Assembly: GCA_964016885.1 (NCBI GenBank)
Contig: OZ024745.1
Coordinates: 12,462,001 to 12,526,000 of the forward strand
DNA: 64,000 nucleotides
Source: Eledone cirrhosa
Taxonomy: Eukaryota
Direction of reading: 5' to 3'
Position 1 is the first letter of the stretch. Each line of letters opens with the position of its first letter. Made by a program: the position numbers and the translations under genes. Below, piece after piece: positions 1 through 64,000 of the stretch. The notes beneath the pieces are model-generated. The model saw nothing but the letters and a program-made list of their open reading frames with translations. It was not told the DNA's origin and ran no database searches.

Positions 1-740
1 AGGCAAACGGGGCGTAACTTGATGAAGGATCACTGGGCTAAGTGTATGGAGGCACAAGGTGCGTAACTTGAAGAAGGATCACTGGGCTAAGTGTATGGAG
101 GCACAAGGGGCGTAACTTGAAGAAGGATCACTGGGCTAAGTGTATGGAGGCATAAGGCGCGTAACTTGAAGAAGGATTATTGGGCTAAGTGTATGGAGGC
201 AAAAGGGGCGTAACTTGATGAAGGATCACTGGGCTAAATGTATGGAGGCACAAGGGGCGTAACTTGAAGAAGGATTATTGGGCTAAGTGTATGGAGGCAC
301 AAGGGGCGTAACTTGAAGAAGGATTATTGGGCTAAGTGTATGGAGGCACAAGGGGCGTAACCTGATGAAGTATCATTGGGCTAAGTGTATGGAGGCACAA
401 GGGGCGTAACTTGAAGAAGGATTATTGGGCTAAGTGTATGGAGGCACAAGGGGCGTAACCTGATGATGTATCACTGAGCTAAGTGTATGGAGGCACAAGG
501 GGCGTAACTTGAAGAAGGATTATTGGGCTAAGTGTATGGAGGCAAACGGGGCGTAACTTGATGAAGGATCACTGGGCTAAGTGTATGGAGGCACAAGGGG
601 CGTAACTTGAAGAAGGATCACTGGGCTAAGTGTATGGAGGCACAAGGGGCGTAACTTGAAGAAGGATCACTGGGCTAAGTGTATGGAGGCACAAGGGGCG
701 TAACTTGAAGAATGATTATTGGGCTAAGTGTATGGAGGCA
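1..740. repeat. 49-bp tandem minisatellite (~15 copies, runs off window start)
   Basis: Unit AGGCACAAGGGGCGTAACTTGAAGAAGGATCACTGGGCTAAGTGTATGG repeats head-to-tail with few variants. Confidence 0.97.
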
Positions 741-1098
741 ATTACTCCGGGCCCCTGCAGTGGGGATCCCACCAGTGACACCCTTAGCAATTTATTTGTG
801 ACCTCAGCTGGAATTTTTAGTTTTAGAATGGTTAAAATGTTTTAATTTGCTACCTGTATATATAACTTTTTAATTCCAGTTACTTGAGGCAAGCTAACCT
901 TGATATGTAAAATTTGAGGGGTTTGCTGTGTATTCTAGGTTTTTGTGTAAGAGAGCCCGAAAAACCTGAAGTGCCCCGGGCCCCCACCAAGGTCTAAATC
1001 CAACCTCCATAGTAAATTTTCATAGAAACCTTTTATTAGTTATACTTTGATTAAGAAGAACTTCTAAGATGTAAACATTATGATATTCCTTTTCCTAG

Positions 1099-1200
1099 GT
1101 AACTTTTGAACATTGTCAAACATTTGTTGATGACTGGATTCTTGTTGAAGAAGAAACGATTACAAAAGCTATATTTTTTATGCTTTCACAACATCAAATG
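1099..1200 (+). CDS. Penultimate exon of a PLP-dependent serine/threonine dehydratase / serine racemase family enzyme (fold type II)
   Basis: Acceptor tttcctAG at 1097-1098 and donor GTAAGG at 1201 bound 102 bp, phase 0: VTFEHCQTFVDDWILVEEETITKAIFFMLSQHQM. This matches the 'TF...VD..VLVSEEEI..A' segment of the family. Confidence 0.88.
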
Positions 1201-1481
1201 GTAAGGTTGTTTTTTATTTATTATTTTAGTATGGTTGAGACAACAAACTCATTATGTAGAAATTGGATGGGAGTCGTTGTCAACTGTTGATTATCTGATG
1301 GTATGTGGGTGAGATAGAAGGAAGCTTTGTGATACAGAGGTAGTCACAGGGGTGGAGGATATTATGTAGTTGAGGTTAAAATGTAGGAGGAGAGCTCAGC
1401 AGAAGAATTCAAGATCCCAGCAGAATTTTAACTCAGAACATAGAAGGACCAAATTAGGCACTAAATCTGGTATTCTGACTT

Positions 1482-2375
1482 TAATAGTAATAATAATGAA
1501 ATTATTGTGTACAGTGCTCAGGTGCACTACAACTCATCAAAGGTGCATGTATGGTACATAGAATAATATACAGATGTCAGGAAAGTGAATAGTGTATGAG
1601 TCATGATATACATGTGTGCGTGTGTATGGAGGGGGATATCAGGTGTAGTGTTGGTGAATCTCAGGAAGCATGGAGGTTTTAAAGGATGCAGTGTCTTGAC
1701 AGCTAACAACTGATGCAGGTAGTTTGTTCCATGGAGGTTTTAAAGGATGCAGTGTCTTGACAGCTAACAACTGATGCAGGTAGTTTGTTCCATGGAGGTT
1801 TTAAAGGATGCAGTGTCTCGACAGCTAACAACTGATGCAGGTAGTTTGTTCCATGGAGGTTTTAAAGGATGCAGTGTCTTGACAGCTAACAACTGATGCA
1901 GGTAGTTTGTTCCATGGAGGCTTTAAAGGATGCAGTGTCTTGACAGCTAACAACTGATGCAGGTAGTTTGTTCCATGCTTCAGCAACTCTAAGCATGAAA
2001 ACATGTTTCAGAAAGTCATGGGAGCTGTGCTGTTTTCTGACTTTGTAGGCATGTCCACGTGTGTTAGACACATGGAAATCAAAAATGTGCTCAGGGTTGT
2101 TGTTGGCAAGATGGTTAATAATTTGGTGGGTGTCTACCAAGTCAGTTGCCAGACGTCGGAGCTTTAATGTGTCCATGCCCAGGGAAGCAAGGCATTCAGA
2201 GTATGGTAGATGCCTGATGGAGGGTATTCACTTGGTTGCACATCCCTGAACAGGTCAATGTTCTGAGCAAGATAGAGGTTCCAGAGTGGTGATGCAAATT
2301 CTAAGTGTGGCCACACCATAGCTATGTACAGCTTTAAGTAGATAGCTGGAGAGCGACTGACAAAGGTCTTTGCTG
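1482..2375 (-). mobile_element. 5'-truncated CR1/L2-group LINE in the dehydratase intron
   Basis: Minus-strand peptides (KTFVSRSPAIYLKLY..., RVAEAWNKLPASVVSC) and the 3' UTR with (ATT)n tail match the full-length LINE at 46.9-47.7 kb. Confidence 0.92.
1669..1975. repeat. 61-bp tandem repeat (5 copies) expanded from the LINE ORF2 C-terminus
   Basis: Unit CATGGAGGTTTTAAAGGATGCAGTGTCTTGACAGCTAACAACTGATGCAGGTAGTTTGTTC starts at 1669, 1730, 1791, 1852 and 1913. Confidence 0.95.
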
Positions 2376-2430
2376 CCAGACAGCAGACAGTCCAAGATAT
2401 CATAAAATTTAATTACTTTTTCTCTTGCAG

Positions 2431-2574
2431 GTTATTGAAGGTTCTGCTGGAGTTTCTCTTGGAGCATTTATTGCTAATGCGCCTCGCTTTGCTGGTCAGA
2501 AAAGTGTTATATTAGCTTGTGGTGCCAACATTTCAATGATGAAACTTAAGGATATCATCAATGCAGCAGTATAA
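2431..2574 (+). CDS. Terminal exon of the same dehydratase/racemase-family gene
   Basis: Acceptor ttctcttgcAG; in frame with the previous exon: VIEGSAGVSLGAFIANAPRFAGQKSVILACGANISMMKLKDIINAAV*. Contains the family 'IEG(S/A)AG' and 'CG(G/A)NI' motifs. AATAAA at ~2584. Confidence 0.9.
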   Translation, partial: VIEGSAGVSLGAFIANAPRFAGQKSVILACGANISMMKLKDIINAAV

Positions 2575-2640
2575 AGAATAGAAAATAAATATTTTGAAGT
2601 TAAGATATAATTCTTTCATTTATATATAAATACAGAAGAC

Positions 2641-3132
2641 TTGCCTTCCCATGCATACAGATTGAAGCCTACATCTAGTATGTACCACTTAACCACTATC
2701 CTTCCCCTGCCATACACTACCCCACACTATAAAGTAGTTGCGTTGCTGTCATGGGAAGGTGGGTCTTCTGTATTACTGCATAACGCCAAAAATCTTGATC
2801 CTATTTTGTTGCTTTTAAGAGGTGCAATTGTGCAAGGTCAGCTTTTATCACCTCATCCCAGGTCTTCCTATTCCATAGTTTCCATCAACTTTGAGTACTC
2901 TACTCCTTTTTATACAGCTGTCATCCTTCCTACACATCATATGGTCATACCAACACAATCTCCTCTCATGCACACTGCATCTGATTCCTCTAATGCTAAA
3001 TTTCTCTTTTAGTTCATTTATGCTTTACCATTCATGTATATTACTATTACACATTCATCAGAGCAAACAGGCTTCATTTCTTTCCAATCTTCACAGGACC
3101 TAGGTCTCACTACCATGCAATATTGCTGTTCC
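2641..3132 (-). mobile_element. Degraded RTE LINE 3' fragment
   Basis: The reverse complement resembles the RTE C-terminus and 3' UTR at 56150-56600. Confidence 0.8.
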
Positions 3133-3553
3133 TCTTTCAAATTTGACCTTTGGCGCCTAAAAATATCTTGGTAACACAACTAAACACCATATATAGTCAT
3201 TTGTATGTATGGACCTGTAACTCCTGATGAAGTGATAGGGGCACCCTAATGACATACAGCATTTCTTGGCCATTTAAAACCTGGTGAAGCTCATCTCTTC
3301 TCTCATAAGGCAAGCAATATGTGACAGAGGAATCAATGATAAAATGGAGTGTAGACTTATATTTGACATCAATATTTTGCTGATTTTCACCAACTTCAAC
3401 ATCAAAAAGATACCAAAACACCCGAAGTGATTGCATTACAATGAAACACTGTTTTAATACATTTTTACAGAATATCTTTAGTACTTGCTGTCTTTACATT
3501 TTCATTTCTCTCAGCATGTGATTGGCTGAAAGTAAACAAATATTCAAGAAACT

Positions 3554-3967
3554 GGCACTACAACGCTATTAGCTGTCAGTCCAGTGGAAAACAGGCGAAG
3601 GTGACGTCACTCGTCAACATCGTTTATTTCCGTATTACTACCACGCGTAAGTGGAGTTTTCACGCGGTTTTTTGAGAGAGAGAGGGAAGAGGAGAGAGAG
3701 AGGGAAGACTTAAAAGGGCCAAATTAGAAAACAAATAGAAAAAACAAATAGAAAACAAGTCATGGTTATAAAGCATATCGATGTAAGTGGAGTTACTTAA
3801 ATGAAAATATAGGTGGCCCTTAAAAGGGCCAAATTAGAAAACAAATTTAAGTTAATTAGAAAACAAGTCATGGTTATCAATGTAGAAAACAGGTCATTCA
3901 TAAATTTAAGTTTTATAATCAAATTTTTTTTACCAACAAATATGACAGCTAATAGCGTTGTAGTGCC
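3554..3967. mobile_element. MITE-like 414-bp unit at the left end of the giant element (internal inverted TIR copy)
   Basis: TGACAGCTAATAGCGTTGTAGTGCC at 3943-3967 is a 25-bp inverted copy of the left TIR, but it is not followed by the AAGAAACT TSD. Confidence 0.7.
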
Positions 3968-4002
3968 CGCAATTCTGTATCTTTACGTATATTGCGCATA
4001 GA

Positions 4003-4243
4003 TACGAGGGTTGACAAAGATACTCTCATGGAATGTGACCAAATGAGGTTTATTTTTCAACATAGTCTCCCTTGCGTTCCACACACTTCTTCCATCGGTG
4101 TTGCAGTACTGAGATCAATGTTTTCCTCGGTAGTGGCAGTTGTAGGACGTCCAGACATTGGGTCATCTTCAAGAATCCCCTATCCTTTCCTAAATTCGGC
4201 TGCCCACTTTTGCACAAAGGAAAATTGTGGTACAATATTGTAA
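4003..4243 (-). mobile_element. Mariner transposon 3' end fragment
   Basis: TA-CGAGGG terminus. Minus-strand peptide ...LQHRWKKCVERKGDYVEK* is the typical mariner transposase C-terminus. Confidence 0.85.
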
Positions 4244-4975
4244 GGTCTGCTTATAGCATTATCCATCTTTCAAAAATGAAGGTCCACATTTCGTCGACTT
4301 CAATACACTTTATTACATTTTATTGTATTGTAAACATTAACTTTTATGGAAATTGTATTACAAAATTTCAATTTAGTTCGATTTTTTGGAATTTATTTAA
4401 CAAACATGGAAAAATAAGAAAAATAAGAAAAAGAATAAAATAATTTGATTGCCTTTAATAAAGAAGATAAATAGAGTAGAACTGATTTCCAAGTCATACT
4501 AATGAAACAAGGTTTTTTTCCATTACTGATATTATCTGTCTGCCGCAAGTCCTGGTAGAAGATGCTACATGAACTAAAGTATTTTACTGAAGGACGCAAC
4601 ATGCTGCAGGATCGAAGAAACGAGCCCATGACTTTATAATGGTTAGTCCAGTACCGTAACCTCTAAGGCATGTGCCTTCACAGAGGAAAGGTAAATCATA
4701 TTATAACAGATTAGATGGGTACTATGTTAGATATTACTATGTGTCATATTATACCAAAGAGGAAGTGAGCTGTATAATAAACATTGATATCAGGTTGATT
4801 CAATAACTACCCGGTCCCAAATATGAACCCATGAACTAATGGTCGTCAGTCAAACACTTTAACCATTGTATGTATGTATACACGTATGGATCGATGGATG
4901 TATGTATGTGTGTATACATGTATGTATGGATGTATGCATACATGTATATATGTAAGTATGTATGCGTGTATGAAA

Positions 4976-7430
4976 ACAACTGGAAGGACTTCAGGAGCTC
5001 GGTCTATGAGGCTTCAGCAGAGGTCCTTGGCTTTGTCACAAGAAAACAAGGACTGGTTTGATGAGAATGACCAGGAGGTCAAGGCTCTGCTAGACAGAAA
5101 ACAAAAGGCACTTGATGCAGTTCTTAAAGGTGGTAGCTCTGTTGGTGACAATTATGAGTGTTACAGACAGGTAAAGAAGGAAGTGCAGGTGAAACTCAGG
5201 GCTATGCAAAATACCTGGTGGAGCAACAAAGCAGATGAAGTTCAAGTGGCATCTGACGGCAACAATGTGAAACTGCCGCACTTTCTACTCACAGAGGTGT
5301 ATGGCCCTTTCAGCTCTCCAGTGGCCCCTTTGAGATCGAAAGATGGCAAGCAATTACTGCGTGACCCAAAAGACACTCAACAGATAGAGAGATCACTTTG
5401 ATGAGCTCTTAAACCAACCATCCCAGGTTGATGATGATTTCCTTTGTTCCATTCCTATTGAACCAGTGAAGCATATGAGATGGATAATGTATCTTCTCTT
5501 GCAGAGGGGACTTCTGTTGTGCATAAGCTGAACTGTGGTAAGTCTCCTGGTATGGATGGTCTGAGTGGAGCGGTTTTGAAGTGTGGTGGTGAAAACTTCA
5601 CGCAGCGCATGACTGACCTCATGAAAATGGTGTGGGAAGATAAGAATGTCCCACAAGAAGGATGCGCTCATGGTGATTCTCCATAAAGTAAAGGACGGCA
5701 AGGACAAATGTGGCAATTATCATGTCATATCCCTTCTTTCAGTAGTTGGTAAAGTTGTGTCGAATATTGATGGATAGATTGATCCCAAGAGTTGCTCTGA
5801 ATGTGTTGCCTGAGTCGCAGTGTGGGTTCAGAAACGACAGAGGAACAGTGGATATGATCGTTTCTGCTCGGCAGCTGCAAGAAAAGTGTATCGAACAATG
5901 TATGGACCTCTACCAGGTCTTTGTTGACTTGACAAAGGCCTTTGACACTGTCAATCGAACTGCATTGTGGGAAAAAATCCAAGGTAGGGTAGAAGATTCT
6001 GCATCTTTTCCATGATGACATGAAGGCTTTGGTCAGTATTGGTGGTAGCATCTCTGAACCAATATCAGTTGAAAATGGAGTGAAGCAGGGGGACATTCCG
6101 GCTCCAACTCTGTTTTCCTTATATTTTACGATAGTGTTTCTCATGGCATTCAAATATTGTTCTCATGGGGTTTACATCAGGTATCGCACTTCAGGAAGGT
6201 TGTTCAACACCAGGCGCTTTGGTACAAGCACAAAAGTATTAACATCTATAATCCGAGAGTTTTTGTATGCAGACGACTGTGATCTTTTTGCACACTCACA
6301 AAGTGACATGCAGCATATTATGAACTCTTTTTCTGCAGCCTGCAGCATTTTAGGCGTCACAATAAGCTTGGAAAAGACTGTTGTGATCTATCAGCCAGTA
6401 CCTGGAAACGAGTACACTGCACCAAGTGTGTACGTGTACGGAAAGAGGCTAAACGTTGCTGACAAGTTTCTTTACCTTGGTAGTACGTTGAACACTTCAT
6501 GCACACATGATAATGAAATATCCTTAAGAATCAAGAAAGCCAGTGATGCTTTTGGACGGCTGCATCAACGTTTATGGTCCAGACGAGGTATCACTATCGA
6601 AACCAAGGTGAAAGTGTATCTGACTTGTGTCGTCTCCTCTTTACTTTATGTTTGTGAAACGTGGGTCACATACAGAAAGCACCTCAAGGATCTGGAGAGA
6701 TTTCCCCAACAATCCCTTCATAAGTTACTTGGGGTGTGGTGGAAAATGTTCGCCAGTGACTTGGAAGTTCTAGAACGGAGCAGGTGCGTGACTATAGAGA
6801 GCATAATCTTTCGGTTGAGGTGGTACAGTCACGTGGTCCGGATGTCTGATGATCGTATTCCAAAACAACTTCTCTATGGAGAACTGTGTGAAGGAAGGCG
6901 ACCACCACATAAACCAAAATGGCGGTATCGGGACTGTATCAGGGGCACCTTGGCTTGTGCTGGAATTTCATCTGACGAATGGGAGAAAATGGCTGACGAG
7001 CGTGTGAAGTTTGATCAAGTCAGGTGGTGAACACTTTGAAACTCGTCGGAGAGAACACCTAACACTGAAAAGGAAGGTGAGGATTGAGACTGTTCTGAAC
7101 TGCCTGCTGTTGAACATCATCTGGTTTGCCAGCACTGTGGTCGAGTCAGCCTGAGCAAAGCTGGTTTGATTAGACATGAATAAAGTCATATCAGTAGACC
7201 TCATGTAGATCATGATCTGAAAATGTACAAGCATAGGAGGTCTTAAAAGATACATGTGAACATACAGCCAGAACAAAGCAATGGAAGGTTTCGGGGGAGC
7301 CTAAAGTTGCCATGTGTGTGCCAGAGGGTGCAAGTATTTGGCTGGTTTAAAGAGTCACATTTGTGCTTCACATTTTTGAACATTTTATCGGGCGATGGCA
7401 ATACTTGAACACGAGTTTGCAGCCATCATA
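4976..7430 (+). mobile_element. 5'-truncated, frameshifted RTE (BovB-like) LINE
   Basis: Broken ORFs carry WFDEND, KSPGMDG, LPESQCGFR..RGTVDM, FVDLTKAFDTV, GVKQG, FLYADD and RIPKQLLYGEL motifs, with C-terminal C2H2-like remnants (CQHCGR, CHVCARGC). Confidence 0.93.
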
Positions 7431-8019
7431 TAGTATGTATGTATGTATGTTGGGTCACTCTTGAGTGCTATTAGTAACATGTAACCCAGTACAACCTGTC
7501 GCGTGGTCGGGTCGTCGGCGACTAAACCGGCAACCCCACCAAGTTTACTTGGTGAGGAGGGTGATTTTGGACACCCTGCAGGACAAAAAACAAAACCTGA
7601 CAAAGGGCGGAAGATCTCATAAGAGTCAACGGCCATCCAAAAGTGCGTAAATATGTATATACACATGTACATATGTATGTATATGTATGTGTGAATATAC
7701 ATGGGTGCATGTGTATGCACATACGCGGGGACATAGAAATAATTGGGCTGGACACCCGATTGCGCGGTTAAACCACTGGGTGTGAAGGACCCCTAGCCTT
7801 TGTCAGGGCATTCTTCTAGGTGAAGGCAACTCAGGAAACTGGGATAACTCCGATATAAAACCTGCGGCTCAGTAGTTACCGATGATGTTGATATTTTCTT
7901 CTTTTCGGGTTATAGCTACTGTCGCTCAGAGAGTGGGATTGGCTCAGTGCACAGTCTTTCCTCATTTAAAAAAATATCTTCATGCACAGGCATTGCACGA
8001 TAAAATTAATTAATAATAC

Positions 8020-8152
8020 GGCCCTTGCCATTCTGAGTTCAAATCCCGCCAAGGTTAACTTTGCCTTTCATCATTACGGGGTCGATAAAATAAAGTACCA
8101 GTAATGCACTGGGTAATTGCTGGCCTTGTGCCTAACGTAGAAACAATTATTA
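8020..8152 (+). mobile_element. tRNA-derived SINE family 1 (Meta/Sauria-like core), 5'-truncated
   Basis: B box GAGTTCAAATCC and core GCCTTTCATC..ACGGGGTCGATAAAATAAAGTACCAG, shared with many copies in the window. Confidence 0.85.
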
Positions 8153-8409
8153 ATAATGGTATATCGTGCAATGGGCAGCCATCATGTATGCATGCATGCG
8201 TGTATGTATGTGTGTGTTTGAGTGTATATATATATATATATGTGCATGTGGGTGTGTATATATATATCTCCATATACATATTTATTCAGCTGATATAGGC
8301 TGGATTGGTTGGAATATTCTGACGCGAATTCTTTCTGCTCTGTTAAATCGAAACAAATCTTGACTTTTTATTTGAGGTTTTCTATATAAGAGACCGGGAG
8401 AACATGTTG

Positions 8410-9020
8410 ATACTATGAAGGCCATTTTTCCTAAGCCGCCTGGACTATTGCTCCCAGCTGTGGTCACCCCCATAGTATCAAACTAACCACGGAACTTGAG
8501 AAAATCCAACGAAGCTACACCAAGAGGATTGCACAATGAAGGAGATGAGCTACTAGGAGAGGCTAAAAGAACTGAAACTCTACTCCTTGGAACGAAGACG
8601 GGAGAGATACGCAGTGATATACATATGAAAAATCCTGGAGGGACTAGCGCCAAACTTTGGTATTGAGAGCGGGACCAACCCCCGAACAGGACGTCACTGT
8701 GTGGGGACAAAGGTCCCGTCTTCCACATCTAGAACAAGAAGCAGATATTGCAATAGACTGGGGTTCAAAGGCCCTCAACTCTTCAACAAACTGCCGAGGG
8801 ATTTGAGAGATCTACATGGTGTGGCCGTGGATATTTTCAAGAAACTTCTTGACACCCTGTTATCCAGGATCCCGGTACGAAGGTAACCTAAAGGCAGCAG
8901 CAACGAACTCCCTCTTACATCAATGGCCAGCCAACACAGGCTGGAGATAGAATGTGTAGCAACAAGGGCAGTGCCCAATCATGGTCTCAGCCGGATGGCT
9001 GGAACAGCTACAAGAGTATA
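8410..9020 (+). mobile_element. CR1-group LINE 3' fragment (second family)
   Basis: Translates RLKELKLYSLERRRERY...FKGPQLFNKLPRDLR...FKKLLDTLLSRIP. A second copy lies on the minus strand at ~11725-12025. Confidence 0.85.
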
Positions 9021-9379
9021 TATATATATTTAATATAGAAATGGCTTCAACAGGACTAGAACTGTTTCATACGGAGGAAATCATCAGAAAAGCTGACTGT
9101 CAATGTAATATGGTGGTATTTTCTGGTGGTAGGGGAGGGTAGTAAATTGATGCTAAGTAGTCAAACACATACACACTGACAGGCACTCCTAATTTTCAAG
9201 ATTCATTTATTCTAAAACAAAAGGTTTTCATTGAGTGGCAATATTAAAATGCTCTGCTAAAAGATATAAATGTGTGTGTATACATATATATATGTGTGTG
9301 TTTGTGTATATATATATATGTGTGTGTGTGTTTGTGTATATATATTTGTGTGTGTGTATATATATATATATGTGTGTGT

Positions 9380-10362
9380 GTGCAAATTTCAATAATATTA
9401 ATACACCCTAATGGGGGTTAAACTCCCTATAGTGAAAAGTTTGGCCAATAAATGGAACAAGATTTTACGAACTTATCCTCTGGTTTTGGAGATAGACCCC
9501 CATAACCATATATATTCTGAAACTACATTGCCCAGGGTACTTGTATAAGTATATTTCATTTTAATCAAAGGGTTCATCGGGGGCACAAAACCGCCGCTGA
9601 TACTTTACCTTCGATTTATATGAAATTTAAACCATAGGTAAATGACAAGATATGATGCCTATTCACATCATTTCAGCAAATTTCAATAAAATTACAATAC
9701 CCTAAATCTGAGTTAAACCCTCTATTAGGGTTCACCAGAGGGCACAAAATCCCCGCTGAAAGTTTTTTCGGTTCGATTTATATGCAATTTAAACCATAGA
9801 TAAATGAAGAGATATGATGCCTATTCACAAAATTTCAATACTATAAGACACCTTAATACTATAAGACTCTATTAGGGTTCCCCGGGGGTACAAACCCCCG
9901 CTGAAAACTTCTCCCTTTCATTTTATATGAAACTTAAACCATAGGTAAATGACAAGATATGATGCCTATTCACAAAAGTTTCAATTGATATTTTGAAAAA
10001 AATTATTTACAAGAAACAAAATAAGAATAAGATTTAATAATGCAATTTTGATTTGATATATTACAAAAAAATGATGTTTTCCAATTTTTCATGCATTATA
10101 TTTTACAGCATAGTTACGTCCCTTTACGATCTGAGTTCAAATCCCGAGGTTGACTTTATTTTATCGACCCCGTAAGGATGAAAGGCAAAGTACCAGTAAT
10201 GCACTGGGTAATTGCTGGCCTTGTGCCTAAAGTAGAAACAATTATATTTTACATTGAGTAATATTGAGTTTTTCTCCATAAATTATATCACTGATTTAAA
10301 ATCAATCATTTTCTTACAAAAAAAATGAGTGAAACGCAGCAAGGCGCTGGTAATTCGGCTAG
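9380..10362 (+). mobile_element. Probable non-autonomous Helitron with internal ~150-bp repeats
   Basis: AAACCATAG(G/A)TAAATGA..AGATATGATGCCTATTCACA recurs at ~9629, 9791 and 9936. The 3' end has a CAGC-AAGGC-GCTG hairpin followed by CTAG|T (10359-10362). 5' boundary uncertain. A SINE piece is inserted at ~10106-10245. Confidence 0.55.
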
Positions 10363-10404
10363 TATATATATATATGTGAGTGTGTGTATATATATGTGTG
10401 TATG

Positions 10405-11325
10405 TGTATGTAGGAGAGGTGTAGGTAGAAACTCCATCCTCCGCCACATATTCAAACTATGGATACACAAGAGATGTAGTGGGATCTCAGGAAGTTTAGT
10501 TAAGAATGTAGGCTTTACATGTAGCAGTTGGACAAGTGACATCAAAGTCTGGGAGGACTTGGTAAAAACAATACCGAATTAGCAGCGGAGGGGGTGTTCT
10601 GAAAGGATGGGATGGAAGAAGTTGAGGGAGCTACTGCCGCAGCTGGATACAAAAGGCTTTTCCCTCAGAATAAAAGGTAGACTGTATGATGTGTGCACAT
10701 GAACGGCAATGTTGCATGGTAGTGAGAGCTGGGTGCTGTGTGTAGAAGACTTGCGTAGATTAGAAAGGAATGAAGCTTGTATGCTCCGATGGATGTGTAA
10801 TAGTAATATACGCGAACAGCAAACCATAAACAAACTGTAAGAGAAACTAGGCATAAGAGGAATCAAATGTGCAGTAGAGGAGATTATGTTGGTATGGACA
10901 TGTGATTCGTATGAAGGATGACAGCTACATAAAGTCCCAGAAAGACTTGAGATGAAGTGATAAAAGCCGACCTTGCCCAATTGCATCTCTGAAAGGCAAT
11001 GACACAGAACCAAGATCTCTGGCGTTATGAGGTAATACAGAAACCCCAACTTCCCACAGGCCAAGGCTGAAACATACATACAGTATGCACCACTCCATCC
11101 CACATGCCAATATATCTTTCATGAGAACAGGCCGAAACACTGTAAAGTGGTCGTGATGGTGACACGGTAAAAAACACCCAGTCCACACTGTAAAGTAGTC
11201 GTGGAGGAATCACAACAAAAAAAACCCAGTACTCACTGTAAATGAACTTGGCATTAGGAAGGGCATCCAGCTGTAGAAACCAAGCCAAAATCAGTTCTTT
11301 ATGAGCAAGACATGGTCACCTGACC
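10405..11325 (+). mobile_element. Deleted RTE LINE 3' part (PHD-finger family)
   Basis: CRRGVGRNSIL...WIHKRCSGISGSLVKNVGFTCS and the downstream sequence match 55770-56750. Confidence 0.88.
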
Positions 11326-11655
11326 GCACATGGCTCAGTGGTTAGAGCATTGGGCTTGCAATTGAAAGGTTGTGAGTTTAATTCTCGGACTGAGTGATGT
11401 GTTGTTTCCTTGAGCAAGACACTTTATTTCACATTGCTCCAGTTTACTCAGCTGTAGAAATGAGATGATAGGACTGGGGTCCCTATCATTCCACGGCAAA
11501 AAAAAAACAGCCAGCACTCACTGTAAATTAAGTTGGTGTTAGGAAGGGCATCCAGCTGTAGAAATCAAGACAAGGTCAGCCGACCGGACACTGCCCACAA
11601 CAGGACAACCCATGCTAGCGTAGAAGAACTGACATAAATGATGATGATGATGATG
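11326..11655 (+). mobile_element. tRNA-derived SINE family 2 (CORE-like body, RTE-derived tail)
   Basis: A box TGGCTCAGTGG, degenerate B box, TCCTTGAGCAAGACACTT core and GGTGTTAGGAAGGGCATCCAGCTGTAGAAA...(GAT)n tail. Confidence 0.87.
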
Positions 11656-11724
11656 AAATATAATAGAGTTTTATAGCTTGCTTGAAGCATTGATGAATAG
11701 GAAACACAAATTAAAATTTTGAAA

Positions 11725-12025
11725 ACCAAGTTGAGGGCCTTTGAACCCCAGGCTGCTCCTGATTCTAGATGTGGAAGACGGGACCTTTGGTACCACACAG
11801 TGACGTCCTGTTCGAGAATTGGTCCAGCCCTCAATGCGAAAGTTTGGTCTTAGTCCCGGCAGGATTTTCCATATGTATATCATTGCGAAGGGTAGAGTTT
11901 CAGTTCTTTTAGCCTCTCCCAGTAGCTCATCTCCTTCATTGTGCAATCCTCTTGGTGTAGCTTCGTTGGATTTTCTCAAGTTCCGTGGTTAGTTTGATAC
12001 TATGGCGTGACCACAGCTGGGAGCA
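11725..12025 (-). mobile_element. CR1-group LINE fragment
   Basis: Reverse complement of 8450-8780 (IYIWKILPGLRPNFRIEG...RTGRHCVVPKVPS). Confidence 0.85.
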
Positions 12026-12368
12026 TTCATCATCATTTCATTTTATGTCCACTTTTTCCCTGCTTGCAAGGGTGGGACGGGAACTGATTCTGGCTTGATT
12101 TCTACAGCTGGATGCTGTTCCTAACACCAACCTCATTTACAGTGAGTGCTGGGTGCTTTTTTCCCCGTGGCAACTCCACATCCACTTTACAGTGTGGGCT
12201 GGGTGCTTTTTTGTCATGGCACCTCCACGACTGCCAGTCCTATCATCTCATTTCTACAGCTGAGTAAACTGGAGCAATGTGAAATAAAGTGTCTTGCTCA
12301 AGGAAACAACACATCACCCGGTGTGAGAATTGAACTCACAACCTTTCGATTGCAAAGCCAATGCTCTC
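12026..12368 (-). mobile_element. SINE family 2 copy
   Basis: Reverse complement matches 36317-36660. Confidence 0.85.
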
Positions 12369-12411
12369 AATATGTACACACACAGTAATAATAATACATA
12401 TGAAGACTAAA

Positions 12412-12965
12412 ATCCAAAGAGGGCTCGATAGGGATAAATATATATCAAATATATAAGAACCGTAGAGCAAATATTTATTAAAATAACAGATTAAAGTTTA
12501 AGCAAAGAATCGGCTGCTTTCACCCTTAATGGGATCTTCTGAAACTAAAAAAGAAAAAAAAAAATCAATCTGTGAATGCAGAAGTAAATATTTCGAAAAA
12601 CGTTGCAACCGAAAGAAGACAGGAAGGCGATACTTTGGTTCGTGGAGACGTAGTTTTAGGTATTTCTTCTTGCTTGGTACGGGTATGTTCTTTGTAGAAA
12701 TATTCAGATGTTTCTGCATTATGAATATAAGTCAATAGAGTACTCAGTCAAGGGAGCCAAATAGTAATAATAATAAATTTGAAGACATCCAAAGAGGGCT
12801 CGATAAGGATAAATATATATCAAATATATAAGAACCGTAGAGCAAATATTTATTAAAATAACAAATTAAAGTTTAAGCAAAGAATCGGCTGCTTTCACCC
12901 TTAATGGGATCTTCTGAAACTAAAAAAAAAAAAATCAATCTGTGAACGCAGAAGTAAATATTTCT
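12412..12965. repeat. Direct repeat pair (~180 bp each) with ~190-bp spacer
   Basis: ATCCAAAGAGGGCTCGATA...GCAGAAGTAAATATTTC at ~12412-12594 and ~12787-12964. Confidence 0.9.
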
Positions 12966-13079
12966 AAGCCGAGCTTTCCCAATTGCACCTCTCACGGGCA
13001 ATGACACACGACCATGACCTCTGGCGTCACACAGAAAACCCGACTTTCCACAGGAACATATAGACAATTTTTGTTTTCC

Positions 13080-16000
13080 TTTGTTGTTTTTATGTCCTAT
13101 CAACTAATCCGACCTCCAAAATGCTTGCAATTGACTATTATTTTAGCATATTAACAACAAATATGATTTCCACTGCAATTAAAAATGACTAGCTTTGTGA
13201 ATGGTTTTTCCACCCACTTTCTGCCTTCATTTTTCTACAAAGCTAATCATTGACGATAGGTTTCAAAGTTATATTCATTCATAATATGTGAAAAAAATAG
13301 TCAACTGTGAGCATTGGTGTGATGAAAATGGTAGGAGTAGGTGTTCTGTAATAAATTTACCATATAGTGAAGTATGGGGTAGATTAATGTACTGTGGTGT
13401 GCTTTGTTATAAGTGAGGATTTAAATTTCCACTTTGATTTATGTTATAAAAAAAATTTTTCATTCATTTTTGCATGCGTTATCAACTTCCAAGAAGCTCG
13501 CAGTGGACTATGCTTTTAGCATATTAACAAAAAATATGACTTCCGCTGCAATAAAAAATGACTAGCTTTGTAAATGGTATTTCCTCCCACATCCTCCCTC
13601 CTTTTTTTACAAAGCTAGTCATTTTCATCAGGTTTCAATGTCATAACCATTGATAATATGTGCATAAAATAGTAATTTGCGAGCACCTTTTATGTCAAAT
13701 TGGGTGGTAAGCACAAAAAAAAAAAAAAAAAATGCCAGATGAAAATTTGTCACACCAAAATCAATATCTTGGTGTGATTTGGTGAAGTTTCTACAAAGAT
13801 AGTCATTTTCGACAGGTTTCCATGTCATATTTATTGATAAGTGGAAAAAAAAATAGTCAATTGGGAGCACCTTTAATGTCAGATTGGGTGGTAAGCACAC
13901 ACAAAAAAAAAAAAAGGAAATGGGAAGAAAATTTTTCACACCAAGATCAATAGCTTGGTGTGATGTAGTATGGTGTAACTTGGTATGGTGTGGTTTGGTT
14001 TGGTGAAGTTATGAAATGGAAACCAATTGTAAACGATAGATTCCCATGTCATATTCATTGATAATGTGTGGGAAAATAGTCATTTGCAAGCACCTTTGAT
14101 GTTAGTTTGAGGTGGTAACCACAAAAAAAAAAAAAAATGCAAGTAGCAAATTTATCACATTAATGTCCAAGTGATGTAAATGATAGGAGTATGTGTTCTG
14201 TAATAAATTACCATATAGTGAAGTATGGTTATGGTGTGGATTGAGGTAGATTAATGTGCTGTGGTGTGCTTTGTTATAAGTGAGGATTTAAATTTCCACT
14301 TTGATTTATGTTAGAAAAAAAATTTTTCATTCATTTTTGCACGTGTTATCAACTTCCAAGAAGCTCGCAGTGAACTATGCTTTTAGCATATTAACAAAAA
14401 AATATGACTTCCGCTGCAATAAAAAATGACTAGCTTTCTAAATGGTATTTCCACCCACATCCTCCCTCTTTTTTCTACAAAGCTAGTCATTTTCATCAGG
14501 TTTCCATGTCATAGCCATTGATAATATGTGTATAAAATAGTAATTTGCGAGCACCTTTTATGTCAAATTGGGTGGTAAGCACAAAAAAAAAAAAAAAAAA
14601 ATGCCAGATGAAAATTTGTCACACCTAAATCAATATCTTGGTGTGATGTAGTATGGTGTGGTTTGGTGAAGTTTCTACAGGTTTCCATGTCATAATTATT
14701 GATAAGTGGAAAAAAAAATAGTCAATTGGGAGCACCTTTAATGTCAGATTGGGTGGTAAGCACACACACAAAAAAAAAAAGGAAATGGGAAGAAAATTTT
14801 TCACACCAAGATCAATATCTTGGTGTGATTTGGTGAAGTTTCTACAAAGATAGTCATTTTCGACAGGTTTCCATGTCATATTTATTGATAAGTGGAAAAA
14901 AAAATAGTCAATTGGGAGGTAAGCACACACAAAAAAAAAAAAAGGAAACAGGAAAAAAATTTTTCACACCAAGATCAATAGCTTGGTGTGATGTAGTATG
15001 GTGTAACTTGGTATGGTGTGGTTTGGTTTGGTGAAGTTATGAAATGGAAACCAATTGTAAACGATAGATTCCCATGTCATATTCATTGATAATGTGTAGG
15101 AAAATAGTCATTTGCAAGCACCTTTGATGTTAGTTTGAGGTGGTAACCACAAAAAAAATAAAAATGCAAGTAGCAAATTTGTCACATTAATGTCCAAGTG
15201 ATGTAAATGATAGGAGTATGTGTTCTGTAATAAATTACCATATAGTGAAGTATGGTTATGGTGTGGATTGAGGTAGATTAATGTGCTGTGGTGTGCTTTG
15301 TTATAAGTGAGGATTTAAATTTCCACTTTGATTTATGTTAGAAAAAAAATTTTTCATTCATTTTTGCACGTGTTATCAACTTCCAAGAAGCTCGCAGTGA
15401 ACTATGCTTTTAGCATATTAACAAAAAATATGACTTCCGCTGCAATAAAAAATGACTAGCTTTGTAAATGGTATTTCCACCCACATCCTCCCTCTTTTTT
15501 CTACAAAGCTAGTCATTTTCATCAGGTTTCCATGTCATAGCCATTGATAATATGTGCATAAAATAGTAATTTGCGAGCACCTTTTATGTCAAATTGGGTG
15601 GTAAGCACAAAAAAAAAAAAAAAAAATGCCAGATGAAAATTTGTCACACCTAAATCAATATCTTGGTGTGATGTAGTATGGTGTGGTTTGGTGAAGTTTC
15701 TACAGGTTTCCATGTCATATTTATTGATAAGTGGAAAAAAAAATAGTCAATTGGGAGCACCTTTAATGTCAGATTGGGTGGTAAGCACACACACAAAAAA
15801 AAAAAAAGGAAATGGGAAGAAAATTTTTCACACCAAGATCAATATCTTGGTGTGATTTGGTGAAGTTTCTACAAAGATAGTCATTTTCGACAGGTTTCCA
15901 TGTCATATTTATTGATAAGTGGAAAAAAAAATAGTCAATTGGGAGGTAAGCACACACAAAAAAAAAAAAAGGAAGTGGTAAGAAAATTTTTCACACCAAG

Positions 16001-18250
16001 ATCAATAGCTTGGTGTGATGTAGTATGGTGTAACTTGGTATGGTGTGGTTTGGTTTGGTGAAATTATGAAATGGAAACCAATTGTAAACGATAGATTCCC
16101 ATGTCATATTCATTGATAATGTGTGGGAAAATAGTCATTTGCAAGCACCTTTGATGTTAGTTTGAGGTGGTAACCACAAAAAAAAAAAAAAATGCAAGTA
16201 GCAAATTTGTCACAATGTCCAAGTGGTGTAAATGATAGGAGTATGTGTTCTGTAATAAATTACCATATAGTGAAGTATGGTTATGGTGTGGATTGAGGTA
16301 GATTAATGTGCTGTGGTGTGCTTTGTTATAAGTGAGGATTTAAATTTCCACTTTGATTTATGTTAGAAAAAAAATTTTTCATTCATTTTTGCACGTGTTA
16401 TCAACTTCCAAGAAGCTCGCAGTGAACTATGCTTTTAGCATATTAACAAAAAATATGACTTCCGCTGCAATAAAAAATGACTAGCTTTGTAAATGGTATT
16501 TCCACCCACATCCTCCCTCTTTTTTCTACAAAGCTAGTCATTTTCATCAGTTTTCCCTGTCATAACCATTGATAATATGTGCATAAAATAGTAATTTGCG
16601 AGCATCTTTTATGCCAAATTGGGTGGTAAACACAAAAAAAAAAAAAAAAAAATGCCAGATGAAAATTTGTCACACCAAAATCAATATCTTGGTGTGATTT
16701 GGTGAAGTTTCTACAAAGATAGTCATTTTCGACAGGTTTCCATGTCATATTTATTGATAAGTGGAAAAAAAAATAGTCAATTGGGAGGTAAGCACACACA
16801 AAAAAAAAAAAAGGAAATGGGAAGAAAATTTTTCACACCAAGATCAATAGCTTGGTGTGATGTAGTATGGTGTAACTTGGTATGGTGTGGTTTGGTTTGG
16901 TGAAGTTATGAAATGGAAACAAAAAAAAAAAAAAAAAAATGCCAGATGAAAATTTGTCACACCTAAATCAATATCTTGGTGTGATGTAGTATGGTGTGGT
17001 TTGGTGAAGTTTCTACAGGTTTCCATGTCATAATTGTTGATAAGTGGAAAAAAAAATAGTCAATTGGGAGCACCTTTAATGTCAGATTGGGTGGTAAGCA
17101 CACACACAAAAAAAAAAAAGGAAACAGGAAAAAAATTTTTCACACCAAGATCAATAGCTTGGTGTGATGTAGTATGGTGTAACTTGGTATGGTGTGGTTT
17201 TGTTTTGTTGAAGTTATGAAATGGAAACCAATTGTAAACGATAGATTCCCATGTCATATTCATTGATAATGTGTGGGAAAATAGTCATTTGCAAGCACCT
17301 TTGATGTTAGTTTGAGGTGGTAACCACAAAAAAAAAAAAAAAATGCAAGTAGCAAATTTGTCACGTTAATGTCCAAGTGGTGTAAATGATAGGAGTATGT
17401 GTTCTGTAATAAATTACCATATAGTGAAGTATGGTTATGGTGAAGTATATGGTGTGGATTGAGGTAGATTAATGTGCTTTGTTATAAGTGAGGATTTAAA
17501 TTTCCACTTCTATTTATGTTAGAAAAAAAATTTTTCATTCATTTTTGCATGTGTTATCAACTTCCAAGAAGCCCGCAGTGGACTATGCTCTTAGCATATT
17601 AACAAAAAATATGACTTCCGCTGCAATAAAAAATGACTAGCTTTGTAAATGGTATTTCCACCCACATCCTCCCTCTTTTTTCTACAAAGCTAGTCATTTT
17701 CGACAGTTTTCCATGTCATAATTATTGATAATATGTGCAAAAAATAGTCAATTGCAGCACCTTTGATTGTCAGATTGGGTGGTAAGAGCACACACAAAAG
17801 AAAAAAAAGAAACAGGAAGAAAATTTTTCACACTGAGATCAAAAGCATGGTGTGGTGTAGAATGGTGCAGTTTGTTTTGGTGTGGTTTGGATTGTTATAG
17901 TTATGACATGGGAACCTATTGCAAATGATAGGTTTCCATGTTATATACATTGATAATGTGTAAAAAAATAATCATTTGTGAGCACCTTTGATATCAGATT
18001 GGGTGGTAAGCACACACACACACAGAAAAAAAAAAAAACAGGAAGAAAAATGTTCTCACTGAGATTAATAGCATGGTGTGATGTAGTATGGTGTAGTTTG
18101 TTATGGTGAGGTTTGGTGTAGTTTGGTTTGGTGTAGTTTGGTGTAGTTATAACATGGAAGCCTATCATAAATTTACCAAGGTATGGTATAATCTGGTTTG
18201 GTGTAGTGTAGGTTAGTGTAGTGTGGTGTGTTATTGTGTTGCATTGCATC
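13080..18250. repeat. Higher-order satellite: ~5 units of 0.87-1.16 kb built from reshuffled ~130-190-bp modules
   Basis: Marker GTGAGGATTTAAATTTCCACT at ~13412, 14280, 15307, 16331 and 17488. Submodules (AGGTTTCCATGTCATA..TTGATAA..GAGCACCTTT..GGTGGTAAGCAC-polyA) recur in variable number. Confidence 0.92.
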
Positions 18251-18339
18251 ATATAGCGTGTTTCTCTTTAAATTAAAATCATTAAAATGTAATGCCTATC
18301 TTCTATATCTTAAAGAGTGAGCTTAAATGTGATTGCAAA

Positions 18340-21300
18340 TGACTTTTTTCTCTGGGTTCATGTTAGATTTAGGGTAAGTTTTACTGTTAATGGTAAGTTT
18401 ATTGTTAGTGACTGTGTTACTGTTAGCATTACTGTCACTGTTTGCGTTACTGTCTGCGTTAGCATTTGCATAAGCGTCTATGTAAGCTTTTGTGTTAGTG
18501 TCTATGTAAACTGGTGTTAGTGTTTGCGTAAGTGTCAGCATTTGCGTCAGCGTCTGCACTGGTGATAGTGATTGTGTCAGCATTTCCCTTCGTGTCTAAG
18601 TCAACATTAGTGTTAGCATTAGTGTTTGTTTCAGTGCCTGCGTCTACGTCAGCTTCTGAGTCAGCATTATCATTAGCGTCCGCGTCAGCATCAGTGTGCA
18701 CGTCAGTATTTGCATTAGTGTTTGAGTCAGTGTTAGCATCAGCGTTTGCATTTGTGTAGGAGTTAGCATTTGTGTCAGCATCTGCATCAGCATTCACATT
18801 AGTCTTTGTCAGCATTTCCGTTAGCGTCTGTGTCAGTGTGTATGTTAGCTTCTACGTCAGCGTTTTCGTCTGTGTCAGTATCAGTATTTACATCTACATC
18901 AGCGTCAGCGTTTCAGTTAACGTCAGTGTTTATGTTAGCGTCTGTGTCAGCGTTTACGTTAGAGTCTGTGCCAGCGTTTACGTTAGCTTCTACGTCAGCG
19001 TTTCCGTAACGTGTACGTCAGCGTTTTCCGTTAGCATTAGCGTTTCCATTAACCTTTCCTGTGGCGTCCGCATCATTGCAGCGTCTGCATATCCCATGTA
19101 AGCGTTAACTTCAGCATTTGCGTCAGCCCTAGCGTCCGCATCAGCATTTGCGTTAGCGTCAGCATACACGTCAGCGCCGGCAATACTGCCTCAACATTTG
19201 CGTCAGCGTTAGCTTGGCTTTGGCTTCAGCAATCCGCATCAGCAATTGCGTTTTGGAGATCAGCTTCGGCGGTAAGGGTAAACGCTAACTTCTACGCCTG
19301 CTTCTACGTAACAACTACGTCAGCGTTTTGTTAGCTTCTACGTCAGCGTTTACGTTTGCTTCTACATCAGCATCTACGTTAGCTTCTACGTCAGTGTCTA
19401 CGTTAACATCTACGTCATCGTTTACGTTAGCTTCTATGTCAGCATCTACATTAGCTTCTACGTCAGCGCTTACATTAGTGTCTGTGTCAGCATTTGTGTT
19501 AGCTTTTACGTCAGCGTCTGTGTCTGTATTTACATCTACATCAGCGTCAGTGTTTACGTTAGCGTCTGTGTCAGCGTTTACGTTAGAGTCTGTGCCAGCG
19601 TTTACGTTAGCTTCTACGTCAGCGTTTCCGTAACGTGTACGTCAGCGTTTTCCGTTAGCATTAGCGTTTCCATTAACCTTTCCTGTGGCGTCCGCATCAT
19701 TGCAGCGTCTGCATATCCCATGTAAGCGTTAACTTCAGCATTTGCATCAGCGTTAGCGTTAGCCTTAGCCCTAGCGTCCGCATCAGCATTTGCGTTAGCG
19801 TCAGCATACACGTCAGCGCCTGGCAATACTGCCTCAACATTTGCGTCAGCGTTAGCTTGGCTTTGGCTTCAGCAATCCGCATCAGCAATTGCGTTTTGGA
19901 GATCAGCTTCGGCGGTAAGGGTAAACGCTAACTTCTACGCCTGCTTCTACGTAACAACTACGTCAGCGTTTTGTTAGCTTCTACGTCAGCGTTTACGTTT
20001 GCTTCTACATCAGCATCTACGTCAGCTTCTACGTCAGTGTCTACGTCATCGTTTACGTTAGCTTCTATGTCAGCATCTACATTAGCTTCTATGTCAGCGC
20101 TTACATTAGTGTCTGTGTCAGCGTTTGTGTTAGCTTCTACGTCTATGTCAGTGTCTGTATTCACATCTACATCAGCGTTAGCGTTTATGTTAGCATCTGT
20201 TTCAGCGTTTATATTAGCTCTGCGTCAGTTTTTACGTTAGCATCTGTGTTAACGTGTGCTAGTGTCTGTGTCAGCGTCTGTGTCAGCATCAGCGTCTGCG
20301 TCAGCATTTTCATTAGTGTTTCCTTTAGCTTCTACGTCAATGTTTACGCCTGCATTAAGGTTAACGTGTGTCTGTGTCTGTGTCAGCGTCTGCGTCAGCA
20401 TTTTCATTAGTGTTTCCTTTAGCTTCTACGTCAATGTTTACGCCTGCATTAAGGTTCACATTAGCATCGCTGTCATCGTTTTCGTTTGCTTTAACATCTG
20501 GATCAACATTTGCGTCTGTTTGCATTAGTGTCTGCATTTGCTTTTTTTATATCAGTGTCAGCGTTAGAGTCTGGGTAGCATTTACATCAGCGTGTACGTC
20601 AGAGTCTTTGTCAGCATTCGCCTTTGCACCTGCATTAGTATTCACGTTAGTGTTTGTGTCAGCGTAAGCGATTGTGTCAACATTTGCACTAGCGTTTGTG
20701 CCAGCATAGCCATCTTCGTCAGTGTCAGCGTTGGCGTTGGCGTTGGCGTTAGTGTTTGATTTTGTATTAGTGTTAGCATTTTTGTTAGTGTTAGTGTTCA
20801 GGTTAATGTTGACTTAGTTTTCAGGTTAGGGCTCGTGTTACTTTTAATGTTAGTGCTCAGGTTAGTGGTTTATGGTAGTGTTAGTTTTAGTGTTCAGGTT
20901 AATGTTCGTGTTAATGTCAGTGCTCAGGTTAGTGTTAGTGTTTACTGTAGTGTTAGTTTTAGTGTTGAGGTTAATGTTAGCTTAGTTTTCTGGTTAGTGT
21001 TAGTGTTAGTGTTAGTTTTTATGGTAGTGTTAGTGTTACTGTTAGTGCTCAGATCAGTGTTAGTGTTTGTGTTACTGTTTATGGTAGTGTTAGTTTAAGT
21101 GTTAATGTTAGTTTTAGTGTTAAGGTTAGTGTTTGTTTTTGTGTTAATATTTTTGTTAGTATCTCTGTTAGCATTAGTGATTGATGTTTCCATTAGTGTT
21201 AGTGATTGTGTTAGCGTTAGTCTTTGTTTTTGTGTTAATGTTAGCATTAGTATTTCTGTTAGTGTTAGCATGAGTGTTTGTGTTAGTTTTCAGGTTAGTG

Positions 21301-23000
21301 TTAGTGTTCAAGTTAGTGTTAGAGATTGTGTTAGTGTTAGTATTTGTTTTTGTGTTAGTATCTATGTTAGCATTAGTATTTCTGTTAGTGTTAGCATTAG
21401 TGTTTATGTTAGTGTTCAAGTTAATGTTAGTGTGAGAGATTGCGTTAGTGTTTGTTTTTGTGTTAATATTTGTGTTAGTATCTCTGTTAGCGTTAGTGTT
21501 TATTTTAGTGTTGAAGTTAATGTTAGCTTAGTTTTCTGGTTAGTATCAGTTTTCAGATTAGTGTTTGTGTTAGTGTTACTTTTAGTGTTAGTGCTCAGGT
21601 TAGTGTTTGTGGTAGTGTTAGTTTTAGTGTAAGTGTTCAGGTTAGTGTTAGTGTTCAAGTTAATGTTAGTTTTAGTGTTAAGGTTAATGTTAGTTTTAGT
21701 GTTAAGGTTAGTGTTAGAGATTGTGTTAGTGTTAGTATTTGTTTTTGTGTTAATATTTGTGTTAGCATCTCTGTTAGCATTAGTGTTTGATGTTTCCATT
21801 AGTGTTAGTGATTGTGTTAGCGTTAGTCTTTGTTTTTGTGTTAAGGTTAGCGTTAGTATTTCTGTTAGTGTTAGCATGAGTGTTTGTGTTAGTTTTCAGG
21901 TTAGTGTTAGTGTTCAAGTTAGTGTTAGAGATTGTGTTAGTGTTAGTATTTGTTTTTGTGTTAGTATCTATGTTAGCATTAGTATTTCTGTTAGTGTTAG
22001 CATTAGTGTTTATGTTAGTGTTCAAGTTAATGTTAGTGTGAGAGATTGCGTTAGTGTTTGTTTTTGTGTTAATATTTGTGTTAGTATCTCTGTTAGCGTT
22101 AGTGTTTATTTTAGTGTTGAAGTTAATGTTAGCTTAGTTTTCTGGTTAGTATCAGTTTTCAGATTAGTGTTTGTGTTAGTGTTACTTTTAGTGTTAGTGC
22201 TCAGGTTAGTGTTTGTGGTAGTGTTAGTTTTAGTGTAAGTGTTCAGGTTAGTGTTAGTGTTCAAGTTAATGTTAGTTTTAGTGTTAAGGTTAATGTTAGT
22301 TTTAGTGTTAAGGTTAGTGTTAGAGATTGTGTTAGTGTTAGTATTTGTTTTTGTGTTAATATTTGTGTTAGCATCTCTGTTAGCATTAGTGTTTGATGTT
22401 TCCATTAGTGTTAGTGATTGTGTTAGCGTTAGTCTTTGTTTTTGTGTTAAGGTTAGCGTTAATGTTAGCATTAGTATTTCTGTTAGTGTTAGCATTAGTA
22501 TTTCTGTTAGTGTTAGCATTAGTGTTTATGTTAGTGTTCAAGTTAATGTTAGTTTTAGTGTTGAGGTTAGTGTTAGAGATTGCGTTAGTGTTTGTTTTTG
22601 TGTTAATATTTGTGTTAGTGTTGAAGTTAATGTTAGCTTAGTTTTCTGGTTAGTATCAGTTTTCAGATTAGTGTTTGTGTTAGTGTTACTTTTAGTGTTA
22701 GTGCTCAGGTCAGTGTTAGTGTTTATGGTAGTGTTAGTTTTAGTGCTAGTGTTCGTGCTAATGTTAGTTTTAGTGTAAGTGTTCAGGTTAGTGTTAGTGT
22801 TTACGGTAGTGTTAGTTTTAGTGCTGCTGTTCAGGTTAGTGTTCGTGTCAGTTTTAGTGTTAGTGTTCAGGTTAGTGTTTGTGTTAGTTTTCATGTTAGC
22901 ACTAAGTTCACTGTTAGAGCATGTGTGAGTGCAAGTGTTATTTTTAAAGTTCGGTTTTAGCTTAAAGTTAGGTTTTCTACTTTCCAGGAAAAAAGTTGAT
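18340..23000. repeat. 4.6-kb degenerate hexamer array (TTAGCG/TCAGCG grading into TTAGTG) with internal ~625-643-bp and 606-bp duplications
   Basis: 6-bp periodicity and strong G/T skew. Duplicated blocks at ~18.9-19.5 and 19.55-20.2 kb. Identical ORF starts at 21633 and 22239 give a 606-bp period. Confidence 0.93.
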
Positions 23001-23139
23001 CCTCTCTAACTTGAGTGGTGTGATATAGTGTGGTAAAGTATAGTGTTTCGTAGTGTGGTGTTGGATAATGTGGTATGGTTATAATGTTTGTCAGTGTGGT
23101 GTGGTATGGTATAGGTTGATGTAGTGTGGCTTAGTTTGA

Positions 23140-23312
23140 TTATAATAATTCAAATAATAATAACAATAATAATAGTAATAATAATTGTTCTTGTTCATTT
23201 TCTTTGTCTTCTTCTGTGCCTTTGACTGCTTCTGTGCCTTTGACTGCTTCTGTGCCTTTGACTGCTTCTGTGCCTTTGACTGCTTCTGTGCCTTTGACTT
23301 CTTCTGTGCCAT
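23140..23312 (-). other. Exon-like module 3 with an 18-bp tandem repeat
   Basis: CTGAGAGA motif, pyrimidine-rich tract and TTTAG|ATGG acceptor. Phase-1 reading: DGTEEVK(GTEAVK)n..DKENEQEQ. Confidence 0.5.
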
Positions 23313-23611
23313 CTAAATACCAAAAACAAAGAATGTAAAACATATATGTTGCCTATCTCTCAGACTTTACAAAGTGGTGAGGAGATAAAGTTAATTTAAA
23401 GAGCAGTGTGCTCATGCACTGTGATCCTATAATGTAGCTTATAAGCTATTTCATAACTAAAAAACAATGTCAAACATCAACAAAAGTATATACAAATATC
23501 TTTGAATGTTTAAGTTAAACCTAAATAGATCGTATCTAAAGGTCATTAAGTTAAGACTGAACTAAGATCATATCTATAAATCATTAGGTTTAGACTGAAC
23601 TGAGATCATAC

Positions 23612-23711
23612 TTCTTTTCGTCATCTTCGTTTCCCGTGTCTTCTTTGTCTTTGTTGTCATTTTCATTTTCATTTTAGTCATCTGCTTCGTCGTCTTTTTC
23701 TTCTTTTCCAT
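23612..23711 (-). pseudogene. Exon-like module 2 (acidic, with one in-frame TAA)
   Basis: Same acceptor context, donor GTATGA at 23611. Phase-1 reading: GKEEKDDEADD*NENENDNKDKEDTGNEDDEK. Confidence 0.5.
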
Positions 23712-23817
23712 CTAAATATAAAAAAAAATTGTAAACAAATATATAGCTGATCTCTCAGACTTTCACGAAACACCGAGGAGATAGAGTTAATATAACGAGT
23801 GGGGAGCTCATATATAT

Positions 23818-24520
23818 CATCATCATCATCATCATCAGCGTTTAACGTCCGTGTTCCACGCTTGCATGGGTTTGGACGGGGGTAGTCCCACTTGAGGCAA
23901 GAGTGATTGTCTTGCTCGCATAGGACTGTCTGGCAGGTTTTCTACAGTTGGATGCCCTTCCTAACACCAACCACATTTACAGTGTGGGTCTGGGAGGTTT
24001 TTACCGTGTTGCCTACACGGCCACATTACAGCGTGGACTGTGTGTTTTTTGTCGTGACACCTACACGATCTCATTTGTTTCGGCCTCGATGGCGCGGCAC
24101 CAACATAACTTTACATAGAACGGGGTGGTGTGGATCGGGTGGGGGTGGTGGGACGGGGTGTATTTGTTAGAGATGCCTACTGGCTGGAGTAGGTTTTACT
24201 ATATATTTTAGGTAAGGCGGGTCTTCTCTGTTACTGAGTACCGCCAAAGGTCTCGGTCCAGTGACATTGTCTTGGAGAGGTGTAAGTGTGTGATGTCGGA
24301 GTTTATCAGCTCGTCCCAGGTTTTTCTAGGTCTGCCTATTCCGTGACTACCGTCTATCTTTATTGCCCTGCACTTTGTTATACAGCTATCGACTTTCATG
24401 CGCATCACGTGTCCATACCAACGTAGCCTTCTCTCGAGTAAACAACATCTGATCCCTCTTATCTCTAATTTATTCCTTAGTTTATTCCTTAGTTCGTTTA
24501 TGCTTTGCTATCTCTAATTT
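23818..24520 (-). mobile_element. RTE LINE 3' end with full 3' UTR and (GAT)n tail
   Basis: MMRMKVDSCITKCRAIKIDGSHGIGRPRKTWD... is nearly identical to 54009-54209; (CAT)n on the + strand at 23818-23837. Confidence 0.9.
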
Positions 24521-24838
24521 ATTCCTTAGTTCGTTTATATATATATATATGGTATAGCATGGTGTTATGTGGTCTGGTGTGGTACAACATGGTGTGATGT
24601 GGTGTGGTATGATATGGTGAGGCGGGGGAGGGGGACAACGTTAGATTAATGTTAACAATACACATGTAGCATCCACATGTGATGAGAAGGGGGAAACAGT
24701 GTTTAACTAATTTTAACATTACATGTAGCATCCATCTACAGGTGGTTAAGTTAAGACTGAGGTGTAATCATATGAAAAGGTCAATTTAAAACTACACAGA
24801 TTCTGCTTAAAATGATGGTCAATGAAGTGTTTACTTAC

Positions 24839-24886
24839 TCAGATCCTTTGAAATAACTTTCTTTCTCTTACTGTAACTGGACATAC
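24839..24886 (-). CDS. 48-bp microexon with start codon and NLS-like motif (MSSYSKRKKVISKDL)
   Basis: Acceptor ttttctatttcgtAG and donor GTAAGT. ATG at 24884-24882. Ends in phase 1, compatible with the acidic exons downstream. Confidence 0.5.
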   Translation of the reverse strand, partial: VCPVTVRERKLFQRI

Positions 24887-24916
24887 CTACGAAATAGAAA
24901 ACAGTCGAATAGAGAG

Positions 24917-25220
24917 TGGTGTGGTGTGGTGTGGTGTAGTGTAGTGTGGTGTGCGGTTTAGTGTAGTGGACAGTGGTGTGGTGTAGTGTAGTGGAGTGTG
25001 GTTTAGTGTAGTCGACAGTGGTGTGGTGTAGTGTGGTTCAATGTAGGGTGGGGATATGGTGTAGTGGAGTGTGGTGGGATGTAGTGTGGTAGCATGTGGT
25101 GTGTTGGCATGTGATGTGATGTGGCGTGGCGTGGTGAAATGTGATGTGATGTGGTGAAATGTGGCATGGTGTGGTGAAATGAGACGAGACGAGATGTGAT
25201 GTGGTGTGATGTGATGTGAA
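24917..25220. repeat. Degenerate (GTGTG/GTGTA/GTGAT)n pentamer tract
   Basis: 5-bp periodicity; similar tracts at ~18070-18240, 23015-23130, 24550-24620 and 26300-26510. Confidence 0.9.
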
Positions 25221-25647
25221 ATTTTGTCCTCCTATTTTTCATGTGCTATCAACTAATCCAATCTCCAAGATGCTTGAAACCAACTTTCTCCCCCCAGGAA
25301 AACGGCGGGGTGAGGTGGTTCCCCCTTCACCCGGATAACCCCTGCTTACTCGGAATTTTCTCTTTGATTCTATTTTCATGCGTTATCAGTGAATATGACT
25401 TCCAAACCAGTCAAAAACAACTAGCTTTGGAGAAAGAGGAGAGGGAGAGGGGAAGAGTTTTGCAGATCTACACCCCACTCACATGTTGTGGGACTTAATC
25501 ATTTTCGGTATATTTCCTGTGCTATTAATTTCCTGTGCTATTTCCTATGCTATTTCCTATGCTATTTCCTATGCTATTTCCTATGCTATTTCCTGTGCTA
25601 TTAATTAATCTGACCTCCTAGATGCTTCCAATCAACTTATTTCCCTG

Positions 25648-25940
25648 GGTTAGGTTTAGGGTGGGGTAATGTTTAGGGTTTAGTTTTAGGGTTGGGGTAA
25701 AGTTTAGGGTTTAGCTTTAGGTTTGGGGTAAAGTTTAGGGTTTAGCTTTAGGTTTGGGGTAAAGTTTAGGGTTTAGTTTTAGGGTTGGGGTAAAGTTTAG
25801 GGTTTAGCTTTAGGTTTGGGGTAAAGTTTAGGGTTTAGTTTTAGGGTTGGGGTAATGTTTAGGGTTTAGTTTTATGGTTGGGGTAATGTTTAGGGTTTAG
25901 ATTTAGTTTGGTTTGGTTTAGATTTAGGGTTGGGGCTAGA
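25648..25940 (+). repeat. Telomere-like 31-bp tandem array (GGGGTAAAGTTTAGGGTTTAGCTTTAGGTTT)
   Basis: GGGGTAA recurs every 31 bp from 25663 to ~25880; rich in TTTAGGG/TTAGG. Confidence 0.93.
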
Positions 25941-26511
25941 TTTAATTTTATGTTTAATTTAGTTTCCAAATCCCAGAAAAAAAAAATTGATTCAGAGCAA
26001 CTAAAAGGTCAGATTAGTTGATAGCACTGAAAAGGAGACCGAAGAAAAATCATTAGGGTATATATCTACAAAACGACAATGGCTTTTCCACCTGCTTTAC
26101 CCCTCCTTTTTCCTAGAACAACTAATCATTTCCAACTGGTTTGGAGGTCATATTCGTTGATAACATGAGAAAACTCTGGGGTTAAATGAGAGAAGTGCAT
26201 CCACCTAAGTTTTCCATGAAGAGAGAGTCAATAACAAACATCTTGGAGTTCGGATTAGTTGATAACACATGAAAAAAAGATGAGGAAAAAATTTTGGGTG
26301 TTATGTGGTGTGTGTGGAGTGGTGTGTTGTGGTGTGTTTTTATGTGGAGTGGAGTAGTGTGGTGTGTTGTGGTGTGTTTTTATGTGGAGTGGAGTAGTGT
26401 GGTGTAGTGTTGTATTATTTTTATGGGGTGTGGTGTGATGTGGTGCGGTGCACTGTGGTGTTGTGCAGTGTGGTGTTGTGCAGTGCGGTGTTGTGCAGTG
26501 CGGTGCAGTGA

Positions 26512-26590
26512 GGTTCTTCATCTTTGTATTCATCTTTGTATTCATCTTTGTATTCATCTTTGTATTCATCTTCTTTGTTTTGTCTTCCAT
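26512..26590 (-). other. Exon-like module 1 with a 12-bp tandem repeat
   Basis: Same CTGAGAGA/TTTAG|ATGG acceptor context. Phase-1 reading: DGRQNKE(DEYK)nDEE. Confidence 0.45.
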
Positions 26591-26745
26591 CTAAACAAAC
26601 AAAAATATATATATAAAACATATGTAGCCAATCTCTCAGACTTTTACAACTTTGTCTGATTTACTCGTTTTATTTACAATCCATTAAAATTATAATGGTA
26701 TTAGAATGAAATAGTATGGTAGAATATTAAGTGTTAAGTGTTAAT

Positions 26746-26784
26746 TGAACAAGTAATTTCATGCTTTCGCAATCTTCAGGTTCA
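26746..26784 (-). ncRNA. Second hammerhead copy in the inverted pseudo-LTR (stem III mutated)
   Basis: Same sequence on the minus strand, but GAAA-TTAC-TT breaks the stem III palindrome. Confidence 0.6.
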
Positions 26785-27090
26785 TATTCTGTGGTGACAG
26801 TCAAGTTTACAATTTTCAACTGTAATGAGATGGGTAAATTTTGTGCCTTATATACAGTGAAAAGCGGCTACATGTGTAGTTTCACTGGATTACTGAAGCT
26901 GATTGGTTTAGGCATCACGGTTGGTTGGGCATGTCTAACGACTTCTATTTAGCATCTATTCAAAGCATCAATTGTTTTGCTATTTTTAGAAATGATGAAA
27001 ATAGCATTTTCTAGGGTTTTATACCCCTAAGAATTATTATTGTTCATTTAGTTTGGGTTGGAATTTTGAAAAATATTCCCAAATGCAAAT

Positions 27091-27381
27091 ATGAACTGCA
27101 AAAGCAGAAATCTAATTTACTGCATTAAATGCCCGAATTGTGAAGAACTATATGTCGGTCAAACTGGAAATGCACTATCGGAACGTGCACGGGTGCACCG
27201 ACAGCAAATCAGAGACCCAAATGTCCGTCAGATACCCCTGAGTAACCATCTAGCAGCATGTGGTCAGAAAATATTTATATTTCCATTCTACAAATTACAC
27301 AGGCCAAGTGAAATCAAGAGAAAAATCACAGAAAAGAATTTTATTGATAAATTCCAACCCAAGCTAAATGAACAATTATAA
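27091..27381 (+). CDS. GIY-YIG endonuclease C-terminal domain of a Penelope-like element (truncated)
   Basis: NLIYCIKCPNCEELYVGQT...R..HRQQIR...H...R..TE..FIDKFQPKLN: IY/YVG motifs, CxxC and His residues, conserved R/E/N. Confidence 0.9.
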   Translation: MNCKSRNLIYCIKCPNCEELYVGQTGNALSERARVHRQQIRDPNVRQIPLSNHLAACGQKIFIFPFYKLHRPSEIKRKITEKNFIDKFQPKLNEQL

Positions 27382-27668
27382 TTCTTAGGGGTATAAAAAC
27401 CCTAGAAAATGCTATTTACATCATTTCTAAAAATAGCAAAACAATTGATGCTTTGGATAGAGCCAAATAGAAGTCGTTAGACATGCTCAACCAACCATGA
27501 CGCCTAAACCAATCAGCTTCAGTAATCCAGTGAAACTACACACCAATTGGTCGAAATATAGTTTGCAAAATATAGCATTCTGTAGCCGCTTTTCTCTGTA
27601 TATAAGGCACAAAATTTACCCATCTCATTACAGTTGAAAATTGCAAACTTGACTGTCACCACAGAATA

Positions 27669-27707
27669 TGAACCTGAAGATTGCGAAAGCATGAAAGTAC
27701 TTGTTCA
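27669..27707 (+). ncRNA. Minimal type I hammerhead ribozyme
   Basis: Stem I TGAAC/GTTCA, core CTGAAGA, stem II TGC-GAAA-GCA, GAAA, palindromic stem III A-GTAC-T, cleavage triplet CUU. Confidence 0.75.
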
Positions 27708-27751
27708 ATTAACACTTAACACTTAATATTCTAACATACTATTCAGATTAC

Positions 27752-28125
27752 ATCTATATATATATACACATGCATATATATATACATACATACATACACA
27801 TATACATATATACAAATACATATATACATGCATATATATATATATACATATACAATATGTATAGGATTCCTTTCCCTTTGAGCACATAATTTACAGGGAA
27901 TAACGCGACTCTATGGCTCCGTTAATTTATCTTCATATATACATATATATACATACACACACACATATATATACATACACACATATGCATACACACACAT
28001 GCATATACACATATATACATACACACACATATACATACACACACATATACATACACACATATATACATACACACACATATATATAGATTCATACATACAT
28101 ACACACACACATATATATATATATG
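27752..28125. repeat. (TA/CA)n compound microsatellite
   Basis: Degenerate TATACA/CACATA runs. Confidence 0.9.
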
Positions 28126-28477
28126 TATAAAGTACTTGACGATGAGCATTCTAGTTGTTCAATAAACTGATTGAATAATACAAACGATGTTTTAATATAC
28201 AGATTCATTATTTGCGTATATATAATATATTTACAGTAGAATAACAGCAAATATGTTTTAAATATATACATAAATAATTACCAATGCTTAAAAAACATTA
28301 TAAATTGCTCGCGATTCTTTCAGAAGGATATATTCCTTTAATGTTGCAATATTAAAGAAAATATACGTCTATATATACATACATATATTTATTCAACTAA
28401 GGAAAGTTGGTTGATTGAAAATTTGCCGACTCTTTCATAAGTTTAATATCAACAGTTTATGTTTATCCGGAGTTTTA

Positions 28478-28590
28478 TTATAATAATTGTTTCTACTTTG
28501 GCACAAGGCCAGCAATTACCCAGTGTATTACTGCTACTTTATTTTATCGACCCCATAAGGATGAAAGGCAAAGTTAACCTCGGTGGGTTA
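28478..28590 (-). mobile_element. SINE family 1 fragment
   Basis: Reverse complement of the SINE 1 core and tail. Confidence 0.85.
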
Positions 28591-28792
28591 TAATAATAAA
28601 CAAGAAAGACGGTATCATTTGCCCATTTCATTTGTATAACATCTGCCCTACGTGTTCTCATATCAATGGATATCAACGAATATCTCATATCAACGGATAT
28701 TTACATCTTGCATGGATTTTTTGTCGGAAGAAAACACGTAAGGCAGATATTATACAAATGACATATGTCTTCGAAATAAGTATAATAAAATA

Positions 28793-28853
<61 letters not shown>

Positions 28854-29781
28854 AGGTGAGTTTTATTGTAGTACAATAAAGAGCAATGCAGATATCGGAT
28901 AAGTACCACTCTACAGTTTGTAGGACTGGAGTATAAATAATAAGATCAAAAGATGGTTAAAAGAGTTCCATGTATTTTATTATGCGCATTTCAAAAACAA
29001 ATATCATGCGATGACATTTGCGTTTTCGTCAGATAAAATAGGGAGACATGATATGAAGGTTAAAAAACACTTGTGAATAGTGCAGTTTTAAATCAACTTA
29101 TGAAAAGTAATTCAAGATTGATATGTGATATTGGGAAAAAAATGAGGGTGGGTGGGTGGGGTGGAAAGGATGAAAAAGAGGAGGAGATGAGAGTAAAGAA
29201 TGGAGGGGGAGGAGTATAATAAGGAAGGATGAGATAGGAGGAGAGATGGGTGATAGAAAGAGAGAGATAGCCTTTATAACTGAGAAAAATATATTGTTTT
29301 ACAGAGAGAGGTTAAAAAGCCGTTGGAAGATAATATATAAATTAAAAGAATTTGAAAATTAATGAAAAGAAAAAAATTAAGAATAATGTTAAATTAAGGT
29401 TTGTATATTGAAGAGTTTAATAATATGTGCGATGAAAAGAAATTGTTAATATATATTAAGAATAATGTTAAATTAAGGTTTGTATATTGAAGGGTTTAAT
29501 AATGTGTTAAACCTTAATTTAACATTATTCTTAATATATATTAACAATTTCTTTTCATCGCACATATTATTAAACCCTTCAATATACAAACCTTAATTTA
29601 ACATTATTCTTAATTTTTTCTTTTCATTAATTTTCAAATTCTTTTAATTTATATATTATCTTCCAACGGCTTTTTAACCTCTCTCTCTCTGTAAAACAAT
29701 ATATTTTTCTCAGTTATAAAAGCTATCTCTCTCTCTCTATCACCCATCTCTCCTATCTCATCCTTCCTTATTATACTCCTC

Positions 29782-31166
29782 CAGTGGCGGATTTAACAGG
29801 TGGTGAAGGTGGAAAATGCCGACTGGGCCCCTGCCGACTGGGCGCTTGCAAAAAAAAAAAATTGTAATTTGGGCGATATCCAAAAATACCTCCCCCATGC
29901 CTAGGGCTAAATAACTTCGCTGTTCGCTGCTGATATGAGGCTAAATAACTTCGCTGCTGGCTGCTGAAATGAGGCTATTCCAACAAATTTACATTCCCCT
30001 TTTTTTAGCCGTTAAAAGAAATATAGATTTATTTATTTATTTGAAACGTTTTTGTTAGTTTCATTGTTTTGTTTTTTTGGCGATAATTTTGTTAGTTTCT
30101 TGTTGTTTTTTTTTAGTTTCTTTTTGATTTATTCCTTGTGACAGTGCTTTGAACGTTCAACAGATAAATTGGAAGAACTCAGATGCGATCACAAATTTGA
30201 ACAATTTGTGGACCAGACAAAGAAAGCCTGGAATGACGTGGGATTTGATGCATCTGAAACTAATTTTAAAATAACACGAGTAAGGAGAAGAAAGATTATG
30301 GATGGTGAAGTTTGTGGTGTTGAAAGACTAGCTACTGCTTCAGATAGATATCGCACTGCAATTTATTTTCAATCACTGGATAGTATGATTGGGGAGATGA
30401 GAGCCCGAACTGAAGGAATAAAAAAAATATCTTCAATCTTTGGATTTTTGAGTCCAAATCGACTGGCTAAATGCTCAGATGATGAACTAAAAACACATGT
30501 AGCAACATTGGTAGATAACTTTCCAAATGAATTCACACTGGAACTCAGAAATGAACTCTTTTCTTTCATTGGCCTCTACTTTTCACAGCCAAACGCAGCT
30601 TTAAAACAAAGTGGGGTTATGCCATATCTGAAATTTTTACTGAACAATGACTTGTGTGATGTCTTTCCCGAGTTTGAAATTCTGGTAAGGCTATTTCTCA
30701 CTTTACCAATTGGCATAGCAAGTGCGGAACGCTCTTTCAGTGTTCTACGAAGAATTAAAAATTATCTTCGTTCAACGATGGGCCAGGAGAGGCTATCCAG
30801 TTTTGCCCTGCTGGCAATTGAAAACAAAATTACTAAATCAGTAAACTTGGACCACGCTATAACTCATTTTTCAACTGTTAAAGCTCGCAGAGGTCTGCGC
30901 ATGTAAAAGCAATTTGTGTAAAAGACTAACATATATACAACTTTATTACTTTATTATTTGTTTACAGTACAGCACATCTGTTTGTTTGTTTCAAATAAAG
31001 TATACTTGTAATTTAATTGTCTTCTTAATGATTATTGGTAGCTAAATGGGAAATAAAAAAAAAAACTTTTTCAATACTCGCTCGAAAAGATGGTACTTTA
31101 ATTTTCACTCTGGGACCTCCTTACTGACCAATGCCGACTGGGCCCTATTCCTTAAATCCGCCACTG
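29782..31166 (+). mobile_element. Internally deleted hAT transposon (Tip100/ZMYM1-like), 1385 bp
   Basis: 15-bp TIRs CAGTGGCGGATTTAA / TTAAATCCGCCACTG, 8-bp TSD TACTCCTC (29774-29781, 31167-31174), and AATGCCGACTGGGCCC near both ends. Confidence 0.96.
30169..30906 (+). CDS. hAT transposase C-terminal half incl. dimerization domain (truncated)
   Basis: FPEFEILVRLFLTLPIGIASAERSFSVLRRIKNYLRSTMGQERLSSFALLAIE motif. Confidence 0.9.
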   Translation: MEELRCDHKFEQFVDQTKKAWNDVGFDASETNFKITRVRRRKIMDGEVCGVERLATASDRYRTAIYFQSLDSMIGEMRARTEGIKKISSIFGFLSPNRLAKCSDDELKTHVATLVDNFPNEFTLELRNELFSFIGLYFSQPNAALKQSGVMPYLKFLLNNDLCDVFPEFEILVRLFLTLPIGIASAERSFSVLRRIKNYLRSTMGQERLSSFALLAIENKITKSVNLDHAITHFSTVKARRGLRM

Positions 31167-31824
31167 TACTCCTCCCCCACCATTCTTTACTTTCATCTCC
31201 TCTTTTTCATCCTTTCCACCCCCCCCCCCTCATTTTTGCCCCAATATCACATATCAATCTTAAATTACTTTTCATATGTTGATTTAAAACTGCACTATTC
31301 ACAAGTGTTTTTTAACCTTCATATCATGTCTCCCTATTTTATCTGACGAAAACGCAAATGTCATCGCATGATGATATTTGTTTTTGAAATGCGCATAATA
31401 AAATACATGGAACTCTTTTAACCACCTTTTGATCTTATATTATATATATACATATACATACATAGTAATAATAATTGTTTCTACTTTAGGCACAAGGCCA
31501 GCAATTACCCAGTGCATTACTGAATAATAATAATATTTATACTTATATATGATTATAAATATGGATGGTAGTACTAAGTACTAGCCGGAAGGAGAAAAGG
31601 CTCAATGTAAATTTTCAAATGTATTACAGAAGTTTAATACATTTAATTGGTGATAATTTTTTTTTTACATACATACATACATACATATATATATACAATA
31701 TATTAATAAATGGAAACTATATTTATCATGGGCCACCGCTTTCATCAGATAAAATACATATATATATATGTATGAAACTTAATTATTCGTGTAACGTTTT
31801 TAATAATTATTTGATATTACTTAC

Positions 31825-31895
31825 CGTTTTCTTATCTTTTGATTTACTGTTTCTTCATTTCTCCTGCGTTTGTTGAAATTCCCGCTATTCTCTGG
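31825..31895 (-). other. Candidate non-coding first exon of the minus-strand cargo transcript
   Basis: Strong donor AAAACG|GTAAGT at 31825/31824, just downstream of the palindromic promoter-like element. 5' end not defined. Confidence 0.4.
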
Positions 31896-32171
31896 AGAAA
31901 AATTGCGCCAAACGTTTCCTTTTGAAAGAATAATGTGATTTGTCACGAGATATTACCTCTAAATATGTGTATACGTATACACATTACCTCTAAATATGTG
32001 TATACGTATATACGTATACACATTACCTCTAAATATGTGTATACGTATATACGTATACACATTACCTCTAAATATGTGTATACGTATATACGTATACACA
32101 TATTTAGAAGTACTATCACGTGACAAATCACATTATTCTTTCAAAAGGAAAAGTTTGGCGCCATTTTTCTC
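31895..32171. promoter_or_regulatory. Palindromic element (85-bp arms) with mirrored E2F-like TTTGGCGC and CHR-like TTTGAA sites and an internal 39-bp tandem
   Basis: 31895-31979 vs 32087-32171 are inverted with ~5 mismatches. GCGCCAAA at 31905, TTTGGCGC at 32154, CACGTG at 32117. Promoter function is inferred. Confidence 0.55.
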
Positions 32172-32265
32172 GTATATACGTATTTTTTCATTGTAAGTTC
32201 GGAAAAATGATAAATTGGAATAATTCTAAAATCGGGAAAATTTTTTATATCACTCAAATGATGTT

Positions 32266-32400
32266 ATTGCATTAAGCATCCTTTTCACACTTCCAGTATC
32301 GATGGAAAATGGTGAGAGTAGTTTCTCAAAGCTGAAGCTTATAAAATTTTACATTCACTCTACAATGTTGCAAGGGAGTTTTGTTGACTTGCATTTTTAA
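32266..32400 (+). pseudogene. Degenerate hAT dimerization-domain relic
   Basis: IALSILFTLPVSMENGESSFSKLKLIKFYIHSTMLQ resembles the hAT consensus 'LLTLPVTVASGERSFSKLKLIKNYLRSTM'. Confidence 0.8.
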
Positions 32401-32723
32401 CGATAATAAACCGATTATTAATCATTGAAAGACTCAAAATAATAATACTATGGAATATTTTTACTGAGTCCGGTTAAGAGTATACTATTTTCCATTCCCG
32501 AGGGTATACTCTTAAGCAGACTCGACTGTACCTGCGGGGCTAGACCGAGGGGGCGGGGAAAAGTCGGGTCCCATCACAATATTCCCGTTCCATGATAGTA
32601 AGGCCCCTTCACCTGAGAGGCAAAGGTAAAACCTGCAACGATACATTTTCTCAAACAAGAACCTGGTTAATTTCGTGCTCGACAAGTCTGTTATCATAAT
32701 TCAATACACATCAGCAACCAACA

Positions 32724-32781
<58 letters not shown>

Positions 32782-33486
32782 CCCTGTTGTATATCAATAC
32801 TAGCTGCTTCCTACCTCTTTATCAGATAAATATTTTTTTTTACAAGCTGTTTTTTAGTCTGTTTATAGATTCTGCATGGGATTACGTTATTGTTGTTGTT
32901 TAGCCCTAGGTCAACCTTGACTAAACCACAGAATTCCATTATGATCAACGGTATTCCAGCCACGACCATCCCGTCGTTTTAGGTGTATCTAATACGTACA
33001 TTATCAGACATCGTGTTCTTTCTTAATATTTTTTTTAAGGTGGGTGGAAAGAATTGGCTGTTATTTCTAGCAAACTGAGTGCCCACATAGTATGTGTATA
33101 TGGGGGAGGGGTATGTTAAAGTAAGGGAGTACAAGTGTTTGTGAAACATTTAACCATTTACATTATAAATTCAAATGTGTGGGTAGTTCTTGGTGATCGA
33201 ACGAAAGGAACCGATACGAGATCCATTGATTCTGTATAAGCCTATCAGAGGTTCATCGATATACCAACCATTGGTAAATATTCTCCTCACGAAGGGCGAG
33301 AGTGGCGATCGCAAACATATATACATATACACACAAACACATACACACCACATATATATATATATACGCAGAAACACACACATACAATAACGACTAGTAC
33401 TACGATTCTGGAGGAGCGAATGATGGAGAAGATGAAGCTCTCTGTCGCAGAATAAATGGTATTTAATTTTAATAATAATACTAATA

Positions 33487-33544
<58 letters not shown>

Positions 33545-34602
33545 TTCTCAATTGAATTGATTATCATTATCGTTTTTATGGCAAAAGATAGACAGAGAGG
33601 GAAAGAGATAGATAGAGGGAAAGATTTTGACATATATATATATATATATGTATTTTGTTTTTTTATATATATATATATGATAGAAAGAAGAGAAAAAAAC
33701 GAAACCCTTAGAAACGAATAAGAGTCATCAAAGCGATCATATGTATTGCTTTAAACTGTAATGCGAAGGGATACACTAGTATTTGAAGTACCATCATTTG
33801 GGATTTTAACCCTCGGACTTTCCCCTCCTGGTTTTGAAATTTAGGGAAAATTTAGGGGTGACTGGGAATATTACATAATGTAGGGATTTTCTTTTCCTTT
33901 TCTATCATTTCTTATTTATGTATTTATATATTTATTTATCTACTCTCGTGATTGATATTCCGACAAATGTTAGGGGTGTATTTTGGTTTTTTATTATGTC
34001 AGGTATAGCATCCAAAAATTTCTCCCTTCCCCCAATATATATATATATATATATATACAAACAGTGTCCCAAAAAATGTATACACACTTCAACAGCAAAG
34101 TAATCAAAGTGTGTATATATTTTTGAGGGGACACCGTGTGTATATATATATATATATGTGTGTGTATGTGTAACTAGTAAAACTGTTAAAACGCAGCGGT
34201 ATATTCTAATTTGGCCCTTTTAAGGGCCACCTATATTTTCATTTAAGTAACTCCACTTACATCTATATGCTTTAATTAAAAAAATAATAAAAAAACGCGT
34301 GAAAATTTTTTTTTTATTTAAGTAACTCCACTTACGCGTGGTAGTAATACGGAAATAAACGCTGTTTTGCATTCATCGGCTGCTTCAACTGACAGCTAAT
34401 AGCGTTGTAGTGCCAAGAAACTTGTTGATACTTTATAAAACAAATGAAATAGTAAAATATTATTATGCAGTGGAGTTTTGAAACAATCAAAATATTAAAA
34501 CATCATAGAAATACTCTCGTGGGAAGTTACGAAACCACATCTAAACATCATCATCATCATATGTTAACTGCCACGGCTTGTATAATATATATATATATAT
34601 AT

Positions 34603-34737
34603 AATTGTCTCTACTTTAGGCACAAGGCCAGCAATTACCCAGTGCATTACTGGTACTTTATTTTATCGACCCCGTAAGGATGAAAGGCAAAGTCAACCTC
34701 GGCGGGATTTGAACTCAGATCGTAAAGGGACGTAACA
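34603..34737 (-). mobile_element. SINE family 1 copy
   Basis: Reverse complement includes the B box and core. Confidence 0.85.
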
Positions 34738-35255
34738 ATGAAAGCTATACCCATTTTCACAAGAGAAGGCATCTCTCACCTGACGGACGGGCAGAGTTTA
34801 CAGGTCTGCCCTTCATAGAAAGCATCACACACACATACATACACATGTTGGTGACTCAATAGAGCCAAGTCATCCACTCCATTACATGGCTGAAGATTCT
34901 CAGCTACTGAGCAAACATCGTTTCATGTCATGCTGCCCTTTCTCTTGTCACACAGAAAAGCTGCAATACTCAAATTTCAATATGCTTCAGACGTGGATAG
35001 CTGGCAACAGATATAATGACCCAACAGAGCTCTCTATGACGACAACCCTTATACGGGAGACGTTTGTACAAGGACGAGATTCGACGTTTGATCCCATTGT
35101 ATGTCACTTTAGATCAGAGGTTCTCAAACTTTTGGGGCCACCTCCCCACTCACGGCCCCATTATACCCTCAGCGCCCCCACCCCTATTTCCGGAGAGACT
35201 TGCTAACACGCAAATTATAAATGATACATAATAGATAAAATCATTAATTTATATA

Positions 35256-35440
35256 TGGATTGGCAGTATCGGTAGAGGGTTTGACGCCATGCTTTGCAGC
35301 AAAGAGTTACGGCCCTTTATGGTCTGAGTTCAAATCCCGCCGAGGTTAACTTTGCCTTTCATCCTTACAGGGTCGGTAAAATAAAGTACCAGTAATACAC
35401 TGAGATAATTGCTGGCCTTATGCCAAAAGTAGAAACAATT
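35256..35440 (+). mobile_element. Near full-length SINE family 1
   Basis: A box TGGCAGTATCGG (35261), B box GTTCAAATCC (35328), core and AGAAACAATT tail. Confidence 0.9.
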
Positions 35441-35444
35441 AATT

Positions 35445-36108
35445 TATGGAAGCTGAACATGTCCCTACCGGCAAGTAAAGCTTACAGGAACCGGATTAGT
35501 ACGTTAGTTAAGGAGTGGTTGACTGAAGCGATCGTCAACAGCAGGTGGTGGGTATCTCTAAAGAGAGAGATTAGATTAGTCTCGATAGAATTTAGTAAGG
35601 TTTTAGCTGCGGATAGGAATAGGAAGGAAAGGGAGCTGATAGACAGAGTAGAAGAGGCAATTAGAAGCGGCGACGTGGCCTCAGAACGGCTTTGAACCAG
35701 TTTTTCGACGCGAAGCACAAAGGCTGCGTTTTCCGAAGTAAAATACGTGCTCTAGGAAACGAGGGGACCAAAGCTGTTAGCTGGGCCCGCGTGACAGAAG
35801 CCAAGAGTGGAATTAAATCCACCATCCGGTCTTTGCGAGACCAGGATGGACGAGCGATCCTTGAACCTAAGCAGATGTGTGAGGCCTTTCAAAGGCACTT
35901 TGCCCGATTGTTCAAAAAGGGCGGGGAGCTGGTTGGGGAAGTGGACTTCGGTCCATACCTCGACGGCCTGCCGCGTCTTTCGGACGAGGAGGCGAAGTCC
36001 TGTGAGGAACCGATTTCAGCCGCTGAGATAGAGGATGTGCTGAGCCAATGCGGCAAACGCAAATCCCCGGTCTCGATGGTCTTCCATACGAACTATATCT
36101 AGCTATGC
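35445..36108 (+). mobile_element. L1/Tx1-clade LINE ORF2 internal fragment
   Basis: LWKLNMSL...WWVSLKREIR...RSK...FQRHFARLF...LPRLSDEE..EPISAAEIEDVL...PGLDGLPYELY: the EN-RT linker. Confidence 0.82.
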
Positions 36109-36117
36109 CGGACTTGT

Positions 36118-36660
36118 TGCCCTTCCTAACACCAACCTCATTTGCAGAGAGTGCTGGGTGCTTTTTTGCCGTGGCACCTCCACGACCACTTTGCAGTGGA
36201 ATGATAGGGACCCCAGTCCCTATCATCTCATTTCTTCAGCTGAGTAAACTGGAGCAATGTGAAATAAAGTGTCTTGCTCAAGGAAACAACACATCACCAC
36301 GTCTGAGAATTTTTCATGGAGGCACATGGCTTAGTGGTTAGAGCATTGGCCTTGCAATAGAAAGGTTGTGAGTTCAATTCTCAGACCGGGTGATGTGTTG
36401 TTTCCTTGAGCAAGACACTTTATTTCACATTGCTCCAGTTTACTCAGCTGAAGAAATGAGATGATAGGGATTGGGGTCCCTATCATTCCACTGCAAAGTG
36501 GTCATGGAGGTGCCACGGCAAAAAAGCAGCCAGCACTCACAGAAAATGAGGTTGGTGTTAGGAAGGGCATCCAGCTGTAGAAATCAAGCCAGAATCAGTT
36601 CCCGTCCCACCCTTGCAAGCAGGGAAAAGCGAACGTAAAATGAAATGATGATGATGAAAT
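36118..36660. mobile_element. Head-to-head pair of SINE family 2 copies (minus partial 36118-36311; plus full 36317-36660)
   Basis: ~190-bp arms are near-perfect inverted copies. The plus copy has A/B boxes and a (GAT)n tail. Confidence 0.9.
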
Positions 36661-36737
36661 GATATATATATATATATATATATATAGAATAAGTAAAAGC
36701 GAAGTAGTTTCAGATGTTCAAGTCCTTTAATAATAAT

Positions 36738-36811
36738 GGTGTGATATATATTTCAATGACGACACTGGCCACACTGTTCTGTGTGCGAGTGTCGTGACAT
36801 CATCAGACAGC
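36738..36811 (-). ncRNA. Candidate type I hammerhead ribozyme with long stem II
   Basis: Minus strand: GCTGT-CTGATGA-[TGTC ACGACACT..CACAC AGAACA GTGTG..AGTGTCGT CAT T]-GAAA-TATATA-TC-ACACC. Palindromic stem III, AUC cleavage triplet, short imperfect stem I. Confidence 0.55.
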
Positions 36812-37146
36812 TTGTTACATAATAATGTTATGTTTCCGAGGCAATCTAAGTTAAATCGACATGGGAACGGACGAAGTGTGTGCTTTTGGGTTCTTCATCC
36901 GTTCCCCTGTGAGTACCAATTCACCCCCACCGGTCTGCGCAGGCGCATGTCCGAAGGAAGTTGACCATTAGCTACCGCCGATTTCAACGAAATTCGCTTA
37001 GTCAGTTCACTCTCTCAGCCAAACAATGACCCATTTAGGCCTGTACCATAGTTTACTGCTACCCGTCCCTTCTGTGGCAGTCAGCCGAAAGCCAGAGGGG
37101 ATGGGAGAGTGTTAGTTTTTACAGGTCCCAATACTATACCTCTCAC

Positions 37147-37455
37147 CTTGCATGGGTTTGGACGGGCGTTTTCCCACTTGAGGCAAGAGTGGTTGTCTTG
37201 CTCGCATAGGACTGTCTGGCGGGTTTTCTACGGCTGGATGCCCTTCCTAACACCAACCACGTTTACAGTGTGGACTGGGAGGTTTTTACCGTGTTACCTA
37301 CACGGCCACATTACAGCGTGGACTGTGAGTTTTTTGTCGTGACACCTACACGACCTCATTTGTTTCGGACTGGATGTTGTGGTACCAACATAACTTTACA
37401 TTGAAAGGGGTGGTGTGGATGGGGTGGGGGTAGTGGGACGGGGTGTATTTTTGTT
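37147..37455 (-). mobile_element. RTE 3' UTR fragment
   Basis: Matches 23860-24168. Confidence 0.85.
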
Positions 37456-37627
37456 ATATATATATATATATAGTGTTAGTAAATTCTGTACCATACAGTT
37501 TTGTCAGCACAAGTCTAGGTCACAATTTATGCAAATAAAATTAAAGGAGAATAACTTCAGAATAGACAAGTTTTATTTAAAACATTTATAACATTGGTGG
37601 CACTATTTTGGGTGAGTGATAGGGTCT

Positions 37628-38114
<487 letters not shown>

Positions 38115-38115
<1 letters not shown>

Positions 38116-38775
38116 CAGTAGATGTGTGTGTATGTAACACAGTAGATGTGTGTGTGTGTAATCCAGTAGATGTGTGTGTGTAATCCAGTAGATGTGTGTG
38201 TATGTAACAGTAGATGTGTGTATGCAACTCAGTAGATGTGTGTGTAACACAGTAGATGTGTGTGTGTAACACAGTAGATGTGTGTAACACAGATGTGTGT
38301 GTATGTATCTCAGATGTGTGTGTAACACAGTAGATGTGTGCATGTACCACAGTAGATGTGTGTATGTAACTCAGTATATGTGTGTGTATGTAACTCAGTA
38401 GATCTGTGTGTATGTAACACAGTAGATGTGTGTGTGTATGTTGCACAGTAGATGTGTGTGTGTATGTTGCACAGTAGATGTGTGTGTATGTTGCACAATA
38501 GATGTGTGTGTAACACAGTAGATGTGTGTATGTAACACAGTAGATATGTGTATGTAACACAGTAGATATGTGTGTATGTAACACAGTAGATGTGTGTGTG
38601 TATGTTGCACAGTAGATGTGTGTGTGTATGTTGCACAGTAGATGTGTGTGTATGTTGCACAATAGATGTGTGTGTAACACAGTAGATGTGTGTATGTAAC
38701 ACAGTAGATATGTGTATGTAACACAGTAGATATGTGTGTATGTAACACAGTAGATGTGTGTGTATGTAACTCACA
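38115..38775. repeat. ~20-28-bp minisatellite (ACACAGTAGATGTGTGTGTATGTA)
   Basis: CAGTAGA(T/C) recurs ~28 times with variable (TG)n. Confidence 0.92.
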
Positions 38776-38839
38776 TGTAACAGTGGAATCTGCTAAGTTT
38801 AAAATATCACGTCAACATTTCAGTTTGGAAGTTTTTTTT

Positions 38840-39370
38840 CTATATATAAAAGTGGAGAAATATATTTTTCCAATGTTATATATATTTTCACTTGTATATA
38901 ATTACTGGATCGTTGTAGGGTTCACATAATTATATTATTTACAAACATTAATATAGACATTAAGTAAATCTTTGTTAACTTACCTCCTTCAGATATAATC
39001 AATGTGATTAATGACATTAACGTTGGTGTATCTTCTTTATCTTTAGTCATAAATTGATATCTTGTTAGAATGAAGTAGTGAGGCTGACTTTATGTCTTTA
39101 GCTACAGATTTGATAGGAAATATATATATATATTAGGTTGATATGTGGTCTAAAATATATATATATATATTGTCTATAAACGACTGATAGCAGATGTTCT
39201 GGTGAAATAGTAGGTTTACTACTACAGATTGTAATGGAACTCTTAGTAGACACAATTGTAAAGTAAGAATAGATATGACAGTGTAAGACTGATGTCGGGG
39301 AGAGAAAATTGTGTGTATATATATATATATAATTGTTACACAAGATATAATTAGATTAATTAAAGTTATA
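38840..39370. repeat. Segmental duplicate of 59235-60053 (ZNF upstream block with minus-strand donor GAAG|GTAAGT-like)
   Basis: Near-identical sequence once the SINE and a ~90-bp insert are removed from the 59-kb copy. Confidence 0.9.
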
Positions 39371-39371
39371 A

Positions 39372-39558
39372 TTATTTCTACTATTGGCACAAGGCCAGCA
39401 ATTACCCAGTACATTACTGGTACTTTATTTTATCGACCCCGTAAGGATGAAAGGCAAAGTTAACCTCGGCAGGATTTGAACTCAGACCATAAAGGGCCGT
39501 AACTCTTTGCTGCAAAGCATGGCGTCCGACCCTCTACCGATACTGCCAATCCACCGCC
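39372..39558 (-). mobile_element. Full-length SINE family 1
   Basis: Reverse complement of 35256-35440. Confidence 0.9.
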
Positions 39559-39629
39559 CTTAAATAATTGTTTCTACTTTTTGGCACAAGGCCAGCAATT
39601 TACCAGTGCATTACTGGTACTTTATTTTC

Positions 39630-40165
39630 CATCAATTTCAAGCGGTCAACCTTTTACACAGCATCTCTACCTTCATACACATCACATGTCCATACCACAG
39701 CAATCTTCTCTCCTGCATAATGTATCTTATCCCTCTTATGCCCAGGTTCTCTCTCAGTTTATTTACACTTTGTTCTTCATGTATATTAATATTACACATC
39801 CATTGGAGAATTCAAGCTTCATTTCTATCCAATCTTCGGAGGTCCTCTGCACACACACCGCCCACATCTCACTGCAATGCAGCATTGCTGTTCATATGCA
39901 GACATCACTTTGATGAAACAACCTTTTGTAGCTAGCAGCAGTAGTAGCAACCTAAACCTTTGCCATCTTGTTCTTACTCTGGTTACTGTACTTTCAGAAC
40001 ACCTACCTCCACTGCATATTTGGTCACCTAGGTAACAGAAACTGTCAACTGCTTCTATGGAATCTTTTAAATATTTGATAGAGCTTGTTTCCTAAAAGCG
40101 ATTGCTTCTTACTGCTCCAGTGCAATGACCCCATGTAAAATCTACTTTCTTAGCTAACTCACCTT
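39630..40165 (-). mobile_element. Degraded RTE (PHD family) fragment
   Basis: The reverse complement aligns to 55860-56400. Confidence 0.82.
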
Positions 40166-40299
40166 GGGCATGCTGACATATATTAAAAGGAAGTTCTTTC
40201 CTCCAACAATTTTCACCCCAAACAGACGAGTTTCATATTGTCAAAAAGGGAGGTAAATCTTTAGTGGTGGAATTGTCAGACTTAATTATATATGTAATT

Positions 40300-40935
40300 A
40301 GATACACATAGAAGTGGTTGATAGCTTTTGCAATCTAGGTGACTTAATTAGCAGTGGAGTGGGCTGCTCTGAAAGATGAATAGCTAGAATAAGGATAGGA
40401 TGGAAAAAGTTTAGAGAGCTACTGCAACAGTTGACCACAAAAGGTTTCTCTCTGTATAAAAGGAGGACTGTATGACACATGTGGGTGATGTGCAATGATG
40501 CATGGTAACGAAACAAGGGCTGTGATGGCAGAGGATATGTAGACTGGAGAGAAATGCAACAACCATGCTTTGTAGGATATGTTGTGTAAGTGTGAGAGAA
40601 AGGCAGAGCTTGGACAAGTTCAAGAAGAAGCTGGGTTTAAGAGTGATCCGAAGTGGTGTGTAAGAGAGAAGACTGTGTTTGTACGGACATGTGATGCACA
40701 TGGATAATGACTACTGGGTGAAGAAGTGCCAGGAAATCCCAGTGGAAGGAAGCCATAGTAGAGGTAGACCAAGAAAGACCTGGACAGAGGCTGTGTGAAC
40801 TGACTTCTAATCACTGACTCTCACAGAGGAGATGACAAAGGAACACGACGAGTTCAAAGATGCCATGTTGAGAAGGACCTGTGCAACCCAAGCAAGCATG
40901 GAAAAATGGACATAAAAACAGTGATGATATTGATG
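40300..40935 (+). mobile_element. Degraded RTE 3' fragment (diverged subfamily)
   Basis: EVVDSFCNLGDLISSG.GCSE...GWKKFRELL..., GRPRKTW, and a 3' tail. Confidence 0.82.
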
Positions 40936-41207
40936 AAAATGACGTACATATACACACATACATACACAAATAAATCAAACACAGATATGCACATACTTAT
41001 ATACAAACATATACATGAACACAAATTTTTACACACATACATTCACATATATATATAACGTATGTAAATTCTGAACAATACAGTTTTGTCAGCACAAGTC
41101 TTGGTTACAACTTCTACAAATAAAATGAAAGGAGAAGAATTTCGTAGTAAAACAGTTTTATTCAAAATATTAACATTGGTGGCACTATTTTGGGTGAGTG
41201 ATATGGT

Positions 41208-41965
41208 TTTTATCTTGTCTCATTGTGTTGCATTAAGTAATCTTTACAAGAGAACGATTTATCACAGACATCACAGTGATATAGTTCCTCTCCTGTAGAT
41301 GTTAGTGTGTAGTGAAGCCACAACATTTAGACAATGATTTACCACAGACATCACAGTGATATGGTTCCTCTCCTGTATATGTTAGTGTCTAGTGAAGCTA
41401 CAACATTCAGAGAAGCATTTACCACAGACATCACAGTGATATGGTTCCTCTCCTGTATGTATATGTTAGTGTCTAGTGAAGCCACAACATTTAGAGAATG
41501 ATTTACCAAATATATCAAAGTGATATGGCTTCCCAACTGTATGTTTGTGTGTAGTTAATGTAACATTGAAAGAGAATGATTTCCTTCAGATGTTACAATG
41601 ATAAGTATTTGTATTCTCATTAATTCACAATTTTGAGGGAATGATTATCACTGATGTCATGATGCGATATGATTTCTCCTCTGCATGTATAAGTTTGTGA
41701 GTAGTTATGCTACTTTTCCCAGAGAATGATTTACCACAGATCTCACAGTGATATGATTTCTCTCCAGAATGGGTACGTTTGTGACTAGTTAAACTACCCA
41801 ATTGAGAGAAGGATTTACTACAGATATCACAGTGATATGGCTTGTCTCCTGTATGTATATGTTTGCGTTGTAGTTAAGCTACTACTTTGAGAGAATGATT
41901 AACCACAGATATCACAGTGATATGGTGTGCCTCCTGTATGTATACGTTTATGGCTAGTTAAGGAA
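41208..41965 (-). pseudogene. Out-of-frame, decayed C2H2 fingers downstream of the ZNF stop
   Basis: The 84-bp finger pattern (AGAATGATTTACCACAGATATCACAGTGATATGG) continues with indels to an ancestral-like stop near 41210. Confidence 0.85.
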
Positions 41966-42985
<1,020 letters not shown>

Positions 42986-43526
42986 TCAACTGTGATTTCA
43001 TTTAATATCTGAAGATAATACAAACTTATATTTCATCCAAGTTTAGTTAAAATACAAAATCATCTCATAGTGAAGAAAATAAACTCAGTTTTGAGGAAAT
43101 ACTTCACAGTAATTCAATGACAGATTTATATAAACGGTGTTATATGAGTTCTGTATAAAACGTTTTAGTCTTCAAATGATTTTAAATAGAGGTGATGTAT
43201 CCAAGATTGAAAATAATAATTTATCCCAATGTCATCTGATATTCTGAAATAAGAAAGAAACAGTATGAGATAATAGAGAATACTTAAAAAGCAGAGATAG
43301 ATTTAACAGTGGAAATTTTATATTTCTATATTGGTAAACTGTAGATATCAACTTTCCTGTCCAGAGCAATTCTCTCCAATGTAAGCAGTGGTATTTCAGC
43401 ATGCTATATAAATGTTATCCTTCTATCTCTTCAGAGGTCTGCTCTATGGCAGTTTAGCATAAAATTCATTCTTATAGGACTTATAAGAAAGAAACAGTAT
43501 GAGATAATAGAGAATACTTAAAATAC

Positions 43527-46500
43527 AGGGAGGATCCCAGACCAAAAAAAGAGACATCATAATGCTATGATGGATGGAATCTGGGAGATGGTCCAGCTAA
43601 AATCCTGGTCCTTTCAGTGCCTGGCCTGTGTGCCTGCCTCCACTAATGTTATTGAAAAACAACAACAACAACAAAAACCAATGACTGTATCTTCCTCTAC
43701 CATTGTTACTGAACAATGGCAAAAACCTATGACACTAGCTTCTACTGCTATTCCTGTGGGAGAACATCAGAAACAACAACAACCCATGTCTTCCGCTCCC
43801 AGTACATCTCGACACAAACAACCTGCGCTGTGTCTTCCCCTATCATTCCTGTGGAGGAACATCATCATCACCAACAACAACAACAACAGCAACAACCTGC
43901 GACTGTGTCTTCCCCTACCATTCCCGTGGAGGAACATCATCATCACCAACAACAACAATAGCAACAGCAACAGCAGCAACAACAACAACAACAACCGACC
44001 AGTACAGATTTTGCAGAATTGCAACTAATGATTTCTGCTTTAAGAAGGGAAGTACCAGGAATAAAGGCAAGCATTCAGGTAGGACCCCACAATGAGGGGT
44101 CTTATCGGAATGCCTTGCTAAAGAATCTCCCTGTACCTCTTGCCGTATCTGGCCACACTGAAAAGACTGCGGAATCTGCTACCCATGAAGTAATTGCCAT
44201 TGGGGTACCAGAGGACAAGGCTGATCTTCAGGCATTTGCTGCCAGCTCAGCCAAAGACCTAGGCTGTGTTCCCCCAAAGGGTGCTCTCCGCCTTGGTTGA
44301 CGTGGTCCAAAACCCAGACTCATCAGGCTGTCTTTTTCGGACCCCGCTGAGGCAACCTCATACCATCTGGCCTCTGTTAAAGCTGGGCGTGAAAATCGGA
44401 TTACCTTCCGAACACGCCCAGGCCTACCACCCCATGTACGTCCAAAGCTCCGTGCTGCAGCTTCCTTGAATCGGAACTCAGCACAACATGAAAGTTTTAG
44501 TCTGCGTGATGATGGGCAGATCTGGAGGTTTGTCAAGGCTGGTGAAACGTGGAAGAGAGATACCAGCTGGTCTGAGTGTGATCTACCCACAATAACTGGC
44601 TATGTAAAAACTGCTACAACTCTGGGAAACTAAACCAGAACAACCTGCCACCCTCTACACACCATCATAAACTGCGAGCAGGGTACAAATTGTTGTCCTT
44701 AAATGCTCGCAGTTTATGCAACAAGATACATCTGTTTGAATCCTACGTCAGAAGCATCGACCCTGACTTCATCACAGTCACAGAAACATGGGCACATTCC
44801 TTACTCTGTGATGGGGTTTTCAGCATTACTGGGTACAACCTTTTCAGCAAGGACCGCATTAATCGCCGTGGTGGTGGTGTGATGGTCTACGTTCGTTCAA
44901 ACTTTTCGGTAATTCCTTGCGTTGATTTGAACGAATCACAGGAAGAAGTTTTTTTCTGTGACATACGTATGACCATGTCATCACTTCTGCTTGGTGTTGT
45001 TTATCGCCCCCCAAACTACCATCAGGACACACAGCTTTGCGATATCCTCAGAGTTGCTGCCAAGAAACAGCCACTTATGTGTTTATTGCAGGTGACTTCA
45101 ATCATCCTGAGATCGATTGGGAAACTTTTCGTTGGCCACAAGGTGCAAACGATTTCCTTGAACTAGTGCTGGACTCAAACTGGTCACCTCTCCAACAAGA
45201 GGTGACAACACTTTGGACCTGATCTTCACCACTACTCCTGAAGTGGTTATCAGTTGTACTACTGAGGAACCTCTAGGCGACTCTGATCATGCTATGATCA
45301 TTGCCAATCTGGCACTTGAGGGCAGCAACAAAAACCAGAGCCATCTCCAATCTGCTTGCTTTGATTGGAAGAGGGCGGATTGGAACTTGTACTGCACTGA
45401 GCTACAGCGCCCAAACTGGCATGAGATGTATAACTCTGGAGATGTGAACACTATACTCCAGAGCATCCTGGACTCAATATGGATAGCGTGTGCAGCATCG
45501 GTGCCATGTAAGCGGAAAAATAACCACCCCAAAAGTGCAATTTGGGAAACTTCAGCGGTCCGACTTGCCAGGAAAGAACGTCGGAACGCTGAACGGGAAT
45601 ATAAACTGCATAAATCAGATGCCAACAGAAAAAAGCGGAATAAATCTTCTAACCATCTCAAGCAAGTGACAAAGAAGGCAGTGCTTGAATTTGAACAGTG
45701 CATAGCAACCAATCCTGACGGTAAGGTGTTCTGGAAATATGTTCATTCAAAGCAGAGACCTCACTCTCCAGTTGGTCCTCTTCGCAATCCCCACACAAGC
45801 CAGATCACTGACGATCCCAAAGAATGCGCAGAACTCATTGCTGAGTGCTATGCAAGTATTTTTACTGTTGAAAACCAGAATGTACCATCTCCACCATCTC
45901 TAACATCAAATTCCATAACAACTATGGAATTTACACCTGCAATATTGCGACGTCACCTTAAGAATAAGCGCAACTATGCCTCCCCTGGTCTTGATGGTGT
46001 GACATACCTGCTTCTCAAACGTGGCGGGTATTTCCTTTTGCGCCAGCTTTCTTTCAATACTGTCTCAACAATGGTGCTACTCCGGAGCAGTGGAAAACTG
46101 CCAGTGTCATTCGCCTGTTCAAAAAGGGCAACCGCATGTCACCTGTCAACTATCGTGCAGTCAGTCTTACTAGCTGTATGGCCAAACTGATGGAATCCTG
46201 TGTCAGAGAAACACTTTTGAACTTCTGGAGCTCTCACAGCCTCATCCGGCCCTCACAGTTTGGATTTATCCCTAACTCCAGCTGCTGTGATCAGCTTATC
46301 GAGTTCCTTGAAGACATCACTCAGATCACTGACAGCGGCTCATGGGTGGATGTTGTTTACCTTGACTTTGCTAAGGCTTTTAATTCTGTGCCACACAAAA
46401 GACTTATGGCAAAACTCTCTGCAATGGGTGTGAGGGATGATCTTTTCGACTGGTTGAAATCCTTCATTCTCAGCCGAAAGAAGTAGTCACGGTTCTAGGA

Positions 46501-47722
46501 CAGCATTCTTCACCATATGAGATGTCATCTGGTGTACCACAGGGATCTGTTCTTGGTCCCCTTTTGTTTGTGGCATATATTAATGACATAGATGCCAACT
46601 TACAGAATGCCACGGTACTGAAATATGCAGATGACATCAAGCTGTACCTTGAAATCAAAAGGACTGATCCTGAAATTTACAACTCTTTCCTACAATCAGA
46701 CCTGGACACAATGCAGCAATGGATCACAGACTGGCAACTGAAGCTGGCTGTGGACAAGTGTACCACCATGCATTTTGGAAGGAAAAATCCAGCGTCCACA
46801 TACTCCCTCCACAACACTGATATCAAGAAGTCCTCTTGTGAACGTGACCTGGGCATTACTGTCAGCAGCGATTTGTGTTGGACAAAGCATGTCTCTAAGA
46901 TTGTCAAGAAGGCCGAGGGTGTCTTGGCATCACTCAGCAAGACCTTTGTTAGCCGCTCTCCAGCCATCTATTTAAAACTGTATGCAGCTATGGTACGACC
47001 ACACTTGGAATTCGCATCATCAGTCTGGAACCCTTATCTTGCTCAGAACATTGACCTCCTGGAAACTGTTCAGAGACGTGCAACCAAGCGCATACCCTCC
47101 ATCAGACACCTACCATACTCTGAACGCCTTGCTTCTCTGGGCATGGATTCATTGAAGCTCCGACGTCTGGCAATGGACTTGGTGAATACCCACAAAGTTA
47201 TTAACCATCTCGCCAATTGCAACTCTGAGCACCTTTTTGATCTCCATGTGTCTAACACACGAGGACATGCCTACAAGATCAGAAAACAGCACAGCTCCCA
47301 TGACTTTCGTAGACATTTTTTCACGCTCGGAGTTGCTGAAGCATGGAACAAACTGCCTGCGTCAGTTGTTAGCTGCCGAGACACTGCATCCTTTAAGACA
47401 CTCATGCTTCCCGAAATACGCCAAGGCTACACCTGATGTACCCCTTCCATACACATGCACACATGTGTGTATCATGACTCGTGCACTGTTCATTTTACTG
47501 ATGTTTGTGCATTGCCCTATGTACTGTACATGCACTTTTTGATGAGCTGTGGTGCACCTGGGCACTGTACACAATATTTCATTATTATTATTATTATATC
47601 ATGACTCATACACTGTTCATTTTCCTGACATTTGTACATTATTCTATGTACTATACATGCACCTTTGATGAGTTGTAGTGCACCTGAGCACTGTACACAA
47701 TAATTTCATTATTATATTATTA
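43527..47722 (+). mobile_element. Near full-length CR1/L2-group LINE, antisense in the putative ZNF intron
   Basis: ORF1-like region 43567-44635 (Q/H-rich, stops). ORF2 44690-47436 in 5 frameshifted pieces with APE (LNARSL, VTETW, YRPP, GDFN, SDH) and RT (DFAKAF, GVPQGSVLGP, YADD). Duplicated 3' UTR ending (ATT)n. Confidence 0.95.
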
Positions 47723-47756
47723 TAACGGAGCCATCCATTTCCACACTGTAAACGTG

Positions 47757-48450
47757 AAGGCACATGGCTTAGTGGTGAGTTCAATTCTCGGACCGGGTGA
47801 TGTGTTGTTTCCTTGAGCAAGACACTTTATTTCACGTTGCTCCAGTTTACTCAACTGTAGAAATGAGATGATAGGACTGGGGTCCCTATCATTAAATTAC
47901 CCAAGACACCTCCAACGAGATATACCTTGGAGGAGACCAGCTAAACCTGCATAGGTGTGAGCTGTCACACACACACAATGTAAACGTGGTTGGTGTCAGG
48001 AAGGGCATCCAGCTGTAAAATACCCAGCCAAATTTACAGTCTCACCGGAGAAGATACGACACATGGCGAACCATGGCCAAACTTGCCTCCTGGCATGGAC
48101 AACCTGTCTAACCCATGCAAAAATGGAAAAATGGATGCTAAATGGTGATGATACATATATATATATATATATATCCCTCCCACATCCCAGCACACACTGG
48201 ATGTGTAAAAGACACACCAAAAAACACCCGGCCTACACTGGACTTGTAAAAGACACAGCAAAAAGCACCCAGCCTACACTGTAAATGTGGTTGGCATTAG
48301 GATGGGCATCCAGCAGTAGAAAAGCAGCCAGAAACACCCCTATATGAGCGAGACACGGTCACCAGACCCAATTTGCGTCTAAATGGGACCTGGCTAATCC
48401 ATGCTAGCGTGGAAGATGGATGTTAATCGATGATGATGATGATGATATAT
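47757..48450 (+). mobile_element. SINE family 2 and RTE-tail fragments
   Basis: GGCACATGGCTTAGTGG head, TCCTTGAGCAAGACAC core and two GGAAGGGCATCCAGC-like...(GAT)n tails. Confidence 0.8.
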
Positions 48451-48635
48451 AATAAAATGTTGTAGTTTGTTTGAAGCATTCTATATAATATATAACGTTG
48501 AAAGAATGCAAAATGGACTGTAAGATGAGGGAAGGAAAAGTAAAAGTTACCTGGTAACTTTTGTTTCATTTTTTTTTTTTCTTTTTTTATCTGTCCAATA
48601 TTTTGGGACCTAAAAGTCCCTTCCTTGGTGTTTAA

Positions 48636-49554
48636 CACATTAGCATTTACATTACTCTATATATACTATTGTATTTTCATGGTAAAGGCTTTACCTCACA
48701 TAACATTTACATTACTCTATATTTACTATTATATTTCCATGGTAAAGTATTTACCTTACATAGCATTTAGATTACTCTATATATACTATTATATTTCCAT
48801 GGTAAAGTCTTTATAACATTTACATTACTCTATATACACTATTATATTTTCACAGTAAAGCCTTTACCTCACATAATATCTCACATAACATTTAGATTAC
48901 TCTATATATACTATTATATTTCCATGGTAAAGTCTTTACCTCACATAACATTTACATTACTCTATATACACTATTATATTTTCACAGTAAAGCCTTTACC
49001 TCACATAATATCTCACATAACATTTAGATTACTCTATATATACTATTATATTTCCATGGTAAAGTCTTTACCTCACATAACATTTACATTACTGTATATA
49101 CACTATTATATTTTCACAGTAAAGTCTTTACCTCACATAATATCTCACATAACATTTACATTACTCTATATATACTATTATATTTCCATGGTAAAGTCTT
49201 TACCTCACATAACATTTACATTACTCTATATACACTATTATATTTTCACAGTAAAGTCTTTACCTCACATAATATCTCACATAACATTTACATTACTCTA
49301 TATATACTATTGTATTTTCACAGTAAAGTCTTTACCTCACATAACATTTACATTAATTTATATATATACTATTATATTTCCATGGTAAAGCCTTTACCTC
49401 ACATATGTCACAATATCGAATCTATGAGATTTTGATATTATTTATATTGAGAACAATACCTTTAATATCAATAAGAGTGGCCAGTTACAGCCAGTTTGAA
49501 CAGAAAAAGGGGACAGAATTCTGGCCAGTTATGACCAGTTTAAATGTTAAAGGG
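48636..49554. mobile_element. piggyBac-like MITE containing a 60/72-bp tandem array
   Basis: TTAA at 48632-48635 and 49555-49558. Ends CACATTAGCATTTA vs (revcomp) CCCTTTAACATTTA, 11/14 match. Tandem array at 48640-49405. Confidence 0.65.
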
Positions 49555-50295
49555 TTAAGCAACTTTCAGTGGATAATGTTCCAATTTCCTCTCTTTGGGA
49601 TTAAATTTTGCTTTTGATTAAAATTTTTTCTAAATCATTTTCAAGCATTTTATAAAACTGATGGAAGCTGTGGAGTAAGAAGACATAGGATGAGGTGATA
49701 AAAGCTGACCTCACATGTTTGATGGAAGCTATGAAGTAGGAAGACCTAATTTGAGGTTATAAAAGCTGACCTCACACAATTGTTCTTCTCAAATACAATG
49801 ACACAGGATCGAGATCTTTGGTGTTATACAGTAATATAGAAGACCAGCCTTCCCTAGCATTGGTATCAATGACTCCAGCATGGACATCAATACACATCTA
49901 TATATACACACCTAACATATAAAAGACCCCCATCAGTCACGAATGACCATGTGATTTGCAACTAGAAAGTTCCCCTCTGAGGCACAAGTCTGGTTGTTTG
50001 AGGAAGATCAGCAGTCACCCAAGTATACCAGTCTACCCTCTCCACGCCACTGATGTTGTCCAAGGGAAAGATAATGGCTGATACAGCTTGGCAGCAGTGA
50101 CATCACAACATACACTATATATATATTATATATACACTGTGTACAGTATATATACACTATATATATATTATATATACAGTGTACAATATATATATACACT
50201 ATATATGATGTCCAAGAGAAAGGTAATGGCTGTTGTAGCTTGGCACCAGTGACATCACAACATATAAATACACTATATATATATTATATATACAC

Positions 50296-53200
50296 TTCGG
50301 TTCATTCATCTATATATCTTACAGTCCCCCAGAATCAAAAATTGTATTCATAATTGTCTTTCTATAATTCTGTCTCACTGTTGTTCTAAAAAATAAGTCT
50401 GCTCCTCGGTTCTTTCATCTATATATCTTACAATCCCCCAGTATCAAAAACCGTATTCATAATTGTCTTTCTAAAAATCTTCCCCACGTTGTGCTAAATA
50501 ATATTCCTGCAACCATTTTGGCCGAAAAATTTTGCCAGGTTTTATTGGGATGGCCTCTCTCTCTCGGCCTGCTGAAATCGCCTCTCACCCTCTAACCCTC
50601 TCACTCTCACTATCATATACGCTGCTCTCTCACTCCCTGCCAACCAAATATAAATAAGTCTTGTTACGGGGGACTAAACTCAGAATTTGTCAACTATTAT
50701 TGATGGTCGCTCGCTCGTTCAGTCTACTTCTAAGAAATGTAACGTACATATCTCATTTTCTTCTCAACTCTCCACCCAACCCTTCGGTTCATTCATCTAT
50801 ATATCTTACAGTCCCCCAGAATCAAAAATCGTATTCATAATTGTCTTTCTATAATTCTGTCTCACTGTTGTTCTAAAAAATAAGTCTGCTCCTCGCGAAC
50901 TACCCAATACCCCTCCCTCCCGCCCCCACTCACCACCTTATTATTTGGACCAATCACAAGTAAACGACCTATGCTAGCACTTCTGGTTGCTTTTCGATAT
51001 GATGGATGAACTAGGGAATTCCTGGAGAGTAAGAAGAATCTGGACACCCGAAGACAATGCAAAAGATAACGACAAATTCACCTCATGCTGCCGGACGAAA
51101 GGGCAAGGCCCCACCCTCTTTGTTGCGGCCGCGGATGGCCAACATAACCCCAACCCCATCCACCTCACCCCTCCCTGCACCCCACCCACCAAACACAATC
51201 CAAAACTTCAGAGTTGGTACCATGAATGTAGGGACCTTAAAAGGCCGCTCTAACGAGGTTGTAGAAATGCTTGAACGTAAGGAGGTTGATGTCTGCTGTA
51301 TCCAAGAGACCAGGTGGAGGGACGGGTCTGCTAGATTCATTGTGGGTAAAAAACGATGCTATAAGCTTTTCTGGGTGGGGTAGGAATCATGTTAGCAGAA
51401 AAATGGGTGGATAAGATAATAGACGTAAATAGAGTAAACGACAGAATAATTAAAATAAGACTTGTTCTAAATAGAACTACTGTGACGATAATATCTGCAT
51501 ACGCGCCCCAATCCGGACTGCCTGGCGCTATAAAAGACACTTTCTATGAGACACTGATGCTCACTACCTCCCAAATAACCGACAGTGACTATATTATTAT
51601 TGCTGGCGACCTAAATGGTCATGTTGGACAACATTGTGATGGCTATGATGGAATCCGCGGAGGCTATGGGTTTGGTACTAGAAATGAGGAAGGCTCCAGA
51701 ATCCTGTGACACAAATAACCTAACAATCTGTAACACTAACTTCAAAAAACGAGACAATCACTTGATCACCTACAGATCAGGGGAACATACCAGCCAGGTA
51801 GATTATATCCTTACCAGAAGACGTGACAGAGTGTCTGTTGTAAACACCAAATCCCTCCCCCATGAAGAATGCACCTCCCAACACAGACTGATAATTAGCG
51901 ACTTCATAGTCAGGACGAGACGTACCCGACAGCAGAAGAGGACTATCCTCAGGAGAAAAATATGGAAGCTAAAGGACCCTACAGCCAGAAATAAATTTCA
52001 AAGCATATTACTTGATGCTTTCGACAGTAAGGAAGAGCATTTAGAGTCGTACAATATAGAGGAACAGTGGGAACTCCTGAAAGCAAACCTGCTGATGGCG
52101 GCAGACGAAGTCTGTGGCCGGAGCAGGCCTATAGGCAGGAGGAGAGTAACATGGTGGTGGAACAGTAAGGTGGAGGAGTCGATTAAGGCCAAAAAGCAGG
52201 CTTGGAAAGTATGGCGGGATGGGGGAAGTAGAGAAGACTATCAAGTGGCCAGGAGGGAAGCTAGGAGACAAGTGTACTTCGCAAGAAGGGAAGCAGAGGA
52301 AAGAAAGTTCAAGCATGTTCTACAACGCGAGGACCAAAAACGTGAGGTGTTCAGGATTGCTAGGCAATGTGTCAAGGAAAACCGTGATATTGTCGGGGAG
52401 AAGTGTGTACTAAATGATGATGGCGTACTTGCCATCACTGACGCTGATAAGAAGGTAGCTTGGAAGTGTCACTACGAAAGGCTACTAAATGAGGAGAATA
52501 AATGGGAGAAGAATAGTCTCCCCCAGATCGATCCAATAGAGGGACCAGCAGTGTTAGTTGAAGGTAGTAAAATAAGTAAGGCAATCAAAGATATGAAGAC
52601 GGGTAAGGCGGCTGGGCCTTCGGAAATAGTTGCTGAGATGCTGAAAGCCTCTGGAATGGTGGGACACACCATGGTCACCCAGATAGTAAACCAAGTCATA
52701 CAGAATGGGTTTGTTCCGAAGGACTGGCGTAGCAGCATCATCATTAACTGTTACAAGGGTAAAGGAGACGCCCTAGATAGGAGTAACTATAGAGGCATTA
52801 AATTAATCGACCAGGTCATGAAGGTCACGAAAAAAGTAATAGTGCAACTAATCAGAGAGAGAATTGATCTAGATGAAATGCAGTTCGGGTTTGTGTCAGG
52901 CAAAAGTACCACAGACGCTCTTTACATTGTACGACAACTACAGGAGAAGTACCTAGCTAAAAGTAAACCCCTATACTTAGCCTTTGTCGACTTGGAGACA
53001 GCGTTCGACAGAGTCCCCCGTTCCATTATCTGGTGGGCTCTTAGAAAACTAGGTGTTGATGAATGGCTTGTGAGAGCTATACAAGCCATGTATAAAGAAA
53101 CAGTCAACAAGGTTAGAATTAACAACGAATATAGTGAAGAGTTTAGCGTAAAAGTTGGTGTTCATCAGGGCTCTGTTCTTAGCCCCCTACAATTTATTAT

Positions 53201-54250
53201 TGCCCTACAGGCTATAACAGTGGAGTTCAAGACCGGCTGCCCATGGGAACTCCTATACGCAGATGATCTAACACTCATAGCTGAATCAATGGCCGAGCTA
53301 GAGAAGAAATTCCAAACATGGAAGCACGGCCTAGAATCAAAAGGCCTTAAAATTAACCTGGCTAAGACTAAAGTTCTAGTTTGTAGGAAAGAAAATAAGG
53401 CGGCGGTCCCTTCCGGGAAATGGCCATGCTCAGTGTGTAGGAAAGGCGTAGGTAGAAACTCCATTTTATGTCCCAAATGCAAAGTATGGGTGCATAAAAG
53501 ATGTAGTGGGATCACAGGTAAGCTAACTAAGAACATAGATTTTACATGTGGCCGGTGCTCTGGTGCAATAAGTAGCAGCAAGTGCCCACAAAATACTAGC
53601 TCTTTTAATTGCGCAGAGGGTCCTATAGAAATAGTGGACAGCTTCCATTACCTGGGTGACAAAATCAGCAGTGGGGGTGGGTGCTCTGAAAGTACAGTAG
53701 CTAGAGTCAGAACTGGATGGAAAAAGTTGAGAGAGCTTATACCACTATTAGCCGCTAAAGGGTTCTCCCTAAAAATGAAAGGTAGGCTGTATGATGCCTG
53801 CATATGAACAGCAATGTTGCATGGCAGTGAGACCTGGGCATTGTGTGCAGAGGATATACGCAGACTAGAGAGGAACGAAGCTTGCATGCTCCACTGGATG
53901 TGCAATAGTAATATACGCGAACGGCAAAGCATAAACGAACTAAGGGAAAAATTATAAATAAGAGGGATCAGATGTTTAGTCGAGAGAAGGCTACGTTGGT
54001 ATGGTCACGTGATGCGCATGAAAGACGACAGCTGTATAAAAAAGTGCAGGGCAATAAAGATAGACGGTAGCCACGGAGTAGGCAGACCCAGAAAAACCTG
54101 GGACGACCCGATAAATTCCAACCTCACACACTTATACCTCTCCAAGACAATGTCACTGGACCGAGATCTTTGGCGGTACTCAGTAACAGAGAAGAGCCGC
54201 CTTACCTGAAATACAAAGTAAAACCTACTACAGTCAGTAGGCATCTCTAA
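50296..54250 (+). mobile_element. Near full-length RTE LINE with PHD-like finger
   Basis: 5' UTR with ~110-bp repeats (50296, 50404, 50782). APE (GTMNVGTLKGR, CIQETRW, SAYAPQ, AGDLNGH), RT (MQFGF, GVHQGSVLSP, LLYADD) and C4HC3 finger. Confidence 0.95.
51615..53807 (+). CDS. RTE ORF: endonuclease C-terminus, reverse transcriptase and PHD-like finger (partial; upstream frameshifts, ends at shared TGA)
   Basis: 730-aa open frame with YADD and CSVC..CPKC..H..C..CGRC. Confidence 0.9.
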   Translation: MVMLDNIVMAMMESAEAMGLVLEMRKAPESCDTNNLTICNTNFKKRDNHLITYRSGEHTSQVDYILTRRRDRVSVVNTKSLPHEECTSQHRLIISDFIVRTRRTRQQKRTILRRKIWKLKDPTARNKFQSILLDAFDSKEEHLESYNIEEQWELLKANLLMAADEVCGRSRPIGRRRVTWWWNSKVEESIKAKKQAWKVWRDGGSREDYQVARREARRQVYFARREAEERKFKHVLQREDQKREVFRIARQCVKENRDIVGEKCVLNDDGVLAITDADKKVAWKCHYERLLNEENKWEKNSLPQIDPIEGPAVLVEGSKISKAIKDMKTGKAAGPSEIVAEMLKASGMVGHTMVTQIVNQVIQNGFVPKDWRSSIIINCYKGKGDALDRSNYRGIKLIDQVMKVTKKVIVQLIRERIDLDEMQFGFVSGKSTTDALYIVRQLQEKYLAKSKPLYLAFVDLETAFDRVPRSIIWWALRKLGVDEWLVRAIQAMYKETVNKVRINNEYSEEFSVKVGVHQGSVLSPLQFIIALQAITVEFKTGCPWELLYADDLTLIAESMAELEKKFQTWKHGLESKGLKINLAKTKVLVCRKENKAAVPSGKWPCSVCRKGVGRNSILCPKCKVWVHKRCSGITGKLTKNIDFTCGRCSGAISSSKCPQNTSSFNCAEGPIEIVDSFHYLGDKISSGGGCSESTVARVRTGWKKLRELIPLLAAKGFSLKMKGRLYDACI

Positions 54251-54269
54251 CAACCCTGTGATGATATAT

Positions 54270-56860
54270 GTCATGATGGCTACCTATCTCACGATTTCCC
54301 ACTCACCACCATTGGCTATTTGACCAATCAAACCTCAGCAACATGTCCTTACCCATTACCAGCCCCAACAAACTCTGCCATTACTCCTACTGTCCTTCTA
54401 GTCCTGCACCAAAGAATTTTTGTTTACCGTTATCTATGGATAAATGCAACAACCCTGAACAAATAAATGAATATGAATCCACGGGTTACCAAGCACCCAT
54501 GCGAAGCTTTAATTCAGAGACAGGAAGCATACACACTCCCCTGCAAAAATTCACCCTTTTTCACAAATGATGGGAAATGTCCAAAACTCTGAGTTGGAAC
54601 CATCAACGTAAGCACAATGAAAGGAAGAGCAGGAGAAATTGTAGAAATGCTAGAGTGAAAGGAAATTGACGTATGCTTGAGGTGTTCAAGATTGCGAGGC
54701 AGTGTGTCAGAGAGAATTGTGATGTCATTGGAGAGAAGTGTATCCGGAATGATAAAGGTGAGCTTGCCCCCACAAGTGCTGAAAAGAAAGATGCATGGAA
54801 GAGTCATTATGATAGATTACTAAATGAGGAGAATACATGGGAAGAAGAGACCCTACCCCAAGTAGACCCTATAGAAGGGCCAGCAGTACAAGTCAGCAGC
54901 AGCGTAGTAAGTAAGGCAATTAAAGATATGAAGATGGGGAAGGCAACCGGTCCATCGGGTATAGCTGCCGAGATGCTGAAGGCATCTGGGTCTGTAGGCC
55001 ACACTATAACCACACATATTGTTAACCAGGTAATACTAGAAGGTGTCATACCAAAAGATTGGTGCAGTAGCATCATTGTCAACTGCTACAAAGGTAAAGG
55101 TGATGCACTCGATAGAGGAAACTATAGAGGTATAAAGCTGATGGACCAGGTCATGAAAGTAACAGAAAGAGTTATAGCACAGTTGATTAGGGACCGGGTG
55201 TAACTAGATGAGATGCAATTTGGGTTTGTACCAGGAAGAGGCACCACTGATGCCCTCTTCCTTGTGATGCAGTTACAGGAAAAAAAGTACCTAGCTAAAA
55301 GTAAGCAACTCTACCTGGCATTCGTCGATCTCGAGAAAGCCTTTGACAGAGTTCCACATACTGTAATCTGGTGGGCTCTTAGAAAACTAGGAGTGGATGA
55401 ATGGCTTGTGAAAGCTGTACAAGCCATGTATAGGGGAGCAGTCAGCAAAGTTAGGATTAGCAATGAGTATAGCGAGGAATTTAGCATACAGGTTGGGGTC
55501 CACCAGGGCTCTGTTCTTAGCCCTCTCCTGTTCATCATAGTCCTGCCGGCAATAACGGAGGAGTTTAAGACCGGATGCCCATGGGAACTCCTATATGCTG
55601 ATGACCTCGCACTTATAGCTGAATCTATGATAGAACTAGAGAAGAAATTCCAAACTTGGAAGCAGGGACTAGAAAGAAAGGGTCTCAAAGTCAACATGAC
55701 AAAGACTAAGGTTCTTGTAAGTAGACGAGAAAACAGAACCCAGATCCCCTCAGGGAAATGGCCTTGCTCAGTATGTAGGAAAGGTGTAGGTAGGAACTCC
55801 ATTCTCTGCCCCAAATGCAAACAATGGGTACACAAGAGATGTAGCGGGATCTCAGGAAGCTTAATTAAGAATGTAGGCTTCACATGCAGCAGCTGTACTG
55901 GGACAGCAAGCAGCAAACAGCCACAGGAAACAAGTACCACCAATCTCTGGGAGGGCTCTGTAGAGACAGTAGACAGCTTCTGCTACCTAGGTGACCGAAT
56001 TAGCAGCGGAGGTGGGTGTTCAGAAAGTACAATAACTAGGGTAAGAATGGGATGGAAGAAGTTCAGGGAACTACTACCACTGCTAGCTGCAAAAGGCTTC
56101 TCCCTCAAAATGAAAGGCAGACTGTATGATGCGTGTATCTGAACAGCAATGTTACATGGTAGTGAGACCTGGGCGCTGAAGGTGGAAGACTTACGTAGAT
56201 TAGAGAGAAACGAAGCCTGCATGCTCCGATGGATGTGTAATAGTAATATACGCGAACGACAAAGCATAAATGAATTGAGAGAGAGACTGAGCATAAGAGG
56301 AATCAAATGCTGTGTGCAGGAGAGACGGTTGCGTTGGTATGGACATGTGATGCATGTGAAGGATGACAGCTGCATAAAAAGGTGCAGAGCACTAGAAGTC
56401 AATAGAAACCGCGGAGTGGGGAGACCCAAGATGACCTGGGATGAGGTGATAAAAGCTGACCTTACCCAATTACACCTCTCAAAGGCGATGACACACGACC
56501 GTGACCTCTGGCATCACGCAGTAATACAGAGTACCCGACCTCTCATGGGTACAAGCTGAAGCATATAGACAATATTCCCCCACACCCTCCCACTGCAAGG
56601 TGGTCGTGGAGGTGCCACGGCACAAAAACACCCAGCCCACACTGTAAAGTGGACATGTAGGCGCCACGAAAAAGCATCCAGCACTCACTGTAAATGAGGT
56701 TGGTGTTAGGAAGGGCATCCAGCTGTAGAAATCAAGCCAAATGAGTTCCTGTATGAGCAAGGCATGGTCAGCCGACCAGACACTGCCCACAACAGGACAA
56801 CCCGTCTAACCCATGCTAGCATGGAAGAACGGACGTAAAACGGTGATGATGATGATGATG
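54270..56860 (+). mobile_element. Second RTE copy with internal deletion
   Basis: EN start (GTINVSTMKGR) joined to EVFKIARQC. RT ORFs 54673-55203 and 55213-56142, C-terminus 56149-56559, (GAT)n tail at 56843-56860. Confidence 0.93.
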
Positions 56861-58590
56861 TGTGCAAGAGACTAGATGGAAAGGAGAGTTTGCTAGAGTG
56901 TTTGTAGGCAAAAATCAGTGCTATAAATTTTTCTGGGTGGGAAATGACAATGGGATGGGCGGTGTAGGTATACTATTAGCTGACAAATGGGTAGATAAGG
57001 TAATCTCAGTGAACAGGGTGAACGCAAGAATCATTAAACTCAGCTTAGTCCTGAATAAAACAATTGCTACAATCATATCAGCTTACGCACCCCAATCGGG
57101 GTGCCAGACAAACTTAAGAATAGGTGTTACGAGTCCTTAATGCACACTACTGGCCTAACAAGCAACAATGACTTCATAATTATTGCAGGGGACTTTAATG
57201 GACATGTTGGGAAACACCGTTACGGCTTCTATAGAGTCCATGGAGGCAATACAAGTCAGGAGCAGTATAGTAAATAAGGCAATTAAAGATATGAAGACTG
57301 GGAAGGCAAACGGTCCATCGGATATAGCTGCCAAGATGCTGAAAGCATCTGGGTCGGTAGGTCAAACCATAACCACACGTATTGTTAACCAGGTAATACT
57401 AGAGGGTGTCATACCAAAGGATTGGTGCAGCAGCATCATTGTCAACTGCTACAAGGGTAAAGGAGATGCACTAGATAGAAGAAACTATAGAGGTATAAAG
57501 CTGATGGACCAGGTCATGAAAGTAATGGAAAGAGTTACAGCACAGTTGATCAGGGACTGGGTAAAATTGGATGAGATGCAGTTTGGGCTTGAGCCAGGAA
57601 AAAGCACCACTGATGTTCTCTTCCTTCTGAGGCAGTTACAGGAAAAGTACCTAGCTAAAAGTAAGCCGCTCTACCTTATAGCTGAATCTATGGCAGAACT
57701 AAAGAAACAAGCACCACCAAACTCTGGGAGAACTCTGTAGAAACAATAGACAGCTTTTGCTACCTAGGTGGCCGAATGAGCAGCAGAGGTGGGTGTTCTG
57801 AAAGTACAGTAACCAGGGTAACAATGGGATTGAAGAAGTTCAGGGAGCTACTGCCACTGCTAGCTGCAAAAGGCTTTTCTCTCAAAATGAAAGGCAGACT
57901 GTATGATGCATGCATACGAACAGCAATGTTACATGGTAGTGAGACCTGGGCACTGTCTGTAGAAGACTTGCGTAGATTAGAAAGAAACAAAGCTTGCATG
58001 CTCCGATGGATGTGTAATAGTAATATACGCAAACAGCAAAGCATAAACGAATTGAGAGAGAGACTGAGCATAACAGGAATCAAATGCTGTGTGCAGGAGA
58101 GGAGGTTGTGTTGGTATGGACATGTGACATGTGTATGAAGGATGAAAGCTACATAAAAAGGTGCAGAGCACTAGACGTCAATGGAAGCCGTGGAGTGGGG
58201 AGACCCAAGAAGACCTGGGATGAGGTGGTAAAAGCCAACCTTACTCAATTGCACCTCCCAAAAGTGATGACACTGGACCGTGACCTCTGGCTTCACACAG
58301 TAATACAGAAGACCCGACTTCCCCCGGGTACAAGCCGAAGGTGAAGCATATAGACAATATGCCCCCACCTCCTCCCACTGTAAAGTGGTCGTGGAGGTGT
58401 CACGACAAAAAAGCACCCAGCACTCACTGTGAGGTTGGTGTTAGGAAGGGCATCCAGCTGTAGAAATCAAGCCAAAATCGGTTCCCAACTTAGCAAGATA
58501 AGGTCACCCGACCTGGCACTGCCCAAAACAGGACAACTCGTCTAACCCATACTACCGTGGAAGAATGGACGTAAAACGGTGATGATGATA
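56861..58590 (+). mobile_element. Third RTE copy, multiply deleted
   Basis: QETRWKG/SAYAPQ EN piece, RT piece 57250-57700, C-terminus 57776-58344, 3' tail. Confidence 0.92.
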
Positions 58591-58819
58591 TACATATATA
58601 TACTGTGTACAGTATATATACACTATATATTATACCCTATATATGATGTCCAAGAGAAAGGCAATGGCTGATACAGCTTGGCACCAGTGACGTCACAACG
58701 TATATATATATATATACACTATGTATATATTATATATACATTGTGTACAGTATATATACACTATATATATATGTCCAAGAGAAAGGCTATGACCGATACA
58801 GCTTGGCACCAGTGACATC

Positions 58820-58930
58820 ACAGCCGAGTAAACTGGAGCAACGTGAAATAAAGTGTCCTGCTCAAGGACACAACACATCACCCGGTCCGAGAATCGAACT
58901 CACCACCAATGCTTTAACCACTAAGCCATG
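58820..58930 (-). mobile_element. SINE family 2 head fragment
   Basis: Reverse complement has CATGGCTTAGTGG (A box) and GAGTTCGATTCTC (B box). Confidence 0.8.
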
Positions 58931-59366
58931 ATACGTTCCAGAACCAACCATGATAGAGAGAGACCATAAAGACAACCGTTGTTTTCATAGTTTAAGCCTT
59001 AAAATACCTCTCCTACACGCTTTAAGTACATATAAACTCATTAAATCACACTTTGGGATTTAAACACCAAAAACAGCCAGTAACGATTGTATAGAAACAA
59101 CCACCAACTATCATACCACTAGTTAACAATGAGGACGATTGCCAGCCACGGTAGCCACTTGGTAATACGCTGCACATCTCCGGTCAATCTATGAAGGGTT
59201 TGTAGTAGATTAGAGCAAAACACAATCACAATTTTCTATATATAAAAGAGGAGGAAGAAATATATTTTTCCAATGTTATATATATTTTCACTTGTATATA
59301 AATACTGGATCGTTGTAGGGTTCACATAATTATATTATTTACAAACATTAATATAAACATTAAGTA

Positions 59367-59553
59367 TGGCAGGTGGATTGGCAGTATCGGTAGAGGGTCG
59401 GACGTCATGCTTTCCAGCATAGTTACGTCCCTTTACGATCTGAGTTCAAATCCAGCCGAGGTTAACTTTGCCTTTCATCCTTACGGGGTCGATAAAATAA
59501 AGTACCAGTAATGCACTGGGTAATTGCTGGCCTTGTGCCTAAAGTAGAAACAA
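59367..59553 (+). mobile_element. Full-length SINE family 1 with ~19-bp TSD
   Basis: TTAATATAAACATTAAGTA flanks both sides (59348-59366, 59554-59572). The paralogous site near 38948 is empty. Confidence 0.93.
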
Positions 59554-60284
59554 TTAATATAAACATTAAGTAAATCTTTGTTAACTTACCTTCTTCAGAT
59601 ATAATCAATGTGTTGTGTTGTTAGTTTTTACTAAGCAACCAAAGAAATAATCTCTTTGTTATCAAATTAGAAGTTTCAAAGATGTTATCAGCTTTATTTC
59701 ACGACATTAACGTTGGTGTATCTTCTTTATCTTTAGTCATAAATTGATATCTTGTTAGAATGAAGTAGTGAGGCTGACTTTATGTCTTTAGCTACAGATT
59801 TGATAGGAAATATATATATATATTAGGTTGATATGTGGTCTAAAATATATATATTGTCTATAAATGACTGATAGCAGATGTTCTGGTGAAATAGTAGGTT
59901 TACTACTACAGATTGTAATGGAACTCTTAGTAGACACAATTGTAAAGTAAGAATAGATATGACAGTGTAAGACTGATGTCGGGGAGAGAAAATTGTGTGT
60001 ATATATATATATAATTGTTACACAAGATATAATTAGATTAATTAAAGTTATAATGAAGACAGCAGGTACGCGGTGTCGTCGGGAATGATTCAACTTTCGT
60101 GTAGGTGTCATACGTTAAAAGTCCCTGATATAATTTAATACCTTCAGACACAGTTCCAATTATATTTAATTTATTGTAAATCAGAAAGTATCACTTAGTA
60201 AAATATCAATTATATAACTATAAGAAAACCTGTACGTAGTCTCTCTAACTGCTAGAAATAGCGGCGATATTATCCATTACAACT

Positions 60285-60285
<1 letters not shown>

Positions 60286-60373
<88 letters not shown>
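60286..60373. repeat. (CT)n(TA)n compound microsatellite
   Basis: Read directly. Other pure (TA)n runs at ~28798-28851, 32725-32778 and 33495-33538. Confidence 0.97.
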
Positions 60374-60379
<6 letters not shown>

Positions 60380-60519
60380 TGCCCCCTCGTTATCGAGTAT
60401 GGCCATTGCACGAGACAAAACCCCAACAACAACAACAACAATAATAATAATATACATATATATATACACACACACGCACACACATAAACATATCTAAACA
60501 CACATACACACACGATAGC

Positions 60520-60925
60520 AATTAACAGCGCTGCAATCGAATGTGGCCTTTTAGCCCAGCCAATGATCTAAAATGTCATGCACAGAGTCGGCAACAAAAC
60601 ATTCACTGGGAATAGCCGGCTGTGGTTGGAGTTCATATACTTTTACCTGTCGTTTGAGCCCTCCTGCTGATTTACATTCTCTACCACATGCTTGGCAAGC
60701 ATGATGAGTAGCATCTCCAACAGCAGTCTGGTAGTTAACCACTGGTCTTACTTTATGACTGCGAATATGACTTTCGAGTCCAGCTTCGCCGTCTGGAAAT
60801 GCAACAGCAATGCCCTTCCTCACATCCCGCTTTACTTTCTAGTATGCGATTCGAGATGCCTCAAAGGCAACTTTTCCCTCATATACAGTCTGTAGTGGCT
60901 GAGATGGTCGCTTGGTAGCTAGCAG
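60520..60925 (-). mobile_element. RTE (BovB-like) LINE 3' fragment
   Basis: Minus strand encodes an RP.LRL.DC..KVA-like segment and HACQACGRECKSAGGLK, related to the 6900-7400 C-terminus. Confidence 0.75.
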
Positions 60926-63686
60926 TTGCCTCCCCTTAACAACCCTTCAGGGAAGGGAGGCAAAAATACAGCCGGACACAGCCACAGATTTTCTCCACCA
61001 TTTTTCCTTGTTGGTGGACATTCGCAGACAACGCCTTGTTGATGCTGAAACAGGCCTTTCTTTCGAGGGTTCAGAGCCGGACGTCGCCACCGTCAGCCCT
61101 TCCTTTTTCTTGGCTGAAGTGGGCAACCAGTATCAAAGCCTGCTGCATTCATTCCCTCAGTTGACGCAGGGAAAGTTACGAATAACTAGCCCGGACCATG
61201 CGATTGAACACTTCATATCCACTACAGGTCCACCTGTTTTCTCACGTCCTCGAAGATTGTCTACAGAGAAGTTGAAAGCTGCACGTCTTGAATTCGACCA
61301 CATGCTGGAATTGGGAATAATTCGGCGCTCCACAAGTCCTTGGGCATCGCCTCTGCATATGGTACCTAGATCTTCTGGGGATTGGAGACCGACGGGTGAC
61401 TACCGACGCTTAAACGCAATTACTGTGCCTGACCGTTATCCAATCCCGCATTTGCAGGATTTTGCGTCGTCATTGCAGGGTTGCAGAATCTTTTCTAAGC
61501 TTGATTTGATCCGCGCTTATAACCAAATTCCGGTTAACGAGGAGGATATCCCAAAGACTGCTATTGCCACTCCTTTCGGATCGTTCGAGTTCCTCACTAT
61601 GCCTTTCGGCCTTAGAAACGCTGCAAGTACCTTCCAACGATTTATGGATGATATTACTCGGGGCCTGGATTTTGTGTACACGTATATCGACGACGTGTTG
61701 ATTGCTAGTTCTTCCCCTCAGCAGCATTCAAAGCATCTGGATCTCGTATTTCGTCGTTTACAGATCTATAATGTTCGAATTAATGCTTCCAAGTGTGTTT
61801 TCGGCTCGACTTCACTAACATTTTTAGGCCATCTGATTGACGCCGATGGTATTCGACCTCTTCCTGAGAAGGTTAAGGCAGTATCGGATTTGCCTCCGCC
61901 AAGTTCACTGCGTCAATTGCGTCAATTCCTGGGCCTTGTAAATTTTTATAGGCGATTTGTACCTGGTTGTTCCAAATTGCTGTCCTCGTTGACAGAGATT
62001 TTTAAGGGTTGCCCGCGTAAGAATATGGACATTTCCTTAAATGAAACGCAGCTTGATGATTTTAAAAAAGTGAAAAAGGCGTTAGCGAACGCGTCTTTGC
62101 TCGCCCACCCAGTACCCAACGCCGAGCTATCGCTCTGTGTTGATGCTTCGGACAGCGCCGTGGGCGCAGTCTTACAGCAGAAGGGTGATGGGGTACAGCA
62201 ACCACTCGAGTTCTTTTCGAGGAAGTTAAAGCCTGCAGAAACTCGCTATAGCACCTTTGGAAGGGAGCTATTAGCAATTTATTTATCAGTGAAACATTTT
62301 GCTCATGTACTTGAAGGTAGAACATTCACCATTTTCACTGATCATAAACCCTTGACGTTTGCTCTTCGAACTAAGGCAGACAAATACTCGCCCAGAGAAA
62401 CGAGACATCTGGACTTCATCTCACAGTTCACGAACGACATTCAACATATTCCGGGTTCTTTGAATACAGCGGCCGATGCGCTGTCTCGCCTGCCGATCGC
62501 ATCGATTTCGTCTTCCGAGGAGATAGATTTACATCGAATGGCAGCTGCCCAACCCACTCTCGAATCGTTGGATGTTACATCGCCAGAGTTTGTACATTGC
62601 AAACTGAAATACATTCCGATCTCAACTGCTGACGGACAGATACTGTGTGATGTTTCGTTGGACTCACCACGACCTCTAGTCCCAGTGGAACATCGACGAA
62701 CTGCGTTTCTCGCTTTACATGGCATTTCTCACCCAGGAGTATCAGCCTCAGTAAAACTCATAACAGCCAGATTTTTCTGGCCTGGTATGAGACGTGACAT
62801 TGCTGCTTGGTGTCGTTCCTGTGTCGCTTGCCAACAAGCGAAAGTTCATAGACATGTTAAGGCTCCTCTCGGAACCTTCACCTGCCCCGATGCAAGATTT
62901 CGTCACATTCATGTGGACATCGTCGGCCCGTGGCCGGTTAGACGTGGTTTTTCGTATCTTTTGACGATTGTTGACCGTTTTTCGCGTTGGCCTGAAGCCG
63001 TCCCTATAACAGATATCACCGCCGAAACCACAGCCCGTACCCTCGTATCTTCGTGGATCGCTCGTTTCGGTGTACCAACCACCATAACAACAGATCGTGG
63101 TCGTCAATTCGAGTCTAACCTCTTCCGAGAGCTAACCCAAATCCTGGGGGCTACTCGAATAAGAACCACGGCTTACCACCCAGCCTCAAACGGAATGGTG
63201 GAAAGATTCCACAGGCAGCTCAAAGCCTCCTTAAGGGCTTCCATGAACTCTTCACGTTGGAGCGAGTACCTACCCATTGTATTGTTGGGTATTCGGTCGA
63301 CGGTAAAGGTGGACCTTGGGTTCTCCTCTGCCGAATTAGTTTATGGTACGCCTCTGGCGTTACCGGGGCAAATGCTGGCCCCTTTTGACCTGACTTCGCA
63401 GGACCCCGCTTCCTACGTGTCCCGGCTTCACTCTTATTTCAAGGATCTACCACCGATGGGCACTAGGAAGCAGACTGTAAAAACTGCCGTCCCAAGGGAT
63501 ATTGCCTTGTGGACACATGTGTTCGTTAGAGACGACGCCGTGAGACCCCCTCTTCAACGGCCGTACTCTGGACCCTATCGTGTGCTTGCTCGCACAGACA
63601 AACATTTCACACTGGACATTCGGGGTTCCAGGGAAACGGTTTCTGTTGATCGTCTCAAACGAGCAAACTGGACAATGACACAATGA
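60912..63686 (+). CDS. Gypsy Pol (RT, RNase H, integrase); N-terminus chimeric with flanking DNA
   Basis: [44 protein letters not shown] (VDIVG, TDRG, MVERFH) and GPY. Confidence 0.93.
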
Positions 63687-63810
63687 CACTTGAAACTCAA
63701 ATGCCCCCCTCTTTTTCTTTGCCACACAGGCCTATTTCTTCCCCTCCCCCACCATCAACACACAGAACCACGACCCGTTCTGGGCGAAGGGTGCATTGGC
63801 CCCGTAAGCT
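60980..63810 (+). mobile_element. Ty3/Gypsy LTR-retrotransposon pol, 5'-truncated, no LTR evident
   Basis: RT-RNase H-integrase order. The TRSGRRV tail lies in another frame after 63686. Confidence 0.95.
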
Positions 63811-64000
63811 ATGCAGTAATATAAACTGAATTGTATTTTTTTTTTGTTTGTTTGTTTGTTTTGTTTTGTTATTTTTTTCCTTCCAATTGTTTTTGTTGTA
63901 CATTGCATTTTGTTACCTTTGGATTCTTGACTGCCTACGGCAGTGTCAATATATTATATTTTGCGTAACATTACGACTGTTGTCAATTCTGACACAGTCC

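What the first reader, a model, noticed from the sequence alone, without database searches (positions are those of the whole stretch)
3546..34422. 30.9-kb cargo-carrying element with Merlin-type ends and an exact 8-bp target-site duplication
Seen: perfect 27-bp TIRs at 3554-3580 and 34388-34414, two further subterminal blocks shared in inverted orientation (CGTTTATTTCCGTATTACTACCACGCGTAAGTGGAGTT and TAAGTGGAGTTACTTAAATGAAAATATAGGTGGCCCTTAAAAGGGCCAAATTAGAA), and AAGAAACT directly outside both ends. The ends differ just inside the TIR, as distinct left and right ends would. Established: a GGNRM start with an 8-9-bp TSD characterises Merlin/IS1016 transposons, which are usually much shorter. Inference: the whole segment entered as one unit, later gaining nested LINEs, SINEs, hAT and Penelope copies, and it carries a promoter-like palindrome, a spliced gene and satellite arrays. 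It could be an undescribed giant cargo-mobilising element sitting between a metabolic gene and a ZNF cluster.
Basis: partly seen in the sequence, partly recalled or inferred. Interest (0 to 1): 0.88.

Follow-up and report, generated by a model that had tools for sequence, protein, structure and literature searches.

The report
Giant cargo-carrying Merlin transposon family
This 31,000-base stretch is one copy of a family of unusually large cut-and-paste jumping genes found at dozens of other places in the same genome, which likely grew by recruiting new ends, and one sister copy encloses a near-identical copy of a neighbouring host zinc-finger gene.

Summary
Confirmed and extended. The 27-bp TIRs and 8-bp duplication are real. 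A paralogous locus holds the empty site with one copy of the 8-mer. The element belongs to a family: 69 of 133 listed left ends face a right end at 8-85 kb, median about 30 kb, and 36 of 51 other units checked by hand carry an 8-9-bp duplication. Interiors are collinear. The window copy has no transposase, but a sister subtype carries a Merlin DDE_Tnp_IS1595 gene inside the left end; one 48-kb copy has an unbroken 300-aa frame plus duplication. Inner ends are truncated or unused (77 vs 0), so the giant likely arose as a composite that recruits outer ends. A 41.5-kb sister encloses 11.5 kb of this window's right flank, including a C2H2 zinc-finger frame. The cargo is mostly satellites and old repeats, plus a probably non-coding spliced transcript (one contig). 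The largest catalogued Merlin I saw is about 13.7 kb. No earlier scan note on this family was returned.

The parts
3546..3553 (.). left target-site duplication (8 bp)
   Evidence: single copy at empty paralogue G000:C5:3923378
3554..3580 (+). left TIR, 27 bp, starts GG
   Evidence: 385 exact 25-mer hits genome-wide
3554..3967 (+). window-type left module (MITE-like, 414 bp) standing where the sister subtype has its transposase module
   Evidence: (98 ends)
3621..3658 (+). subterminal block A, 50-75 bp inside used ends; candidate transposase-binding site (inferred)
3786..3841 (+). subterminal block B
3943..3967 (-). inner perfect 25-bp TIR with no adjacent block A; never seen as a free end
   Evidence: 77 exact copies followed by C, 0 by A/G/T
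4002..4440 (.). mariner-like fragment (label recalled from its terminus; no Pfam hit on the + frame scanned); shared by window-type copies
4835..7027 (+). LINE fragment with RVT_1, part of the subtype master, not a later insertion
   Evidence: PF00078, E 5e-9; in 5 of 5 window-type copies
8018..8141 (.). SINE-like insertion private to this lineage
9371..19631 (.). shared core cargo: 145-bp tandem, LINE scraps, about 1-kb-unit satellite (13.1-18.1 kb), 12/24-bp repeats
   Evidence: in 6 or more of 11 giants; repeats
18400..22900 (-). codon-like Asn/Ala/Asp and Thr/Asn repeat tracts, broken into frames of 60-300 codons in every giant that has them (11 of 12)
23180..23311 (-). candidate alternative exon, 18-bp repeat (acceptor predicted; splicing not observed)
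23600..23711 (-). acidic exon, acceptor at 23712; in-frame stop after 12 codons in 7 of 7 copies showing it
24840..24887 (-). 48-nt exon, donor at 24839; 102 near-exact copies genome-wide
   Evidence: GT-AG joint 23711-24839 in run X4 only
26517..26590 (-). candidate upstream acidic exon (acceptor predicted)
26644..27854 (.). shared palindrome
29782..31166 (+). nested hAT fragment with its own 8-bp duplication, inside a palindrome; lineage-specific, carried along in sister C3:260.64 Mb
   Evidence: (PF05699)
31825..31905 (-). candidate first exon ending in a GT donor (full donor hexamer in 8 of 11 rows, window included); promoter role inferred
31895..32171 (.). palindrome over the candidate promoter; in many copies the right-end module starts directly after its half
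34202..34361 (-). right subterminal blocks B and A
34388..34414 (-). right TIR, 27 bp
34415..34422 (.). right target-site duplication (8 bp)
34415..45946 (.). host flank copied into the 41.5-kb sister at G000:C3:260642967-260684456
41969..42985 (-). C2H2 zinc-finger frame (339 codons); copy inside the C3 sister differs at 3 of 1017 nt and is open

Best explanation
The segment is a transposase-less copy of a multicopy family of giant (mostly 17-48 kb) Merlin DNA transposons with about 20 kb of shared cargo, likely moved by cut-and-paste using the Merlin transposase that sister copies encode, and likely built as a composite that gains size by recruiting outer ends. Shown: TIRs, varied 8-9-bp duplications, empty sites, collinear cargo, the transposase in the sister subtype, and disabled inner ends. 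Inferred sequence of events: (1) an ordinary 1.75-kb Merlin lost its own right TIR, leaving a 12-bp remnant in a hairpin. (2) The transposase paired its left end with a distant family end, as in bacterial composite transposons or maize Ac/Ds macrotransposons, and the 20-kb interval was amplified. (3) In the window subtype a MITE plus 4-5 kb of old repeats took the place of the transposase module; its inner TIR lacks block A and is skipped. (4) Insertion into or beside short family members, and template-switch repair, keep supplying new outer ends, once enclosing 11.5 kb of host DNA with a zinc-finger frame. The cargo appears to be a passenger, not an adaptive payload.
For: Empty site with a single 8-mer at C5:3923378; flank-repeat relatives at 75-80% identity also run from left to right flank without the element. 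Empty paralogous sites for three other giants. 57 of 98 window-type and 12 of 35 transposase-type left ends face a right end within 120 kb, versus 6 and 0 back-to-back. 36 of 51 other units show a duplication (28 exact, 8 with one mismatch; hand tally over). Of 100 listed cargo exons, 82 have a correctly oriented end nearby and 0 an opposite-facing left end. 21.5 of 30.9 kb is shared with 3 or more of 11 giants. PF12762 transposase sits 350-1360 bp inside the left end of all 6 transposase-type giants, and there are unbroken 300- and 302-aa frames in two more. C3:18130166-18178319 has frame, cargo, both TIRs and a duplication. The first 1.55 kb of these giants matches a 1752-bp short element, followed by the truncated inner TIR in 7 of 8. 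Inner window-type TIR unused: 77 vs 0. Outer-end units with their own duplication at C3:260.68, C2:127.56, C4:113.21, C3:251.74 and C3:42.09 Mb. Pairwise divergence medians 2.4-6%, down to under 1% for the closest sister's core.
Against: 15 of 51 units had no duplication, and 41 of 98 and 23 of 35 left ends have no listed partner (the lists are mismatch-limited). Six passes needed a partner other than the nearest listed end, chosen after the fact, and some duplications are A+T-rich. No donor locus for the cargo was found (19 stretches examined), so end recruitment is not separated from gap-filling. Most transposase frames are broken; activity is untested. The empty paralogue is 1/1160 from the window on its left flank while a filled paralogue is 29/1158 away, so it may be a converted or excised allele rather than a never-filled one. 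The zinc-finger-bearing unit is single-copy among 40 scored hits. Its left 2.3 kb is 2.3% off and its outer right end is of another type, so it was probably copied into a resident element and has not been shown to move afterwards.
Confidence: 0.82

Rival explanations
1. Same family, different birth: the cargo was copied into the middle of one ordinary Merlin by gap-filling or fork-stalling template switches (Pack-TIR / FoSTeST route), not by pairing ends of two elements.
For: The C3:260.68 Mb unit joins host flank to a foreign right module at a short AT microhomology and has ends of another copy type. Subtypes show mixed left and right ends. PMC8277862 favours this route for animal Pack-TIRs.
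Against: Truncated inner TIR remnants on both sides of the cargo in transposase-type giants, a whole MITE-like module with an unused inner TIR and several units whose duplication belongs to an end outside an older end are what composite formation leaves behind. The two routes are not exclusive.
Confidence: 0.3
2. The copies spread by segmental duplication or gene conversion; the TIR pair is incidental.
For: The window copy is in a four-fold tandem duplication at 99-99.9% and has filled paralogues on C4 and C3. Four other copies share at least 3.6-5 kb of right flank with no outer TIR found.
Against: Those duplicates share flanks and the same 8-mer, whereas most units have their own flanks and their own duplication. 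Homology ends at the TIR, and empty sites exist.
Confidence: 0.04
3. Two unrelated MITEs flank single-copy host DNA and the 8-mer match is chance or part of the terminus.
For: The left module does look like a complete 414-bp MITE.
Against: That MITE is never found free, the interior has 102 copies of one exon, flanks vary and the empty site exists.
Confidence: 0.01
4. The cargo transcript is a functional element-encoded helper (an RNA or peptide that aids transposition or spread), explaining why 20 kb is kept.
For: A spliced form exists in one run. The 48-nt exon and a first-exon donor next to the right end are kept in most copies, and the transcript runs on the transposase strand towards it.
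Against: A stop after 12 codons in 7 of 7 copies of the spliced exon, frames broken throughout the repeat tracts, large internal deletions in copies that still have duplications, and conservation no clearer than expected at 2-6% divergence (no formal test run).
Confidence: 0.1

Closest known systems
Merlin superfamily (IS1016/IS1595-related; Feschotte 2004 as summarised in PMC8101967, Introduction, passages and supplementary file 5 part 1 read)
   Same: Terminal GG, TIR within 24-462 bp, 8-9-bp duplication, single DDE_Tnp_IS1595 transposase with D-D-E triad.
   Different: Size: 17-48 kb against Repbase entries whose listed repeat coordinates reach 13,661 (Merlin-2_DR) and 10,335 (Merlin-1_DR) (the table gives no total lengths). 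Shared 20-kb non-transposon cargo, composite ends, host-gene capture. Weak sub-threshold zinc-ribbon match (E 0.06), a domain the paper says Merlins lack.
Animal Pack-TIRs, incl. multicopy Ssk-FB4 (PMC8277862, passages read)
   Same: Host DNA between TIRs, distinct duplications, transcription, template-switch junctions.
   Different: Captured pieces there have a median of 224 bp and few are multicopy; the word Merlin does not occur in the paper. Here about 20 kb in about 70-130 copies, with the transposase in cis in one subtype.
Maize Ac/Ds macrotransposons (cited in PMC3260210, passage read) and bacterial composite transposons Tn5/Tn10 (recalled)
   Same: Outer ends of two elements move the DNA between them; inner ends are bypassed.
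   Different: The maize case is described as a single Ds-Ac pair moving up to 100 kb; here the composite has become a stable amplified family with decayed inner ends.
Giant eukaryotic TEs: Teratorn, Polinton/Maverick, 16-20 kb CACTA of Chondrus (PMC6431247, section 5 and passages read); Starships (search listings only)
   Same: Size class of 15-50 kb or more; internal TIRs are also reported for Teratorn.
   Different: No viral, polymerase or recombinase genes were seen in frame listings of the copies (not a profile search). The size comes from non-coding cargo. The review does not mention Merlin and says transposition efficacy falls above about 6 kb of cargo.

Membership tests
Merlin | TIR 24-462 bp with terminal 5'-GG | tested here: met
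   27-bp perfect TIR starting GG; definition
Merlin | 8- or 9-bp target-site duplication that varies between copies | tested here: met
   36 of 51 other units (hand tally); 136 distinct of 150 flanks; empty sites
Merlin | DDE_Tnp_IS1595 transposase between the same TIRs | tested here: met
   Sister copies: E 2e-19, E 5e-18, atlas 0.98. The window copy itself has none (tblastn blank) and is non-autonomous
Merlin | Catalytic D-D-E triad | tested here: met
   D149, D210, E247 in the 300-aa frame, assigned by motif; first spacing 61 aa, in line with the roughly 50-70 aa between blocks 1 and 2 quoted
Merlin | No Zn_Tnp_IS1595 domain | tested here: inconclusive
   PF12760 13.7 bits, below its 25.4 cut-off, E 0.06
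Merlin | Transposase activity on these ends | not testable with these tools
   needs an assay
Composite / macrotransposon | Two element-derived end modules, outer ends used, inner ends bypassed | tested here: met
Composite / macrotransposon | Donor locus with both elements flanking the cargo before the first jump | tested here: inconclusive
   19 stretches near end-less exon hits or unresolved copies examined; 4 held right ends, none an identifiable donor
Multicopy Pack-TIR | Host sequence with an identifiable TE-free parent, inside TIRs, with distinct duplications | tested here: inconclusive
   Parent found for the 11.5-kb zinc-finger flank (it is this window, next to an element; single copy); not found for the 20-kb core
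Polinton/Maverick or Teratorn | PolB, integrase, capsid or herpesvirus genes | tested here: not met
   long frames in listed copies are LINE, LTR-retroelement, hAT, Tc1-like or low-complexity; judged by reading plus Pfam on 7 frames

The most novel reading that the evidence does not exclude
A still-competent giant Merlin acts as a natural 20-50 kb gene-transfer vehicle in an octopus-type genome: it keeps extending its ends over neighbouring host DNA and re-seeds intact C2H2 zinc-finger genes on other chromosomes, contributing to the dispersal of that expanded family.
Probability: 0.25. Interest if true: 0.92.

Novelty: new variant of a known kind. Interest (0 to 1): 0.8.

Why it matters
Natural cut-and-paste transposons in animals are thought to stay lean; a review puts the efficiency drop at about 6 kb of cargo, and animal Pack-TIRs carry about 0.2 kb. 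Here a 300-aa transposase family has apparently moved about 30 kb many dozens of times, roughly 2 Mb of genome by the 69 paired units. Standard repeat annotation would likely split such units into satellites, LINE scraps and MITEs (inference). The family records, in living copies, how a small transposon becomes a giant: broken inner ends, unused internal TIRs, new outer ends. It offers a concrete route for moving host genes between chromosomes, shown once for a C2H2 zinc-finger frame. That family's expansion in cephalopods and its link to transposons is called an open question in PMC12513265 (passages). It also gives a natural test of end requirements (TIR with versus without block A) and a candidate large-cargo transposase.

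Tried and rejected
Alternative boundary (28-bp TIR with a 6-bp duplication, possible at this one site): rejected, other copies give 8 bp from the GG start. Tandem duplicates on C5 as empty sites: all three are filled. C4:84 Mb and C3:335.6 Mb as further zinc-finger transductions: rejected, they share the left host flank and are segmental paralogues. C3:72.92 Mb zinc-finger frames between two right ends: no matching outer left end in the 10 kb fetched, unresolved. Donor-locus search: none found. Transposase in the window: none. Penelope inside the element: no tblastn hit with the few long frames of one locus, a weak test. Sequencing runs: no RNA holder listed. Run X5 (organism B) covers 28 of 30 bins of 22900-27900 but at depth about 0-8 in most cargo-specific bins with near-identical pieces, and X6 has read-length pieces at depth 2; these cannot separate a related species from carry-over, so I draw no range claim. 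No solved-structure relative of the transposase. Distances printed for the C3 sister came from a slicing error and were redone. A computed check that all accepted duplications differ was not run; one 8-mer recurs in two units. Literature: ten searches returned no description of a giant Merlin family; two searches returned 0 papers. Repbase, Dfam, Feschotte 2004 and most subscription journals were not available. The repeat library supplementary to PMC13282606 (passages read: 2 recent Merlin families, 11 insertions, 28,998 bp) was not examined and could contain pieces of a related family.
Full report
OBSERVATION. The window has a perfect 27-bp inverted repeat at 3554-3580 and 34388-34414 with the same 8-mer outside both ends, and the two subterminal blocks in inverted orientation. 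The window is G000:C5:12462001-12526000 of a 3.0-Gb assembly.

EMPTY SITE. Searching the left flank gave five near-identical loci besides the window. Four are filled at the same site; C5:3923378 runs from left flank through one copy of the 8-mer into the right flank. More distant (75-80%) relatives of the flank repeat also join the two flanks directly. Caveat: the empty locus differs from the window at 1 of 1160 left-flank bases but about 2% on the right, while the filled C4 paralogue differs at 29 of 1158, so it is a mosaic (conversion or precise excision). Three other giants lie in common repeats whose other copies show the empty state (which also lists two short elements).

FAMILY. The TIR 25-mer has 385 exact hits and 0 for the reversed control. 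By the bases inside the TIR there are 98 window-type left ends, 35 transposase-type left ends (its first 100 of 112 rows were listed) and 175 right ends. 57 of 98 and 12 of 35 left ends face a right end at 7.9-85 kb, medians 29.9 and 31.6 kb, against 6 and 0 back-to-back and a chance figure of about 0.002 per 60 kb. My hand tally over searches gives 36 of 51 other units with an 8-bp (once 9-bp) duplication: 28 exact and 8 with one mismatch. 15 failed, one further unit was untestable, and the three tandem duplicates were not counted. Six passes use a partner other than the nearest listed end. Background is 82 of 8096 flank pairs, true partners included; flanks are diverse, 136 distinct of 150.

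SHARED CARGO. Eleven giants fetched whole are collinear with the window element and cover 28-68% of it each; two closer sisters cover 95% and 76%, a third 38% at the stricter cut-off used there. 21.5 kb is shared with 3 or more of 11. A 33-bp cargo marker has 102 hits. Of 100 listed, 39 have both ends, 21 a left end only, 22 a right end only and 18 neither, and none has an opposite-facing left end. Pairwise divergence medians are 2.4-6% across six blocks. The content is mostly satellites, palindromes and old LINE fragments that travel with the family; later insertions differ per copy.

TRANSPOSASE. The window has none. PF12762 hits lie next to the same TIR at many loci. All six transposase-type giants carry the gene on the minus strand 350-1360 bp inside the left end, mostly frameshifted. 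Unbroken frames of 300 and 302 aa exist, score E 2e-19 and 7e-19 and have D149, D210, E247 by motif. One lies in a complete 48.2-kb unit, C3:18130166-18178319, with cargo, both TIRs and an A+T-rich 8-bp duplication. Short family members of 0.5-3.3 kb also exist. Against the definition in PMC8101967 this is a Merlin.

HOW IT BECAME GIANT (inferred). The first 1.55 kb of transposase-type giants matches a 1752-bp short element at 87-89% with gaps. Where that element's right TIR should be, 7 of 8 have a hairpin holding only its inner 12 bp. One right-end type is a roughly 180-bp fold-back with a 10-bp inner TIR remnant; the window's type is a lone end. The window-type inner TIR is perfect but lacks adjacent block A and is followed by the same base in 77 copies and by any other base in 0, so it has left no free insertion. 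Growth continues: units at C2:127.56, C4:113.21, C3:251.74 and C3:42.09 Mb take their duplication from an end outside an older end, and one giant sits inside a sequence found uninterrupted in short family members.

HOST GENE CAPTURE. C3:260642967-260684456 (41.5 kb, exact 8-bp duplication of its own) contains the window element, its old right end and 8-mer, then window 34415-45946, then a new 688-bp right module joined at an AT microhomology. The flank differs by 16 of 4194 and 51 of 7689 bases. The 339-codon C2H2 frame differs at 3 of 1017 nt and is open; a second, already broken zinc-finger frame is included. Because this unit's left 2.3 kb is 2.3% divergent and its outer right end is of another type, the likeliest route is repair of a resident C3 copy from this locus. 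It is single among 40 scored hits, so later transposition is not shown.

CARGO TRANSCRIPT. One contig of run X4 (kind not on record, same organism code, another sample) skips 23712-24838 with GT-AG ends on the minus strand, at depth 52, absent from the other three runs laid. It matches the exon pair predicted from sequence. The spliced frame stops after 27 codons in 7 of 7 copies showing the second exon, and the long codon-like repeats are broken in all. A candidate first exon with a GT donor lies beside the right end. I read this as a captured promoter making a non-coding or trivially coding RNA.

COMPARISON AND VERDICT. The largest Merlins in the Repbase table of PMC8101967 reach at least 13.7 and 10.3 kb. 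Animal Pack-TIRs have a median cargo of 224 bp (PMC8277862). The giant-TE review PMC6431247 does not mention Merlin. Maize Ac/Ds macrotransposition is the nearest mechanism (PMC3260210). Ten paper searches found no giant Merlin family, within a library lacking most subscription journals and Repbase. Earlier scan notes describe other small Merlin-derived fold-backs with host exons in this genome but not this family. Verdict: a real, amplified giant Merlin family; superfamily membership is met, while the size, composite build and host-gene capture make it a new variant. Shown: structure, copy set, empty sites, transposase, one capture. Inferred: origin route, role of block A, present activity. 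Interest 0.8.

Noticed in passing
window 1-64000; G000:C5:12.46, 12.64, 12.81, 13.03 Mb: The window lies in a four-fold tandem segmental duplication (spacing about 172-215 kb, 99-99.9% identical) carrying the element and zinc-finger genes; older paralogues at C4:84.1 and C3:335.6 Mb have lost element ends.
   Followed up: partly
L225 / L281 (G000:C5:3.92 Mb): The empty paralogue is a mosaic: about 1.2 kb of left flank nearly identical to the window, right flank about 2% off; a conversion tract or precise excision ending at the insertion site.
   Followed up: partly
window 1099-1200 and 2431-2568 (+): Last two exons of a gene resembling a PLP-dependent dehydratase/racemase (recalled; Pfam did not confirm); the element sits about 1 kb past its stop.
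   Followed up: partly
window 42810-43240: The 5' part of the zinc-finger gene has many 89%-identical copies at regular 100-200 kb spacing on C20, C27 and C16 (709 candidates), suggesting large tandem arrays of a zinc-finger-bearing unit.
   Followed up: no
L415-L418 (G000:C3:58.37, C4:11.51, C7:71.70, C3:375.31 Mb): Four giants on three chromosomes share at least 3.6-5 kb of right flank at about 99% with no outer TIR found; part of a still larger mobile or duplicated unit.
   Followed up: partly
L397 (G000:C3:72919598-72922154): C2H2 zinc-finger frames lie between two same-facing right ends; possibly a second capture.
   Followed up: partly
L081/L082, L100/L101, L106/L107: 2.8-3.3 kb fold-back members of the same family with two inverted transposase genes and their own duplications.
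   Followed up: no
L311 (G000:C3:18.13-18.14 Mb): About 9 kb array of short related repeats has expanded inside the giant that has the unbroken transposase; a second giant ends about 560 bp away, facing outward.
   Followed up: no
window 29208-29782 and 31167-31448: A hAT fragment inserted into one arm of a fold-back palindrome; several other palindromes (26644-27854, 31895-32171, 36118-36569) occur in and beside the element.
   Followed up: partly
L093:229-1128: The transposase has a CxxC...CxxxC N-terminal motif with a weak Zn_ribbon_IS1595 match, a domain said to be absent from Merlins.
   Followed up: partly
window 60903-63683 (+): 927-codon frame with RT, RNase H and integrase domains (LTR retroelement), outside the element.
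   Followed up: no
G000:C211: An unplaced 757-kb contig holds four copies of a giant at 133-174 kb spacing, sharing the right flank of the C5:19.33 Mb copy; another tandem array or an assembly duplicate.
   Followed up: partly
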